A model generated the notes under the pieces. That model did no database searches and was not told where the DNA came from. It saw only the letters and a program-made list of their open reading frames with translations. The position numbers were made by a program, and so were the translations under genes. Source: Podarcis melisellensis (taxonomy: Eukaryota). From it: a stretch of 64,000 nucleotides of DNA. Positions within the stretch are counted from its first letter, which is position 1; each line of letters starts with the position of its first letter. Positions 1-64,000 of this stretch are shown piece after piece. Location: the NCBI GenBank assembly GCA_964234715.1, contig OZ174290.1. One strand, 5' to 3'.

Positions 1-263
1 AAAATGTCTCTTCATGCCAACCTTCACACAAGATCCAGCTCTGGAGAGTTGAATGGAAGAGGAGCAATACCTTATTCTCCAATATTTCACTTCGGAAAAT
101 ATGCCCAAACCATCTTCTCACCATCGTATTACAGCACTACTCTGACTGCTCTTATTTGCTTTACAATTATTTGCCTGCACTCTTTTAAAAGCTCAAAGGC
201 TAATTGTTAGCGAAAGGTTTGTCAATGGTAGAGCTTGTCAATGGTTCTCCCCCCTGCCTCATA

Positions 264-662
264 TCCTGGAAAGTTGCTGCCAGTCAGTGTAGACAATACA
301 GAAGAAGAAGAAGAAGAAGAAGAAGAAGAAGAAGAAGAAGAAGAAGAAGAAGAAGAAGAAGAAGAGGTGTTTGGATTTGATATCCCGCTTTATCACTACC
401 CTAAGGAGTCTCAAAGTGGCTAACATTCTCCTTTCCCTTCCTCCCCCACAACAAACACTCTGTGAGGTGAGTGAGGCTGAGAGACTTCAAAGAAGTGTAA
501 CTGGACCAAGGTCACCCAGCAGCTGCATGTGGAGGAGCGGAGAAGCGAACCTGGTTCCCCAGATTAGGAGTCTACCGCTCTTAACCACTACACCACACTG
601 GCTCTCAGCTGAACTAGATGGACCAGTGGTCTGACTTCAGTATAAGGCAGCTTCCCATGTTT
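264..662 (+). mobile_element. Older squamate tRNA-SINE 3' half, split by the SINE at 301-605
   Basis: ctggaaagttgctgccagtcagtgtagacaatac (before 300) resumes as tgaactagatggaccagtggtctgact...taaggcagcttcc (after 609); same family as 22601-22765. Confidence 0.75.
301..605 (-). mobile_element. tRNA-derived SINE with long (TTC)n tail (reads as (GAA)~22 on +, 301-365)
   Basis: Reverse strand begins agccagtgtggtgtagtggttaagagcggtagactc...ggttcgc (pol III A/B boxes), CORE-like body, simple-repeat tail. Confidence 0.85.
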
Positions 663-1117
663 TGTGGGGGTTAGAATATAATTATCCTACAGTTATTTAT
701 CAAGGCATGCACAATGACAGGCTGTGTCCTCTGTAGCACCGTAATGTTCATTTGTCTGCATCTACATGCATGTGCTTTACAGACAAGATGTAGCTTCATA
801 ACTCTGAGAACTTGGGGTGGAAGCTGAACCCTAGATAATAACAACTCTAAGAACACACATTAATTACATTTGACACAGTATTCCCGAAAGGCAAAAAGAG
901 GGACATTTGCCAGAGACAGGTCCAAACAAACAAAACCAGAAAATAAGCCAGGTAAACAATAATAGTTGGAGCATATGCTGTAGATATGGATTCCATATTT
1001 GCACAATATATTTTCATAGGGATCACCCACAGGAGTAGTTTGGTGCTTGGAAAATTAAATATGTGAATCTGCCCATGAACTGTCCTGGGAACAGTGCTTG
1101 TATGTCCCACCCCTTTA

Positions 1118-1551
1118 CTTCTTGTTGTTTAGTCGTTTAGTCGTGTCCGACTCTTTGTGACCCCATGGACCAGAGCACACCAGGCACTCCTGTCTTCTAC
1201 TGGCTCCTGCAGTTTGGTCAAACCCATGTAGTAGCTTAGAGAACACTGCCCAACCATCTCGTCCTCTGTTGGCCCCATTCTCCTTGTGCCCTCCATCTTT
1301 CCCAACATCAGGGTCTTTTCCAGGGAGTCTTCTCCTCTCATGAGGTCGCCAGAGTATTGGAGCCTCAGCTTCAGGATCTGTCCTTCCAGTGAGCACTCAG
1401 GGCTGATTTCCTTAAGAATGATAGGTTTGTTCTTCTTGCAGTCCATGGGACTCTCAAGAGTCTCCTCCAGCACCATAATTCAAAAGCATCAATTCAGCCT
1501 TCTTTATGATCCGGCTCTCACTTCCATACATCACTACTGGGGAAACCATAG
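1118..1551 (-). mobile_element. RTE-BovB LINE 3' fragment
   Basis: Minus-strand translation ILKEISPECSLEGQILKLRLQY...DSLEKTLMLGKMEG...WCALVHGVTKSRTRLND is the BovB ORF C-terminus; short (CAA)-type tail. Confidence 0.92.
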
Positions 1552-2635
1552 GGAGTGACTATATTGTTATGTGGTCCAGCCATTAATTTTTAGAACCGAG
1601 CGCCTCAAATTCAGTGTGACAAACTCATTACTCCATTGACCCTGAAGTGAGCCCTCATTAAGGAGTAAAATAGTATCTGGTTTCAAAACAGCACTTTACT
1701 ATGAGTTTTTTTGTCCTGGTGGATGCTGGTGCCTTGGTCAGAAATGCATTTTATCAATATTGTTATTCAAAGAGACGCTTTGCAAAACTTACCTCTGAAC
1801 GATCCAGTAAATTTCTGGCAGGATTTGCATTGTGAAATGCATGTTAAGGAGACAAACAGGGTGTTCACGTGCATCTAAAGCTAGAGTGCCTTGTTTGGCC
1901 ATTGCTATTTTGCTTTGCGTGCACGGATCCATCCCGTCATAATTAGTAATCAAAATTCATCCAAGCGTTTAATGTTCCACCTCTAAATGATGATTAATAG
2001 CAAACAACATGGACGTCTAAATCTCATCTGAAATGGAGGGGACATGCTATGTTGGCAAAATAATTGAGCATGTTGCATTGCAGTGCAACAGCTCTTTAAA
2101 AATGAACACAATTGAAAGGATGAAACCTCAGCAAAAGAACAAAATTTACATTTGGTAACAGGGCACTCCACGAGCTTGATCTCGGTTAAAACCAATGGAA
2201 AGATTTGCCCAGATAAAACGCAGAAAGCACTTTTGCAATAAACCCCTGCTCTCAAGAACAGAGGTTGGCTACTTTCATCTTTAAAAAGTGTGTGTGTTAT
2301 CCCAGGACAGAAGTTCCCACACTGTCTGCCGGAGCATGACAGAAATGCTAGTGTGCTACAAGGAATTAAAGTTCTTGTGAGGCCAAAACATCCACCCATC
2401 AAAGTGCTGCTGCTGCCCAACTCATTGTTCTGGCCTTGGTTCTTCCAATTTGCCTGTGCCAGGGGCAAGCCATTCTATACCAGGCATCGGGTTGCCTCAT
2501 TGTGGCAGGCTTTTGTGGGCTCTACTGCCATTGCACACCCACCAGGCTCTCTGGTCAGAGCATCGGAAAGCTCTCTAGTAAGGCCAGCTCCCATCAGAAG
2601 GATAGTTTTGAGTGTGCGTTCATTTAATCACTATT

Positions 2636-2698
2636 TTTGTTTAGTCGTTTAGTCATGTCCGACTCTTCGTGACCCCATGGGCTAGAGCACGCCAGGCA
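2636..2698 (-). mobile_element. Short BovB 3' tail fragment
   Basis: Near-identical to 1125-1187 (ttgtttagtcgtttagtc...gaccccatgg...agcac.ccaggca). Confidence 0.8.
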
Positions 2699-2884
2699 TC
2701 TGCCATCAGAGCAGAAAAGTGAGGCCCAGGACAGCTTCTAAAGAAAGATGGGTGGGTAGGAGGAAAAGGGGGATCTTAACCCTTTCCGTGCCTGTCAGTT
2801 CTCCCCATCAAAAATCTGAGGCTGTTTCCCTTTACCAGGCTCCAAAATATAACTACTCAAGAGAGGGGAACCATGATACATATA

Positions 2885-3121
2885 CAGTGGTACCTTGGGT
2901 TACATACACTTCAGGTTACAGATGCTTCAGGCTACAGACACCGCTAACCCAGAAATAGTACCTCAGGTTAAGAACTTTGCTTCAGGATGAGAACAGAAAT
3001 CGGGTGGCGGAGGCACAGCGGCAGCGGGAGGCCCCATTAGCTAAAGTGGTGCTTCAGGTTAAGAACAGTTTCAGGTTAAGACCTCCAGAACAAATTAAGT
3101 ACTTAACCCGAGGTACCACTG
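2885..3121. mobile_element. Tc1/mariner-pogo (Tigger-like) MITE
   Basis: TIRs CAGTGGTACCT(T/C)GGGTTA / TAACCCGAGGTACCACTG flanked by TA duplications at 2883-2884 and 3122-3123. Confidence 0.88.
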
Positions 3122-3769
3122 TATAGGAACCTTGCAAATTCTCTCTGTTAAATGTCCCCAGGTCCTGCATTATTAGCACCATGAGGGATATATGGGAGCC
3201 TTGTGTTTCTCTTGTAATGGTTTAATTTCACTCTTAGAGAGAGAGTGTGTGCTACAGAGATACACTTTGCGATGTTGCAGATGCAACTGCCTGTGTTCCA
3301 TGAAGGCAACTTGTGGTCCCTTTGTTGAATTTCAGTTTCTGGTCAAATTAAAATCTCTTGGTCTTCCCAGCTCCTTGATCTTGCTGCCTCTGACTCTTGG
3401 CTGCGTTAACAGTTGTCCTTCACACTCTCGGGATGAAGCATTACTAGTACCTTAATCTCCAACTGTCAATAGTTCTGAAGCAAAGTACATTTGTTGTAAG
3501 CTCTCCAAATGTCAGAGCAAACCTGTGTTATGTGCTTAGCCTAAGCGTTTGGCATTTACTCTTCCCAGCTGAGAAAAGTAGGCACAGTCCTTGGACTTGA
3601 GCTACTCGAGTGCATTTTAATTATGAGTAGCAAGCCTCAGACATGGAGATAGACCGGGGGGGGGGGGGTGACCAAGAAAATGATGCCAGTATCCAGGTGT
3701 TTCTTTTTTGAGGGTGCAACTCAGGATGTAGAGGAAACATTAGCTGCAGGCAAAGTGGCAAAGCATCAG

Positions 3770-3905
3770 CCTCCCTCTGCCACCTACAAAATGGGCAATA
3801 TAATATAGAACAGGCCTACTTTACAGATCGTTGTAAGGATTATTCAGATATTATGTGTGAAGCACTTTGAGTACGCTGACGTCATATAGAAATGCTGAGC
3901 ATTAA
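3770..3905 (+). mobile_element. Old MIR/CORE-like SINE fragment
   Basis: aaaatggg...ata...cctacttt.acag..gttgtaaggatta...tgtgaagcacttt...aaatgct pattern typical of CORE SINE 3' ends. Confidence 0.55.
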
Positions 3906-3964
3906 CTTGGTATTAATTCTGTACAGGAACGGTAATCGTGTAATGTTTTGTACAAAGTCAGTTT

Positions 3965-4097
3965 TCTCTCCTTCACTGGAAGTTTGTAAGCAGAGGTTGG
4001 ATGGCCATCGGTCATGGATTCCTACATTGCAGGGGGTTGGACTAGATGGTCCTTGGGGGTCCCTTCCAACTCTACAATTCTATTATTCTATTATTCT
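3965..4097 (+). mobile_element. CR1 LINE 3' end
   Basis: ggttggactagatgg...ggtcccttccaactct followed by ATTCTAT-type terminal repeats. Confidence 0.85.
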
Positions 4098-4119
4098 TCA
4101 CCTGTCTTTGGTGTAATTT

Positions 4120-4237
4120 GATTGTATCCAGTGCTAGTCCTACTCAGAGTAGCCCCATTGAAAACAATGGGCATGACTAACTTGGGCCCATTAATTTCAG
4201 TTGTTATCCTCTGAGTAAAACTTGGTTATATATAACC
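4120..4237. mobile_element. Degenerate palindromic squamate MITE-like element
   Basis: Imperfect inverted arms (tactcagagta..ccattgaa / ttcag..ctctgagta) 85 nt upstream of exon 10. Confidence 0.5.
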
Positions 4238-4322
4238 TGTTGGTATTTGTGCAACTTAAGATCCAACATTTAAATCTTATTCTTCTCTCTCTCTCTCTCT
4301 CTCAAACACTTCTACATTCAAG

Positions 4323-4397
4323 GTTATCCAAATTTTGTCGCGACCTATGGCCGAGGATACCCTGGATTTGCCCCCAGTTACAGTTATCAGTTCCCAG
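4323..4397 (+). CDS. MSI2: MSI2 constitutive exon (human exon 10 equivalent), 75 nt, phase 1-1: (G)[24 protein letters not shown](G)
   Basis: CT-rich tract then ttcaAG acceptor (4321-4322); donor CAG|GTACGT at 4398. Peptide matches human MSI2 [26 protein letters not shown] with one substitution. Confidence 0.97.
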
Positions 4398-4797
4398 GTA
4401 CGTGAAATTTTAATATGTATAATTTAATCGAGCAAAAGAAAAGAAAATTCCAAACACATCCTATTAGGGAACTTACTCATGAGCAAAGCATGCATAGGAT
4501 TGCACTGCAAGTCCATAATTCAACTGAGACAACAACAGCAGCAAAGCCTCTAAATGGAGGACCTTTTGGTAGTGCTCAAGGTGTCATTTTCTTTCTGGTT
4601 TACTAAAATAAATGGCGGGGGGGGGGGAGAGAACCTGATTTCATTTTGGGTTTTAATTGGTACTGGTTATTTGTAAACAGAATTCCTTTGAAACAGCACA
4701 CAATTAGGTATTTTACTTCCCTTTTTGTAAGGCACGTCTTTCTCCCCGCCTGTCCCCCCAAAGTTGAGTTTGTTTGTAGTGCTATGCAGAAGAGTCT

Positions 4798-4800
<3 letters not shown>

Positions 4801-4855
<55 letters not shown>
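4801..4855. repeat. (TC)27 microsatellite
   Basis: Direct reading. Confidence 0.97.
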
Positions 4856-4859
<4 letters not shown>

Positions 4860-4947
4860 TTCTCTTGCACTCTGCACAGAGATGAGGCTCCACCTAATAC
4901 CTTCCCTCTTGTTTGTTTCTCTTCCCCTCTTCTTCCATTTTGTGCAG

Positions 4948-5037
4948 CTGTCAGATCTGCTGCTTTTAGCAATCTCTGTTGAGTCCGTGTTTAATACCTC
5001 CAGTCGTCACTTTGAGAACTCCTGAGGTTTTGAAATG
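4948..5037 (+). other. MSI2: Candidate stop-containing (poison) cassette exon of MSI2, 90 nt; would add AVRSAAFSNLC*
   Basis: Long pyrimidine tract 4901-4941 ending tgtgcAG (4946-4947); donor ATG|GTAGGC at 5038; in-frame TGA at 4980-4982 after phase-1 splicing from exon 10. No transcript evidence. Confidence 0.4.
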
Positions 5038-8000
5038 GTAGGCTGGCTGGCTTTTAAACATCCCCTCCTGCCGATAATGAGCAGCCCCTCGCATTTCATC
5101 TCTGCCACTATCAACAGGCAGTCACTGAAACCAAACGCCCTGGATTTTGTTTTTATGCCAGCAACGCTTCAAGCTTAAACTGGAGATTCCAGAAAGTGTG
5201 TCTGCCCCCCTCCCCCCGGCATCTTATCCACCTCAGGATAAGTAGGGCTGTGTGGAGCCAATTTCGGACCGGGGAGCTTGCTGCTTGCTAATAGCAAAGG
5301 CCCACCTGGAGACCACAGCAAGGAAACTGTTGCACTGCATGTTAAATTCATTAATGCGTGTCGCAAAGTGTGAGGTTATGCCACCTTGCCCTGCATTCTG
5401 TAATTGCGTACAAGGGAATGATGGGGAAACAGCCTTTCTAAGGTTAATTAAGAAAACCAAGTTTAAAGGCAGCTTCATTTCTTAAAAAAATCTATAGAAA
5501 CCAAAAGAAAACAAGGTCTTATGGTAGAAATATTTTAGACTTCAAGGAAGCAAGTACAGCCTTAAAAACTACCCAGGATAATCTATACTGCCAGGTTTAT
5601 TTGGTTAACCATTCCTGGATTCTAGAGAGTTGGGAAAGCTTCCCACCAACTTTTATTCTTATAAAACAAGGCCTCTTAAGAGTATTTTAGATTTTTCCCA
5701 ATGACAGAGGCCTGTCACATTCACTGTTGCAACATTTTCCAAATGTTCCACCATTTCTGTCTTCATTTCCATGTCTTGCACAAACACTTTTAGGCCCTGG
5801 CAAGATTAAATTATGGAGACCCATGATCAGATCAGTTTCTCCAAACAGGACAAATAGCAGCCAGATATAGGATCATTTTCGGAGGGGGAAATGGCACTGA
5901 AGGAAAGGGGTTAACCCCATCTCTCCCCCCCCCCCTCAGTTGTTAAGGGTGGTTAAAACAAAAAGCGATTCCAAGCTGCAAAAAGACCCCCCCCAAAGGA
6001 TCTCTCCAAAGGCAAAGCATTTGTTCTGCCACTGAGTTGAATACTCTGAAGTGCCACAAACAGTAACCTTATTTTGCTGTAATGATAGTTATGGTACCAG
6101 CTGCATGTTGTTGGGGATCCTCTTCTGCTCCCGTTTGGAAGTTCCTATGTGATCTTGGACAAGTCAGTGAACATTACATTGACTCCTTGTTTTGTGAAAA
6201 TTGAGGGTAGAGGAAACATTGGTCATAGCTGTGTGGTGGGACAGACTAGGTTAGAAACTGAGGTGTTAAGGTGCTTTCAGAAGCCCTAATGGTCAGCTTG
6301 TCCATTTTGTTCTGTTTCCATTAAAACAACAACTGTGATTTGTTGGTATGTTTTGCATTAGCCTTGACTGAGAACTATTACCTTTTCATTCTGCCTGACC
6401 ACAAGTTCAGTGTATCTTTAAAAGCTTGCATACTCTTACACCAGTGGGTGCATAAAAGGTGTTTTTAAAAATCACTTAAGTGCAGATTCTTCATCTTGCA
6501 ATAAAGAAACCCAAATATTTCTGCTCTAGACTTGGTGGCTGTCAGCATCAGCTGCTGAATGTGACCCAGCGGAGCATTTACTGTGAAATTGAAGCTCTCA
6601 CTGATGGTAGCTTGGCCTGCTAGCCTACCATGGACAGTTGGGATTCCATATTTTGTGGCAATTAACCTGGTTGATCCTTTGCTTGGTCTGTGCATGCAGC
6701 TTGACACTATTGCAGCCAAGATCAGTAAATATTTGGTTAAGCAATTGCCAGAAATACTACTACTAAAAAGGGGTGAGTGGTCTGGTTTATGCTGGGCCAC
6801 GTCTGTCATCCTACTGAGCGTAAGTAAAAAAGGCAAAAATTGAGATCCCCGCCATTTCCCCTGGGAGATGTTGATGTCAGTAAGACTTTACCATAGCTGC
6901 TTTCATGTGTTGGATGCTGCCAGTTTCAATGACACAGCATCCAGGCAGTGGTCCCCAGACCTGGGACTAGGTGGGAGGCAGCAGGGCACTTGCACACCTT
7001 TCCTCCACTCTGAGCACTGACTTCTAGGTTTTGTTTATTCTTGCCATTTCCTCTATCTTTTGCCAGCCACCAAGAAATGGTATCATTATTGTTGTTTGTA
7101 TGCCAGCAGCAATGTTGTGCCTGGCATTTTACAAAGGCTGAGGTGACAGGTGCCTTCCCTCAAGGAGTTTACCATCTAAAATAGACACAAGTGAGTCAAT
7201 AGAGGAAGGGAAAGGAACTGAAGACAGGGTAAGCAGAGGTACAATAAGTGTGTGTTTCTGTTATGCAGGCTTCGTTGCAACAGGCCCTTTAGCTGGGAAT
7301 ACTCAAGGATCTAGCTTGGTTCGCATTTTTCAGCAAACAGACAAGAATTACACTTCCTGGGTTGATACATCAAGTCAGGACACAGTTGTTTCCTTTGGTT
7401 TCTGCATTTTTTCAGACTTGATGATGCAGCTGTCAGCTTTAAAAAAGGACCACAGTGCATATTAAAATACAAATGCATTAAAAAATAAGGGGAATTGTTG
7501 TGCAGTTTAAGAAAAAAACCACAGATTCATTCAGAAACAGGATGGAATGGACTTAAGCTTGAACCCGTGTGAGAGGGATACAGAGCAGAAATAGGTTAGT
7601 CATGCCTGCATGTAGCTAACTGGATGTATTATGTGTCTATCAGAGGATAACTGGTATCTGCTTCTAGCTTTACTTCTGGGGTCAGCCTTAAGATACGAGC
7701 TAATTTAACCTGGGGGCAAATGCTGTGTAAATGAAATGTATGAGCAGCATACATGACAAACAGGTGTGAGCTGCTGCTGGCTTGGAGCTGAGGGGAAAGC
7801 CAGGGGCTCATTCCCATTGACTTGGAGTGCCTTCCCAAATCAGCATGATGTCAGCCTGCACGGAGGAGTGGGGGAGTCATTGGTGAACACACATTTTGAC
7901 TGGCTGTCTCCAAATGGGTCTCTGCACATTACGGAAGCTTCTGGCCCCCACAACTGTTAAACCTTATATCCAGAGGATATAAGGCAGGATTGGAGCCATC

Positions 8001-8158
8001 CAAGTCCCTTGGAAGTAAATTGGGGATATTCAGAAACAGCAACTGCTAGGATACAATAAAGTTGGGTTTGATTGGATGCGGCTTTCTTTAACCATTCTCA
8101 CTGTGTGTCAGAAGTATTCATTACAGTGCAGGCCCTTCGTCAGTTCCTGTTAACAGTA

Positions 8159-8523
8159 AAGGTAAAGGTAAAGGGACCCCTGACCATTAGGTCCAGTTGC
8201 GGACGACTCTGGGGTTGCGGCGCTCATCTCGCTTTACTGGCCGAGGGAGCCGCCATTTGTCTGCAGACAGCTTCCGGGTCATGTGGCCAGCATGACTAAG
8301 CCGCTTCTGGCGAACCAGAGCAGCGCACGGAAACACCGTTTACCTTCCCGCCAGAGTGGTACCTATTTATCTACTTGCACTTTGACGTGCTTTCGAACTG
8401 CTAGCTTGGCAGGAGCAGGAACCGAGCAACAGGAGCTCACCCCGTCGCGGGGATTCAAACCGCCGACCTTCCAATCGGCAAGCCCTAGGCTCTGTGGTTT
8501 AGACCACAGTGCCACCCGCGCCA
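8159..8523 (-). mobile_element. Full-length Sauria SINE with 13-bp target-site duplication
   Basis: (ACCTTT)n tail on the minus strand, tRNA-like head at the right end; TSD cctgttaacagta at 8146-8158 and 8524-8536. Confidence 0.93.
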
Positions 8524-11009
8524 CCTGTTAACAGTATGGAACCTAAATATAGTATGGATTTTCTCCCAAAAAAAGTTTTACTCAAGAGTAGACCCATTGA
8601 TGTTATAAAAATAGTATGGTTCTGAAGTCTTAACTAAACTAAGAAACGTCCGCTTACCCTGAGGCATTGCCAGGTCTCTTCCTTGCATTAAACTGAAATA
8701 TTATGCTGTTAAGTTACAATTGCAGAGAACCCGGGACTGCCGTTGGTTTTTATATTTTGATACCAGCAGACTCGCCACTAAGTGCTCTCTTTCAAATTTG
8801 CTTTTTGTTTGCTTGCTTTTTAAGCAAATAAAATGCCAGTTGACACTGCATGGTAATGTGATATTTACTCTTGTCAGGTGAAACAATGCCGCAATCCACC
8901 TGTTCCATTATGCGTGTTTGTTTTCATTATTTGAGTAGAGGGGAACGTGGGTTTCTTTTGGGGGGAGGTTGTTTGTTTGTTTTAGCTGCAGCCATTTTGC
9001 TTTCTTTATGATGTCGCCTCTGTGGCATGTTTTTAAAATAATTTTTGGATAAAATCTCTGGCATCTGTGTCAACTTGGCCTTCTCAGGGGTGACAGTCTC
9101 TACCCCAGGAGTCATTGGCTGCCTCTTACTGCTTGGATGAGTTTCCATTATTGAGGACTGAGGATGTGGAAAAGGTCTTTGGGGCGGTTGATATAACCAC
9201 TTGTACTCTGAATTCATCTTCCTCAGTGCTTGATACCTGTTTGCGGTGAAGTATTGTCTGAAACTGTCAGGCTTATAGGCTCATCTTCACAGGGAGAAGT
9301 GCTCTCCAATGCTTACCAGTTTCTGGTGAGGTGCCTCTAATTTAATTTATTGGGGAAGGTGATCATGTGGTTGGTCATCTCCAAGTGCTCTTAGATTATC
9401 TGGACACATTTAATGTTTTCAGGCCTGGCTTTGTGGCAAAAATAGTCTTGGCCATGTAAGCACCCTTTACTGCATGGGGAGCAGAGGAAGTGTGATACTA
9501 TTGATTCTCTACTTTTCAGTATCTGTCGGTACCATTCACTGTAGTGTCCTTCTGGAATATCCGACAAGATTGGGAATAGGGAACGCTGCCTTGCAGGGGT
9601 CCTACACCTAACTTTTGCGTTAGTTTCAGGAAACAGGGAGAGAGATAGACTCTAGCGCTATTCAAGTGGAGGTATCTGTTGGGCCTGTCCTTAGGGCTCT
9701 GTTCTGTCTGCTCTGGTACTAAACGTCTGCATGAAACCACTGGAAAGAGGTGATGTTTGGATCTGGAGTAATCCCAGCTGCCCTTTCCCTTTTCCTCAAA
9801 TCCTTGCAATTGTGGCATTCTTGAGCAGAGGTCTACAGAGTCAGGGCTGCAACAAATGATTATTGGCAATAGGTGGATCACCATCTGGGAGTAGGCAACT
9901 GGTCAGTCTGCACCTTAATGAGTAGCCATTCCATAGAAGGAGTAGATCCACAGCTTTGAGGGGGTGTTTCTGGTTGCTTCTTGGGTGTTGCTTCTGGCTA
10001 TGTGGCCAGAATTTCTTTTTCAAGCTTTACGTGTGGCGGTGTCTTCATAATTCTCCTTGATAGCCTCTTGGCAAAGCTCCTCTAATTTCCTTTGCATGAA
10101 GTTGACTTACAAGTGGTCCACAGCGGCATTGGCTGGACTCTTGACACAGAGTGTCTCCTGGGGCCGTGTTACATTTGCACTGTGACTATGAGTTGTTTTC
10201 TTGGCACAGCTGAAGACATTGCCGTTGATGTTTAAGCCCTACTTGGTCTAGGTATTGCCCTGGTCACTTGAAAGAATGCTTACCCCCGATACAACCCTCT
10301 CCCAGGGTATCAAGATCAGAGGAGCAGGGCCTCTTGCAAATACCCTTCCTCCTGAGAAATTAAGAGAAGTGGCTCCCAAATCCATGAACTCCAAATGGTG
10401 GAACATCACCTGTCTGCCTCTCCATCTCTCTCTCTTTCCCTCTTTCTTCCTTCTCTGTGCCTTTAGGAGGCATGGGGGGGAAAACCATTCTCCCTTTTTA
10501 AGGTGACTATTCATGCTGCAGTCCTAAGCCTTGCTTGTTTTGACTCTCCTTTCTATAATGTGTCACCTTGCCTGTTTTTATTTTATTTCATTGCTATTTT
10601 ATGTTGTGGTTTTATTGCTTGAATTGTGAACTGCTTTGTAAAAAAAAACATGTCAGAAAGTGGTATACACGTTTAGTATATAATATATAAAGCTTGTCAT
10701 TTGCTCAATAATTCATGGGAAGAAATGGTGTCTGTCACCTTCTGGGAAGGTGGAAGGAATGCCACACACTTTGACAACTAAGGACGCAATCCTCGCAACT
10801 TGGGAGCAAGCCCCATTGTACTCAATGGGACCTTCTTCTGAATAGACATGGATGGGATCAGGCTGCACTTCTAGCTTTCCTTAGCCCCCATTGTGCTTTT
10901 TGAAACCAATTGAAATTGCTCGCTATCCTGTCTCCCCTTTTAAAAAAAAGTTCTCGGACTTATCTTTACAGTTTAATCTATTAATTTCTGTTCTTATTTC
11001 ACTTTGCAG

Positions 11010-11050
11010 ACTATTTGCCGATTTCACAAGACATAATTTTTATCAACTAG
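11010..11050 (+). CDS. MSI2: MSI2 alternative terminal coding exon: (D)YLPISQDIIFIN* (short isoform)
   Basis: Acceptor ttcttatttcactttgcAG (11008-11009); phase-1 reading gives DYLPISQDIIFIN-TAG, nearly identical to the recalled C-terminus DYLPVSQDIIFIN of the short human MSI2 isoform. Confidence 0.9.
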
Positions 11051-12955
11051 TTCTTAAAGATGCATAACAAATTAATCGGGGTTTACTGCAGTGCTAATGA
11101 GAGAGAGTGAGAGAGAGTGAGAGAGAGAAAGCCTGGGTGGTCTGTACATTAATATCAGTATCCACTGGAAAAAAATATGCTGCTCTTACTGACTCCTTTG
11201 GCTGACTGGACTATATTTTTTAAAAAAGAAAATCTCCATATCTTTTTCCTGTTTTTTGATTTTCCCTTCTTTTTGTTCCCCCACCCCCTGCTTTGTATGA
11301 GTTTGTTTTTTTTAATACCCACATGGAATGTAACTCACATCAGGGTTGGCTGCGGGTGAAGGCATTACAATTTCTCACAAACTTTTAGGGACAATTCTCT
11401 TGTTTTCACTGAGATGTGCTGTTTGACCCACCTTAAAAAGTCCGGAAGGAGATTTTGGCTGGCATTTATTGCTATACATCAGCTCTGAGACGCAACAGCA
11501 GCTATCCCTTGTTGGCGTTCAGAATGGTGGTTGCTACAGCTATTGGACAAATGAGGAGGGTGAATCTGATTAAAATTAATCTGGTTGGTGGAGGTCACTT
11601 TTGGTTTGGAATGGATCTTTCAGTAGCCATTATGCTGTGGCCTTCTCCACACCACCACAAAAGCCATAAACACTGGTTCAAGTAACTGACCAAGAGCTCT
11701 GCTTAGAGAACTCAGTTGTGCTCCCTCTTAAATGTGAAGCTGCCTTGCCAATCAACTCATGGACCTTGGTGTTCATTGTACGACTGACACCGAGTTGCTG
11801 CCGAAAGCAGAATCCCTGATGCCAGGTCATGTTGTGGTATCATCATGACACGTTTCCTGGTTAGCAGCAGCCCAGCCCTTCCCAGGCTTAATTGAGTGAA
11901 CTGCTGGCAGCCAATTTGGCAGACTAATCAGAGTTGTTGGGATGAGGCCTGGTTGGTCCTTGAGGTGGGTGGTCCATCTGTGCAAGGGGCTTACCACCTT
12001 CAGACATTAGGTTGGGGCTGCCGTGATAGAATCCTTTGCGCAGGGACATTCCCTGCACATAGAAACCTGGAGGTCTCAGTTCCAACCTAGCCTTCCTCCT
12101 GACATGCTAGCTCTCTGTGTGCAGAGACCGAAGTAGCATTCTGTTTTGTGAGCCACTGCCTGCAGTTCAGACAGCTGGGCCTCACTGTCAGTGCTCTGTA
12201 GCTTTGAGACTTCCATGGAAATTGGCTTTCCAGCTGTATGACAAGTCTGGGCACCCTCCTGTATTGATAATGCAACAAAGAAAACAGGCCCTTCTACTTA
12301 TTTCCTAAGTTTGTGAGAAATTGGCTGCATGCTTACAGTAGGACTGAGATGCATTTTAAATATATGTTTAATTCACTTGTTTAAAATGTCAAAGTCACTG
12401 CAATCGGAGTTGTGCTGTTCATTTAATAATGGTGCTTGATGTAATAACTGTTTAGTTTTCCTCTTTTTTATCCTTTTTGCAAGCTATGGCTTTTGAAACC
12501 TGTATGGCTTTTTTAATTATTATTTTGCGGGGGAGGGTTTTTTGCTATTATTTGCTTTGCATTTGTGATCTTGTCCTAGAATGCATGATTTTGCAGACAT
12601 TTAACTGTTGTATGATTTTTTTTTTCTTAATTCCTTTGGTTTCTTTTGTAAGTAGTTCATCTGTGCTTTTCTTTGCTTTTCTTTTTTGGTAAAAAAAAAT
12701 CCTTGTAGAAAAGGTAGAAAAAGTGATAATAAATTGTTACAATAGACAAGCTGTGTTTTTGCTCTCTTAGCTTGCACTTTCAATTCGGTTGTACCAAATA
12801 ACCAGTACCAATAACAATGTAATGAAAAAATACATAAGTTAGTAAAAAGCATGGCATCTCTTTTCAACATGCGTCAAAGTTTTGCTGCAGATTAAATGTT
12901 GCATTTTAGTTCAGTATATTTAAATGAAAGTATAAAAGCAATGGTTACTGGTGGG
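11051..12955 (+). promoter_or_regulatory. MSI2: Putative alternative 3'UTR of the short MSI2 isoform with poly(A) signals
   Basis: Follows the TAG at 11048-11050; no recognisable transposon; very U-rich at 12350-12930; AATAAA 12728-12733 and TATAAA 12931-12936 followed by a GU/U-rich tract. End position is inferred. Confidence 0.55.
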
Positions 12956-15900
12956 TTGTATCTTTTTGTTATGACAGCACAAAGAATGGGCCATGCTGAC
13001 CTCTGAGTATCCTAGCTGTCCATGTTAAACAAAAATAGGCTTCATGGGCACAAGAATATTTTAGATCAACAGCAGCTAACTTTTTCAGTCTGAAAATGGG
13101 CCACATTGACTCATAGTAAACCCATACTAAGAGACACACGTCAAAGTGGGGGTGGTCAAAAGTTTTTGTGTCATTTTGTTATTAAGGTCAGTTGGTTGGG
13201 GGGCAGTGTCACAAAACCTTTTGGCATCACAGCAGGGGACTGGAAGTATAAAGTAGTTTTTATTTTATTTTTAAAAGATAATGGTAACATTTCAACGAAC
13301 AAATTGGTGGTCTGGGTCCTTGGAGAGCCACAATGAAGCTTTTGCATCACAGAATCACAGCAGGGGATCTATGGAGCAGTTAGTGAAAAAGGACTATCTG
13401 GGGAAAGGAGGTCTAAGGGGCACCAAAGAACCTCTTTTGGGCTGGATACGTCCTGCAGGCCATGGGTTAACCACCCCTGTTTTAGAGACTGGGATGACAA
13501 AAAGCCCACTGAATTCATAAACAATGAAATATTCAGAAGGAAGCTCAGATCAATCGTGGACAAGCTCTTGGTTTCCAGATATGTTCTGGAAGGTATTTGA
13601 AAAGTGTTTTTTGATGAGTTGTTGGGGTTGTTTGTTTTTTAACACATGGGAGTGAGTAGCACTCTACTGTAAAATAAATGCAATTTATCCATCCACTGCA
13701 GTTTGCCACCTGTCTCTCTAAAAAAGAATGACACGCAAATCACATTAACGCAAATCACATGCAAGAATAAGAATACAACATTGCTGAGGCCTTCCTTCAC
13801 GTCATGCCTAATTTCGCAGGGCTCTGACCATAAAATTATTTAGGCGCTAGTTTTTCTCAGCTCATGAAATCTGCCCTGGTTTGGCCAAGCTAGACCTGTC
13901 TGCAGTGTTGGGGTGTCCATGCATGAATGTGCGCGCACATAAAATGAGTAAATGAAGAGGGTGATCAAGTGGAGTTTTTACATCCTGACTTAGCTGTGTT
14001 CAACCCTGGGTAGGACCCCAAAAACTTATTTAATTCTGAAAGTTTCAGGTTTCATCAAAATTTGTGAAATGTGTCAGACTGCAGTTCTGATGAGACTTTC
14101 ATCTATTACTTACTTACCGGTACTTACTTACTGAATCATTATGGTCCATGACAGAGAGCATTCTTTGTTGTATTGGTGTACAGCTCAAACCCCACAATTG
14201 AATGACACCCCACCTTAGCTGGGTCACATCAGTGGCACCACCGTCATTTTATTCCGCAAATAAAAAAATTGAAAAGGGAATTTTAAGTCTATACCAGGGT
14301 GGTGGAAAGTATTTTTAACTCAACCAGTTAGTTTGACTTGTTTTAGAAACACGGCTTTAATCTGAGTTTAAATGCACTTTGCAAAAATGGAAAGGATCAA
14401 CTGGATTTGTGCATACAGTCTGCCACTGCTTTCAGTTTGTGTCACGTTCCCCCACCATGCAGACAGGTATATGGCCAAACAGGTAAAATGTGTGTATTTT
14501 CACTGGGTTTCCCTGGATTCCATGCAAGCAAAATGAAATGGCAGCACAAACGGACTGAAAAACGCATCCATCGCACAGATGAAGAATAATTAAAATTCAC
14601 AAGACAAAAACCACCTTGAACACGCATTTCTTTTAAAGGTCATAGCTTGGGCAAAACAGTGACCTTGCTTCTGTTTTTATGTTGAACTTTGGGAAAGCAG
14701 GAGACTTTCCAGATAATGAAAAAAAGTAATACATTTTAGTGCTTTAATAACATTGGTGATGACTGTGGCCCAAATTTCCATCCCCTTGGAATGCTTTTTG
14801 GAGTGGGGGGGAGGGGGAGTAGATATTCTTGTTTTTGTTTTAAAGAGCCACACCTATGCTCCAGCACTTGGGCATGGGAGAGTTTGGCCTTTACATTTTG
14901 CTTTAAAAAAAGATCACAGGTGGAATAAAAAAAATTGTAAGTTAACAATGTAACAAGGGAATGAAAAAGGAAAACAATTCAACTTGTCATTGATAATTGT
15001 ATTAAGATCAGTCTTCAGATGCATCCTTAGTCCTTTTTTTCTAAGCTAAAGTCCTCAAATGCTTTAGCCCACTCTTCCCCAACCTAGCACTCTCCAGATG
15101 TTACAGGCCTACAAGACCCATCATGGCTGAACATGATAGGGGCTGATGGAAACTGTAGTCCAAGAACATCTGGATTGTACCCACTTGATTGTTTTGGTTG
15201 GCCTTTGCCAGCTGTGGTATATCCCTTTGAGATGGGGCAACCAGGACTACATGCAGTATTTATTTTTACTTTGAATGGTAGATAAAATGTTATTGCATAG
15301 GTATCTGCTGGACAGTGTTTCTGACCTTTCTGGTATAAGCATCACATTCTCCTTGTCTTATTAATACTAGAACAGGAGGTCATCAAATGGAACTAACTGG
15401 CAGTAGGGTCAGGACAGACACAAGGGAGACTTTCTTCACACAGGGCATCATTCCCTTAGGGAATTCACTGATGCAAGACAGGACATCGCCCACTAGCTTA
15501 GATAGTTTTAAAAGAGAAATTTGACCAGTATATGAATTAGTAGTCTATATGTGTCTACTCAGATTCAGAGCTTCATGGCTCCTTCATGTTTAATGGCACA
15601 AAAAGGGAAATGTTTAGTGGCACAGACAGCATGTTAGTGGGCTTCCCAGAAGCATCTGGGTTTGGTGATCTGATCCAGCAGGGCTCTTCGTTTGCTTTTA
15701 AATCTCCCAGCTATACGTTTTCCCAGGGACAGAATTCTGCATCTGGACCATTGGGGTGATGTGCTTTCCACACAGCAGAAGCTCTCCCTTAGGAAAAGAT
15801 GTCTGAGTCCTACACACCCGGGACAAAGGTCTCCTGCACAAGCATCACTGAAATTTGTGGCAGTAGCACAAAGAGCACAACCATCCATGTTGATTTCAGT

Positions 15901-16439
15901 TGGGCTGGCTTGCAAAGGGCAACTTCCCTGGGGATTCTGACCTTATTGTGATCTGCAGCCTTTCCTCTGGCTAGCAAACAATGGCAGTCTGCTTTGGTTC
16001 TGCAGCACTTGATCTGTTCCTCCCCCCCCTTCCCCCCAGCTCATGCTTAGCTCTTCAAATTGTGACCTAATCCTTCCAGCTCCATACCCACTTTGTTTAC
16101 CCAAAAGGTGCCGGCAACATCTGCATGGCATAAAACATCCCCCCCTTCCAAAGTGCATATTAAATCAGCCAGAGTGAGTTTAATTATCATTCGCCAGGCC
16201 CTTCCATTTTAATTTTCATCAGTGTGAAATGATATGGCACAGCCTGGATGCCCTCCATAAACATGCACACACACACACACACACACACACTTCTACCCGC
16301 CTCCTGTTCTTTAATCAGTTCTAAAACTTTTGTTTCTCTTTGGCACAAATTTGTGAAAACAGAACATGGTGGGCATTCAAGATGTTGTTTGCAAACCATG
16401 ATGGCAGGAGGAGGGAGGGACCAGCTGCTGCCATTTCTC

Positions 16440-17570
16440 TTTATTTAAATTTGTAAGCCTTCCCTTCATTGTACCAGGACAGGTTACAGCAGAACATCAA
16501 ACAGTATAAACTTAAAACAGCCACTCAAGCCATCCTTAGTACAGCATACAATACTAGTGTAGCAGGTGAGCACACAAATAGCAGCTGGCCACATTGCCTA
16601 ACCTCCTCCAAAAGCCTGGATAAAAAAAAGATTCCTCTTTAACAGGCACCGAAACTCAAGTAGGCTCAATACCAGAATCCTCTCTAAATGGTATTTCTTG
16701 TGCCAACATGCCATGCACTTCCCCTTATGGTGGAACCACGAGAAGAACCTCTCAATCTGATCTCGGTGCATGAGCAGGTTGACAGAAAGGTGATCCTTCA
16801 GGAATTTGGGTTTTAAGGTAAAAGGCTTTATTATATGGCAAGGTTAACCTGTTGAATTAGTTTAGAGAAGAAAAGACTGAGAGGGGATATGATAGCCGCC
16901 TTTAGATCTTTTAAGGGTTGTCATGTGAACGATGGAGCAAGCTACTCCAGAGGGTAGGACCTGATGCAATGGGTTCAAATTACAACAAAGGAGATTCTGG
17001 CTAAACACTAGGAAGAACTTTCTGATGTTAAGACCTGTTCAGCAGTAGAATGGACTACCTACGAAGGACTCAGCTTCCTTGGAGGTTTTTAAGCAGAGAA
17101 TGGATGGCTATCTGTCAGGAATTCTTTAGCTGTGATTGCAGGGGTTTGGACGACCCTTGGGGTTCCTTCCAAGTCTCTGAATTGGGATCAGAAGCATATA
17201 GACAAGTAGTGCAGGTTCTTCAGGACTTACATTCTATGGTCCTGCCTATTGGTAGTAGTCAGCAGTCTTACAGCTGCTTTCTGGACTAGTTAGCAGCTTC
17301 TGGACAATCTTGAAGGGTAGCCTTACATAGAGCACATTACAGTCCTCCAGTCAGGAGGCTAGTAGAGTGGGGATTACCATCCAGGAACAGCCAAAGCTAA
17401 TAGTAGGCACTCCTTGCACAAAGGTCACTCAGGCTTCCAGTTAAAAGAGTTGGCTCCAGGAGCACCTCTAGACTACAAATCTGTTCTTTCAAGGCAGGTA
17501 CAACTCTATCCAGAACATACAATCTATTTAATTCCTGGACCGGAGAACTACCAATCCACATCTGTTATGC
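16440..17570 (-). mobile_element. Decayed L2 LINE fragment interrupted by a CR1 insertion
   Basis: L2-type 3' end at 16440 and L2 ORF2-like sequence (cagctgctttctggac...agcacattacagt..tccag) resuming after 17182. Confidence 0.65.
16859..17182 (+). mobile_element. CR1 LINE 3' fragment nested in L2
   Basis: gagaagaaaagactgagaggggatatgata...aggaagaactttctga...ggaggtttttaagcagag...ccttccaa; tgaatt on both sides as a possible TSD. Confidence 0.85.
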
Positions 17571-17623
17571 AGGATAGATTAGGCTAGTCTTCATCTTCCT
17601 GTCTCCATGCAGTGTGGGCATTA

Positions 17624-17737
17624 TAGGAATTCAGGAAGCTATCTTCTAGCAAGTCAGATCATTGGTCCATCCAGCTCAGTATTGCCTACACTGACCGGCA
17701 GCAGCTCAGGTTTCAGATAGAAGATCTTCCCCAGCCC
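17624..17737 (-). mobile_element. Squamate tRNA-SINE 3' fragment
   Basis: Reverse complement of the ctgccagtcagtgtag...gatggaccaatg.tctgact family. Confidence 0.7.
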
Positions 17738-20233
17738 TTTTTCAGTCCATAGGCAGCATCCTCCACAAGCATAGCATTGGGAAAAGTCTGTCTCTCCTGA
17801 GCCTTGTAACGATAAGGCTTCCCCACTCAGCTGGTCATTCATGAATAAAAATTAAAACACTTAAAAATACACACATTTGAATGTTTCCCACTCCCTCCTT
17901 CACCCTGCCGTGACAAGGGGAGGATTTTATGTTGTCACATGACTGGTTTCAGGCTGTCCTGAAATGCCCTGGATTAGCCCAGTCACATTTGCTGGTATTT
18001 TGACTTAGAGTATTGTATACCAGGTTGAACAGATGTTTAACCAGTTACTTCCAAGGCGTGACAGCAACATTATTAAATGCTGAGCTGTTGAAATGGTTGG
18101 GAAGAAGTTTGGTTGCCCTACTAAAATCTCACGGGTAGTCATCTCACTGGGAAGAGGGGGAAGTTGGGACCTCTCACCCACTCAGGGATGTTCCAGGTCC
18201 CCTTTCAGAGTTTTTAGCTTTAAGTTTAAAAGCAAAAAAAAAAAAAACACAACCAAAACTTCCAGGACTTGATCCCCTCCCTTAGCATCTTCAGTGCCGA
18301 TTGCTCCCTTAAGGCCACTGTAATTGTCTCTGCTGCTCCCATTGTTCAGCTGGACTCATCAGTAACAGTCCTGAGGTACCAGTGACAGATTCAACAGCAG
18401 ACGGTAAGGGTCTCTCTCACATACTAGCCTGGTGGGCAGATGGGAGCACAGCTGGCGCACATGAGCCCAATGAAGGGCAGGTACATGAAGCAGACTTAAA
18501 TGGCCCTAAGCTGGGGGGGGGACTATGGGTGGAAGAGGAAAGGTTGGGCTGAGAAACCCAAGACTCACCACTAGGTTCTTTCCCAAGGGAGGAGCCCCTC
18601 ACTCCCACTAACCCAGCCACCAGGGGTTCTTGACTTTAAGCCTCGTGGTGCCAAGGCTGAGGAGAGACTGCAGCTACCCAAAAGCCTCATAGTGTGAGAC
18701 TTGAAGTAACCCCCTCAGGAGCTCCAGTTTCCAGGTAAAGATTCCTGAGGAGTTAACAGCCATGTCTGTTAACATGGCTGTTAACTGTTGAATGTCTGTT
18801 TCTGCAGAGACGGACATTCAAACGGTCTCACGGTCACCACAAGGGGGGAACAAAAACCCACCAATAGGGCAGCCTGCCTGGACCCTGAGGAGCCCCGCTG
18901 CGGTTCTGTCATGTGGAAGGTTGCTGAACCAAGCCACAAAGTGGGAGGGATTTGGTGTGAAGACAGGGAAGCTGGAGCTGCAGGTGCCATGGACTTTTTA
19001 GGCAGGGGCAGCTATGTTGGTGCTTCAGTGAAGCTGCCAGTTTAATTTTTCTGTGCCCTTGAAGACTGGGGTGGGAAGGAACATCACAAATATTCAGGTA
19101 AATGGAAATGCAGCTGGTGGGGCTAAAGGGGCAGGATTCAGCGTCATCCACTGAGTGGGCGCTCCATCTAGTCAGGATTTGGTTAAAGAGTGCTTTACTT
19201 GTAGCAGTAGAGAAACTAATGAGTGATTTCAAATGAGATTTGCACAACCCTGAGCAATTTTGAAAATCCTCCTCCTTATTGGTTCTGATTAGTTTTCTGT
19301 GCTGTTCTTCAACTACCCATGTAAGTGCTTGTTAAGTTTTCCCTAAATGCCCAGGATTGGTGGTAATAAGAGGTTTTACAAGCATTTTCTGCTTAAGCCT
19401 TTTATAGCTGCCTGGCAGCTTGATAGGAAATTTCCCGTAGCTGTAAATGCAACATCATTAAAAGCTCATAATATAAAGGGTTATCATGGAATAAAAGGTG
19501 GTAGTAAATCTCTGCACTAAATCAAACTGTTGTGTGGCAGGCTTTGATCTTAGACGCCTGGCTGTTCTGGGCCCTAAATCAGCCTAGTTAGCATCAAGCA
19601 TTTGTTGCTGGTTGTGTGTCATAGGCTGGCTCTTACAGTTCTCTTTGGCCAGAACTGTATGTCTATGACCACAAAATGTGGAACATGAATTCATTGTGGC
19701 CGGTTTCCCCTCTTGCCCCACTTCTCATTGACAGTCTCAGTGATTGGGAAGAGAGATGGGGAGATGTGGGCCTTCTCTCCTTTGCAGCAGCTTCACATCA
19801 TCTCTCTATCCACTCAGGGTCTGATCCTGAGGGTCTTCTGCAGATCAAATCAGGAAATGTCCTACAAGCGACATCTAGAAATTTGCACTGTCACCAGATT
19901 TAGTATTACCTGGCTTGGAACTTCAGTATTAGGAGGCCAGCAATCTGAGTCCTGAAAGTTCATCTTCAGTTTGGTTAAAAATCTGTGCCAGGGAAGAATT
20001 TCAAGTTCTTCTTTCCTAACCCATTCACCCACTTTTCTTCCTCGATGCTCCAGGTGTGATGGAATGAAGGGAGGGATTTCCTTCTAGCAAGTGGGATGTT
20101 GCCAATGGCTGCATGCCAGGCACTGGGAAATCTTGTCCCTTTCCCCGTAAGCCCTTGCTGCCTCCTTCGTACCCCCTTTCATAATGTTGCCCAGACAAGG
20201 AAGGGCTGCAGCTATCATCCCAAAAGTGTAGAG

Positions 20234-20369
20234 AAGGCTTCCTCAAACTCGCCCCTCCAGGTGTTTTTGGCCTACAACTCCCATGATCTCTAGCTAGCAG
20301 GACCAGTTGTCAGGGATGATGGGAATTGTAGTCTCAAAACATCTGGAGGGGCGAGCTTGAGGAAGCCTG
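20234..20369. mobile_element. 136-bp palindromic hAT-Charlie-type MITE
   Basis: TIRs aggcttcctcaa / ttgaggaagcct; perfect 8-bp TSD gtgtagag at 20226-20233 and 20370-20377. Confidence 0.92.
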
Positions 20370-22329
20370 GTGTAGAGGCTATTAGCAGGTGTGTGGCTCC
20401 TTTGAATCTGAAGCAGACTCAGAATTTTAAAGGGATGCATTTATATACATTTTTGGAATTTATTTCTAAATTTCTGTTTTTTAATCTGGCCCACTCCAAA
20501 CGGGGCCAGGAAGTCCACCCCTCATTTCTTCTCACAGTTCCCTTAGAGGAACCCAGAGGTGCAGCTGCTGGGAGACTTTCCATGAACTATGATTCACAGA
20601 AGCCAAGCAGCACAAATGGAAGCACAGGTGCATGGCGAGTGGAAAGAGGGTTGTCCCGCTGGAGGACTGGGGTCAAATGAATCGCATGCCCAGCCTGTTT
20701 TGCTTCCAAGGCATCTTGGTACCTCCGAGTGTTTGCTGTTGCCTGGTGAGCATTGCAAGTTGGGCAAAATCTATCAGCAAAGTGGCAGTGACCCTTTGCT
20801 AATTGGCAACCTCTTATGGGGAACCATGAAAAGCTGGTCAGGGAAATGGCCCAAAATGTGTGGTGGTGGTGGTTTTAGGCTGCAAATATCTGACATAGGC
20901 AACTGCGAGCCAGTGGGCTAGTAATGTTAATGGCAGCAGCAGATAACTTTTTTATCCAGCTGTTCACCACAAAACAATGTTAAATAATATTTAGGCTACC
21001 TGTACTATTTATGCTCGGGCTGTTGTGCATTGATTTCCCCACCCGTTAGGAATTTTCACGTTTTTGGCTACAGTTCTTCATAGTCTGAACCTCCACATGC
21101 TTCCCAATTGTTTACTCCTTCAAATCTGGAAAACCTGGGCAACTGCTTTTCAGTCCCCATGGGCCATCTACTAGTGAGAGGGTGAGAGGGTAAGAGAAAA
21201 GGATGTGGAGGCTGGGAAGAAAACCCCCCAACCCAACCAGACCCCAGGGGATTCTTGCTTGCACGCTCCCTTCTTTTGAGGCCTCTGTTCTTGTCAGCCC
21301 CTGTGCCTGGAATACCAGAGTAGGCTCTCTAATGATGACCTCATTATGCGTGCCACTACTGAGCCCAAAATGCACTAATTTCCTGACCCGGTGAAATATA
21401 TTTTAATAAGCTTGATCTAGAGCAGCGTTTAAAGACAAAGGGAAACACTTAACGTGGCTGTCAAAATAAAGCACTCTTGGGCAGATGTTAAAAATGTTAA
21501 TAGGATTAATCCATCAGAAGCACCCAGGAGAGCCTGCCCTGTTTGTATACCTCTATTTGCCATTTTAAAGCACAGGGTTAAACTATTTCTTTGGAGAGAG
21601 AAAGAGAGGGGGAAATGGATTAAATTTTGAGGTCGTGCAATTTTTCTTAAATTAGTTTATAGCTTGCTGTGCTGCCCAGTAATGCCTATATTTGATTCTA
21701 TGGATTTTTAGTGCTTACCGTGGGATCTTCAATCAAACCCAGTTACCCAGGCAAGTTCATTACACTTAAAAGTTTTTTAAACCACCTCTTCCTCCCCCAC
21801 CCCCGAACTTTTTAGTAGAATTCTGTCTCTCTTGATACAACGATGGACATCTCTGTTGTGCTTTTAATAATCTCTGTAAAACATTCCTGGCTTTGTGTAC
21901 TTTTGTTTCAATGGGAAATGGAACAAATACTCACCAGGGCACTAGGAAGATTTGCGCTGACAGCATCCTTTTTTGGGTTGTGACCAAAGTGAGATTTGCC
22001 ATGGGCTGCATCTGTGACATACAGCTGCAGAACGCAACAAGAAGTTCCATCGTGTCACTCATGGTATTTAACATTTCATGAAATGGCTGGATGAGATCAT
22101 CCAGACGTGCAATGTCTGGAGTGCGGCGTCATCTGTAGATCAGTCATACCCAATTCTAACTCTCCCTTTCATCTGACCCTGGGAAGACAGTGTGAATTCT
22201 AAATAGGGGCCTTAAGTCAGCCGTGAATTAGATGAGTGTGAGCAAAATTTGAAAAGACACATGTATTGTTAGCTGGGCCGATGCTGGAGATATGCACCTT
22301 TATTGTACAGGGTTGTACTTCCCCTAAAG

Positions 22330-22535
22330 CAGAGCTTCCAAACTTTTCATGTTGGTGATATGCTTTTTTAGATATGCATCATTTTGCAACATAGTAATTC
22401 AGTTTTACTAGCAAACTGGAGGTTAACCTAAGCCCTTTCCAGCCCTGGGAGGAGCATGGGGAGCGTTCGCACAACAGGCCTATACAAAACAACTGGCACA
22501 CTAATGTGTCACGACGCACAGTTTGGAAAGCTCTG
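22330..22535. mobile_element. Non-autonomous hAT element
   Basis: TIRs cagagcttccaaact / agtttggaaagctctg; perfect TSD ccctaaag at 22322-22329 and 22536-22543. Confidence 0.92.
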
Positions 22536-22600
22536 CCCTAAAGGCTGGTTTCCAGCTTATGTGTGATTTGGGTTTGGCAATGCTCTTTGACAAATGATCA

Positions 22601-22765
22601 TAAGCTCACAGGTAGGAATATCTGCTTTGTGTGTAAAAGGTCCCAGGTTCAAACCCCGGCATCTCCAGGGAAGACTGGGAGAAACCCCGCTCTAGTCCTG
22701 GAGAGCTGCTGCCAGTCAGTGTCAAAAATAGTGACTTGGATGGACGCAATGGTCTGACTCAGTGT
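22601..22765 (+). mobile_element. Squamate tRNA-derived SINE
   Basis: B-box ggttcaaacccc followed by ctggagagctgctgccagtcagtgt...gatggac.caatggtctgactcagt. Confidence 0.8.
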
Positions 22766-22789
22766 CAGATGCCCCAGTAGTGACTTTGA

Positions 22790-23065
22790 CCAATATTGAA
22801 CTCTTTCCCAGAGAGGATTGACCTAGAGCCATGGTAATTCATGCTTTGGTGACATCCAGATTGGAGTTGCAGCATGCTCAGTGTGGGGCTGCCCTTGAAG
22901 ACTTATCAAATCTCTAAACTAGTTCAGTATTTAGCTCCCCATGCTGACTGGGGAAGGCCCCCAGAGATTGCATTATGCCAGTTTTGAAACAAGTTCATTA
23001 ACTTCTAGTTGGCTTCTTGGCTCAGTGGAAGGTGCTGGCTTTGAACTTTAAAACCCTAAACCTGG
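22790..23065 (+). mobile_element. L2 LINE ORF2 fragment
   Basis: attcatgctttggtgacatccagattgga...ggggctgcccttgaagac... corresponds to the L2 IHALVTSRLD..GLPLK motif. Confidence 0.7.
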
Positions 23066-26000
23066 GGTGGGAAAACCCTTTTCAGCCCAGGGGCTGGATA
23101 AAGAACTGGCTCGCCCTCCGAAAGCTATTTTTGACTGGGTTCAGGCTTGAGTATTCATTGATTGCCAAAATGCAGACCTTGCAGGCATCCGCTAACTCTC
23201 TAGTTTAACTTCCCCCCTCCTGGTGCCCATCAGCCCCAGCGAACACAGCCGTGTTGGCACAGGCTCATGGGATTTGTAGTCCAAAACATCTGGAGTACAC
23301 CTAGTCGTGCTTTAGAGACACCATGATCCAATGAGGAGGATTTCATTTGTTTATTTACATTTCTGTACCACTCCATAGTGAAGCTCTTCCAGCAGCATGT
23401 TTGTAGTCAAACCTAAGAAAATCAGATTTTGAATTGTAGCTCAACTATGAATTCTCTGGAGAGTTTTGATCAAATTCATGCCTTCCTAACCTTTGTTTCC
23501 CTTCTGTACCGTGTGAACAGCTACCTATCTCTGTAGATGATAGCTGGGGTGGAAGAGGCAAGGGTTCTGTGTGTTAAAGCATAGCCACAGTCCTTGTGTT
23601 ACATGGGTAACTTCTGTGGGGAGTGCATGCATCACACGCCATAGTTATTAGTTATAACTCTTGCAGTGGCAGTTTTAATATTACATCCGCAAAAATTTAC
23701 AGCTCTTCTGGAGCTGTGTGGATTACTGATCTGGGGGAGAAAGAAACCAGCAGTGGTATTTCATGTTCACCCAAGGATTGTAAATCAATATACAAGTTTT
23801 TAAAGTAAATTGCTCATAATAATATTACACCCCAGACATTTCCTGCTTTTGCCTTTTCCAAACGTAGCCTCAGCCTGGCCCAGTTAAAGGAATCATGAAA
23901 GAGAGTCTCTATTTACAGGAACAGCTGGGAGCCTCTTAACTCTTTTTCCAGGCTGATCAAAGGGATTGGAAACTATGTTGGGGGGGGGGGGGAAGGTTAT
24001 CAAAATTTCCTTTTGCTTTATTTCTCTCTGTTCAACCTGAAGACAGTTGTTGAATTCTTGGCTTTACAATATTTTGAGCTAGGTATTGTACGAACCTAAC
24101 CACAGACTTGTATTTTGAAGACTACATATTCTGCAAAGGGAGGGGAAGTGCTTTTTAAAAGGATAAAATCAATGATACTGTTGGTGCTTTCCTCATCCTT
24201 GTGCATCTTCCTTTAGATGAACTTTGAGAACACTTTCCTGAGCATTGTCTCTTCTGGTTTCTTTTCATGTGGCACCTATGAAAGGCCTTAGGCTGTGAAT
24301 TCAGTACATCACATTCCACTTTGCTTAATTCCCTTCAAGCCTATTGGTCACTAAAGGGCAATCCGAACTAAGCCACAGACTTGGCACTTAAATTGGGCAC
24401 GCGTAAAAATGATTTGCTCTTTCCATTTTTCCTCCTGAAGCCCAAGCCTGTCTGAATGAAACCTTTGTCATCACATTTAATCCCTGTTTGAGAACATAAT
24501 GGCAAGGTAAGTTTTAATGCCATACAGGTGTTTTGCCTTTTTAGAGCCAGCAATCTAGTGCTTTTGTTCAGTCCCCTGTTTGTTGGGCTTTTAAAAGAAT
24601 GGAATTATTAAATTACCACTCCCTCAAACAAGCTGATAAAAAAGTGACCTCATAACACACCTAAAGGGGTGATGGGCTTTCCTTCACTGGAGGTTTCCTA
24701 GAGGAGAGCTGTAGCTCTTGACCATCTTCCTCCAGCAGCAGATCAGATTCGATGACCTGTAAGAACCCCTTCAGCTCAAGAAACACCAGAAACCACCCAG
24801 CCAAAGTTCAGCACAGTCAGTCTCAGTGGTTTCAATGACATACTTGAGCATTTGTTTAAATCAGGGAGTCAATTAATAATGTTTATTAAACAGTCCAAAA
24901 GAAGATATTTTTTACAGTTTTTCTTGAAAAGCAACAGCATACCACCAGTCAAGCATTGCGCTGTCCCAAGTTCTTTTACACCTGTCAAATTAAATGTGAG
25001 GTCAGAAGTGAATTAATAATGTTAATAATAATAATCTGTCTGAAGGTCTGCCTGCCTTCCCCTCATGATGTTGTTTGTGCTGTGGAGAAAGCACTTGCTT
25101 GAACAGAGCCTCTCACCAAATTGGGGCCTAAGGGCTTCTTCGTCAAAACCAGATGTGTCCTTCTCCTCAACATGGCTGTTCAAGTAGTTAGGGAACCTAT
25201 TGATGCAGGAAGCATGGGAGGGGGGTAGAATATTATCTGTGAAAAATTGAACTCTAAATGCCGGCTTTAGCTCTCGCTGACAAATAAAGGCAGCATGAAA
25301 TTGATCGGAATCCTGGGGGCTTTCTTGGGCAGCGCTGGAGCCCATTCAAAACATTAATTGTAAAATATCCGCTAATTGGAATGCCTAAATCCACTTTAGT
25401 GCTTTTGAATGGCTCTGGCGTCTTGTTTTTCTCCAGGCAATTAGAAGTGCAACACAGACAAAGGAGCTTGAGAGATCTGTTCAGCAGGGACAGGAGTGTC
25501 TGGGCACTAGGTTGCAATGCAGTCTCAGGTGTCCTCCTTCAAACTTTAATAAGCTGGCACAGCACAGGATCTGTAGGAGGGAAGTTCTTGATCAGTACTG
25601 GCTCTGCTTCCCATCCTTTGAGGGCCAGCCTGGAAGTTACAGAGGCAACATTTACACATGTCGTATCTGGGCAGAGGTATATTTTCCCAGAAACAAGATG
25701 CTGTTTTTTGAGTGCTTGGAAATTGTGTCCTCCCAAAAAAACCTTCTTATGTCCAATAGAGTGTAAAATCTGGTTGTGCCATGCTATGCGTTAGTATTTG
25801 GGTGGGAAACCCATAGCATACAGATGTTGTTGATGTGGGATAGTGGCTTTCGAGTTTGTGGCAAATTTTTTACACAATTGTCCGAAAGACATATTGAAAA
25901 ATAAAGTAGCAACTGAGTTTTTGAGTGCAGCATTTGAATTGATTTGAGAAGAACATCATGCTTCATAAAAGGGATGCACTCAAGATGAGGTATGGCTGTA

Positions 26001-28582
26001 GGGCAGGGCATTTTGGGGATAAAACTTAATTTTTGCAAATTTCTTCAGAGGCGTCTTTAAAATATGTTCTTGGGTGTGAGGAATTAAATCTGTTACTGTT
26101 TTTGTGATTGGGTAACATTTAGCTTGGTAGGTCTACATTTGTCAAAGAAGCACATAATCTGCTTTCAATAATAATAATAATATCTAACTGCAAGTACTTT
26201 GCAATCATTTTTAATGATTTCTATACAATTTTACACACATTTTACTTACCAAGTGGAATTTGAAAGTTGAAAAATTCAACACGCCCTAGTAGAGCAGCCT
26301 GTGCCCCTGGATCCATTGGGCTAGGGAAGGGAATGTAGCTCAAACCAAATTGTGTCCTTTCTTGCTGTAGGCCCCAGCCTTTCCTGATGACTCCAGTCAT
26401 AACATTCTTATTTTTATTGAAAGGAACACCTGAAATCACGCTGAGGGTGGCCTACAGGGTTTCTTTCCTCCCCCAAGTAAAGGCAAGAAGCCAGACTTGG
26501 GAAAACATTAGACTACCACCCTCAAGCCTGATCTCCGAACTATATCTCTGATTTATATTCTTCCAGCCTGTGCTGCAAGAGGAGCAACATGGTGCTATAA
26601 CTCCCATCAACCCTACCCAGCATGGCCCAATGGCCAGGGTTCTATTTATGGTTTCAAATTTATAGCCCTTCCTTCCTTCACAAGATGAACCCTTACCATT
26701 TGAAAGATAACTTTAATGAATTGCAAACTGTGGTATAAAAACTCCATAAAGCTATTAGCCAAAAACCTGGATTAACATTGACAATTATAATGAAAATCTT
26801 CTATGTGTTTCTGAATGCAGAAAACTCCTTAGGGTGATCCACAGCCGGGGTGCCTCCGCTAAGAGTGCCTTATCTTGTGTCCCTGTCCCTCATGCTATTC
26901 CTATTGATGATACCACAAGCACGACCCCCCCCATTGAAAATTTTGAAATGGATGGTACTTTGGTCCCAGGTCATTTAAAGCTTTGTACCCTAGTACACCT
27001 TGAATGGAGCCGGGCAGCTCATAGGATGAGAGGAGTTGTTGTCTGAAACATCTGGAGGAACCTTCATATTACATATTATGTGCCAAATTATGCCCTGCCA
27101 TTCTGTTAAAAGCACGATACTTTCCTGGGTCTTAGGCAGCATTTAATAAATGTGCTATCCAGCCAAGCACTCCATGATTTTGGAAGGCTAGCACCATATT
27201 TCATATTAAGCTTTGATGATGGTTTCAGAGTGCCACAAATACCAACAGCTACACTGCTTATTTGGAGAGCATCTAAAGCTTAATTATTTGGTGGGAGTGC
27301 AGATACAGCTGTTATGGGCAGTACCCATTCACTACACCTCAAGATTTTAGCTCCTTGGAGTTGCAAGTTGCAGGTGATGGTATCACACTAGGAAATAATA
27401 ATGGAAAGAAGCGTTCTGTAGTGAAGTTGGTGCTATCCGCTTTCATAAAAACAGTTTGCCTCGTAGTAAGAACTGCACAAGGAAGTGTGCAACACATTTG
27501 GAGCAGCTGTATTCTTAGGTGTGCAAGGGTGTACAAAGCAGTGTGTAAAGGCAGGGATAGGGCAATAAATAGACAAGTGAGGCCTGGGTTCAAACCACCA
27601 TGAACTTTACTAAGTGATCTCAGGCACAGTTTCCATATCTTAGACTAACCTACTCACAGGGTATAAATGAAAGGTGTATGTGGACCAGAGGAAGACCCGT
27701 GTCTGCTGCTCTCAGATCCTCAGAGGAAAACATTCAAAAAAAGTAAGAAGTCTATAAATGCAATCTGAAAGGTGTACTCCGAGGCTGGTATCGCAGAGGA
27801 GTCTTGGGATGTGTTGTGCCTCCTCTTGAGTGATGAAATGTCTCAGGCAGAGGTCTATGAAGAGCAGAGAATCTGAGTCACTGTTAAAAATAATCAAGGC
27901 TCCCACCCCTGACCCCCGACCCAATCTACCTTTGGCTACACTACATGACCCCAAATGGCATCATGGCAACCAGGAAGCAGAGCTGTTGTATAGGCAAGCT
28001 GAGGGGCTGGTGCTATGACTGGCCAAGGATTTGTTGGAAGGGACATGGGAAAACTTCCTTTAGCTTCCAGTTGTTCGGTCCAGAAAGTAATCTGTTAAAT
28101 TGTTACACATCTTTGCCTTTCAGTAGCAAACATCCAGACAAACTTCCTTCCTCTTCCATTCCTGCTGTTGCTGACACCCATCCTATCCCTCTATTGTTCA
28201 CCCTGATGTTGTACGCAAGTGTCATAAGAAAACATGATAGCTAGATCTGGGGTGTGGCAGCTTCTGGAAGCAGGTATACTTGATAGGTGACCCACATGCC
28301 CATCCCAGCTGACATGGCATCCAGGTGTGGACATACTGAAAATGATATAGTTTCTGCACTTGCTTGGGTCTAGTCTCTGCAAGCAGTTTCTCTTTTCTTT
28401 CCTACCCAGCCACTGCAACCTTGATAACCACTTCAGCACCACAACTGAAGAGCATGCCAATTAACCTCTACATTTAATGAGAATGGGACCTAGCTTTTCT
28501 TTAAGCAAATGTTTTGTGTATGGGGGACGGGCTCCGAGGACAGCTGCATTTATTTACCTGGAATGTTTTTTTCCTCCAACAG

Positions 28583-28606
28583 CCCTATTACCATATTTAA
28601 ATGCAA
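28583..28606 (+). CDS. MSI2: MSI2 24-nt in-frame microexon: YQFP-ALLPYLNA-SFPAAAY
   Basis: ttttttcctccaacAG acceptor (28581-28582), donor CAA|GTATGT at 28607; phase 1-1, no stop; peptide recalled from predicted vertebrate MSI2 isoforms. Confidence 0.8.
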
Positions 28607-29402
28607 GTATGTCTCTCTTAATTCATATTTTGCAGTAGTTTAGAGACACTTTAGCCTCTCACTTCTGTTCAGCTTTTCCCTGTTAGCAATACATGTAGCT
28701 ACGGTGATAGAACTAGAGCTAGCAGGCTTGTAGTTGGCTGAGTTCTTTGGATCTCTTTTTCTCTCTCTTATCTTTTCCTCTGCTTTCCGAATCCTCTTTT
28801 TATTTTCTTTGCCTCTGGCCTCCATATGATTGTCTTCATAATGAGGAACTATGAGCAGTGTAATCACTGGCCAAGAGTGCCTCCTGTCTTTTGTCATCAC
28901 AACCAAAATTGGCAATACAAATTAGAGTTCTCCAAAGCTCACCTCAAATTAACTCTGAAATTACTTGAGTTCTTTGGGAAAAAATGGAAGGAACTTGGGT
29001 GATTTTTCTGAGCCACTCCGAGGGCTCAGAGAAATTATTGGCCTTTCTGCCTTCTCCTTCCTTTTAAGGTCTCCCCACACGATCCCAGTTTCATGTTCTT
29101 AATTTTGAAGTAATGGTAGCGGCAGTGAAAGCAGACCAACATGTTAGCTAACAACCTACCAGCCCATGGGGAACTGTGACAGATGTAGTTCTCTGAAGAG
29201 CCACTGCCCCCATTTAAGATCAAATATGGGTGGGTATATGGATTCTGTAGGGGCAAGGCAACTACATCTCCTATGCTGTCTTCTTCCCCAGAAGGCTGCT
29301 CCGACTGGATGACAGAAGTAATGAGAGAGGGTGAAAACCCTCTCCTCTCTTCACTCCATGTACTTGCAACTTTTGCTGCTGCTGCTGCCGCTGCTACAAC
29401 TT

Positions 29403-29672
29403 CAGTGGCCGAACTGGATTGAGGGCAGCATGACCAGTTCACCCACACAGGGCGCCAAGCTGAGGGGGTGCCTTCCAGCCTCCTTTCCAAAGCCTAGTAA
29501 GTGCTTGCCCAGCTTTGGGAAGGAGACAGGACGTCTCTGGGACCCTGCCAAAATCCTCGTGCCTCCTTCCCAAAGCCCGGCACCTCACCTACCAGATTTT
29601 GGGAAGGCGGCACGAGGGCAGTGTCAAATCTTGCCCTTGCCCAAGGCATTGTATTACCAAGATACACCCCTG
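29403..29672. mobile_element. Non-autonomous DNA transposon (hAT-like) with internal palindromic units; related to 61769-62083
   Basis: cagtggc... / ...acccctg ends; internal ccaaagcc..taagtgcttg..gctttgggaagg hairpin shared with the copy at 61.9 kb. Confidence 0.6.
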
Positions 29673-30987
29673 TCAGTGGAAGGGAGGAGAGTGTGTTCCG
29701 AGATGGCTGGCAGGAATAGGCAGGAGATACGCAAGCTCACATTCTGATTAAAGCCAGGGGGGAAATTGAGGGCTTTTAAAAGCTCGCCCCTCATTTGAGT
29801 TTGTTTCTGAACCCAAGCTCAGAGGACTGCACCAGCATCCCTGGACAAAATTTGACAAAGGACAGAAAACCCTCCCAGCATCTCCTCGTCCCTGCAGCCC
29901 GGGGCACCTTTGATTACCAGCTCCTTATTGCTTTTGAGAAGCTCCTCCTCCTCAATGGTGGCTGGTCCCTATCATGCAGCCCCAACTGCTGTTCTACAGA
30001 TCCTTGACTTGACTGTCAGCACTTACAGACTCTTGGCCTGTAGAATTGCCTTCCGCACAACCTTCTGCCCTGCCCTGTCTCAGCGGGCCTATCTCAGGGT
30101 AGCCATATTCAAGAGTCTTCCTCATTCACATCTAAGCAGGGCACTGGACCAGCTCTAGGTATGAGAGGAACCCTCAACAATGATGGGCCTTTTGGGCTCC
30201 CTCCCACATCAGTGACCTCCCTGTAGCCTTACCTGGTGGCAGCGACACACAGCAGCACTCTGATGAGTACCAGGCAGTTGTGTCTGAGGGAGCTTCCATT
30301 TTTGTTTCCCACAGTGCCGCTTCCATAGCCTCCATTCAGAGCATTGTGGAGGATTAAAAGGGTGTCCCTCACTCAGCAGGGTTCCAGAAATACTTTTTGA
30401 AAAGTGTGTGTGCTGTGTATTGATGCTGGACCTGGTGGGGGCTTTGATGTTCACTGCAAAAGAGTGCAGGGCTTGGCAGGAGTTGAAGCTTGCTTCCTCC
30501 CCCGGCCACACTCATCCCTTCAAGCACTTTTCTCCTGCAGCCCAAACCACTGGACCTAAGGCTCACCGCCTGCCTTCTGCTTTGACCCGGGAGTTTCATT
30601 TTGTGCTGCTTCAATGGAAGATCCACTCACATGTTGATTTTGAATTTTTGCACAAAATAAGAAGGAATATAGGCTCCCGTCTCTGCTTTGGCAGGACCAC
30701 TGGCTGCCCATTCACAACTGTGCTGATTGCTCTGAATTTCTCCGTTATTATGTCCCATGGGCAGCTGCCACTTTTACCTTGCAGGAGAAAGGGAATGGCA
30801 TCAAAGCGCTTCCACTCTTAAGACCCACCCAAACTCCTCTGCAGTCAATGCTCTCTCATACATACACACACACAGTTGTTCCCGCTCATACTCGCCCTTA
30901 ACCTGCCTCTTTTGTTGTGGCCGTTGTAAACACTGGCTGTCCGTTGCACCTTTCCTCTTACCCCTTCTTGTTTTTCCCCACGGCCAG

Positions 30988-31047
30988 GTTTTCCGGCAGC
31001 AGCCTACGGACCAGTAGCAGCGGCAGTGGCAGCAGCAAGAGGATCAG
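30988..31047 (+). CDS. MSI2: MSI2 constitutive exon (human exon 11 equivalent), 60 nt: (G)[19 protein letters not shown](G)
   Basis: Pyrimidine tract 30950-30980, ggccAG acceptor 30986-30987, donor CAG|GTAGGG at 31048; matches human [22 protein letters not shown] minus one Ala. Confidence 0.96.
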
Positions 31048-31104
31048 GTAGGGGGGGCCGTGGAAGAGGCGGCTACATGGCATACCTTCAGAATGCAGGG
31101 CCAG
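31048..31104 (+). CDS. MSI2: Alternative 5' splice-site extension of exon 11, 57 nt: GRGGRGRGGYMAYLQNAGP
   Basis: Open frame continues to a second donor CAG|GTAAAA at 31105, preserving phase 1; resembles a segment recalled from teleost msi2 isoforms. Confidence 0.75.
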
Positions 31105-31766
31105 GTAAAAGCTCTGTCGGTATTCTATGTGGCTGCAGCTGTCCATCCCTTTCTCTGACTTTTCTCACAGTGATCTGGGGGTGCGGGGAAACCCACCAAA
31201 CAAAACCAAATACTACAAGCAGAGCCCATAAGACTCAGAGCAGAGCATAGGCTGTAAGACCAGATGGTCTTTGCGGATCCACCCAGTACAAAGTACACCC
31301 TCCTGGGAGCTGTCAACTGGACCTTTTATGAAAATGTCAAGGACAACAAAAGTTTTCATTTCTCCACAGTTTGCACTGGGCTAACAACGCAATCACACTC
31401 ACACCCACATATACACACACCTGTTAATTCCTCAACTTGTTAGGGCAGCAACCTGCATCTCCAACTTTAATGTTTGGGACGAATGCAGTGAGTAAGTTAC
31501 TCTCAGTGGTGGCCCAATCCAAAGCAAGAAACCACATATCCATTAATATCAACAAGGATTCCAAATTAGGGTGTTTAGGAATGCTCTATCAAACTTTGAT
31601 CTATGGAGGGTACCATGATCAACCTCCTACAAATCAGCTTAGCTATTTAGTAAGTTCCGTTTATTCATCTGTCTCGTGAGAAAAGGGAACCATAGTGTGT
31701 GTCCCTGCCCTTTGAAATGGTGGCACTCCAGATCTGGCCAATGCGAACAGGTCTAGTATTATACAG

Positions 31767-31902
31767 CAGTGTTTCTCAACCTTGGGTCCCCAGATGTTGT
31801 TGGACTACAACTCCCATCATCCCTGAGCTCTGGCCTTGCTAGCTAGGGATGATGGGAGTTGTAGGCCAAAAACATCTGGGGACCCAAGGTTGAGAAAGGC
31901 TG
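31767..31902. mobile_element. 136-bp palindromic hAT-Charlie-type MITE
   Basis: Arms tttctcaaccttgggtccccagatgtt / aacatctggggacccaaggttgagaaa; TSD ttatacag (31759-31766) / ttatccag (31903-31910). Confidence 0.92.
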
Positions 31903-34900
31903 TTATCCAGAACAGGGTGAGCAGTGCAGCTTGCCTTCTCTCATGCCATTTTTAGGTGGCAAGTCTGGTCAGCTGGACCTGGATGCTAGAAAAATAGTTC
32001 TCCCCAGTTACTTCGTAGGTCAGACATCTCACTAAAATATGGTTGGGGTGCTTAAGCATAGTTCTGGTGTGGTGTTTGAATTGACAAAACCATAGTTTGC
32101 AATTGGCCAACAAACCAGAATCTGATACAGTGACGGAAGTTGATTTACAAACTGGATTTTGTGCTAACTCTGGTTTGGTGTGATATTGATAGCCATTGTT
32201 TGACCTCCAGAAGCTGAACCAAAAGGGAGATGAGAGTGATTTGATGGACTTAGGAAGCTGAGTGGCAGAATACAACAGCAGACAAGCTGTTCTAAACTGT
32301 GGTCTGCTAGTATATTTGGAAGCTCATACCAAGGTTTTGGTTCTAAACTAGGGTTAGCACAAACAGCGACATGGCATGATGTCTAAATTGCACCATAGTT
32401 TGAAGTCAGTTGCAGTTTTAGGAGTGCAACCTAAATCAGGGGTGTTCCACCTTGGCATAAATTGGAATGGCTCTCTGAAGAGTATAACCTTTTGCAGACA
32501 TCTTTAAAAATACTTTTTACTCTTTGAGCTTGGATATTGTTCCATCTTTTGTTACCTGCTGCAAACTCTGGCTCCAGTTTCATGAGAAATGTGTGCCCAC
32601 CTATAAAAAGCTCCACTTCCTTCCACTCTGTTCTCCAGTGCCCCTCCTGCTAGGGGAAGTAGTTAAGCCGCTATTATATCCTAGCATTCCAGTTTAGGGG
32701 AAAGTGAATTATCCCTTTGGCATAATTGAGTGAAATCATGAGTGGGCTGCTAAGACTTACCAGTGCCTCTCTTTTGCTGTATTTGCTTGTTGGCTGAGAC
32801 CTTGGTTGTGCCTGAAGCCATTCTGAACCCTAAATACAAAGCAAGGACAAAGGGTAGATTGCTGCTTTCAGTGGGTTTTATTGCTCCCCAATCTATCTTG
32901 CTTGCTCATCTCTGTGTACTGTCTTGTGCGTTTATCCGGCCGTTTGTTCTTGCTAATATTAACTGGGTTATTGCACCGGGGGTGGCGGTGGGGGCAATTG
33001 GAGACAACATGATTGGGCCCAAATTCCCCAGCCAGATTGTACACGTTGAGACATGTAGCAAACAATTTGGAGGTAACTGTTTTATTCAGCTCTCTCATGA
33101 TGAAGCTTGTTCTTTGACATGAAAATTTCTACACTCATTAGCTATAGGCCTCTTCAAACCGACACAAAACAAAAGGTCCCAGACGTGGGGGAAGTGCTGT
33201 CAAGCAGCAACACACACACCGCAATAGACTTTGGCGGGGGTGGGGGGGAGACTGAATTATTTAGGCTCCAAAGTGGGATGTTTGGAGAACTCCGTTCCAT
33301 GCAAACTGGCACTGCTTGCGGGGCTACAAAGGATTCATCCGTAGCAGTTTATCGTTGTATGTAGGGAAAGTCCAAGGGTTGGTTTGCTCAAAGATAGCAA
33401 AGGGATTTTTTTTTCCTTTCCTTTTTAAAATCCTTTTCTGAAAAGGATTCCATTTATTATTTGAGGAAGAATGGACAGATTCCCTCGTCCCTTACCTGCA
33501 CTTTGGGGCCATTTGGTTCCAGTTTAATTTTAAATAGAGATGATCATTTTTTCCCACAGAAAGGACAAGGGTTCTGCCAGATTAAGTCTGATCTTCACTG
33601 TTGTCCTGTTTTAATCAGAGTGTCCCATCACAGCTGAACCTGAGTGTCAGCCAATTTCTCTGCTTGATATCATTTGGTTGGTTTTTTTGTTTTTGTTTTT
33701 TGTTTTAATTATTGTTTTGGATTTTTTTTTCTTTTTTAAAGAACAGATTAACTTTGTGATACCAAAAAAAGAAAAAAGAAAAGAAAATTCTAACCCTGAA
33801 ATTAACACCAACATATATGGCAAGTTTAAAGAGCAGTATGGTGCCCTGTATATATTTCTTGTGTGTTTTTGAAAAAAATCTCTGCACTTGCAGATCTACC
33901 CTAGTGCTCCCTCAAGGAAACTGTCTGCTGATGTGCAGAAGTGGTTTCCATTGACAAAGAAGCCCCTTCGGCTCAGGGACAGCATTCCATTTGCAGCCAT
34001 TACCATCAAAGGGAATAGCATTGATAGTGAAGTGTATTTAAGAGCAATGGAGTCAGCTTCATGTTAATGGCACTCAGGCCTGATTCATTACAGAGGGGGA
34101 ATGACAAATGGAAATAATTGGCTTCAATATTTTGATGATTAGAGCGATATCACTTGGGGCACACTTGCAAGATGACTTAAGTGACTACTAAAGCGAAGAC
34201 ACACCTGTGTCTTAAGATGTACGAATGTTAAATGTCTAAACCACAAGACATCAGTTCAGTGTATATTTATTGATCTCTCACTGCTGAACAGATTTGGGGG
34301 GGGGGGAGGTCTGCACCCCTGCGGAAGTTGGTAGTTGGGCCCTGTGATTGCAGCACTGCCGTACACACAATTATTATTATTTATTAAAATAGTATACTAC
34401 CCTAGACTCTTAGGTCTCAGGGTGGTTCATAACATACGAATTTGTGTGTTCATGGATCTTTAAACCACACTTCATAAGGCTGGCTGTTGGATGTAGAGAA
34501 TTCTGTCCTTACTCCCCACTCTGGCCTCTTGTGCATCCCGTAAGGGTACTCTACTAATTACAATCCACAGGCAGATGACCCCTCCCTGGAGCAAGGGCCT
34601 ATGCTTTTAATTTTGGTGGGAAAACATTTATTTTATTTTTATTTTTTCTTTACTAAATTGCTATACTACCTTTCATCCGAGGATCACAGGGTGATATTAG
34701 CCTGGGAGTTGGGGCTGTATGTTTCTTCGTTCATATTTATAGAAACATTTATGTACCTCCTTTCAGCCCTGAAAGGTCCCCCAAGGCAGGTTACAACAGT
34801 GAAAACACTGGAGTAATTACAACTGGAGAGCATTGAGAGAAGCCAAGAGAAAGCAAATGAAACCAGCCTCCCAGCAGGCCACAACACGAACTAAAACTTT

Positions 34901-36107
34901 GGCAGGAAAAAGAATGTATTGACTGCCGCCTGCCTGAATGGCATTGTAGAAGGGGCCTATCTTATCTCCTTTGGGAGGGAGTTCTGCAGCTGTGGGACTA
35001 TCACCAAAGAGGCTCTGCCTGGTAACCGTGATGGGCTGTGCCCATGTGCCAAACGTTAGCCAGACCGTTATTAAAACCACGCAATTGTTGAGGACATTGC
35101 AACCCTCCATATAAGCCAGGCCTCTACACCCACCTTGACAACATTTCACTTTCCTCTTATTATGTTATTGATGAATCAGGACCTGGGTCACATTGGCATG
35201 ACGGTCTGCATCTTGTAACAAACTCTTCCAATGCACAAGTTTCACTATCAATACCACATTTCTGTTACGATTCCAAGCATGTATGGATTTCGTGGGCAAG
35301 CTTCCCCATTCAGTTTGATGGAGGTGGCAGCTTGATGCACAAACCTCTTTGCCTGTTGGCAAAATCCACTGGTAGGGAAGGGAGCCATTGGGGCAGAGCT
35401 TACTGGAAAGATATTGATGGTTGGAGGTGATTTTTTCCTCTGGCATACTTAAAGCACCAGTATTTAGTGTGCCCCCCACCCAGTTCAGACACTCAACCAA
35501 GCATCGTCAGCAGTCCATGAAGTTGGTGGGAGCCCTTCTCCTCCCCCCTGGGGGAGCTCTGTATATCCAGTGCCCTGATTCATGCAGTTCTTCCTGCATT
35601 GGACCATCATGCATACAGGCCCCTGCATGGAGCACCCCTCACACACTTTATTTGGATAGGTGGTGGAAGACCACCATGTCCGTTCTTTTACCCCGTTAAT
35701 AGTACACTGAGCCGATTTCACCCTTTCCTGAAAATGCTGTTTGCTTCTTCGTTTCACAAAGGTGAAGTTGGGGAGTGGGGTTAATTCGGGGGTTTGCTTT
35801 GTTTTTTAAAGGAATATAAAATTTGGCAAGTAAAACACATTAGCCAGATAGTTCTGTGGCTTTAGTTTCTTCCCTCGTGGCTGGAAAATGAGATGGCCAG
35901 TGATTCTGTTGCTTGGCCGTGGGGAGGCACCAAAGTCTACTTGCTTGACCACTTGTGAGTGACTGCACTAAGAACGAAGTGGTAAAACCCCCAAACAGAA
36001 AGATCCCCCAGAGTTCCTTCTTGCTCCCCTCCACCTTGGCCAGAGTCCTGCTCCTACTTCTGAAATCCTGAGTTCACCAGTTCCTTACTGTCCTTTATAC
36101 TTGCCAG

Positions 36108-36146
36108 CTATAACCAATCTCATAACATGAGCTACTGACCTTGATG
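36108..36146 (+). other. MSI2: Candidate 39-nt stop-containing microexon of MSI2; would add AITNLIT*
   Basis: Acceptor ttccttactgtcctttatacttgccAG (36106-36107) and consensus donor ATG|GTGAGT at 36147; in-frame TGA 36128-36130. No transcript evidence. Confidence 0.5.
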
Positions 36147-38566
36147 GTGAGTGTGAGCAGTTATGTTCTTGTTGTTTTCTCTCTTGCTTGGTTGGGGCTG
36201 CTGTGAGAGAGGGTGTCTCTGAGGCATTCTTTCCGGCCTCTCTTACACTGGGACGTGCACTCCTCTCAAACACTCTTCTGAGCACGCTCAGCAGGAAGGT
36301 TTGTCCACACCTATTAATCCTCTCTCTGTGTCCAGCTTCTTGTTAGTAGCAGCTGGTTGCATGTTTTTTTTGCTTGTTCAGATGAAACGGTTTAAGAAAC
36401 GACTCATATCCAACTCTTGAAAAATGTCTCTCTCTCTCTCTTTCTCTCTCTTTTTAAAAATATATATTTATTTTTGTTTATTTTAGTACACTTTCTCTCT
36501 TTTGGTTTTTTTAAAAATTACTTTCCCTTACTTAATAAAACAAAACACCTGTTGTTCGTGAAACATCTCACATCTCCCCTTGCCTGTTCTTAGAGTGTTA
36601 TGTATCTGTGGGACTGAACTAAATGCATGCACTTGTCGTAGTTGTAACCGGTAGCAGTAGACGTAGTTGTAGAACATGCATTGTTGAGTTGATATTATAG
36701 GTTCTTGTCGGCTCGAAAGAGCATGGCAGTTGCAGTGTAGCCGCGGTTTGATTGGAAGTGTAGGTCAACCTGTGTAGAGCAATGCTGAACACCTGGATGC
36801 ATAGTACAGTGATCATTATCTCCCAAACTTGGGCCTACCAAATTCAATCAGGACACTTTATTATTCTGGAAGGGCCCTTGGTGGTCTGGCGGGGGGTAGT
36901 CAATTGACCGTTGTAAAAGAAAAAAAGCGACCCTTCTTTTAATTCTAAATACACTTACTTGTGAGTAGTTCCCACTTAAGCCAATGGGAGTTACTCATAT
37001 GTAAGTGCTTTATGATTTGAGGCCAAGTTTAATTTCAGCAAGCATTGTACACTCAAGGCTTCCTACAGAACATTAACCTTCTTAATATTCTGCATTAGCG
37101 CTCCGAATCCTTTTTGGAGGCCTTAAACCAGGCCGGCAGAGCAGGAAAGCCGTCCATTGGAGACCTAAGTCCTGGAGAGTATGTACAATGACTAACCGTC
37201 AGAGTATGCAGAGGCACAAGGGAATTGGTTTTAGATCCTAAAGTGCAAATTTGGCTACGCCACAAACTTGCCACTGTTTGTATTCATTCCCACATTGCCA
37301 AGTTTTAGGATAATGTTTTGGTTTTTCCTCCCCGCAAGCACTACTGAACATTTCATGAACAGTCAATATTAGGTGTCCCAAGGCAAGTCTCATCATCTTC
37401 CTCATCAAACCAGCAAAATCGTCTTTTGCTTCTTCTCCCTCCCTGCATTTCTTTCTTTCTTTCTTTTTTGCACCTAGTTTTCTGTACTCAGCTTCTCAAA
37501 ATTGTTTTCCAAATGAGCAGCAGTGGGTAGGGTTGGCAGCTGGTAATTCAAGTCCTGAATGCCACATTACATTTGGTTTGTGGCTGCTACTGTTTTGTCA
37601 GCACATATCCTGCTGAGAGTAGATTGCGTACATCACCGTTCCCCTCCCACCCAGTTCGACATCTTGCCTGAAGATGCACTGCTGGTTTGGAGTGTGTTCA
37701 ATTTACTGAGCATGCTCAGTGTAGACGGTTAAATCCAAGCAGTTAACTCAGCATATGTTACTGGAAGAAATAAGGTACGCTAAATATTGTTTCATTGTGC
37801 AGTTAAGAATATTGTTCTAACAGATTGTAAAACACACAGACTCCCCCCCCTCCAAATGTTGTTGACCCAGATGACGAGTACATACCCTTCATTGATTGAA
37901 GGTGCCCCCCTTCCCTTATTGCGCCAGTATAGTTGTAAATCTTACGCACTCGAGGTATGATTATATAACTTGTCTCTTAAGCAGCAAATCTACTACAAGG
38001 AATGGGGCCCACTGTTAAATGTGTGATGCAGGAAAATTAGATGGGTAACGTATCTAAAAGTTAGCAAAGCGGAAAATTGCATGGGAAGTAGCAATCCACG
38101 TCGTACACTTAATTCCAGTACTTTCAAATATTTAGTCTTGTCATTAAGCACCTCTCTTGTTTGCAAATTGCAGTAATAAAAAAAGAAAAAAGATGGGAGC
38201 AACAGTTGGTTTGTGTACACAGAATGATGATGGGGAAATTTGTAGCAACATGTTGGAACAGTTTGATAGCCACTTGTGTTTTCTTCACAGTCCAAGGGAT
38301 AGACCTTGAAGCAAGCCCTAGATGCTTAAATGTATATATATTACTGTCTAAAAAGTGTATAACATTTAATCCAAGTCATGTAGTCAGAATGTTAACAAGC
38401 ACCACCTGGGGGATAGCAAGTGGTTTTCGAATGTCTTTCTCCTCTGAAAGACCCAATAATTACAACTGGAGCCCTAGACAGCTGATGCAATAGAAAGAGA
38501 AAATCTTAATGCATCTTAATGCACCTACTAATTTTCACTCTATAGTGTGGTAAAAAGAAGATGCAT

Positions 38567-38644
38567 CTATAAATGCTTCTATTTGCCTAGCCCTATAAAT
38601 GCTTCTATTTGCCTAGCCCTATAAATGCTTCTATTTGCCTAGCC
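38567..38644. repeat. Perfect tandem repeat, 3 x 26 bp (ctataaatgcttctatttgcctagcc)
   Basis: Units at 38567-38592, 38593-38618, 38619-38644. Confidence 0.95.
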
Positions 38645-39774
38645 AGCAGAATGAGACTGGAATGATTTGTCCATAAGTTCAGAGCAGGAGGGTTATCCAG
38701 TAGACCAAATAGTAAGCTAAGGCTTAGAAAGGGTCTTTTAATGTAAAGAACAACACTACAACCTAGTATGCCCTTCCCTGCCTTGTGCTTCCCATAGTAG
38801 GTTGTATCCAGAGATAACGGTGTCCATTGGTTTTCTTCATTCCACCACCGTATCTATGCTCTCCTTTAAAAGCAAGCACTTGAACTAGCATATATAACTT
38901 ATAGCACTTTGACATATTTGAATGGCTTTTGCGTCCCCCTGCACTTCCATTGCCTAGTTCTACTTTTCCCCTTTTGGACCACCAGAAAAAAAATTATTAT
39001 CCTGGTTCCTTAGGCATGGTTCCCCCCAGACTGGACGGTCCTCAGCTCCTGTCAATTTCCCCACATTTAAAAGCTGGTCTGCTAACTTTTAAGTGCCAGC
39101 TATCTGGTTCAAATGGAGACGATCCTTTTCATTCTGGCCTGGCTTGTCCCTAAACATCCCCCAGTGCCTAAGAAACCCAAAGCCCTCCCCCTGATGCCAC
39201 GGTCTGATCCAGACATTGAGACTCCTCAGCTCAGCCTGCACACAGCCTCTTCTTTACCTGTCCCACAGAGAGTCATGCATGCGACTCAGGTGGCACATCC
39301 CATTTCTCCACTTGAGGCATAATGGGAATGCGCTGCCCTTCAAGCCTTCCTTACTTGTGTGGCATGGTGGCAACCTGCAGAGCGCCGGCTTCTGGCAAGG
39401 TCTCGCCAAAATCTTAGGAGATCTCATGCTGTCCAAGAGCTACCTCCTGAGATCTTGCCAGCTGCCGGTGCTGCTTTTCTACTGCACTGGGTGCTGCCTC
39501 TTGGGCTTCTACCACTCAAGGCAACTATCTGACTCCAGTCAGTCCGGCCCTGATGTGGCTCTTTATGTAGTACGCTGGAAAGCTTTCAAACCCCTGCTGG
39601 CTTTCTGCCTGCATGCCTGCTGTTGCTACATATTGAATTTGTTTACTTGAAAAATTGTGCTTTGATAGATAAAAAGGTGAGACATTTTGCTGCCCTGGTG
39701 TTCTCGCCCTGCTGTCAAACTCACTTGTTACCTTGATGCTTTGTCACTGGGGCTCCTCTCTTGCTCAAAGTGCA

Positions 39775-39950
39775 GTGTGGCTCTTTAGTAGAACACATAC
39801 TCTGGATGCAGAAAGTCCCAGGTTAAATCCCAGGTAAGACTGGGAAAAGATGCTCCCCCTCAGTCTGAAACCACGGAGAACCTCTACCAATCAGCGTATA
39901 TAGTCCTGAACTAGATAGGCCAATGTGTTGGCGTAAGGCACCTTTCTCTA
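39775..39950 (+). mobile_element. Squamate tRNA-derived SINE (decayed)
   Basis: Same layout as 22601-22765. Confidence 0.7.
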
Positions 39951-41720
39951 TTCTGTGCTTGAAAAAGGGGAGTTTGCTTTGGCTAATTTCATTGAGGATT
40001 GCTGCTTGTTTGAGAATTCTTTAAACGCTGCAGGGAAACTGTCCATGGATCCCATTCCTCAATCAGCCAATCAACCTTCTTTTTAAAAGGGTTGCAGCAA
40101 GGCATTGTGAGCCTGGGTGACACATCAGTAGAGAAAAATAAATTGCAACATGTGCCATCACTAGGCCCCTGAAGGTTCCCTTCCCTTAAGTAGGTAGAGT
40201 GAGAGAAAGAATTCTAGTGATGCTGGTTTGCCCCTCCCTGTTATACGACAATTACTTTCCTGCAAGTAATGCTTTCCTGCATTATTTTTCAAAAAGAACT
40301 TAAAGCAGAATGATTTCCATTCAGCTTCTGGAGGTGCTCACTGGAGGAAAACCCCTACCATTATAGAAGTTGGATACCTGTGAGCCTATTCTGGGATGTC
40401 CACCTGCTCCCCATCCATTAATTTTCTTCATTCGAGGGCAGAATATTCTTTCTTAGTGAAGCACTCACTCTCCTGCACACTGAGGAGTTCTGTGAATGCT
40501 GCAGCCAAGTTCTGACTCTGGCTGCAGTAATTTTACTTGATTCTATTGTGGGTAAAATGTATTAGCTTTTAATCACTTATTTTGTAATAGAAAATCCAGG
40601 GCACTTGATAAATCATCTCCAGCGCAATTAGTGACCAGCTCAGGAGAGCAGGCTTAAGTACGGTATAAGTTAATCTGTAATGAATGTAGTCACTAACTTT
40701 TAATGGTCTTCTCAATCAGTGGAATTATTTTCAATGGGCAAACACTCTTCCACGGAACCCGCTCTGACTTGCAGGGTGCCTCACTTCACTCCTGTGATCC
40801 AAACAGACTAATCATGTGTTCAGAGGAAAGGGGGCTCTAAAAGGTTCTTTCGCTCCATGAATGAATTTTACTCTACTCTTGGCAAGCCCTGGAACAGGCA
40901 CTTCATGTAACTCAATTTTTCCCTGATGGAACAAAGCTGAAGAGTGAGGTCTTCTCTTTCTCTTTCCTGCAATCATTATCCATTTTCCATTATAATAGTC
41001 CCAGGAGGACTCTGGCAACAATCTAAAAGCTATTCAGGCACTTCTTCAGATATAGGCAGAAGCACAATGATGGAGAGCCAGGGTAGACCAAGTGTTGGAT
41101 CCATACCTCAAAAGACTTGGGTTCAAATCCCTCAGGACATTGGGGGATCAACTAAGGTAATGTTTGAACTCATGCAAGTTAAAACTTAGCAGGCCACACT
41201 TTATAGATTGGAAACCACTAGGGAACCACAGCATAGCTGCCCTGAGTCTTTCTGAGAGAGTGTCAGATACAAATAACTAGGTTTGTGAGATGGCAAACTG
41301 GTGTCTCTCAGTCTCAATTTCCTTAGGCTAAGAATAGGGATGCCTTACCTCAAAGAGATGCTAGAAGAATGAAAAAGATGAAGATTGGAAGACTCCTTGC
41401 ACATCCCAACAGTTTTGCATGCACAGTTATTAGTTTAACATGCCTTTTCTTTGCAGAACGCAATCCTCTGTGCATAAATGTTGCCCATGTGAATATGAGT
41501 GCGAGCTCACCTTTTTCCTGCTATTTTTCATATTAGCTCAGCAATGCAAGAGCTATATATTAGAGCCACAAATAATCTCCCCTCCCCTTCCGATGCAGAG
41601 TCATCATTTGTCACCTTTCTGCTTATTTCTTCCAGGACCATTGATAGTTCCTGGGTCCAAACAGTGCCTTCACACATTCAGGTTTTATTTATTGTCCGCA
41701 GCAAAGAGTAGCACCCTATT

Positions 41721-42087
41721 AAAGGTAAAGGTAAAGGACCCCTGACAGTTAAGTCCAGTTGTGAACGACTCTGGGGTTTTGGTGCTCATCTCGCTTTACT
41801 GGCCAAGGGAGCCAACGTTTGTCCTCAAACGGTTTTTCTGGGTCATGCAGCCAGCATGACTAAGCCGCTTCTGGCAAACCAGAGCAGCGCACAGAAACGC
41901 CGTTTACCTTCCCACCAGAGCGGTACCTATTTTTCTACTTGCACTTTGACGTGCTTTCGAACTGCTAGGTTGGCAGGAGCAGGGACCGAGCAACGGGAGC
42001 TCACCCCGTCGCGGGGATTTGAACCGCCGCCCTTCTGATTGGCAAGCCCTAGCTCATTGGTTTAGACCACAGCGCCACCCACGTCCC
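41721..42087 (-). mobile_element. Full-length Sauria SINE
   Basis: Highly similar to 8159-8523, same orientation. Confidence 0.93.
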
Positions 42088-43087
42088 AACCATAAAAATA
42101 TTGGGGAAACTTCAGGATCTTTTTTTAAAAAAAATACTGTTTTCAAGTTGTTGCCCTGTTTTACTATGTAAACCCATTTTAGAACTTTTTGCTGAAAAGC
42201 TGTATATCTAAACACCCCTAATAAATAATACCTAGTGGACCACAGTGCATTTCAACAAGTGACTTTTATCTTAAAACCATGCCTGGACAATGACCATTCT
42301 GACTTAAATGTGAGGTTAAGTCCTGGTTTTATTTTAATTTGCCTCTTTTTCATATCTGTAGCTGCACAAAAGGCCTCAATTTAAAATTAACAGGAACAAT
42401 AGCCTATTAATGTGTTACAGTGGGAGGCCAGAGTTTCAGTTGCCATAGCAATGGAGTTCGGCTCATTTGTTTTGTAGATGAATAATTACTACACAATTAG
42501 AGTAGGCTAAAAATAAAGGGTCCCTTTCTTCCCAGTCACTCATTAATATTAATAAAAGGCCTGTCCAGGCTGTGGTAAACAATTAATGCAAATCTGGCCA
42601 CCAGTGGTAAAAAGGTAGCAGTAAAAGACTCATTGCTAAAACGAGAGTGAAAAAGTAAGAGAGAATTATTCCGTTCCTTTGGATAAAAAAGGCAAATGAT
42701 TGGGAAATTATTCTATATTGACCCAGGATGAGTTGTATTGCTTATAATGGAATGGCCGCTAGGCTTCTGAATAGAGCTGGACAACAGATATATGAAGTTT
42801 TCAGAGTTAGTTCATATGGAGACAGGTGGCCCTTGAAGTATTTCAGTCCTGAGAAATAGAGAATATAGAAAGCACTGTTGCCATGAAGGGCATTTTACAT
42901 AGCAATATAAAAAAAGGCAGCAACCTGCCCTTAGCCACCCTTTCAGCAGCTTCCTCAGTCTTTGCTCTTCTGTTCTCTGTCCACCATCCTTGTGGCTGTG
43001 ACTTCGCATAAAGAACATCCTCTGTGTTGCAGGTTCCAAAATTTCATCATGATGAGCAACAACAGAATGTCCAGAGCCTCTCTTAGT

Positions 43088-43309
43088 TAGGGCTGCCGTA
43101 TTTCAAAAAGTAAAAATCCGGACACAAAAGTTGTTGAGCAAAATCACAAAAAAGAAAACCTGAGCTATTTTTAAGGAAATTTGCCAAAATCTACACTTAG
43201 GATGTGGGTTGCCATATGTCTGGATTTTCCCGGACATTACAGCAATTTCCTCCCAGGCACTGTTTACAAGGGCCAAACTCTGGCTATGTCCGGATATATG
43301 GCAGCCCTA
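43088..43309. mobile_element. hAT (Blackjack-like) MITE
   Basis: TIRs tagggctgcc / ggcagcccta; perfect TSD ctcttagt at 43080-43087 and 43310-43317. Confidence 0.9.
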
Positions 43310-46300
43310 CTCTTAGTGAAACTAACATAGACACTTTGTCTTCAACACAGCAAGCAAAGCAGGCAAAGAAAGATGAAGTATTTGGGTTTCAGATGAGGGA
43401 TCATATAGAGAGTAATGGCAAACAGATACCTGGCAGCAGTAATCAACCATGTGAAGGTCTAGAGCACATCAACTTAGCTTTCCTCTGCTGCCTTCTAACC
43501 CAGTGAAGACACTGACTGGGGAGATATTCCTTGGAAGCACCTTGGGCCTCACCTGGCACCTTCTTCCAGAAATCCACTTCACACTTTTTACCATGCTGTA
43601 TTCCACTGCATGCCACCACCAGCTCATTCCTCGCTTTATTAACTTGTGTTAAAGATCATGTAACCTCTTTGTTCTGCCCACTGTTTTCAGTGACTCAGTC
43701 ATGATCAGATAAGACATTCAAAAGATAAGTATTCTGAATATTCCTTTCTCCTCTTTATTCATTGGACGAGCTCCTTGGAGTCCAGACCGCTCTCAAATGC
43801 AGGTGTGAGATAAGGAGCACATGCTATATATTGTGGCTTCGTGAGTAGCTATTTTTAGTAATAAAAATTCACCATGATAAGAATATGACCAGCAAAACAC
43901 CAGCTTCCATTGCTGGAGGTGAAGAAGCTACACAGCAAAATGCTTTATGGTATAGTGGCATCAATCGTCATGCTGGCTAATGGCAGAAAAACAAAAAAGT
44001 GAAAATGAATAGCTCAGAAGTGGAACAGGTAATCAGTGGTTGAAGTTGCTGTCAAACATTGACTTCTTCCTTCTATTCCAAGAAACAAAATGGCTGACCA
44101 GTTGATTGGCATGGTCAACTATTTTGACAGGTTGCCTTGGAATCCCCAGCCTCTATGATTGTTGTCTTCTCTCTCCCCACCCCCCACTCAATAATAATAA
44201 TAATATCTGGACGAGATGTCAAAATATGGTGCAGGTTTTTCCGAGGGGATGGTTATCTTCTGCCCTCCAAAACTATGTAACAAAAAGAGAGAAAAATGTA
44301 GCACAGCATTTGAAAGGTCGACATTTGTTTGTTGTTAAGGATCTAATTAGAAGCATGAGAGGGAGCAGACTGGCTGCTTGCTTGGCTAATTAGTGACATG
44401 CACGAAGACCACTTTGAACTTCAAGGACACAGAGCTATTAGCACTTACATCAAAAATGGATTAAACTTCTGTGCTTTTGTAATGATTAAAGATGAGCCCC
44501 TCAAGTGGAAACTCTTTTGTCAAATGCTGCAAGAAGAACTGGCGCCCTGATTGCCGTTTCTCTTGGAGAAGCTTTGCAAGGCCTCGCGTGTGATGGCACT
44601 GGCCCCATCTGAAAATGACACTGTGTTTAATTCGCAATATGGGAGATTTTGATTAGGCTATAAATATTGATTGCTCATGAAACATCACAGCTAAGATGAG
44701 AAATGTATTTATTTGCCTCCATGAGCGAGTGCAGGATTTTATTTTGTGAGGGGTTTTTTTTATATACTTTGCTGTGTGTCAAGTATTTTGTTAATCTGTT
44801 CCCAATCACTTGTCGACAATCCTTTATCAGTGTGCAAGTTTAAACTCAGCTAAAACAGCTATTAAGGATGCAGTTGTTTCTAATATACTTATGGCTTTGG
44901 ACAGGTGGCTAACTTAGACGTCAAAGTGCCCCAGCCTGTCGCCATTTTAGTGGCTTTAAAGAAGTTGTCTAAATGCCTCATCTGTCTGACACGGCAAAAG
45001 AGCAATTCCCCCACACCCTCTCTACACTACAGTTGCTATGTCCCTAGCAGAACTTTGGGAAAGAGGAAATCCTTCCTATCTTACGACAAACCATCTTGAG
45101 GATAATACTGATGCAAGTTGAGAGGTGCACATCTTTCCTGCTCTCCTGAGTTTCATTCTGGCCTCTCCGTAGGCCACAACAGACAAGGCTTGTCAACCTG
45201 GAACAGGAGTATTTTTGGCCATTTCTACAATTCAGCACCATGTGATCTGTGCAGAACTCTTTGATGCACCATCTTCATATAGAAACCAGTCTCAAGAGAC
45301 AGCTCTTTTCTTAATCATATTCTCAACCTATCAGCAATATTTGCAAACTGCGCTTCACTGTATGTATTCTGGATTCAGTCTTTGCCAATGGTCCTCCATT
45401 CTGCTGTCCCATGTATCCTCTTGTTGATGCTGCTCTTAAGCTACAAATGCAACTGGTAACCCCACCACCCTTTCTGACCACAATATGCAGCAATAGATTT
45501 ATGGCATTTCTCCTGCATCCACTGACCCTTTTGAATTGTATGGATTTCAGTGGGATTTGATCTTGCTTAGCTGTCGCTGGCTTGTGTCCATATTCCACAA
45601 AGCAGGATGCTAAAGCCTGGAGATTGCAGCTCTTTTTATACATGCCATGGGGATTTAGCTTCTACAAATGTATCCGAATATCTTTTGAGCTATATCATGA
45701 ACCCAGCTGCACAATGGCTCTTTGAGCTGCATTTAATCTCCCTTGTGATTATGTTACCCAGTTATGTTACATGAAGCAATCAATATGTTCCAAAGCTTGC
45801 AGAGAGGAATGTTCTAACCTTTTGAACAGACTCTAAAATCCAGGTGGTCTTCATTTTGTACAGGGACACCAAGACTATTTCCTATTTAGAGCAACATCAT
45901 GGAAGTGACACCAGTAGCATAGTTAGATAATTTTAGGCTTACTAACCTTATACACGGACACACCTCTTAGATCTTAGGTTTAGTCATGTTGCATTTTGTA
46001 GCCCTCTTGCTCGTTTTGCTGATTGGGGCTCTGGTCATCTGCTCCAAAGTCCAATCCTGAGACCACCATCATGTAGCAGATGAGAGATTTAAGACTAGAA
46101 TATTTACAGGCCCTTCCAGCATGATGGATGTTTGCTTTTAGGCAGTGGGTGGGCAACCTGCAACCAAACCAGCCTAATGCATGTTGCCCTCCATCTCATC
46201 TCATGGAGCCCTTGGTCTAATGTCATGCTGGTGGGGAAAGTTGAAAGTTGAAAGAGGAGGTTTGGAGGAGGAAGAACCAGGGGAGAAAGCAGAGACAGAG

Positions 46301-47358
46301 GGAGAAAATGAAAGAAGGAGAAGAAAGGGATACTGCAGACCATGGGCAAGAGTGATCTGCCTCTCCCTGGTTGCCCATCGGGCAGGGGATGAGAAGGGGT
46401 GATAGAAAGAGAAAATGAGTGGTCCCTATGCACACACTTTGTATCTAGCTTCATCCACTGCTCTCTTTGGTTCTGCCACCACTAGCATTCAACACCCTCC
46501 CCAAGCTGACCCCCAAAGGAACGCAGCCCTCAATAGAACAAGGGCTCCTCACCTTTGTTGAAGGTGAAGAATGTACCCAGTTTTCTTCAAGTTGTTTCAA
46601 TGCCCTGCCCTGCTGCTGCTTAGCTCATACGTTTATAAAAAGAGACAACCCAGAGATGAGCAGATTTTAAAGAGTGTGTTCAGGTGGCAAAGTGGTACAC
46701 AGAGTGCCCCGTGATATTGCACTTTCCTGATACCTGGGAACCCCTTTTACCATTTTTTTCGAATGCCTATGGGCATCAATAGATGCTTAGCAAGGTAAAG
46801 GTTCAACTTGATTACCGGTATGTTTCAGAGAGGAAAATGTTTATTGTTTATTGTATTAGGGTTTTTTATTGTTTGTTGGTTTAGGTTTTCTTCATCTTGC
46901 AGTTAACTAATTCACAGTATTTTTGGTCAGAAAGAATCACTGCAATTATCCAATTTGATTTATTGTAGCAGGGGTTTCCAAAGCATCCTGCCACTGTTTT
47001 TATCCATTCTTAAGTTGATGAATTCTTCTGGTCAGTGGGTCAGCAGCAGTTCTCAACTTTCTAAGATTTGAAAGCACCACCAAATTTACATAAATGTGCT
47101 CTTAGTGGCATATCATCCTATACAGTTTGCTTTCAAAGACACTGAGCCCCATCTGCTTAAGAAATGCCTTTCTGCCCTGTGATCCAATCAGCATTCCAGT
47201 TTTGCAGGTCACTTGGCTAAAGCTTTAGAGAGTGACCTGCACAATTGGCATGATGACTGGGCAGTTTATAATCCCATGGCAGATTGCACAAACACAATCC
47301 CAAATGCCAGTTTCAACTAGACCTAAAATCTGAAGGCATCTGATGCAGCAGCCTTGCT

Positions 47359-47411
47359 GAAGCTAAGCAGGCCTGGCTCTCATTAGGGCCTGGATGGGAG
47401 ACTGACTGGGA
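47359..47411 (+). mobile_element. 5S rRNA-derived SINE head or 5S pseudogene fragment
   Basis: gaagctaagcagg.ctgg...ttag..cctggatgggagact..ctggga matches the 5S internal control region, degenerate. Confidence 0.7.
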
Positions 47412-48404
47412 CCTCAACATAAATCTCATTGAGTTCTATTGAAGAAAGACAGATTCAGATAAAAAAGAAAATCAGTCAGATCATCTTTGGGTAAAGTCTG
47501 ACAGTGTGGTATTATCTCCCCTGGGCAGGCGAGTCTTGTCTGTCTGTCTGTCTGTCTGTCTTGTATCCCACCTTAAAATGTAAGAAATGGTGCCTGCATG
47601 ATGTCTTAGAATAAGGCTTTCCATTGAGTAGTGTGTAGAAACATCTGGGGGTGTGCAGCTAGAATGTTTGCAGCAGGTGTTAGGGGAAATTATGACACAT
47701 TCTTCCTGAGTGTGCAACAAGGAAACCTTTGGTAAAGTTATTGCGGGCTTGCTTGGCAAAGCAACTCAGTCGCACTGGTCAGTCATGACCACTTCTGAGG
47801 AACTAGAGATTTAAGCAGCCCATCACTCCCTGAACATTATCCATGCTGGTTGGGGCTCATGGGAGTTGAAGTCCAGCAACATCTGGAGAGCCACAGAATC
47901 TTTGGTATCACCTGGCTTCCAGGACCAGGAAGATGCCGGTTTGCAGAGTTGTAGCTTGGCTCAAACTGCCTGCATTTCCCTCTTCCAGCCAGTCGGGGCT
48001 AGGTACTGGCCACAGGGCTCATGGCGATACCTGACCCTTGTCAATCACAGAAGGCACAATGGGACATTTTTTGCCAAAGTATTTTGGCGTTTCACACTTG
48101 TCTGTTTCTACTTGTTTACAAGCATTTCTAAACCACTTAATATTTAAAATCTCTGAACCATGTAGAAAATTGCAAACATAAAAACAGTGAAACTGTATAA
48201 TAAAAACAGATAAAACCAATTCTAGTCAAAACAGGGTCCAGTCATGTGTCAGGGAAACTCTAGGCAAGAGGAAGTGGCTGAAGCAACGTCTGGCAGAGGA
48301 AAGAGCAATCCATAAGGCAGAGGCAACAGTGGGGAACTATGATAGTCCGTATCGTATGGTGCCACAAGCCATTTCCCTCCAAATTGTCTATAAGTGTCCT
48401 TACA

Positions 48405-48628
48405 AGTCTCCATAGCAGCAGTCTTTCAGGTAACGTGGCCTAGGGTTGTCCAAGGCTTTATATGTTAATAGCAAGACTTTGAACATGACACAGACTCTAG
48501 CTGGCAGCCAGTCCTGGTCCCTCAGCAGAGGTGGAACATGTGTGCGTCCCGGTGCTCCAGTCAACAACCTGGCAGCTGCATTCTGCACTGCCTGTAGCTT
48601 CTCTGCCAATCTCGAGGGAAGCCCCACA
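48405..48628 (-). mobile_element. L2 LINE ORF2 fragment
   Basis: Minus ORF GLPSRLAEKLQAVQNAAARLLTG...WLP...FKVLLLTYKAL is the typical L2 ORF2 C-terminus. Confidence 0.9.
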
Positions 48629-50559
48629 CAGGGAGCATGTCCTATTGTTGGGTCCTTCCAGCCTTCCAGTTCTGAAGCATGCTTTGGACCCGTTTAGCTC
48701 CAACGTTGTACGTTGGACCTCTACTAGCAACCCAAATTAAGCAACGTTGAAGAACAGCCGCTGGTTTTTGAAGTATAAAAGTTGGAGACGGTAACGGCAG
48801 GTTTCCAGTTGGCTTGTATGCCCAGCGCTACATGTGCTGAGTGTCGGCGCTCCTTGTTCGACAGCGTCTCCCTGATGTACACATTACTACACGCAGCTTC
48901 TGCCTCCACTTTCATCTGTATCGGCAGCATTAAATATTATTATATCATTTACTCTCTCGAGCAGGAAAATGATGTTTGGCAGCTTGTTCTATGAATTTTT
49001 CATAAAGATAAAAAGCGGCCTAATCTTGTGAGCTTTAACTCTCAGTAGCAGTAATGGCTTTGATTTAAAGTGTTTTGTCTTAATGATAGTTATATTGAAA
49101 ATTTCCTGCTGCTTTCAAGCACGCACGGTTATTATCATAAACACTGATGGTGCAAACGGCTGCCAAATTTGCGTGTGGCTGCTTATGGCAAGAGAGGAGA
49201 GAGAAAGAGAGACAGGGAGCTCGTCGACAGGTTGCTGTCAGTGAGACCTTTCAGTCTGAGAGCATTTTGAGTCTTCCTGAAGTTTTGCTTTGACCTCCAA
49301 AAGTGACTTTTGGGCTTCTCTTCACTTCTCAGCCCTGTGGTCCACAGCCAGGCAAGGATAGCAAGATGAAGCAGAATCTCAGGCAGTGTTTGTACAGCTG
49401 TTCTTCTGGAAAGTACCCTTAATAAAGGAGCGTTTACACATGCTGCCATCATTCTGCGCTAAAGTCGGAACACACAGTTGTTAAGTGTCCTCTGGAGGGC
49501 CAAGGCCCTCAATAGAGACCAATTATTTACATCCACTTGGGCAAAAATTCCCCACGTTGCACGATCCTGCAGAAAATGGCCTACAAACAGATTTGGGGTC
49601 ACTTCCCAATGGCTGGTGCACTTGGAAAGAGAAAGAGTTGGAAGTCCAGGGCTTGTCTGTCCTGCAAGGAACACCACACCAAGGAGAATTAGTTGGCATG
49701 GAAATTAATTCTGCATAAGTGAGTTCTGCTTTGAATGTCCTTGTGGGAGAAATCACTTCCCCTCCCATTTTTCTCGGTGTGCATTCTTAAGATGTGTGTT
49801 GAGAGAGTCCACATGCATCGTTCTGTCTGGCTTCTGGGAGATCTGCCATACATGTCTTTGGGACCTAAATAGGTAGCTATCTGACCCTTCACAAGTTACA
49901 AAGGCACAAGGCAAGTGCCTGCTTTGCAGCACATATTTAAGAGTACTGGTCAAACCTCAAAAAAGAGATAAACTCAGTAATACAGGTGCTTTGTGCTACG
50001 ATCTAATGAGAAAGAAACTATCACAAAACTCTGTAGAGATTCATGGAAGTTTGGAGCAGAAAAGTAATTTCCTGAGAGTTATTTATTTTTCCCTGTTCAA
50101 TTCTTTCCTGAATTCACCATCTGGAGGCTCTGTTTTCATAATGGAGTGATCTATTTTGGTGATACAGTTGATGCTGAAAGTAATAAATAAATAAATAAAT
50201 AAATAAATCTTACTTTCTGTTTTATTTAAGTTCATCTTTTCTGTCCTGCAAGTTCAGACCTGCTCTTGCCTTTTGCTGGAAGGCAATTATGAATGTGGAA
50301 GAGCAAAAGTCTTCCTGATGCTGGGGGGGGGGCGTTCTTTGTTGTTAGCAGTGGCTTACAACACAGATATTAAAATGTACCTCTAGTCCACTTGGCTTGG
50401 GAGAATAAATGTGTAGGCTGGTTTGTTAAAATGCATGCAGACTTTTTTGCACCAACAAATTTGCTGTCCTTTAAAGGATGCCCATGATGTGAAATAAGAA
50501 CAAGTTTACTATCCCAAATGCCAACCAATTGTGAAGTTCACTCACTGCTTTGGTCAAAC

Positions 50560-50772
50560 TTGGCTACTAGCCATGATGGCTATGCTCTGCCTCCACTATT
50601 TGGAGACAGTATACTTTGGAATACCAGTTGCCGGAAACCACAGGAAGGGAGAGCATTGTTGCACTCAGCTCCTGCTTGCAGGCTCCCCATTGAAGCATCT
50701 GGTGGCCACTGGGAGAACAGGATGCTGAACAAGATGGGCCATTGCCCTGATTGAGCATGGCTCTTAGTTCTT
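50560..50772 (+). mobile_element. CR1-family 3'UTR fragment
   Basis: ggctactagccatgatggcta...ggccactg.gagaacaggatgctg.ac.agatgggcc...ggctctta.gttct. Confidence 0.7.
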
Positions 50773-51717
50773 TTGAGATTCCCTCTGCTTAGCTAGGTTA
50801 AATGTGGAGTAGATTAACTATTTGTGATACTTGCCTATTAATTAATTTTTGTCACTTATACTAATTCTCAGTTTGAAGGTTGTGACGAGGTTTAATAGAA
50901 ATAGAATGAATAGAAAGAAACTTCTGTTTACTTCCTACTGGGACCCAAACCAATTGAAATCTATAAACTGCCTTATTAAAGCCATAGCTTTGTATGATGT
51001 GAGACTCACTCATCTCATCTGGGGCTCTGTGGAGTTCAACTTTTATGGCCAGGGCATTAACAGAAACTCCAAACCTTGCACTATGCAGTACTAAAATGGA
51101 GGTGGGGGGTGGGAGTGATCTTGTAGGATCCAGTACAACAGGAAATCCAGGTAAGATCAAATAAGGAACATTTCTCAATTAATACATATATATACTTTGG
51201 TACAAATAGTTATGCACACGCACGCACACACTTTGTATACATTGCACCTGGTGGTTGGGGATTTTTTTTGCTTTTTATGAGTTTGGGGAAAGGGACCTCA
51301 TGTGGATGAACCCCTGTAGCTTTGCAAGGTTAGGCCCTGTCAGCTTGGTTCGGCTTTTCTCTACACTTCTCAGTATGTATTGCATTGGTTGTCATTTTAA
51401 TCAGTTGGGGCTCTGTGTTTCCATACTTCTGTTCTTGTCCCTGTTTTGGAAAAGAATATATAGTGGTGGGTTTATGTTTTTTTGTTTTTTTACAAAATCC
51501 AGGCTCAATGCCTCTGAACCTATGAGTCTGAGTAAGGACCCTGGAGCGTGTATGATCAAGCTGTGGTCCACTTGCTCCTCAAAATCCTACATACATATAT
51601 ATTTTTGCTCTTGTTTCCGTGATTTGTAACTGTAAAATAATAATAATAAAGTACAATTTAATATTGAAAATAAGAACCAATCCAGTATCCACAATGATAG
51701 AGTCACTGTATCTCCAG

Positions 51718-51894
51718 GGATCCCCGATTACGGTTTCTATTCTCCGCCCGGTGACCAACGGGCTCAATTATCCTACGCGGACTATGGTTCCATGGGGCCT
51801 CGGGTGGCTCAGATGCTTCGTAGCGAGCACCCTGCTTCAGCGAGTAACTCCCCCCTTCACCACCTTCCCAGCCCGGATCAATTTAAAAGCCCAG
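51718..51894 (+). CDS. MSI2: MSI2 177-nt cassette exon: (G)IPDYGFYSPPGDQRAQLSYADYGSMGPRVAQMLRSEHPASASNSPLHHLPSPDQFKSP(G)
   Basis: tctccAG acceptor 51716-51717, donor CAG|GTTTGT at 51895, 59 codons with no stop in phase 1; GC/CpG-rich island in AT-rich intron; similar to a segment recalled from fish msi2. Confidence 0.85.
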
Positions 51895-53586
51895 GTTTGT
51901 ATAGAATTTCATTCATTTGGGGAAGCAAAAGAAAAGAAAAATGGCAATAGCATCACATATTTAACGATGCACAGAAAGAGATCTGCATGCTATGTATGCC
52001 ACTTAATGGTTGGCAATCAAACTTCACTCCATCCTTTTACTCAGTTCTAGAGTTTTTGTCGACTTTGCTTCAGTTGTGAAGGGCACAGTTTTCTTTTAGG
52101 GGCTGTTCCAGATCTGATCAAATGTCAATCAAAACCTTTTGTAGACTCATGACAGCAGAGAGTGAAGTAGCTCATTAGATGTGCAGGGCAATCTTATTCA
52201 TGTCTACTTCAAAGTAAGTCTTGAGCTTAAAAAGTGCATTCCCTCTTAAGATGGGCGTGAATCAAAATTTAGCTGTATTCTTTAAAGATTAAATAAAGGA
52301 CCCTAATAATTTGTGTTGATTTTTTCAAGATTCTTCTTAACCCCAGAGATTTTGATGCAAAAGGTTTCAAACTGCATATTCTGTTGAAAGTTATTATTAG
52401 CTAGGTATTTGACCTGAAAGAGATGCTTAGAATAAGGTGTGTGTGCTTGTGCATGAATGATACTTCATCCTCCTGAGAATCTTTTACTTTGCTTCTTCCA
52501 GAAATTTGTTTCTGACATTTGATGAGCTCTTTCATTAGCAATCTGATCCTAAATACCTCTTCAGTGCACCTATCTTATGCTGCATAAGCTTCATGCAGTT
52601 TATCATTTCAACTGAACTGGGAACTATTGTTAGATTTAACTGTGGTTTCTCCAAACAATCCAAGATCAAATTGTGTTTTCTGATCCTGACTTGTTTGGAT
52701 AAAACCATTGTTGAAATTAAATGAAAATCCTGGTTTGGATGAAACAATAAACCGTGGTTAGTTGAAAATGCTTTTGATTTTTTCTTTGTGGCTATAACAG
52801 GAAGAGCAGACCAAGTCAGGCTCACTAAATTACAACTTAGTGTTATGTCCAAACCTGGTCATTGTTTTCTACAAGGATTCCACAAATGTATCTATGACTT
52901 AGATTTTTAGCATATTCTTTCTTGAAACAGACAGTCTTCTCAGGGCCCCTTCACACCTGTTTTTGAATTATCACCAAATGCAGATTCGCAAATTCTGCAT
53001 TCCACCTAGAATGAACTCTCGCAATGAAACCTTGGTTTACATTATGTGTTGAAAGAGTTCCTACTGGTCTTAATGTTTAAATAAGAGGAGGAATGTCTTG
53101 CTGTTGCTCATAGGCATGTGGTGGCTTCTAAATATATACTTACATAGAGTTCACCACTTGAATGAGTCAGCCATCATCTCTCCCCTCCCCACCTTGGAAA
53201 ATCCTACGTAACTAGTTGGCCTAAATACCTGTACATGGGGTTGATTTTTTGACAGTCTTGTAAAATTGCTGAAGTGCTTTTGCCTTGAAAATAGGAAGCC
53301 ATCATTTCCTCCTCACTTTGTGAATCCACCTCAGTATAATGCGCCATATGCTAAGGCAGATGTCATAATGAATCATGGCTGCAAATTCCTCCCCATTTTA
53401 TCAAAGAGAGTTTATCTTTCAGTGGTGACCTTTCTTGTCCAGAACTGGAGTAATTTGTGTGCAGGCTTTGTGTTAACATGCCAGTTCATAGGACAAAGTG
53501 CCTGATAAGCCAGCCTTAGCTCTCACTTGTCAGCAGTGCCAGCAGAATCATGCTCTGGGCTTTTGCCACACAAGCACTCCTTAATG

Positions 53587-53723
53587 CAGCCTTCCCCAAC
53601 CTGGTGCCCTCCATATGTTTTTGACTACAGCTCCCATCAGCCCCAGTCAGCACAGTCATGGGGCCTGTGGCTGATCAAAGCTGTAGTCAAAAACATATGG
53701 AGGGCACCAAATTGGGGGAGGTG
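53587..53723. mobile_element. Palindromic hAT-Charlie-type MITE, older copy
   Basis: Inverted arms tggtgccctccatatgtttttgactacagct / agctgtagtcaaaaacatatggagggcacca. Further decayed copies at ~15067-15180, ~23207-23300, ~47815-47895. Confidence 0.85.
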
Positions 53724-54026
53724 CTTTAAGATTTCACCATTTGGGCTCCTCACCTTGCTTCCAAATCATGCAGTAAGCAGAATAGTAGATTCCCCTTTGT
53801 CTCAGGAGAGAAAGTCCTGTTTCCCATTTGCATATGTTAATTCATCAAATCATGAATTAAAAATTGACCAGCATTGAGGCGCACCTAAAACTGTTTTAGA
53901 TACAATACTGGAAGGTGCTACTGGAAGGAATTTTTTTTTGTTTAGATACAATAGTTTAAAATCAGCAAGTAGGAACACTCAAGCCAGGATCAAAACAAAT
54001 GGTGGAACTAATTTGCCTGGTATTTT

Positions 54027-54175
54027 GGATAGCTCAGTTGATTAGCGTTTGGTACTGATAATGCCAAGGTCACAGTTTGATCCCCATACAGGAAAGTTGC
54101 ATATTCCTGCTTTGAAGGGGGTCGGACTATATGATCCCCAGAGTCCTTTCCAACTCTGCAATTCTGTGATTCTAA
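54027..54175 (+). mobile_element. tRNA-headed SINE with CR1-derived tail
   Basis: tagctcagttg.ttag...gataatgccaaggtc.cag.ttgatcccc head, then ggact.tatgat...ctttccaactct..aattctgtgattct CR1 end. Confidence 0.8.
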
Positions 54176-55077
54176 GTGAGCATGCAAAAGTGTTTTGAAC
54201 AGTGAGGGGGCTCTGAGGATCATTGCATTACAGCCAGAATGTACATGCAGGTAGCCTTTTATGTTTAAAGGTATTTAATTGCATTATGTCCTGGTGAGCC
54301 ATCAGGCAGAATTCTGGCTGTATTCTTTTCATTATATCACCACAAATCACCTTATCCTGCAGATTAATAAAAACTCACTTTTTGGATTAAAAACACACAT
54401 ATGCTCAGGCCCCGCTGTCAGAACGCTCTATATCTGAAATCTCAGTTATCTGAATACAACAAATTATATCCAAACCTTACTACACAAATGGCTAATTCAG
54501 ATACCGGAATAGCCAAAGTTTGCCCACTTCCTTACTCATTTGAGTTTTGCTGGTCCACAACAGCCATTTTCAGTGGAAACCACAGAGGAAGGGTGAGATA
54601 TCAGACAAATCAGAAAGCAGGAAAGATTGGACAAATCAGTTATTCCTTCTTTGGCTTTTGTTGATTGGCTGCAGGCAGAAAGCATGAAGGGAGAAAGCAT
54701 GCATTAGACATGTTCCCACAGGAAATAATGGATATGATCATCTCGTTTTGTGAATACAATATATTTTGTGAATACAATATATTTTCTGGGAATGAATCCT
54801 GTTCGGAAGGCGAGACCTGTGTGTACATGTAACATTGCACATTGTTTTACCGAAGAGATGCTACAGAAATAATGCTTAAAATCTATAGGTTGGAATATAT
54901 AGGTTTAGGGTACAGAAGTGTGTGAATTTTTAACACGTATATTGAAACAGTTATGTCCCTAATGAAGTTTGGAAATGAAATCCTCAGAGAATGAGGATGC
55001 TGAATATGAAGGAGATGAGATCCAGCAGAGAAAAGCAGGGGGGATTTATATTAAATGCCACATTCTGTAGCAAGGAC

Positions 55078-55195
55078 CTTTTTAAAAATGTTTTTTAAAT
55101 GTTTGGTGTTATATTATGTTTTTATATGTGTTGGAAGCTGCCCAGAGTGGCTGGGGGAACCCAGCCAGATGGGCAGGGTATAAATAACAACAGTA
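55078..55195 (+). mobile_element. L2-type LINE 3' terminus
   Basis: T-rich tract then gaagctgcccagagtggctggg..aacccagccagatgggc.gggtataaataa. Confidence 0.7.
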
Positions 55196-58100
55196 GTAGC
55201 ATGAGCCCCCTCCCTCCCCAGCCAGATTTGATACTGCAGTGAGCCATCACAATCCACAGCAACATGTGGCACCTTCAGTGTGCTGTGGGAAGAGTAACGT
55301 CACATGTCTCAGTCCCACCTAACTTCCTCCTGTCTCAGAAGAAAAGAAAAGGAGGGATTAGAACTTGGACTCAATATGCACCTGGTGAGGAAGAACAGAG
55401 TGAGTTTTCTTGGTGCCAGTGCTTTACTTCTAGAAAAAAGGTGTCAGTAGTACTGCGTAGCCTTGAGGACTCCCAGAAGAAAAGTGCTTGTCTTGGCATC
55501 AGTGCTGCCTTCTGTACTCCAAAGCTCTCCCCCACTGAGCTCTTTTACTTATTTGCCCTTTGGGTGATAATTTTCCCGTTTTTGAAAACCAGGGCTCAGT
55601 GTGTTGTAATGTTGGATAAAGACTGGGGACTCAGGTTCCACTTGCCCCCAACTGAGCCATGGGCCTCACTGGGTGACATTAGGCCAGTCACCACCTCAGG
55701 CTAAGCTGCCTTACAGGGGTGGAAATGAGACAGGATGATATATGCCACCTCCAGCTCCTTGGAGAAAACATGAGTTACAGATATTTTTATAGATACATAA
55801 AAAAGAGCTCACAGTAAAAAAGATGGAGCAGGGGTGTCACAGCGTTCCTTTACTGACAGTCTCCTGAGCACCTTTTAGTCCTCCCTGAAATAATAGGGTA
55901 GTCACCAGCTCATCCAGAATCATTTCATTCAGCCTGCTGAATGTTTTGCTAGCTTGCTTAAACAAACCTGTTAAGTGAGTGGTCTCTCTTTTCCCTGCGA
56001 TGTGGAAGGTGGTATCTTAGATTTCTACAAGCTAAATCTCTTGCCATTTCTCAGGGCTACTCTGCCTGCTATTTGTTTTAGGTGTAGATCAAAAAACGTA
56101 ATGTGCAAGTGAAGCAAACACATGTACTATTCAGGTACGGCGATTGGCTGTGGTCTGTAGTTAAAAGCTCACAGTGCCGGACTCAGGTTTGTCTTGGTTT
56201 AATGTGCCAAATGGCCTTAAATGATTCTGGGAATAGTTCTCTCTTTATGGCAGTCCCAATATTTACCAGCCCACCCCCCCCCCACCAATCTTCTTTTCTC
56301 TGGGTTCAGCAAAAAAGCTATCCCTTCAGTTTCTCCCCTTCACTTACATCTGAAAACATTCCATTTCTGCTTTGATCCTCTCAATCCTATTTCCTCCCAC
56401 CTCTTGTTTTGAATTATGGTAGCCCAACTGGACAAAATTGGTCATCGGAGACTCGATCAGCGTGATGCTGTTGTTTTCCATTGCTTGGATACATCGCTGT
56501 CTCTAATGTGCCCCCCAAGGGGCTGCGTTTTAGGTTGTAGGGCTTTTTCCCCTAGTTTGCTTTTGAACAATGCATTATTGCTGACTCACACTCATCTTGT
56601 TCTCTCTATTAAGCAGCCGGAGGAACTGAGTCTGCGACGTGAAGTGCATGATTGCGAGTCCATGTCATTATTTTTAGCTCCTAATTGAATGTGAACTTGC
56701 TGGACCTCTGTGTGTAATCTAGGTTAATGGGCACACAATGTGGCATTAGAGCTTCCCACACTCATTCCTGTTTGTGGCCCAGTTCTGTTTTCTGAAGCGG
56801 AAGGTGGGAAACAGACTTTTACTACTTTATTAGTTTCTCACCAGAGACTCATTTGGGAGCTGCAGGCTGGCGTTGACAGGAAGGTTAGATCCACTGTCCA
56901 ATAAACCTGGAGATTACAGCTGCTTTTACCACTATATTCCCCCTCCCATTGCAGTCATCAACCTGCATGACCCCAATTTAAAAAGAGCCCAAAATAGTAA
57001 TCCATCACTTTTTGTTTGTGCATTTTTGTTTTTACTTGTTTCAAAAATATTGCTTTGCCCTGTACTTCATAAAACTTCATGACCGCGAAATGGAATTGAC
57101 TTATTCCATAGCTTTTCAGTGCAGAGATCATGTTTTCATCTCAAGTTGAATGGCAAGGATGTTACCGCTCAAATTGCTCATTTGCACAAGATACTGGGCA
57201 ACCTGAAAATTAAGAGGATGAAGAGAAAGCATTGTGCAATGGCCATCCATCCGTAGAAAAGTATTCCTTTTTATTCTTTCCTGCCTCCCACCCCAGACTG
57301 CTCACTACAGCATCTTCTGCCCAGCATTGAAAATAGAACCCATAAGCTAAACTCATAAGGGTCAACTTTAGGGATGGAATTTTCTGAAAATCACAGTGTT
57401 GATTATCGACACACTTTTTTTTCTCATTCCAGCCTCAGTCCTGAAGGGAAGCAACTTATTTTTTACTGGTTCTGCTTAAACTACAGATAATTGCCACATA
57501 TTATATGCATAATTATATGTATAACATTAAACACATATGAATACATTCCAGTTTTCCCAAGATAACAGATGCATACAACAAGGCATGAATTAAAAAAAAA
57601 TGTATCTAGTTTTATATGTTTCATATTTATAAAATCACACTAGCAAAGCATCAACTTGCTTTTCCATCCTCCCTCCCGTTCCTTTTAACTCATGTGATGC
57701 CTTTTTTCAGATTGTGAGATGCTTTTTGTAAGCTGCTCAGAGCCTTTTTGGTTAAAGGGCTGAATATAAATACAAAATATATAAATGCTGTGTAAATGAA
57801 TAATGTAGTGGCAAGAGGAAACCAATCCCTGGCTCCAGAACTGGGGAGCCAACACCAGATCTAAGGCCAGTCTGGCAAGGGTGTCCTCCTCAGGCAGGGA
57901 GTTGTTTGGAGATCCCCCAGACAGTGTTAGTGAAGACAAAGTACAAAAAGAAGTCTTTGCCCACCACCACTCAGGGAAAAAAGAGATGTCTGTTTAAAGA
58001 AACATGGTCTTCTCAGTCCAAAACTAGCTCTCCCTTCAAGTTGCACACCTAGAGACCCCAAGCCCAGATAGCCACAGCCCTCAAAACATCAACCCAAGCC

Positions 58101-59790
58101 TGGACCCTGACATCTGGCAAGAATCTTCCAGGGGTAGAAGCAGTGTGAGAAGGCTGCACACTGGAATTCCAAGTGATCCCAAGGGACACGTTTGTGCAGA
58201 TCCAGTCCTCAAAGAACCCCACCAGACACCCAAAGACTCCAGGCAGTCAGCCTCTTCAGATCAAGACCATTGCACCCATTTCTCACAGGGATTCTCTTTC
58301 GCATCTCTCTTTGTGCCGCTGCCTCCCCCCCTCGGCCTGGTTTCAAAACTCCTTAATTTTATTTTCAGTGTTCTTCTGAACAAAACAGCAGCAGGTTCCC
58401 ACTTTTTGTTGTCCAGTCTAAATAAGAAAGTTTGAGCTAAAAAATTACACCCTGCAAGTTATACATACTCTCTGGCACTTCAAATAGGTTTTTAAGCTTT
58501 TAGATTTGGCGTGTTCTCTGATTTTCCCATCACCTCCCATGCTTATTTAAGATTTGTTTCTGAAATACATTATCAGATGACTACTCCCTTCCTTTTTGAT
58601 ACTTCACGTCTAACTTGCAGTATTTTTTAAGTCTTACAAGGATGCTTGTATTGGAAAAGTATATTACAGCAATATATTCTGATTAAAAGCCAGTCTCTGC
58701 AAGGTGCTTTTTCTCTGTGGCAGTTCCAAGACCTGTCTTCTCTAATGTGTTGGGTCTACTGCAGACTGCCAGCTCTGTAACAGCTTTTCCAAATGCTCCT
58801 CTGAAGTTTTTGCAACTCGCTGTTTTGTAGGTCATGAACAAAAAAGGAGCCGAGACATCTTCTACTCCTCTAGTGTATTTGCAAGATAATGTCCCAGTGG
58901 GCGTGCTTTTTATGCTTTGCATTTCTCCTGTAGTCAATTCTGCGATCACAGCGAACTATCAAAATGATGTTCAAACAATGGGAAATTACCCTTGACTTTG
59001 TATAGTCAACAGTCTTTGTTCAGACTTCACAAGCAAATCCTGAATGTACAAACAGTATCATTCATATGTGTGTGTGTGTGTTTAACAACTGTGAAAAGAT
59101 ACATTTCAATATGTTCTGGTGAATTCAGTTGGTTGGTTGCAAGGCTACTTGGAGGGGGCAAGTGTCCCTGAAGGTGTGGGGGCACTGCGGGGGCTTGCTC
59201 CTGTTCCCTAAGCTCCTGCAGTCTAAAACAATTAGGCCCAAAATTGTTGGGCAGAACACTGAGAAAAAGTCCCCAACCTCTGGAATCTGATAAGTTTGTT
59301 CACACTTTCTTGCAAATTGTCTGTTTTGCAGTTGTTGTTCCCATTAAGAAGGACATTTCCCCCTATCAATATCTTCCATAATTCCCCTGGCAGAGTGAGC
59401 TTACTTGGCTCTTTCCACTAGCACAGCAGAGACCAGTTAAATGTGCTCCCTAGGTATGAGTGCAGACAGTGGGTGTCATTTTGGAGAAGGAAAAAATACT
59501 GCTCCAAGCAACTTGGCCTTGTGTGCAGTTGTACATCCTCTACTGGTGTGCAATCAGTTGAGGCTAAACTGTTGACATGGCCCTGTGGGCTTGGTGCACT
59601 GTATTCAGGCCCACCCTGGAGATGGGTGGGTGATGCAACACCCCCTTTCCCCCGAGTAGTGTTGAATGTTTGACTGATCAGAAAAGATTTGGTTAACTGT
59701 CACATAACAGTCAAGAATTTTCAAAGCATTAACTTTTATGATGACAACAAACGCTATAATCATTAGATCACTGTTATAGGGAAACAAGGC

Positions 59791-59843
59791 TATTATTATT
59801 ATTATCATCATCATCATCATCATCATCATTATTATTATTATTA
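59791..59843. repeat. Compound (TTA)n/(TCA)n microsatellite
   Basis: Direct reading. Confidence 0.9.
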
Positions 59844-60161
59844 AAATCTAATTTTGTTAGGATACCTGGCAAGGCATTTATAAATGCTAACAATTCACAG
59901 GTCCTAAAATCTTTTGGTCCCAGGCAGGATTCCTATGAACTTTAGGAAGCTTCTGAGAGTAGAAACAGAGATCTCATTTTTGGATTCCCCCTACCTGCTG
60001 TGGAAACTCTGCACTACCAATATGGCAGCTCAGACATCAGTAGGGCTGAGAAGGTGTAGACCTGGGGAAGGCTTGGATCTAAAGCCTTCCCAGTCCTCTG
60101 ACACCCCAAACTGAAGATTAAACCCCAACAATGGAATCAATGATAGGGGAATAATTTAAAT

Positions 60162-60576
60162 CAGAGGTTGTCAACCTTTTTGTGTCCATGGCTCCCTTAA
60201 CCAACTACATTCTTTCTGTGGCACAACATTAGGCTGAGGAACCCAGTTATATCACCCCCTGCCTGCAGAGTTGGCAGCCTCTCACCCTTTTTCGAACACC
60301 CTTCCTCGTGGAGGGTTCCCTCAGCCTCCTCTCCTCTCCCCTCTCTACCTGGGAGTCCTCTGAGCAGCTGCTGCTGCCGCCCCCGGTCTCTGAGCCGCCC
60401 CCCACCCCAAAGAGAGGGGCCTCCAAGAGGCACCATTGAGACCTGCAGAGTTTATAGTCAGGGCTGCTGCAATAAACAGTTGTGCAAGCCTTTGGGAGGC
60501 AGAAACGTAAGAGGGCACCTCTAACCATCACTCAAGGCACCCCAGGGAGCCACAGCACCCTGGTTGAAAATCAGTG
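60162..60576. mobile_element. Non-autonomous hAT element whose right end is duplicated at 60828-60890
   Basis: TIRs cagaggttgtcaacc / ggttgaaaatcagtg; flanks atttaaat (60154-60161) / atttaaac (60577-60584). Confidence 0.8.
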
Positions 60577-61768
60577 ATTTAAACAAATGTTTAAAACCCT
60601 AGCCAAGGACATAGGCGAGCAAGAGTGAACCTGCACCCTCATTCAACAACCTGTTGGGCTTTTGCCAGCAGGGAAGGAATGAGGGTGCAGGTTCACTCCC
60701 ACCCTCCAATTCTGGGATACAATCCAAATAGAATACCAAGGCTGAAATCCTAAAACTGGGGAGGGGAGAGTGGTGGGCATCAGAGGCGGGAGGGAAGGAA
60801 AGAGGGATGCAGGCCTGTGTTGCCCGTGGCACCTCTAACCATCACTCAAGGCACCCCAGGGAGCCACAGCACCCTGGTTGAAAATCACTGATTCTATTTT
60901 TGTATTCTATTTGGATTGTATCCCAGAATTGGAGGGTGGGCCTGCAGTTGCAAAACTGCATGAAAATGAAAACAGAAAGAAAGCAAAGTACAGTACAGTA
61001 CAGTAAAAAAGCCAAAGCTTCCTTTTTAAATGCAATAGTGCTAGGTAAGCAGTGTTCCCTCCAACAGCAGCTGTTTTCTTCTTTTCCTCCACCATCATCA
61101 TTATGGAATCTTAACCACTATAGGCAAAGGGAGCAAGAAGCCCTTGTTCCTATCGTTGCTAAGAAAGGAAGCATCATAAAATAAAGCAGGCATTCCTGGA
61201 ATATTTATTCAAGCAGTTGAGACAAAAACAGTCCTTGAAACTTCCTACTTCACAATACTTTTACAGTATTGGACCACCATTAAATAATAGGTGGTCAGGC
61301 TGCCAAATCTGACAGATCAGTTGACTGGTGTGTCAATCCTCCCTCAGCGCTTTGGGCCTCCACAGACAGGTTCACTTATACCTGAGTAGAGATGGAGGGG
61401 CTTGTCTTTTATCTACTGAGAATGTTTTGTGTGTTTAGCTTTGCATCCGTTTTTCAGAAATGCACTCATTTTGGTATCTAGCCATGAATCCTGAGCCAGC
61501 AGGAAACACACACAAAAGGGAGCAATGGAGATAACCGTCGGCAACCAGGAACACAGTTAGAAGAGGTCAGGGAGCCATCTTGCTCAAGGCAGGACCATCT
61601 CTTCCATCAGTTTCCTCCTCCCAAACACATGGCAGCTCCTTTGGTGCACAATCCTGAGACAACTAAAAATTATTATATCCCTTCAAGTTCCCTGTGCTTC
61701 TTTGTAAGCACATTGAAATAAGGAGATCCCTTTGCTATCTGGGCAGCTCCCCAGCAAGGGCCTCTACA

Positions 61769-62083
61769 TCAGAGGCGGATTTAGTGCAGTGTGAGCATTG
61801 CAGCTGCACAAGGCATGCAAGCCAAGGAGGGCGCCATTTCAAAGCCAGGCAAGTGCTTGGCCAGCTTCAGGAAAGAGGTAGGAGGGCTCTGGCAGGGTCC
61901 TAGCGTCCTCCTTCCCAAAGCCAGGCAAGCGCTTACTGGGCTTTGGGAAGGTAGGAGCACTCTGGGACCTTGCCAGAGCCCTCTTACCTCCTTCCCCAAG
62001 CCCAGCATAAGTCGGCACCGCGAAGGCTGTAAGGAAGGCATCCACTGGCCTCGCACAGGGCGTCCTATTACCAAGGCCTGCCC
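61769..62083. mobile_element. Non-autonomous hAT-like element with long internal palindrome
   Basis: Starts cagaggcggattt; shares internal units and the tattaccaag end with 29403-29672. Confidence 0.6.
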
Positions 62084-63832
62084 ATGTCTGCATGGTGGCC
62101 ATTTTGAGCTTCCCTTGGATGCACCCATCCTGCCAGGACTCCTCACCTTACCGGGACAGCCAGCTCCGGCTCACACTAAGGCTGCCTCCATCTGGCGTGA
62201 TTTAAAGCCACTTCCATGTGGAGGCTCTGCATCACTCACTTCAGAAGCCTAAGCATTTATTTGCCTGGGTAACGGAGGCTTTCTGGTGAGCTGTCAGCAA
62301 GGCCTGTATCCACTTTACTGAACTGGAAAAGAAAAGTCTGCTCTAGCAAGTTAATAAAGGGCCTCTGAATATCTCAGCTGGATGTTTTTCTCCATGAGTG
62401 AGAACGCCAAATGTTAGCTTGACATTTAATCTTTAATATTTTTTTAAGTACGTTGTTTTGCCATTTCAGTCCAGCACAATGCAGTTACTTTCCTAGATCT
62501 TTCTCCCCAGCCTCAGTGCTGATTTTGGTCACCTGTCCCCCTGCCAAACACTAGGGATACTGCTTCATGCATTCTCTCCATGCACACAGACCCCATTTTA
62601 GCTCTGCCAGGTTAATACTTATAATATTTTGCTATGGGAGGGGCTGCACATTTACAGATGGCCTTTATTTTAGGACTTTGCAGATCTGTGTTGCTCAAGA
62701 TGTACCAGATTTGTTTTTCAATTTATCTATTTTTTAAGTATGGGTGTTCGTTAGAGGTGGAAAGATTCCCTTTTGGTGTGTGAGGCTTTGGGGAAAGCCC
62801 CTCTTTTCCAGGAAATGTTGTGGAGTTTTCTGTAAATAGACAAACAGCTGTTTTCCTCAAAAGTGTGGAATCTAGCAAGATGCAGAAAGAAAACTAATGT
62901 GAAATGCCCAGGGGCATATTACTCCCAGATAGTTTTTTTCTCCCAGCTTGGGAAAGGGGAGGCAGGATTCTCAACTATACCTCCAGGCAACATGGCATTT
63001 TGACCTCTGGGGAAACTTACAAGCTTGCATCTTTGGTGGGCTGAAAGATTCAAAGCTAAGGTAAAGGCTTTGCAACCTCCCATTTCACTCTGCCTAGATG
63101 TATAGAGGGAACGGTGCTCTGTAGTTTGTTGTCAGAGAGGGCAGGCCCTGTGTCTTTTTGCTATTTAATCCTGTTTCTTTCTCTTTTTTTCTTTAAAAGC
63201 ATTTTTCAGATACTTCCACCAATTATTTGACATATCAAACATCTCTAGACAATGCAAATAGACCAATAACAGCAAAGGTTTATTTAATAACAGCGTTCCT
63301 GGAACATCATTTTCTAGGTTTGCATTATAGTCAGAGCTATTTGAGAGCATCTTGTTCAGTTTAATTAAGCAATAGATTTTAAAAGGTCAAGAATGATCAG
63401 CTCAAGAAACAGCACTGCTTGCCTTGATATAGTCATGAAGGCAGGTGGATGGTCTCAAAGCATAAAGCTGGCAGTTCTCTCTCTTTGTAGCATACGACTT
63501 ATGGTTGGGTCTTCCTCCTCCTCCTCCACTAAATCTGCTAATTTCACTTTTTCTACCAAATAGTTGACAAAAAGAGATGCATCGTGCTTTCAGCTAAAGG
63601 AGCTGACTTCCCTATTACTATTTACATTTTTTCCCTCCCTCCTTCCCTCTCCGGAAATAATTAAGATTATAGGGTTGTTTCTGCTTCTAGCTACTCATTT
63701 CTTTGTGCATTCCGGTAGTGCCCAAATAATAGTTTTGTAGATGGAGACAGACACTCATTATTAGGGGAGGAGGAAAGGGAAACCAACCCTCCTCTGGTAC
63801 CTAAAACACCCCAAATGTTCCATTGCATATCA

Positions 63833-63880
63833 TTTGTTTGTTTGTTTGTTTGTTTGTTTGTTTGTTTGTTTGTTTGTTTT
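63833..63880. repeat. (TTTG)n microsatellite
   Basis: Direct reading. Confidence 0.95.
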
Positions 63881-64000
63881 AAAGAAAAGCATTTCAAACC
63901 TCCCAATCTTCATGTACCTTGAGAGCTAAAAAGTGGGTGGGTGGACAGGACATATATTTCATCTCAAAGTTTTCAGTGGATCCAAAAAACGGTTTTCTTT

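Follow-up and report, generated by a model that had tools for sequence, protein, structure and literature searches.

Alternative exons in the 3' half of lizard MSI2 include a probable Musashi-responsive microexon and a candidate poison exon

The window analysed here, a stretch of 64,000 nucleotides from the lacertid Podarcis melisellensis, contains the 3' half of MSI2. In the reading that we favour, with moderate confidence, this half of the gene comprises alternatively spliced events that are controlled separately, two of which are plausibly Musashi-responsive: the inclusion of a 24-nt microexon and that of a stop-containing exon at position 36108. The majority of the alternative pieces of lizard MSI2 is already known or annotated. 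The new piece is the stop-containing exon, and conservation of the microexon and of the UAG cluster behind it to paddlefish is shown here by sequence comparison. All features described below lie on the + strand.

Exon inventory and shared phase

Exon 10 of MSI2 (4323..4397, 75 nt) agrees with all MSI2 models and corresponds to the 75-nt upstream exon of the mouse tables; it ends in a phase-1 donor. Exon 11 (30988..31047, 60 nt to its short donor) was located in the sequence. The initial annotation had described all modules after exon 10 as entering in phase 1. This is so in the sequence, but it is forced by the donors of exons 10 and 11: any exon that is spliced at these donors enters in phase 1 because the donors fix the phase, and for the same reason a module that keeps the frame is a multiple of three. 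Five of the six proposed modules hold up, and the sixth, a candidate poison exon at 4948, lacks conservation. As had been suspected, some modules are annotated as predicted isoforms, since RefSeq models hold the 57-nt extension of exon 11, a 177-nt exon and the microexon. The number of in-frame tails, put at up to eight, was an undercount; the squamate gene models contain 12 module combinations, counting a 39-nt exon at 21712 and the known 54-nt acceptor. A multi-species comparison, which had been suggested as a check, found the microexon and the 36108 exon conserved and no match for 4948.

The microexon and its UAG cluster

The microexon (28583..28606; ALLPYLNAS) is a frame-preserving cassette, as first described, and measures 24 nt in five species. 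Its sequence is identical in bird and hamster and 92% identical in paddlefish; the exon is also present in models of frog, lungfish, turtle and rat, and gene models that include it exist as well as models that skip it. It is followed by a UAG cluster (28636..28733), which is likely to be a Musashi splicing enhancer. Within the first 200 nt downstream of the microexon (+1..200), 8-10 UAG are found in five species versus 1.7-2.8 expected, and this enrichment is conserved to paddlefish.

Significance of the UAG content was judged by comparing window counts with Markov simulations (n = 150). The stretch 28636-28733 holds 9 UAG in 98 nt and is the top 100-nt window of the + strand; a count of 9 was attained in 1/150 simulations. 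Behind the 36108 exon, 36638-36804 holds 10 UAG in 167 nt, a count attained in 7/150 simulations. Of the three clusters that had been proposed beside modules, these two stand, and both are conserved. The third, 12450-12910, was rejected: it shows no enrichment, its 9 UAG in 461 nt (about 5.5 expected, null maximum near 14) being within the null, and it lies inside the probable 3' UTR of exon 11b. The 200 nt that follow the extension, the 177-nt exon, the terminal exon 11b and the 4948 candidate contain 0-4 UAG and are likewise not enriched. A denser UAG stretch at 17188-17650 (18 in 460 nt) adjoins no module and is not conserved.

The mouse orthologue of the microexon, assigned by exon sizes and spacing, is photoreceptor-enriched and Musashi-dependent in published tables (Murphy 2016, PMC4991804; Matalkah 2022, PMC9509328). 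This mouse Msi2 exon (chr11:88368211-88368235) lies between exons of 75 and 63 nt, and its downstream intron measures 1364 nt versus 1403 nt in hamster. According to the supplementary tables of both studies, its PSI is 0.83-0.87 in controls versus 0.29-0.45 in the retina of the Msi1/Msi2 double knockout, and 0.80-0.85 versus 0.38-0.52 in the photoreceptor comparison; the knockout drop is partly confounded by the deletion of Msi2 itself in the knockout cells. Musashi acts as an activator from the proximal part of the intron that follows an exon, and its role in splicing is confined to photoreceptors in published work. In these cells, MSI1 and MSI2 would bind the UAG cluster 30-130 nt past the microexon and thereby favour its inclusion. 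The mouse tables and the conserved cluster both support the earlier suggestion that this microexon depends on Musashi; the dependence is shown in mouse, and we infer the binding site and the behaviour in lizard.

The lizard exon would thus be one of the Musashi-activated photoreceptor microexons, which include Ttc8 exon 2A and those of Cep290 and Cc2d2a (PMC4991804, PMC9509328), and it shares the downstream UAG cluster with them; unlike these, it sits in Msi2 itself. In those parts of the main texts of PMC4991804 and PMC9509328 that a term search brings up, the Msi2 microexon is not discussed as autoregulation. Already present in the published tables, it would add a positive, photoreceptor-specific self-edit of the MSI2 tail.

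A conserved stop-containing exon

The exon at 36108..36146 (39 nt; AITNLIT-stop) appears to be a conserved poison exon, predicted to induce nonsense-mediated decay (NMD), in line with its initial designation as a candidate. Its acceptor and GT donor are kept in lizard, screamer, hamster and bamboo shark, where it measures 39, 38, 40 and 36 nt, respectively, and a phase-1 stop is found in 4/4 species despite the varying length and frame. The stop precedes a later junction by over 50 nt, and each full model continues with further coding exons. Identity in bird and hamster is 87% over the acceptor 30-mer and 50-55% over the 200 nt that precede it, and the donor reads GTGAGT in the three amniotes and GTGGGT in the shark. 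The onset of conservation coincides exactly with a branch point and pyrimidine tract; conservation is weaker across the exon and picks up again from the donor on.

The downstream intron is more conserved than the exon. Its first 250 nt (36147..36396) are 95.6% identical in screamer, 90.0% in hamster and 76.8% in shark, and they contain UGCAUG, the RBFOX motif, at 36358; this motif occurs at +212 to +214 past the exon in 4/4 species. A further UGCAUG, located at +418 to +478 (36624 in the lizard), and the UAG cluster make up the segment 36624..36804, whose core is conserved in amniotes. Between +400 and +750, lizard, screamer and hamster carry 11-12 UAG versus 3.3-4.8 expected, and the run matches base for base among the lizard, bird and hamster copies; the same interval in shark, with 5 UAG versus 3.7 expected, is not enriched. 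In the paddlefish copy, the donor GT is lost although the downstream block is retained; this block is therefore of some use apart from the exon.

The exon occurs in 0/238 protein models, as expected for an NMD isoform, and, among the rows listed, it is absent from the mouse Musashi-dependent exon lists and from an NMD-exon table. The conserved donor, and an AATAAA at 36534 that bird and hamster do not retain, disfavour its use as a last exon. Amniotes and paddlefish share a second acceptor near 36336, for which no donor is conserved.

Poison exons of splicing regulators, such as SR proteins, hnRNPs, PTBP and RBFOX2 targets, are small cassettes with conserved splice sites and a stop. The 36108 exon shares with these the small cassette, the conserved splice sites, an unconserved frame, a stop in every species, a highly conserved flanking intron and nearby motifs for the host protein. 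It differs in that conservation is concentrated downstream and not in the exon, and in that NMD sensitivity and autoregulation are predicted. In the literature searched, no poison exon is described for a Musashi gene.

Control of the 36108 exon

Inclusion of this exon after exon 11 would place a stop far upstream of later junctions and, as its conservation suggests, expose the transcript to NMD. The conserved downstream intron probably sets the level of inclusion, with an RBFOX input at +212 and a Musashi input, restricted to amniotes, around +430 to +550. The least certain step is the last one, in which inclusion driven by Musashi would exert negative feedback on the level of MSI2. In photoreceptors, one Msi1 or Msi2 allele yields a normal protein level, from which Jeong and Stoilov (2026, PMC13175383) inferred feedback, naming no mechanism; the 36108 exon, followed as it is by likely Musashi sites, would be a concrete candidate for it. 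The UAG cluster, 430-550 nt from the donor, lies further away than the proximal position described for Musashi activation.

Another explanation, which we hold to be a serious possibility though short of probable, is that the 36108 exon does act as a poison exon but answers to RBFOX or a different neuronal factor and not to Musashi, so that cross-regulation, instead of autoregulation, would lower MSI2 in neurons. It is consistent with UGCAUG at +212 to +214 across the four species, together with its second copy, with a UAG enrichment that is distal and limited to amniotes, with the absence of the exon from the mouse Musashi-dependent rows, and with reports that RBFOX2 controls many RNA-binding proteins by splicing-coupled NMD. 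The base-for-base conservation of the UAG run argues against RBFOX as the only input, as does the depletion of RBFOX1-3 in photoreceptors, where the MSI feedback was observed; moreover, both inputs can coexist. The full proposal, namely a hitherto undescribed MSI2 poison exon that dates back to jawed vertebrates, is activated by Musashi through the amniote UAG cluster and provides the photoreceptor dosage feedback, is put forward as tentative, and we would not expect all of it to hold. MSI2 dosage is of consequence in stem cells and in leukaemia, so that an NMD switch of natural origin would, if true, offer a handle for studying MSI2 level.

It is improbable that 36108-36800 is instead a conserved non-coding element (a DNA enhancer, an internal promoter or a structured RNA) with splice-like signals that are rarely used. 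MSI2 introns do hold many deeply conserved elements unlike exons, and the block persists in paddlefish although the donor is gone; however, the edges of conservation match the branch point, the pyrimidine tract and the donor, and the motifs are strand-specific RNA-binding motifs. A structured RNA is also disfavoured by an Rfam search that matched no family and by folding z-scores from -0.25 to +1.0, which give no signal in the region. An RNA structure that would draw the UAG cluster close to the donor was rejected, with compensatory change in 2/140 consensus-fold pairs and single-species folds that disagree.

The single circuit of the initial annotation, in which the level of MSI decides between all the in-frame tails, a truncated form and two poison exons, is very unlikely: all modules except 4948 are real or conserved, squamates have their 12 annotated combinations and 2/3 UAG clusters are conserved, but the extension, the cassette, the terminal exon and 4948 lack UAG enrichment, the flanking donors dictate the shared phase, the UAG units persist where the extension is out of frame (hamster) and the cassette absent (bird and hamster), the microexon is the only Musashi-dependent Msi2 event among the mouse rows listed, and the published splicing role is restricted to photoreceptors.

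The 4948 candidate

The interval 4948..5037, proposed as a poison exon, lies beside a (CT)n repeat and is probably not a real exon. An AG...GT pair with an in-frame stop is present, but its splice-pair score is commonplace: in a simple matrix, 17 acceptors of the interval form pairs that score as well, with 4948 and two real exons counted in, and most of these pairs bring a stop or a frameshift. In turkey, screamer and hamster, local scores of 21-26 versus shuffled maxima of 28-31 gave no match above controls. The next 200 nt contain 1 UAG.

Terminal exon, GC-donor exon, extension and cassette

The remaining pieces appear to be ordinary isoform choices that give no sign of Musashi control. The protein-terminating exon at 11010 is present with its coding sequence DYLPISQDIIFIN-stop (11010..11050) and is the orthologue of exon 11b, the alternative last exon of human MSI2 variant 2, which is absent in mouse (MacNicol 2017, PMC5599597); it also occurs in a turkey protein, and its acceptor AG is lost in hamster. 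Lizard and human share the position and, apart from a single V-to-I change, the 13-aa tail, with no notable difference, and the lizard copy has a probable 3' UTR (11051..12832, the end being predicted) with a bird-conserved block at 12292-12832 and an AATAAA at 12728. An annotated exon that was missing from the earlier module list is the in-frame 39-nt cassette at 21712..21750 (VLTVGSSIKPSYP), which uses a GC donor. It is found in squamate RefSeq models only (Podarcis, Lacerta, Zootoca, Pogona, Euleptes and Sceloporus), and its splice sites are not retained in birds.

The frame-preserving extension and cassette of the initial annotation were confirmed in the sequence and are annotated across non-mammalian vertebrates. 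The RG-rich extension of exon 11 to a second donor (31048..31104; 57 nt, 19 aa), found in many RefSeq models, is of equal length in shark and paddlefish and shorter in screamer (45 nt) and hamster (55 nt, out of frame). The in-frame 177-nt exon (51718..51894; 59 aa) is ancestral in jawed vertebrates, with 39 matches across fish, sharks, amphibians and reptiles; it is skipped in one Sceloporus model and absent from the screamer and hamster loci examined. In the literature searched, no function is assigned to either piece, and the loss of the extension frame and of the 59-aa exon in some lineages is of modest interest. Both belong to the long non-mammalian MSI2 isoforms (Xenopus Msi2 and the RefSeq X-isoforms of fish, sharks and reptiles). 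The residues S356/S381 of Xenopus and S278/S303 of mouse are offset by 78 residues, which equals 19 aa plus 59 aa and suggests that the Xenopus Msi2 protein studied carries both the extension and the cassette.

Isoform modules of MSI2

The + strand of the window carries MSI2 from exon 10 (4323-4397) through a 177-nt exon (51718-51894), with exon 12 onward lying outside. Most of this consists of isoform parts that are already known or annotated, and one well-conserved candidate poison exon is located at 36108-36146. The initial annotation had combined six alternative modules into a Musashi-controlled splicing switchboard; sequence checks and cross-species comparison, with one locus per lineage for the conservation calls, revealed that five of the six are real or conserved, the exception being a candidate at 4948-5037, while the unifying model is overstated. 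Exons 10 and 11 (30988-31047) end one base into a codon, so any exon joined to them is entered in phase 1, while frame-keeping exons are necessarily multiples of three. The common phase is thus true of the modules, but it is imposed by the two donors and is a constraint, not an argument for a circuit. The proposed count of eight in-frame tails is incomplete: it leaves out a 54-nt alternative acceptor in exon 12, located downstream of the window's modules, that directs human MSI2 into the nucleus (PMC13228403), and an overlooked 39-nt exon (21712-21750, + strand) that preserves the frame, uses a GC donor and is present in squamate RefSeq models, but whose splice sites are not kept in birds. Squamate models contain 12 module combinations, all of them predictions that do not demonstrate independent control.

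The candidate poison exon

Poison cassettes typically have conserved splice sites and flanks, an unconserved frame and a stop in every species. The acceptor region at 36108, comprising the branch point region, pyrimidine tract and AG, is 87% identical in screamer and hamster, falling to 50-55% further upstream. The three amniotes share the donor GTGAGT, for which bamboo shark has GTGGGT. The exon measures 39, 38, 40 and 36 nt in lizard, screamer, hamster and bamboo shark, respectively, and all four copies contain a stop in the phase-1 frame. The following 250 nt are 95.6, 90.0 and 76.8% identical in screamer, hamster and shark, which exceeds the identity of the exon itself; in paddlefish, this intron block is kept and the donor reads GG. 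The anatomy thus fits a poison cassette, in agreement with the initial proposal, and the exon is very probably spliced into mRNA. Since the stop lies 16 nt from its own junction and far from later junctions, NMD is predicted and would be the probable outcome. No structure signal or Rfam family was detected in the region. A second acceptor-like site inside the conserved block (36318-36340, pyrimidine tract with CAG near 36336) is kept in bird, hamster and paddlefish and not in shark; no conserved donor for it was found. In the papers searched, an MSI2 poison exon or splicing autoregulation is not described, and an NMD isoform may stand in GENCODE or VastDB; the exon is absent from the searchable entries of published exon tables.

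Musashi dependence and possible feedback

The 24-nt microexon (28583-28606) has the same sequence in lizard, hamster and two birds, with two bases changed in paddlefish, and the next 200 nt contain 8-10 UAG in each species compared, against 1.7-2.8 expected. The mouse orthologue is photoreceptor-enriched (PMC4991804), and its inclusion drops from 0.83-0.87 to 0.29-0.45 in Msi1/Msi2 double-knockout retina (PMC9509328), with the caveat that the deletion removes Msi2 itself. In the knockout, a 41-nt exon is skipped in most 5' junctions and total mRNA is down by just 0.53 log2 (PMC9509328), which suggests that photoreceptor transcripts persist and that the drop is more than a changed cell mix. Published mouse data support the proposed Musashi-dependent inclusion, which is listed there; no text discussing it was found.

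The firm part of the mechanism comprises the sequence anatomy, its conservation and this Musashi dependence in mouse. Downstream of the 36108 exon, the stretch from +400 to +750 contains 11-12 UAG in amniotes (3.3-4.8 expected) and 5 in shark (3.7 expected); each of the four species has UGCAUG at +212 to +214 and again at +418 to +478. Activation of the stop exon by Musashi is considered only tentatively, because the UAG cluster is distal and restricted to amniotes, and RBFOX, for which the same two features speak, is a fair rival as its driver. If Musashi does activate the exon, high nuclear MSI in photoreceptors would add the microexon and send part of the mRNA to decay. Jeong and Stoilov showed that a single allele yields normal MSI1 or MSI2 protein and inferred a feedback loop without naming its mechanism (PMC13175383). 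Another candidate for this dosage feedback is control through the 3' UTR, as the Msi2 3' UTR is crosslinked by MSI1 (PMC9509328).

The 4948 candidate, an AG...GT pair adjoining a CT repeat, lacks a counterpart in turkey, screamer and hamster alike, and equal-scoring pairs, mostly with a stop or frameshift, are formed by 17 acceptors within 4398-51717 (simple matrix), so its reading as a poison exon is not upheld; it may be a lineage-specific exon, given private exons in the same intron in turtles and lungfish, but it has nothing in its own support. The top-scoring AG...GT pair of the window by the same matrix (16478-16565, 88 nt) contains stops, has no match over it in bird or hamster and is probably a pseudo-exon.

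Terminal exon, extension and cassette

The terminal exon at 11010-11050 is exon 11b of human MSI2 variant 2 (PMC5599597), and the loss of its acceptor in hamster is expected from the remark on mouse in that study. The stretch 12450-12910, previously described as a UAG cluster, shows no UAG enrichment; located 1.4-1.9 kb downstream of the terminal exon, inside a bird-conserved block and with AATAAA at 12728, it is most likely the 3' UTR of the exon 11b isoform. UAG-dense stretches as strong as the described clusters occur at 17188-17650 and 45830-46000 (+ strand) and at about 38540-38640 (- strand); none adjoins a known module, and neither of the + strand stretches is matched in bird or hamster.

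The RG-rich 57-nt extension of exon 11 (31048-31104) and the 177-nt cassette agree with RefSeq models of Podarcis muralis at every residue, down to the shorter alanine run of exon 11, which points to a lacertid genome, probably Podarcis. Both are present in sharks, bony fish, lungfish, frogs, turtles, lizards and a diverged platypus model, and their sum of 78 aa equals the Xenopus-mouse phosphorylation site offset. Neither is UAG-enriched, which argues against the suggested Musashi control. In hamster, the extension does not keep the frame. The cassette is missing between gap-free flanking conserved elements in the screamer locus L005 (47848-49759) and the hamster locus L006 (55292-58499), while turtle, lizard and platypus models keep it; these comparisons, one locus each, suggest separate losses in birds and therian mammals. 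The roughly 40 nt that follow the extension donor (31105-31145) show near-identity from shark to hamster, even beside an extension that breaks the frame, and possibly represent a splicing control element. Alligator, frog, lungfish, shark and teleost protein models (P0206, P0225, P0218, P0170 and P0178) share another conserved alternative last exon, with an end resembling KFLNGPMFR, which was not found within the window and probably lies downstream.

Conserved intronic elements

Ten conserved intronic elements are shared with birds (3345-3639, 21301-21511, 25071-25486, 33284-33387, 40542-40741, 42318-42620, 44263-44718, 48910-49203, 53318-53514 and 62277-62438), several of which also occur in hamster, shark or paddlefish. 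Since the aligned elements are TAAT/ATTA-rich and not exon-like, they are probably enhancers.

Follow-up and report, generated by a model that had tools for sequence, protein, structure and literature searches.

Musashi proteins read UAG, and groups of at least three such motifs, spaced 10-15 nt apart, reach an enrichment of 8-fold downstream of photoreceptor exons (PMC4991804). Musashi that is bound or tethered downstream of an exon activates its inclusion (PMC4991804, PMC9509328), and for exons that Musashi activates, eCLIP places the protein in the nearest part of the downstream intron (PMC9509328). The model for such control is exon 2A of Ttc8 (or Bbs8), a short photoreceptor cassette with clusters of at least three UAG within the ~100-300 nt of intron that follow its donor, for which Musashi binding and UAG mutations were tested by experiment (Murphy 2016, PMC4991804).

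Closest to the element described here is a 24-nt exon of mouse Msi2 (chr11:88368212-88368235, mm10), which is rod-specific and Musashi-dependent (PMC4991804, PMC6952364, PMC9509328). It was tabulated, at chr11:88368211-88368235, as a 24-nt cassette flanked by exons of 75 nt and 63 nt (Murphy 2016, PMC4991804), the 75-nt one lying at chr11:88386044-88386119 (PMC4991804, PMC9509328). Its PSI is 0.80-0.85 in wild-type retina vs 0.38-0.52 in Aipl1-/- retina, which is without photoreceptors (Murphy 2016, PMC4991804). In the ASCOT compilation, its PSI is 92.8 in sorted rods and 95.1 in olfactory sensory neurons, 12.3 in hair cells, 13.8 in brain and ~0-2 in other tissues, inclusion being ~0-14% in bulk tissues and in the majority of the remaining sorted cells, and the supplementary note to that study counts Msi2 among the rod exons known from earlier reports that are conserved between mouse and human (Ling 2020, PMC6952364). 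The human MSI2 exon, also of 24 nt, is found at chr17:57650650-57650673 (hg38) (PMC6952364). In HepG2 its PSI is 0, rising to 33.9 upon MSI1 overexpression and to 51.8 when PTBP1 is knocked down in addition (Ling 2020, PMC6952364), and it stays at 0 with PCBP2 overexpression or with PTBP1 knockdown alone, and at ~0 (never above 1.05) in the ~40 ENCODE knockdowns tabulated (PMC6952364).

Genetic evidence in mouse comes from the photoreceptor Msi1/Msi2 double knockout, in which the PSI of the exon goes from 0.83-0.87 to 0.29-0.45 with an FDR of 0 (0.85 and 0.38 overall, dPSI 0.47), skipping junction reads go from 34, 27, 37 and 41 to 115, 120, 73 and 73, and Msi2 RNA changes by a logFC of -0.53 (Matalkah 2022, PMC9509328). 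This fall could be an artefact of composition, photoreceptor Msi2 transcripts being lost from the floxed allele and the lower-inclusion transcripts of the inner retina left behind. Such a reading draws on the drop in Msi2 RNA and on the resemblance between the PSI of the knockout and that of the photoreceptor-less Aipl1-/- retina, but the RNA is only ~31% lower when skipping junction reads are ~3-fold higher, transcript loss alone would give a PSI floor of ~0.78 (by our own arithmetic from the published counts), and the gain seen in human cells, obtained independently, agrees with Musashi dependence. Since skipping reads go up while Msi2 RNA is only modestly down, the fall is a genuine splicing switch, not mere transcript loss, and the artefact, which we hold to be highly improbable, is largely refuted.

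The locus described here is a 64-kb stretch of DNA from a Podarcis species (the window, that is, the whole stretch that was analysed), which is contained in an MSI2 orthologue on the + strand. Three exons are central to the argument.

Positions 4323-4397, + strand: MSI2 exon A, 75 nt, constitutive, flanking the microexon on its upstream side.
Positions 28583-28606, + strand: 24-nt cassette microexon, phase 1-1, with AG/GT flanks.
Positions 30988-31047, + strand: MSI2 exon B, 60 nt, encoding FPAAAYGPVAAAVAAARGS, the downstream partner of the microexon.

The microexon starts at 28583, where a first-pass annotation made from the sequence had placed a 24-nt exon encoding ALLPYLNA, and that proposal holds on three counts: the AG/GT flanks, the phase of 1 and the occurrence of the same insertion in annotated isoforms. 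Its acceptor consists of a T/C-rich (pyrimidine) tract ending in cag, and its donor reads gtatgt. The product of exon A (25 protein letters) ends in YQFP followed by G, in phase 1, and the reading of exon B starts FPAAAYGPVAAA (FPAAAY), so that phase 1 between the two exons is kept across the microexon. Upon inclusion, the Gly at the junction is replaced by a 9-residue stretch, consisting of the eight residues named above plus Ser. The insert is most likely an invariant hydrophobic peptide of 8-9 residues in the disordered C-terminal tail of MSI2. A PY-type nuclear import signal was considered for it and rejected, there being no basic residue 2-5 residues upstream of Pro-Tyr.

Use of the microexon was assessed in annotated isoforms, which were gathered by searching with a 177-nt exon found further downstream (51720-51893 in the window) and then inspected at the junction between exons A and B. 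An identical 9-residue insertion is present in six MSI2 isoforms of the spotted gar, one tegu entry, one isoform each of a rattlesnake, a fence lizard and Darwin's frog, and one Xenopus tropicalis entry. The microexon is therefore an annotated and deeply conserved alternative exon, since the same insertion is annotated in gar, frogs and squamates. At the DNA level, the peptide is also found in the loci of bowfin, where it is identical, and paddlefish, where it has one substitution. Most of the MSI2 isoforms retrieved show the plain junction between exons A and B, as do all of ~300 sampled isoforms, mostly from teleosts, and the best 120 hits of a query with eel MSI2 are skip isoforms throughout.

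How does the Podarcis exon compare with that of mammals? The exon sizes are 75/24/60 nt in the window vs 75/24/63 nt in mouse, and the microexon has the same length as the mouse/human MSI2 exon and the same position in the C-terminal tail, with a 75-nt exon before it and a 60/63-nt exon after it. The differences are that the distance from microexon to next exon is 1.4 kb in mouse and 2.4 kb in the window, and that the Podarcis copy sits in a non-mammalian genome, unlike the mouse/human exon. By position, length and flanking exon sizes, the microexon of the window is expected to be the orthologue of the mouse/human exon.

The second notable feature of the locus is what follows the donor of the microexon.

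Positions 28636-28654, + strand: UAG sub-cluster 1, three UAG at +30, +35 and +46 of the intron, with spacings of 5 and 11 nt, including a GUAGU.
Positions 28684-28733, + strand: UAG sub-cluster 2, six UAG from +78 to +125, with spacings of 12, 12, 6, 6 and 11 nt.
Positions 28744-28815, + strand: CU-rich tract with many UCUU/CUCU, just past the UAG cluster.

There are thus nine TAG, at 28636, 28641, 28652, 28684, 28696, 28708, 28714, 28720 and 28731 (intron offsets +30, +35, +46, +78, +90, +102, +108, +114 and +125), two of which are full GTAGT (at 28635 and 28730). This is exactly the array of nine UAG in 98 nt, beginning 30 nt past the donor, that the first-pass annotation had described, and each position was confirmed. 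Its expectation of ~1.5 TAG was slightly high, the figure being 1.18 per 98 nt from a TAG frequency of 0.0120 in the window. Nine is the maximum among all 98-nt windows of the 64 kb, and in 200 dinucleotide-preserving shuffles of the whole stretch a maximum of 9 was seen in 1/200 and of 8 in 18/200, which gives a window-wide P of ~0.005. A dinucleotide shuffle of the cluster only (P = 0.02) was discarded as a null model, since the TA and AG dinucleotides that it keeps constant are produced by the TAGs, and an origin by tandem repetition was rejected, the cluster containing no tandem repeat. Over 130 nt of intron, counted from control donors, there are 2 TAG (exon A), 1 (exon B), 0 (the alternative donor) and 2 (the 177-nt exon), and a stretch of equal length upstream of the microexon has 1.

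Both sub-clusters agree with the published criterion, which asks for at least three UAG that lie 10-15 nt apart at most, close to the exon in the downstream intron. The likeness to Ttc8 exon 2A extends to the short cassette and to the placement of the clusters. There are also differences: the MSI2 cluster is denser (9 in 98 nt), it is known here from sequence whereas that of Ttc8 is known from experiment, and its host gene is itself a Musashi gene. As for the CU-rich tract, it is a possible PTBP1 site, judging from its motif content, and it shows no visible conservation in the alignments with bowfin and paddlefish.

Conservation of the exon together with its cluster was examined in those loci with short enough genes (the MSI2 genes of gar, 247 kb, and python, 117 kb, were left out), and the microexons of fish were located with the insertion peptide taken from the gar database protein.

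Positions 32891-32914 of the bowfin locus (L001): microexon, peptide identical.
Positions 16825-16848 of the paddlefish locus (L003): microexon, one substitution in the peptide.

The intron between microexon and exon B is of comparable size in the three loci, with 2381 nt in the window, 2656 nt in bowfin and 2680 nt in paddlefish. Downstream of the microexon, TAG are found at +51, +75, +96, +101, +117 and +134 in bowfin, and at +35, +40, +68, +83, +95, +101 and +112 in paddlefish. The 150 nt upstream hold 1 and 0 TAG, respectively. In bowfin, 6 TAG in 98 nt ties the maximum of the locus (a density reached by 0.13% of windows), and in paddlefish 7 TAG does the same (0.06% of windows), so that in all three loci that have the microexon (3/3) the adjoining cluster ties for the densest 98-nt TAG window. 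The first-pass annotation had made its proposal depend on conservation of the cluster, and the cluster is indeed kept in bowfin and paddlefish.

Part of this conservation is base for base. The UAG-bearing block TAGTTTAG is common to the window, where it stands at +30 in sub-cluster 1, and paddlefish, where it stands at +35, and a second UAG-bearing block, ATGTAGCT, is found at +87 in the window and +98 in paddlefish. A third block in sub-cluster 2, GGCTTGTAGTT, stands at +119 in the window and is identical at +106 in paddlefish, while the bowfin copy differs at one base. Where an intron can still be aligned between reptiles and ray-finned fishes, it is under constraint, and much of the retained sequence is UAG with its immediate flanks. 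The downstream UAG cluster has been kept since before the split of reptiles and ray-finned fishes.

Two other loci broaden the picture. In the teleost Arapaima gigas, neither a 24-nt exon nor a TAG cluster is present in the intron between exon A and exon B (L004, 585-15254), although a gap of 100 N at 12174-12273, ~3 kb upstream of exon B, falls near the expected place of the exon. The comparison suggests that exon and cluster were lost jointly in Arapaima, but as a negative it is weak, the gap leaving a loophole. In the shark Mustelus asterias, no recognisable microexon is found within 18 kb upstream of exon B, which is a weak negative. The Mustelus locus does have a TAG-rich spot 1.3 kb upstream of exon B (L002, 16700-16900), of repeat-looking sequence, which no microexon-like segment adjoins.

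With these comparisons in hand, it is scarcely credible that the 24-nt segment is unused as an exon in the Podarcis species and that its TAG density came about by chance. Non-use would have to be squared with intact splice signals and with an identical insertion annotated in related squamates, and chance with the outcome of the window-wide shuffles and an arrangement of exon and cluster that is conserved in fish.

Another question is which protein reads the cluster. UAG is a short core common to several RNA-binding proteins, and the array might be bound by hnRNP A1/A2B1, DAZAP1 or a similar UAG reader, or be conserved for an unrelated reason, Musashi acting elsewhere. Several observations make this very unlikely: (i) UAGG, the hnRNP A1-type core, occurs at none of the nine sites, (ii) the human exon stays at ~0% upon knockdown of HNRNPA1, HNRNPA2B1, DAZAP1 and ~40 other factors, (iii) the geometry of the cluster matches the Musashi rule and (iv) the cluster is absent where the exon is absent (Arapaima).

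It may also be asked whether the microexon belongs mainly with the neuronal/retinal microexons that depend on SRRM3/SRRM4 (Irimia 2014; Ciampi 2022), in which case the UAG cluster would be accessory or irrelevant and the Musashi dependence indirect. The two have in common their size class (24 nt fits the SRRM3/4 class of 27-30 nt or less), a neural/sensory inclusion, in neurons and ciliated sensory cells for the mouse exon, and a deep conservation in vertebrates, and retina-enriched microexons mostly need SRRM3/4, MSI1 overexpression switching on only a handful (Ciampi 2022). The MSI2 microexon departs from this class, however, in lacking a UGC enhancer close to its acceptor, since a single UGC, at 28545 (-38), occurs within 60 nt upstream of it and the nearest 30 nt contain none. 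It departs from it too in the response of its human orthologue to MSI1 alone, which brings about 34% inclusion in HepG2, a liver line. Together with a UAG cluster that is conserved and ties for densest in each of the three exon-bearing loci, this leaves a primary dependence on SRRM3/4 unlikely in our view.

The reading that we prefer, and consider probable, is that the microexon is the orthologue of the MSI2 cassette exon of rods and olfactory neurons, that the UAG cluster is its Musashi-binding splicing enhancer, and that the exon is skipped at ordinary Musashi levels. In rods and olfactory sensory neurons, nuclear MSI1/MSI2 would be abundant and would bind the clustered UAGs at +30 to +125, just downstream of a weakly defined microexon. 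Such binding, which we infer to be direct, would promote inclusion of the microexon. At an ordinary Musashi level the microexon would be skipped, and PTBP1 would dampen the Musashi effect, with the CU-rich tract at 28744-28815 as the candidate site. By analogy with the mammalian exon, the same regulation presumably operates in the Podarcis species as in mouse and human, and the insert may alter the activity of MSI2, for which the first-pass annotation had imagined a self-sensing switch.

What the first-pass annotation had put forward, namely inclusion where Musashi is high (it named the retina), is what the mouse counterpart displays (PSI of ~93% in rods and 0.80-0.85 in wild-type retina). Its suggestion to look at Msi1/Msi2 knockout data leads to the same exon, whose PSI drops in the double knockout, just as that of the human exon goes from 0 to 34% with MSI1. 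The interpretation is therefore supported, and the regulation was already in published mouse/human tables. Since both the exon and its Musashi dependence had been published, the present analysis mostly confirms that reasoning from sequence reached a true and known event.

One element of the annotation needs rewording, which is the notion of Musashi acting on its own gene. The part that stands is that an exon of MSI2 is Musashi-dependent, but the main driver is MSI1, with which MSI2 is redundant. Knockdown of Msi2 alone in mouse retina has a minimal effect on rod splicing (PMC6952364). The ENCODE knockdown of MSI2 was done in HepG2 (PMC6952364), a line that presumably expresses MSI2. A minimal effect of Msi2 knockdown, and 0% inclusion in HepG2 without added MSI1, argue that MSI2 autoregulation is weaker than MSI1 cross-regulation. 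The loop is thus better described as MSI1-driven cross-regulation with a redundant MSI2 input at high dose.

A bolder proposal, which taken as a whole we regard as speculative and rather doubtful, is that microexon and cluster sense the dose of Musashi in a loop that dates back at least to the last ancestor shared by ray-finned fishes and tetrapods and was apparently lost in at least some teleosts, and that the insert changes MSI2 function. The invariant 8-residue insert would then be added only where nuclear Musashi is very abundant, as in ciliated sensory neurons (rods and olfactory), and might shift the balance between a nuclear/splicing and a cytoplasmic translational role, or the choice of partners.

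The new part of this work, a modest one, is that the putative UAG enhancer has been conserved from a time before ray-finned fishes and tetrapods diverged. Two points seem not to be made explicitly in the literature searched: (i) an invariant peptide together with a cluster that paddlefish, bowfin and reptiles have all kept, in part base for base, both of which seem to be jointly missing in a teleost, and (ii) a feedback or cross-regulatory loop, in which a Musashi protein controls the isoform of a Musashi gene. The string 'autoregulat' is absent from the main text of Matalkah 2022 (PMC9509328).

The window holds further alternative segments of MSI2, and one further TAG-rich spot, which are reported here in their own right.

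Positions 11010-11050, + strand: alternative terminal exon in the intron between exon A and exon B, encoding DYLPISQDIIFIN and then a stop.
Positions 21712-21750, + strand: 39-nt cassette in phase 1 that encodes VLTVGSSIKPSYP and has GC in place of GT as its donor.
Positions 31048-31104, + strand: extension of exon B by 57 nt through an alternative donor, adding an RGG/RG-rich stretch.
Positions 45830-45981, + strand: second densest TAG cluster, 8 in 98 nt, starting near 45884.
Positions 51718-51894, + strand: 177-nt cassette exon, phase 1-1, 59 residues.

The product of the terminal exon matches the C-terminus (DYLPVSQDIIFIN) of the truncated human MSI2 'variant 2' of MacNicol 2017, and the same ending occurs in isoforms of Elgaria and Chiloscyllium too. 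The peptide of the 39-nt cassette is identical to that annotated in MSI2 isoforms of Lacerta, Rhineura and Euleptes, and the rattlesnake and fence lizard isoforms combine this cassette with the 24-nt microexon. Sharks, eel, bowfin and others have annotated MSI2 isoforms with equivalents of the RGG/RG-rich stretch, which the 177-nt exon usually follows. The TAG cluster near 45884 begins ~35 nt after a 14-nt segment flanked by AG and GT (45830-45843), in the intron between exon B and the 177-nt exon; from its layout, it could be another Musashi-responsive element, in this case frame-shifting, or a product of chance. As for the 177-nt exon, the search with it yielded 39 hits at E <= 0.001, and sharks, ray-finned fishes, lungfish, amphibians and reptiles all have MSI2 isoforms that carry it, the copy of the window being closest to those of squamates (56/58 residues). 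Such a spread from sharks to reptiles makes it an ancient exon rather than one of a single lineage.

Follow-up and report, generated by a model that had tools for sequence, protein, structure and literature searches.

A conserved RG-rich extension of a Musashi-2 exon lies between two in-phase 5' splice sites in lizard DNA and may serve both coding and splicing

Our analysis of a 64,000-nucleotide stretch of DNA (the window) indicates that it very probably carries the lizard orthologue of Musashi-2 (MSI2), in which one exon offers two 5' splice sites in competition, separated by 57 bases. As an isoform this is already known from public annotation, which includes an identical lacertid peptide, and it is modest as a discovery. 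As far as we have seen, what seems undescribed are the frozen codons of the extension, the conserved piece of intron behind it and the erosion of its RG box towards mammals; a literature search (MSI2 with RGG, PRMT or msi2b splice variants) found no paper describing or testing the RG insert or its methylation. The argument draws on the following features:

30988, plus strand: start of the MSI2 exon, with the acceptor AG at 30986-30987.
30988..31047, plus strand: constitutive part of the exon, encoding (G)FPAAAYGPVAAAVAAARGS, ending at the proximal donor and matching MSI2 proteins.
31047/31048, plus strand: proximal donor with GT at 31048-31049, CAG/GTAGGGGGGG, in the wider context TCAG/GTAGGGGGGGCC.
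31048..31057, plus strand: proximal 5' splice site GTAGGG with its G-run, G7 at 31051-31057 (+4 to +10).
31048..31104, plus strand: alternative extension of 57 nt, encoding GRGGRGRGGYMAYLQNAGP, intron with the proximal donor and exon with the distal donor.
31104/31105, plus strand: distal donor with GT at 31105-31106, CAG/GTAAAA, in the wider context CCAG/GTAAAAGC.
31105..31150, plus strand: distal 5' splice site (GTAAAA) and conserved intronic element (GCTCTGTCGGTATTCTATGTGGCTGCAGCT...), lizard-to-fish identity 0.72.
31062..31144, plus strand: predicted RNA hairpin, from an RNAalifold consensus.
51718..51893, plus strand: 59-residue cassette exon (GIPDYGFYSPPGDQRAQLSYADYGSMGPRVAQ...KSPG), annotated splice partner of the distal donor.

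Translation of the frame at 30990-31103 gives FPAAAYGPVAAAVAAARGSGRGGRGRGGYMAYLQNAGP, and within it the 57-nt extension amounts to 19 in-frame codons with no stop. Both donors have the same phase, each leaving one G of a split codon, so that the frame is kept with either. Two in-phase CAG/GT donors with an open frame between them constitute an alternative 5' splice site, and each fits the donor consensus MAG/GTRAGT, which we used for scoring both, at seven of nine positions: both lack +6T, the proximal one also +4A and the distal one also +5G. In the long form the bases of the proximal donor and its G-run are read as (G)GT AGG GGG GGC, that is, Gly-Arg-Gly-Gly. The first-pass annotation had stated that use of the distal donor (31105) appends an in-frame RG-rich segment and that a G7 run follows the proximal donor, and the window sequence confirms both.

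The proximal donor, GGUAGGG in RNA (window 31048-31052), also contains a single UAG, the core Musashi binding motif. This lone UAG may be a coincidence; if Musashi bound it, donor choice could come to depend on the level of Musashi.

The assignment to MSI2 comes from the peptide and from the order of the neighbouring exons. An exhaustive search with the 38-residue exon peptide alone returned 23 library representatives, aligned over essentially the whole peptide and 78-97% identical to it, and those with a source name are all MSI2-type proteins. Most of the 23 are open reading frames from genomic contigs, with some spliced models among them, such as that of the shark Mustelus asterias (P0004), whose insert is spliced to the cassette exon. 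A preceding MSI2 exon lies at about 4346 on the same strand as the two-donor exon, and these two and the cassette at 51718-51893 stand in order on that one strand; such a peptide match together with collinear neighbours is what we expect of an MSI2 orthologue. The next constitutive MSI2 exon falls outside the window. Pfam domains are confined to the two RRMs, and the C-terminal region of MSI2, in whose disordered half the insert sits, has none.

The cassette is ancient too, and is annotated already. In Lacerta agilis isoform X14 (P0211), ...YLQNAGP is joined straight to the cassette peptide of the window (the first 34 residues were compared), and the same join between distal donor and cassette is annotated in gecko, shark, bichir, lungfish and many teleosts, as well as in monotremes with a diverged cassette (GGPEYGFYPLPSEER...). 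In all, the distal donor is annotated with three acceptors, one belonging to the cassette exon and two to the next exon.

How widely is the extension shared? Its spread was drawn from the exhaustive search, from three word searches restricted to the insert region (cyprinid, bichir and marsupial queries, with 202, 220 and 267 matches, respectively) and from cluster look-ups. A peptide identical to that of the window is annotated in the Lacerta agilis MSI2 isoforms X12 (P0170, XP_033027249.1) and X14 (P0211). Predicted isoforms in RefSeq, Ensembl and UniProt (Lacerta agilis X12, Polypterus msi2b X3) place the segment in the same exon, at the same distal donor and at the same position in the protein; these annotations are computed, and the sole sequence difference between the predicted Lacerta agilis isoform and the window is one fewer alanine in the poly-alanine tract of the latter. 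Among squamates the insert is annotated in Lacerta agilis, Anolis carolinensis, A. sagrei, Pogona, Sceloporus and Euleptes, among turtles in Pelodiscus, Macrochelys, Chrysemys, Carettochelys and Pangshura, and among crocodilians in Alligator and Gavialis. It is likewise annotated in lungfish (Protopterus), bichir (Polypterus), reedfish, gar (Lepisosteus), bowfin (Amia), the sharks Mustelus and Heptranchias, and more than 100 teleost msi2a and msi2b clusters, the large ones having 109, 126 and 141 members; the predicted teleost msi2a and msi2b proteins with the insert have about 407-408 residues. Support at the transcript level comes from fish, in a 407-residue full-length open reading frame on a 2,434-nt Logan contig (P0105) and in P0164 and P0204, all three of which can only be spliced transcripts.

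The poly-alanine tract of the window (31017-31037), VAAAVAAARGS, is one alanine codon shorter than that of Lacerta agilis and most other species (VAAAAVAAARGS), a difference that may reflect another lacertid species or a polymorphism in length. In Alligator (P0157, P0193, P0194) and marsupials (P0176, P0184, P0191), the insert is followed by unrelated, apparently frame-shifted tails (...NAGAEGVSEAFFPASLTLG..., ...CAGEEHTWMSRQDW...); these point to additional splice variants beyond the distal donor or to faulty annotation there.

In every major jawed-vertebrate lineage sampled the insert has 19 residues, and the event is at least as old as the ancestor shared by all jawed vertebrates. It is rich in arginine, glycine and tyrosine, with a di-RGG/tri-RG motif and then a tyrosine-rich GGYMAY placed directly after the poly-alanine tract. 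We took an RGG/RG box to be two RGG or three RG motifs spaced 0-4 residues apart. The window's GRGGRGRGG, with three RG and two RGG, shows both the di-RGG and the tri-RG pattern, while the widespread form GRGARGRGG has three RG and one RGG. By lineage the inserts are:

Shark: GRGARGRGGYMAYPQNVGA, three RG.
Bichir and lungfish: GRGARGRGGYMAYPQNAGA, three RG.
Gecko: GRGARGRGGYMAYPQNTGA, three RG.
Lacertid and window: GRGGRGRGGYMAYLQNAGP, three RG (two RGG).
Turtle: GRGACGRGGYMAYPQNAGE, two RG.
Alligator: GRGACGRGGYMAYPQNAGA, two RG.
Platypus: GREVYGRGGYTAYPQAAGA, one RG.
Marsupial: GREVYGRGGYTAYPQCAGE, one RG.

Judged from these RG counts, which fall from three in shark to one in marsupials, the RG-rich character is ancestral and decays towards mammals. 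The great age that had been proposed for the segment is borne out by the shark, bichir, lungfish and squamate annotations. Its optional use, proposed with it, is supported by species annotated both with and without the insert: Pelodiscus (P0159 and P0160 versus P0185 and P0186), Protopterus (P0195 versus P0196) and two monotremes. The further claim that mammalian MSI2 lacks the segment holds for the published human and mouse isoforms, but not for marsupials and monotremes, which have annotated 19-residue versions with eroded RG motifs (GREVYGRGGY...). No placental, bird or amphibian with the insert appeared among the best 120 listed cluster representatives, a weak sign of true absence given that 90% clusters pool isoforms that have the insert with isoforms that lack it.

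At the nucleotide level, we aligned the window with eight exon-bearing genomic contigs, giving nine loci; one of the eight is a close sauropsid (L001) and seven are fish-like (L002-L008), none is human-looking, and no placental-mammal DNA was included. TCAG/GTAGGGG is invariant in all nine. The run after the proximal donor has 7, 7, 6, 5, 6, 6, 6, 4 and 6 G, hence at least four at every locus, which makes it a conserved G-run by the measure of three or more G close behind a 5' splice site. Arg is encoded by AGG in nine of nine loci and the Gly after it by GGG in eight, and the codons of the RG box as a whole are nearly frozen (GGT AGG GGG GSC CGT GGA AGA GGC GGC TAC). The extension, with a lizard-to-fish identity of 0.83, surpasses the constitutive part of the exon (0.73); the first 46 intron bases reach 0.72, against 0.28 in background intron (31151-31214 downstream and the last 57 bases of the upstream intron, each 0.28). 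Because the codons are frozen, TCAG/GTAGGGG invariant, the G-run at least four long at all loci and identity above that of the constitutive part, synonymous sites in the extension are under RNA-level constraint. The proposal in the first-pass annotation that the same nucleotides act in splicing and in coding gains support from the invariant splice-site string, the ubiquitous G-run and these near-frozen synonymous sites.

Coding-type conservation, which had been put forward as a check on the segment, fails in its simple form. Across the nine loci, changes at first, second and third codon positions number 2/0/23 in the constitutive part, the classic coding pattern, versus 12/8/10 in the extension, where there is no third-position excess; the downstream intron has 14/19/16. 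That the extension is coding is instead supported by its constant length, its in-frame indels, the spliced models and the cDNA contigs. The frame is open in nine of nine loci and the distal GT kept in eight, the exception having AT. Indels within the extension are +3 and -6 only, while those immediately beyond the distal donor measure +4, +1 and +1. By chance alone, an open frame leading to an in-frame GT 57 nt downstream would be nothing unusual; the extension goes beyond chance because it is conserved, as seen in the 23 representatives that match the 38-residue peptide, in the 19-residue length from shark to lizard and in the open frame at every locus.

The exceptional locus is fish-like (L004:343-523). 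Its distal donor has become CAGATAA, its insert has degraded to GRGAHGGAGHMAYSQTAGA and its RG motifs are lost; the proximal donor, the G-run and the downstream intron element are all retained. One paralogue or lineage here seems to be losing the coding use by natural decay.

One might read the 57 bases as a conserved intronic splicing-regulatory element whose open frame is incidental, the long isoforms being splicing noise or annotation carry-over. The lack of codon periodicity would fit such an element, as would the nearly equal conservation of the adjoining 46 bases of true intron and the open reading frame fragments on genomic contigs, which read straight through both donors. We nevertheless consider this very unlikely: a length of 19 codons is fixed from sharks to mammals, indels keep the frame within the extension and lose it (+4 and +1) just beyond, no locus of the nine has a stop and eight keep the distal GT, the insert occurs in the teleost clusters of 109, 126 and 141 members, and a full-length, cDNA-sized contig encodes it (P0105). 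The joint loss of the distal GT and the RG motifs in L004 is also what one would expect if coding and splicing decay together.

Even with the extension accepted as coding, the distal donor could be the main or only one in the lizard, so that the extension is effectively constitutive and the conserved proximal GT little used. All squamate isoforms retrieved carry the insert (Lacerta X12 and X14, Anolis, Pogona, Sceloporus and Euleptes), as do all inspected fish MSI2 proteins, though the searches were aimed at the insert and did not sample insert-free isoforms; for the same reason, that no insert-free Lacerta isoform was seen has to be read in the light of insert-directed searches. RefSeq models can be propagated partly by homology. 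Insert-free isoforms are annotated in turtle, lungfish and echidna, and the proximal donor, the AGG codon and the G-run are invariant in nine of nine loci, which is hard to explain if the site is unused. We therefore regard constitutive use as improbable, if less so than an incidental frame, and infer alternative use in the lizard because other species show both forms and the proximal donor does not vary.

A third question is how the extension relates to the 18-residue insert of mammalian MSI2, whose sequence we take to be VLNSYSAQPNFGAPASPA, in agreement with the segment that follows the RG insert in relatives. In P0170 (Lacerta X12), P0155, P0159 and P0169, a separate VLNSYSAQPNFGAPASPA segment comes after the RG insert; both are also found in this order in Sceloporus, turtles and lungfish. 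Mouse MSI2 isoforms 1 and 2 have 346 and 328 residues, respectively, a difference of 18 (PMC3319613). The corresponding insert of human MSI2-324 comprises residues 242-259 and is produced when an alternative 3' acceptor of exon 12 is spliced to the exon-11 donor that both forms use; in human cells it shifts MSI2 from the cytoplasm to the nucleus and changes translational output (PMC13228403, a 2026 preprint). The junction in the protein is identical (after ...AAARGS) and the size similar, and one could on that ground see the window's segment as the lizard copy of the mammalian insert. We rejected this identification, to which we give next to no credence: the mammalian insert is derived from an acceptor of the next exon and the 57-nt extension is bounded by a donor, and both segments occur in one protein in Lacerta X12 (P0170), as they do in Sceloporus, turtles and lungfish. 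The two inserts share an exon junction and a place in the C-terminal disordered region; they differ in that the mammalian one originates at an acceptor, is unrelated in sequence and has no RG motifs. Because of the acceptor origin and the co-occurrence, they are different events at one junction, and that junction is a proven site of isoform-specific function.

The conserved piece of intron behind the distal donor, about 46 bases long (GTAAAAGCTCTGTCGGTATTCTATGTGGCTGCAGCT), is about 72% identical between the lizard and the fish-like loci, compared with about 28% in the surrounding intron. We treat 31105-31150 as a non-coding conserved element because its indels are not multiples of three. In the RNAalifold consensus the 3' half of the extension (GCGGCUACAUGGCAUACC) pairs with the intronic element (GGUAUUCUAUGUGGCUGC), which places the distal donor in the apical loop; the predicted arms lie at 31069-31086 and about 31120-31137. 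Over the nine loci, 95.1% of cells are paired versus 94.6% in shuffles, with one double change, and covariation is not above the control, since 106 of 500 shuffles reach its score. The z-scores of the minimum free energy are strong in the window and L001-L004 (-3.0 to -4.3) and weak in L005-L008 (-0.2 to -1.6), the four teleost-like loci; when all 181 nt of the stretch taken from the window were folded, the value was -1.9. As a working hypothesis built on this folding model, the hairpin would explain the conservation of the intron.

The consensus fold also pairs the G-run (31052-31058) with the pyrimidine-rich start of the exon (30988-30993; GYUUCC). The columns concerned (A1, 1-6 with 74-79) are nearly invariant and hence uninformative on pairing.

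On this basis, we propose the following model. Splicing at 31047 would yield the short form, with ...AAARGS joined to the next exon, and splicing at 31104 would keep the 19 extra in-frame codons, so that the 57 bases would serve both as coding sequence and as carrier of the proximal donor and its G-run. Together, the extension and about 46 conserved intron bases could fold into a hairpin that encloses the distal donor, and the near-invariance of synonymous sites in the extension would be due to such an RNA-level role. hnRNP H and F bind G-runs, and RGG boxes are PRMT substrates and ligands of RNA or transport receptors. The G-run may act as a putative hnRNP H/F-type element that favours the proximal donor when intronic, the predicted hairpin may tune how accessible the distal donor is, and the RG/RGG-Tyr insert may alter RNA affinity, arginine methylation or the nucleo-cytoplasmic distribution of the long isoform. 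The third RNA-contact module proposed in the first-pass annotation, and a part in condensates, would be further putative roles of the insert. A role in localisation is plausible by analogy with the human data on the 18-residue insert.

In its widest form the model is a tentative one, which we hold to be possible rather than probable. The extension and about 46 nt of intron would be a dual-use element more than 400 million years old, an age that follows from the dating of the lineages sampled, whose RG codons are frozen by the donor, the G-run and a hairpin arm; the RG box would have eroded towards mammals (three RG in shark, lungfish and squamates, two in turtles and crocodilians, one in monotremes and marsupials, and none annotated in placentals) with the RNA scaffold kept, and the insert, by the same analogy, would set the nuclear/cytoplasmic partition or the RNA avidity of MSI2.

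Each part of this model has a likeness among known systems. In PLP1/DM20, competing 5' splice sites are chosen through a G-run, G triplets acting as intronic enhancers bound by hnRNP H/F. There, as in MSI2, one exon has two donors and the G-run immediately downstream of the upstream donor is intronic or exonic depending on the choice. The MSI2 run differs in that it itself encodes Arg-Gly-Gly in the long form, and its link to hnRNP H/F is putative. For the protein, hnRNP A1, hnRNP AB and D, and DAZAP1 have RGG/RG boxes and alternatively spliced Gly/Tyr-rich C-terminal exons that alter localisation and RNA binding. MSI2 resembles such hnRNP A/B-type proteins in its two N-terminal RRMs and its disordered Gly/Tyr/Arg-rich tail; compared with their boxes, its RG motif is very short (three RG in nine residues) and a putative site of methylation and RNA binding. 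MSI2 already has a constitutive TRGRARG stretch upstream of the insert. Stem-loops at regulated 5' splice sites are known from MAPT exon 10 and from SMN2 exon 7 (TSL2). The likeness would lie in a predicted local hairpin that includes a regulated donor and would be conserved with the adjacent intron; unlike in those cases, the MSI2 donor is predicted in the loop and not in the stem, and covariation does not exceed that of shuffles.

What is the relevance of this extension for Musashi-2? MSI2 is a much-studied RNA-binding protein of stem cells and cancer, with isoforms of opposite activities. The RG-rich insert is a second, older optional module at the junction of the human 18-residue insert; it is the common annotated form in fishes, is annotated in reptiles and is apparently eroded or lost in mammals. 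The MSI2 extension may therefore offer a convenient case in which to study coding and splicing signals that lie on shared bases, and the effect of the loss of an RG box in mammals.

Follow-up and report, generated by a model that had tools for sequence, protein, structure and literature searches.

The long intron of MSI2 between the Ala-rich exon (exon 11 of mammals) and the exon-12 acceptors raises the question of whether this gene carries a further coding exon in the lizard Podarcis melisellensis, how the use of such an exon would be controlled, and what it would add to the Musashi-2 protein. We addressed this question in a stretch of 64,000 nucleotides from contig OZ174290.1 (NCBI GenBank assembly GCA_964234715.1), hereafter the window, in which positions are counted from the first letter. 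A preliminary description of the window had proposed that a 59-residue cassette exon, absent from canonical mammalian MSI2, begins at position 51718.

Anatomy of the exon

The exon occupies positions 51718..51894 on the plus strand and measures 177 nt, or 59 codons, in an open frame of phase 1-1. Its in-frame translation is (G)IPDYGFYSPPGDQRAQLSYADYGSMGPRVAQMLRSEHPASASNSPLHHLPSPDQFKSP(G), that is, 58 full residues between two split Gly codons. With a slash marking each splice boundary, the borders read ...tctccag/GGATCCCCGATTAC...AAAAGCCCAG/gtttgtat, which places the acceptor at 51717/51718 and the donor, CAG/gtttgt, at 51894/51895. The first half of the peptide is rich in aromatic residues (PDYGFY...SYADYG), with Tyr at residues 4, 7, 19 and 22; the middle reads AQMLRSEH; and the second half, NSPLHHLPSPDQFKSP, is rich in Ser-Pro and in His. 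The peptide's Ser-Pro sites stand in YSPP, NSPL, PSPD and KSPG. Upstream, 20,614 nt separate the exon from the RGG donor at 31104. Comparison with the sequence and its translation showed that the preliminary description was correct in every detail of this anatomy, including the frame, the four Tyr, the four Ser-Pro sites, the A-rich acceptor region, the GTTTGT donor and the TGCATG downstream. Stretches of 59 codons stay open at a rate of about 0.06 per frame, which makes the open frame weak evidence by itself; that the exon is real follows from its homology and its dN/dS and not from the openness of the frame.

A known MSI2 exon as old as the jawed vertebrates

When the 58 residues were compared by phmmer with 1.84 billion representative proteins, 39 matched, 31 with E-values below 1e-10. 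The named hits were Musashi-2 proteins or fragments of a frog, sharks and teleosts, with E-values down to 4.5e-29, and the matches that we inspected were all Musashi-2 or open reading frames of the MSI2 locus, with the exception of P0038, a repetitive protein of 499 aa. It should be noted that the exon was searched by itself, and that its full-length context comes from database proteins and region-restricted searches and not from a spliced model of the window's exons.

In local alignments the exon peptide is identical at 58/58 residues to RefSeq MSI2 isoforms of Podarcis muralis, Lacerta agilis and Zootoca vivipara. Identity elsewhere is 55/58 in turtles, 50-54/58 in amphibians, 43-44/58 in bichir and sturgeon and about 70% in sharks. 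A region-restricted query with an eel isoform matched 224 clusters, and all 120 clusters listed were teleost, while a query with a shark fragment retrieved sharks, rays and a chimaera. Querying with a chimaera isoform added frogs (among them Xenopus laevis and X. tropicalis), salamanders, turtles and lizards of several families, and the same query found bichir, sturgeon and paddlefish to be annotated with the exon as well. The cluster listings further include Anolis, Rhineura, geckos and many turtles, and the exon is present in more than 300 protein clusters overall. Orthologous exons measure 177 nt, or 180 nt in ray-finned fishes, and keep both the 1-1 phase and the AG...GTTTGT borders.

Judged by this full-length homology, the exon is an ortholog of an annotated MSI2 exon and is as old as the jawed vertebrates. 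The preliminary description had called it ancient, and its annotation in a chimaera, sharks and rays bears this out; homologous exons are found in other vertebrates from sharks to lizards. The exon is thereby no discovery: it is already known from public gene models of lacertid lizards, turtles, frogs, fishes and sharks, and it cannot be called novel because the RefSeq models of lacertid lizards already contain an identical peptide. The MSI2 isoforms X1-X6 of Podarcis muralis (e.g., XP_028563837.1) share with the window the exon, the RGG extension and the exon order, with nothing different, and isoforms X3, X5 and X14 of Lacerta agilis (e.g., XP_033027242.1) and X3 of Zootoca vivipara have the same exon peptide as the window. 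In tblastn comparisons with P0251 and P0249, the Ala-rich exon of the window is closer to Podarcis than to Lacerta.

The exhaustive phmmer search and the word-index protein searches returned no hit named as a mammal, bird, crocodilian or snake. Clustering at 90% and 50% may hide members, and the word index missed one known frog match, so these searches do not prove absence. The names of the hits, which come from protein searches and not from genomes, are consistent with the absence of the exon from canonical mammalian MSI2, and on this point the preliminary description was right: the exon is genuine, and the canonical 328-aa form of mammals lacks it. The names agree as well with the proposal that the exon was lost or fell silent in mammals. 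For one isoform of 410 aa that includes the exon, the UniRef label 'n=3 Archelosauria' hints at an archosaur with an identical exon-bearing protein; an exact look-up of that 410-aa isoform gave no match.

Selection on the encoded segment

Six orthologous genomic copies were obtained through the exact look-up of database proteins, which together with the window gives seven loci. They comprise a second, squamate-like locus (L001), at 78% nucleotide identity across 808 nt with the introns counted, a frog-like locus (L002), a teleost (L003), the shark Chiloscyllium (L004), the turtle Chelonia (L005) and the paddlefish Polyodon (L006). By the method of Nei and Gojobori, dN/dS lies between 0.07 and 0.19 in all 21 pairs of these seven loci. 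This ratio had been proposed beforehand as a check on the exon, and its values point to strong purifying selection since the jawed-vertebrate ancestor.

Across 298 proteins with 76 distinct peptides, the invariant or nearly invariant elements are PDYGFY, ADY, AQML, SEH, NSP and SPDQFK. Five aromatic positions (4, 6, 7, 19 and 22) are kept as Tyr or Phe, position 19 being one or the other. The Ser-Pro sites fare unequally. YSPP in this register is lizard-specific, with other taxa having S/T-P one residue later or none, and the last site is KSP in some sequences and KNP in others. Bony vertebrates retain both NSP and SPDQFK; sharks have the former at a shifted place and vary at the latter. The preliminary description had stressed all four Ser-Pro sites of the peptide, and this stands for NSP and SPDQFK, which are widely kept, but not for YSPP and KSP, which are poorly conserved. 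The pattern of substitution thus appears to place the constraint on five aromatic positions and two Ser-Pro sites, and not on four Ser-Pro sites.

Splice sites and the downstream intron

The 3' splice-site region, CCACAATGATAGAGTCACTGTATCTCCAG (51689..51717, plus strand), consists of a short pyrimidine tract, the AG and a branch point candidate in CAATGAT. Pyrimidines fill 11 of the 18 positions from -20 to -3, and upstream of about -30 the sequence is A-rich. In the seven-way alignment, this flank is kept from shark and teleost to lizard as CAATGAT.GAG.C...CTGTATCT(C)CCAG, its end reading CTGT(A/G)TCT(C)CCAG, and by the yUnAy consensus the branch point likely falls within CAATGAT. The 5' splice site, GTTTGT (51895..51900, plus strand), has U at +3 and +4 and is invariant in 7/7 loci (lizard, second squamate, turtle, frog, paddlefish, teleost and shark). 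U at these two positions of a 5' splice site weakens pairing with U1.

Two elements of the downstream intron deserve attention. One is an intronic G-run, GGGG (51919..51922, plus strand), at +25 to +28 from the donor. It is part of a TTTCATT.ATT.GGGG block that is kept in the four tetrapod loci (the window, L001, L002 and L005) and not in the fishes, and it is a possible intronic splicing enhancer of the hnRNP H/F type. The other is TGCATG (51984..51989, plus strand), an RBFOX-type (U)GCAUG element at +90 from the donor. A (U)GCAUG within a few hundred nt downstream of a cassette exon promotes its inclusion via RBFOX proteins. The same hexamer occurs at +81 in the squamate-like locus, +80 in the turtle Chelonia, +82 in the frog and +93 in the paddlefish Polyodon, and is thus found at +80 to +93 in five species from three deep lineages (amniotes, frog and paddlefish). 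The only copies of the teleost lie farther off, at +207 and +327. GCATG occurs in the shark at a nominal +87, across a gap; a run of N at 51208-51253 of this locus begins 13 nt past the shark donor, which makes the offset nominal. Given a background in the window of 0.56 TGCATG per kb per strand, the chance of meeting the motif in a window of 30 nt is about 0.017 per independent lineage, and in frog and paddlefish the intron around it is no longer alignable. Within 400 nt upstream of the exon, neither the window nor the other tetrapod loci have a GCATG, and UAG motifs downstream of the exon are few and not conserved.

This anatomy is that of a regulated exon, and the conserved TGCATG supports control of the RBFOX type. 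Enhancement of inclusion by downstream RBFOX binding had been suggested for this exon before. The suggestion gains from the similar offset of TGCATG in five species and from the invariant GTTTGT, while dependence on RBFOX is something that we infer. The exon resembles RBFOX-activated cassette exons in combining a weak splice site with a conserved UGCAUG less than 100 nt downstream over several hundred million years; it differs from them in that RBFOX is here a putative regulator, and in that the one teleost examined has the motif farther off.

Neighbouring exons and isoform combinations

The Ala-rich exon of MSI2 (FPAAAYGPVAAAVAAARGSG; 30988..31104, plus strand) was placed by its sequence and by tblastn of P0251 and P0249. 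It has two donors, a canonical one after 31048 and an alternative RGG donor after 31104, and either joins 51718 in frame because both end in CAG plus one base of the next codon. The RGG extension, GRGGRGRGGYMAYLQNAGPG, is identical between the window and the RefSeq lacertid isoforms. In annotated isoforms, the exon order is the Ala-rich exon, the cassette, and then the VLNSY or the GSNPARPGG exon; in homologues, the segment correspondingly stands between ...ARGSG (or the RGG extension) and VLNSY... or G(T/S)NPxRPGG.... The downstream VLNSY and G(S/T)NP exons lie beyond the end of the window, and that side is known from annotated proteins.

The preliminary description had suggested that fish isoforms carry a similar segment directly after the RGG extension, and annotated fish isoforms do so. 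It had further proposed that the exon may be co-selected with the RGG donor. Among the annotated isoforms such coupling is not obligatory: lizard and turtle models include the exon both with the RGG extension (P0250, P0251) and without it (P0300, P0283). The same lizards also have annotated isoforms that lack the exon (P0297, P0298). These annotated isoforms are automated models that enumerate combinations, and are not a measure of inclusion level or tissue pattern.

Reading on past the donor adds GLYRISFIWGSKRKEKWQ (51895-51951), followed by a stop. Isoform X14 of Lacerta agilis (P0249), a read-through model, matches the window at 78/78 residues, the intron-encoded GLYRISFIWGSKRKEKWQ included, and a Xenopus tropicalis model is similar. 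The product would truncate MSI2 upstream of its regulatory serines, and the isoform may represent intron retention in a gene model. Intronic polyadenylation was considered as its origin and dropped, since conservation of the downstream poly(A) signals does not extend to the other loci.

Further variants were seen at this position in other vertebrates. Isoforms X5 and X8 of the eel Anguilla rostrata (P0039, P0044) use an internal donor after ...AQMLH (CAT G/GTGAG) and retain only the Tyr-rich first 35 residues. A half-exon of this kind was rejected for the lizard, where the window at about 51818-51826 has CGT AGC, without G/GT. Alternative terminal exons (EFVWMPRQDRAKF... and GS.LIPSSILCTPV...) follow the cassette in frogs (P0221, P0223, P0275, P0277), salamanders (P0230, P0232, P0234) and the paddlefish (P0272). 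The resulting tails seem to stop before the canonical C-terminus and its two regulatory Ser-Pro sites, and they resemble in this the truncated human variant 2. Elsewhere in the window, tblastn weakly matched positions 21699-21791 (61% over 31 residues) to VLTVGSSIKPSYPALLPYLNAS, a further MSI2 coding segment of alternative use, which long Podarcis and Lacerta isoforms have between YSYQFP and the Ala-rich exon.

Read-level data

A search for sequencing runs found none on record as RNA for this species. Four small runs of uncertain type were mapped as contigs on 49500-54500, where about half of the intronic stretch was covered, at low depth and in patches. They are probably RNA runs with pre-mRNA reads from related species, since their cover is far above what 70 Mb drawn at random would give from a genome of about 1.3-1.4 Gb (the size of the contigs of the whole-genome runs). 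Run X1 shows differences from the window at 2-5% of positions in its intronic contigs and at 0/307 in the exon unitig together with the upstream-flank unitig. The exon unitig is 181 nt long, covers exactly 51715-51895 and overlaps an intron unitig by 30 nt (k-1), which implies a branch in the assembly graph at the exon unitig. Its letters beyond the exon, CAG on the left and G on the right, are those shared with the ...GGATCAG/ donor and with the G-initial next exon (GSNPARPGG). The unitig fits, in an indirect way, spliced use of the exon from the canonical donor.

In all four runs, contig depth rises to 10-1000x that of the surrounding intron at 50502-50835, 53508-53674 and 53842-54175, and these places show many loose ends at 50561/50596 and 53587/53621. 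All three are probably interspersed repeats.

The segment in the Musashi-2 protein

AlphaFold2, run with an alignment of 45 sequences, folded the two RRMs of the 404-residue Podarcis isoform and gave residues 187-404 a pLDDT below 50. Within the insert the pLDDT is 23-32, and the only helix, itself of low confidence, spans the AQMLRSEH part. No Pfam family matches the exon segment. The model thus predicts a disordered insert. The phospho-switch and condensate roles put forward in the preliminary description are plausible for such a segment, as pure inference. There is some likeness to low-complexity aromatic tails of the hnRNP type, with their [G/S]Y[G/S] stickers, in the predicted disorder and in the spaced aromatics in DYG/ADYG contexts; unlike those tails, the exon is without a repeat array and has no more than five aromatic positions over 22 residues.

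The exon peptide strings did not occur in the literature that was searched. Two published systems nonetheless touch on this part of the protein. Xenopus Msi2 is activated by phosphorylation at S356 and S381, which are S278 and S303 of the human protein (MacNicol et al. 2017, PMC5599597). These regulatory serines lie outside the exon. Frog and salamander isoforms of 406 aa that combine the exon with the VLNSY segment have Ser356 and Ser381 exactly, and their exon is identical to that of the window at 52/58 residues. The 406-aa Xenopus Msi2 (xrp1) cDNA of the oocyte maturation assays has the same serine numbering as these exon-bearing amphibian isoforms, and the exon segment itself was not the subject of that study (PMC5599597). 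The offset of 78 residues from the human numbering is unreachable without the 59-residue exon, and the residue numbering therefore indicates that the cDNA used in the oocyte assays, and with it the protein, very probably carries the exon. In the same work, mouse Msi2 rescued oocyte maturation more slowly than Xenopus Msi2 (PMC5599597).

The second system is human MSI2-324, in which an insert of 18 residues at the same tail junction drives MSI2 into the nucleus and removes its ability to activate translation (Walters et al. 2026 preprint, PMC13228403). Like the lizard exon, it is an alternative insert in the disordered C-terminal tail, downstream of the exon-11 donor. It differs in its sequence (VLNSY...) and in arising from an alternative exon-12 acceptor and not from a cassette, and lizards have VLNSY as a separate choice. 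The human case indicates that small inserts at this tail junction can alter MSI2 function.

A probable regulated cassette and its alternatives

Taken together, we consider it highly probable that 51718-51894 is a conserved cassette exon of MSI2, alternatively included, most likely under RBFOX, and encoding a predicted disordered insert of the tail. Under this model, the exon would be included alternatively and without loss of frame, skipping would be the default, and inclusion would be promoted by factors that bind the intron downstream, of which RBFOX is the most likely, so that the long isoform would be enriched where RBFOX is active (neurons and muscle). Inclusion would add 59 disordered residues to the regulatory tail at the C-terminus, ahead of the two Ser-Pro sites known to be regulatory. 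They would sit at the junction at which the human insert of 18 residues moves MSI2 between cytoplasm and nucleus. The added segment may tune the partner binding, self-association or localisation of MSI2 and not its RNA binding.

Other readings of the locus have to be weighed against this one. That the frame is open by chance, or that the exon is an unused pseudo-exon with splice-like ends, might be argued from the roughly 6% of frames expected to stay open over 59 codons and from the lack of an RNA run on record for the species; it is refuted by conservation and has a probability close to nil, in view of MSI2 matches from sharks to frogs with E-values as low as 4.5e-29, 100% identity to annotated lizard isoforms, dN/dS of about 0.1 and a donor invariant in seven species. 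The exon might instead be essentially constitutive in non-mammalian vertebrates, as their ancestral default, with loss in mammals (perhaps also in birds) as the only event. Most of the long isoforms retrieved for reptiles, amphibians and fishes do have the exon, and the Xenopus cDNA that was cloned first and assayed carries it by residue numbering. Our searches were seeded with the exon, however, and thereby selected for isoforms that include it; exon-less isoforms exist in the same lizards (P0297, P0298), and the features seen here, namely an invariant weak donor, a short pyrimidine tract and a UGCAUG conserved downstream, typically mark regulated exons. We therefore regard constitutive inclusion as quite unlikely.

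A third reading accepts the exon as real and assigns its control to factors other than RBFOX, either hnRNP H/F on the G-run or Musashi itself, with the TGCATG kept for some other purpose. Conservation of GGGG at +25 to +28 among tetrapods speaks for it, as does a teleost locus that has no TGCATG near +90. Against it stands the near-equal distance of TGCATG in frog and paddlefish despite an intron that can no longer be aligned, with a chance of about 0.017 per lineage, and the few and unconserved UAG motifs downstream. Control by such factors is a possibility to which we give some weight without expecting it to hold.

The model of an RBFOX-regulated cassette can be carried further. It may be that the exon is an RBFOX-switched disordered module, placed at the junction of the human localisation switch and lost in mammals (perhaps also in birds and snakes), and that it alters the localisation, partners or activation kinetics of MSI2. 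We put this forward as speculation, and rather doubt that it holds in full.

Implications

The existence of the exon adds nothing new, as gene models of the same lizards include it. What may be of use is its bearing on how Musashi-2 is compared between species. The Xenopus Msi2 that has been studied appears to contain the exon, and mammalian work uses forms without it; cross-species comparisons of activity would therefore mix isoforms. The exon sits at the junction that decides localisation and translational output in human cells, and its combination of a weak donor with a downstream UGCAUG, which predates the split between sharks and bony vertebrates, offers a simple regulatory model that could be tested in zebrafish, Xenopus or lizard cells. 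If the exon is indeed an RBFOX-switched module, it could help to explain why Xenopus Msi2, its probable carrier, rescues oocyte maturation faster than mouse Msi2, from which it is missing.
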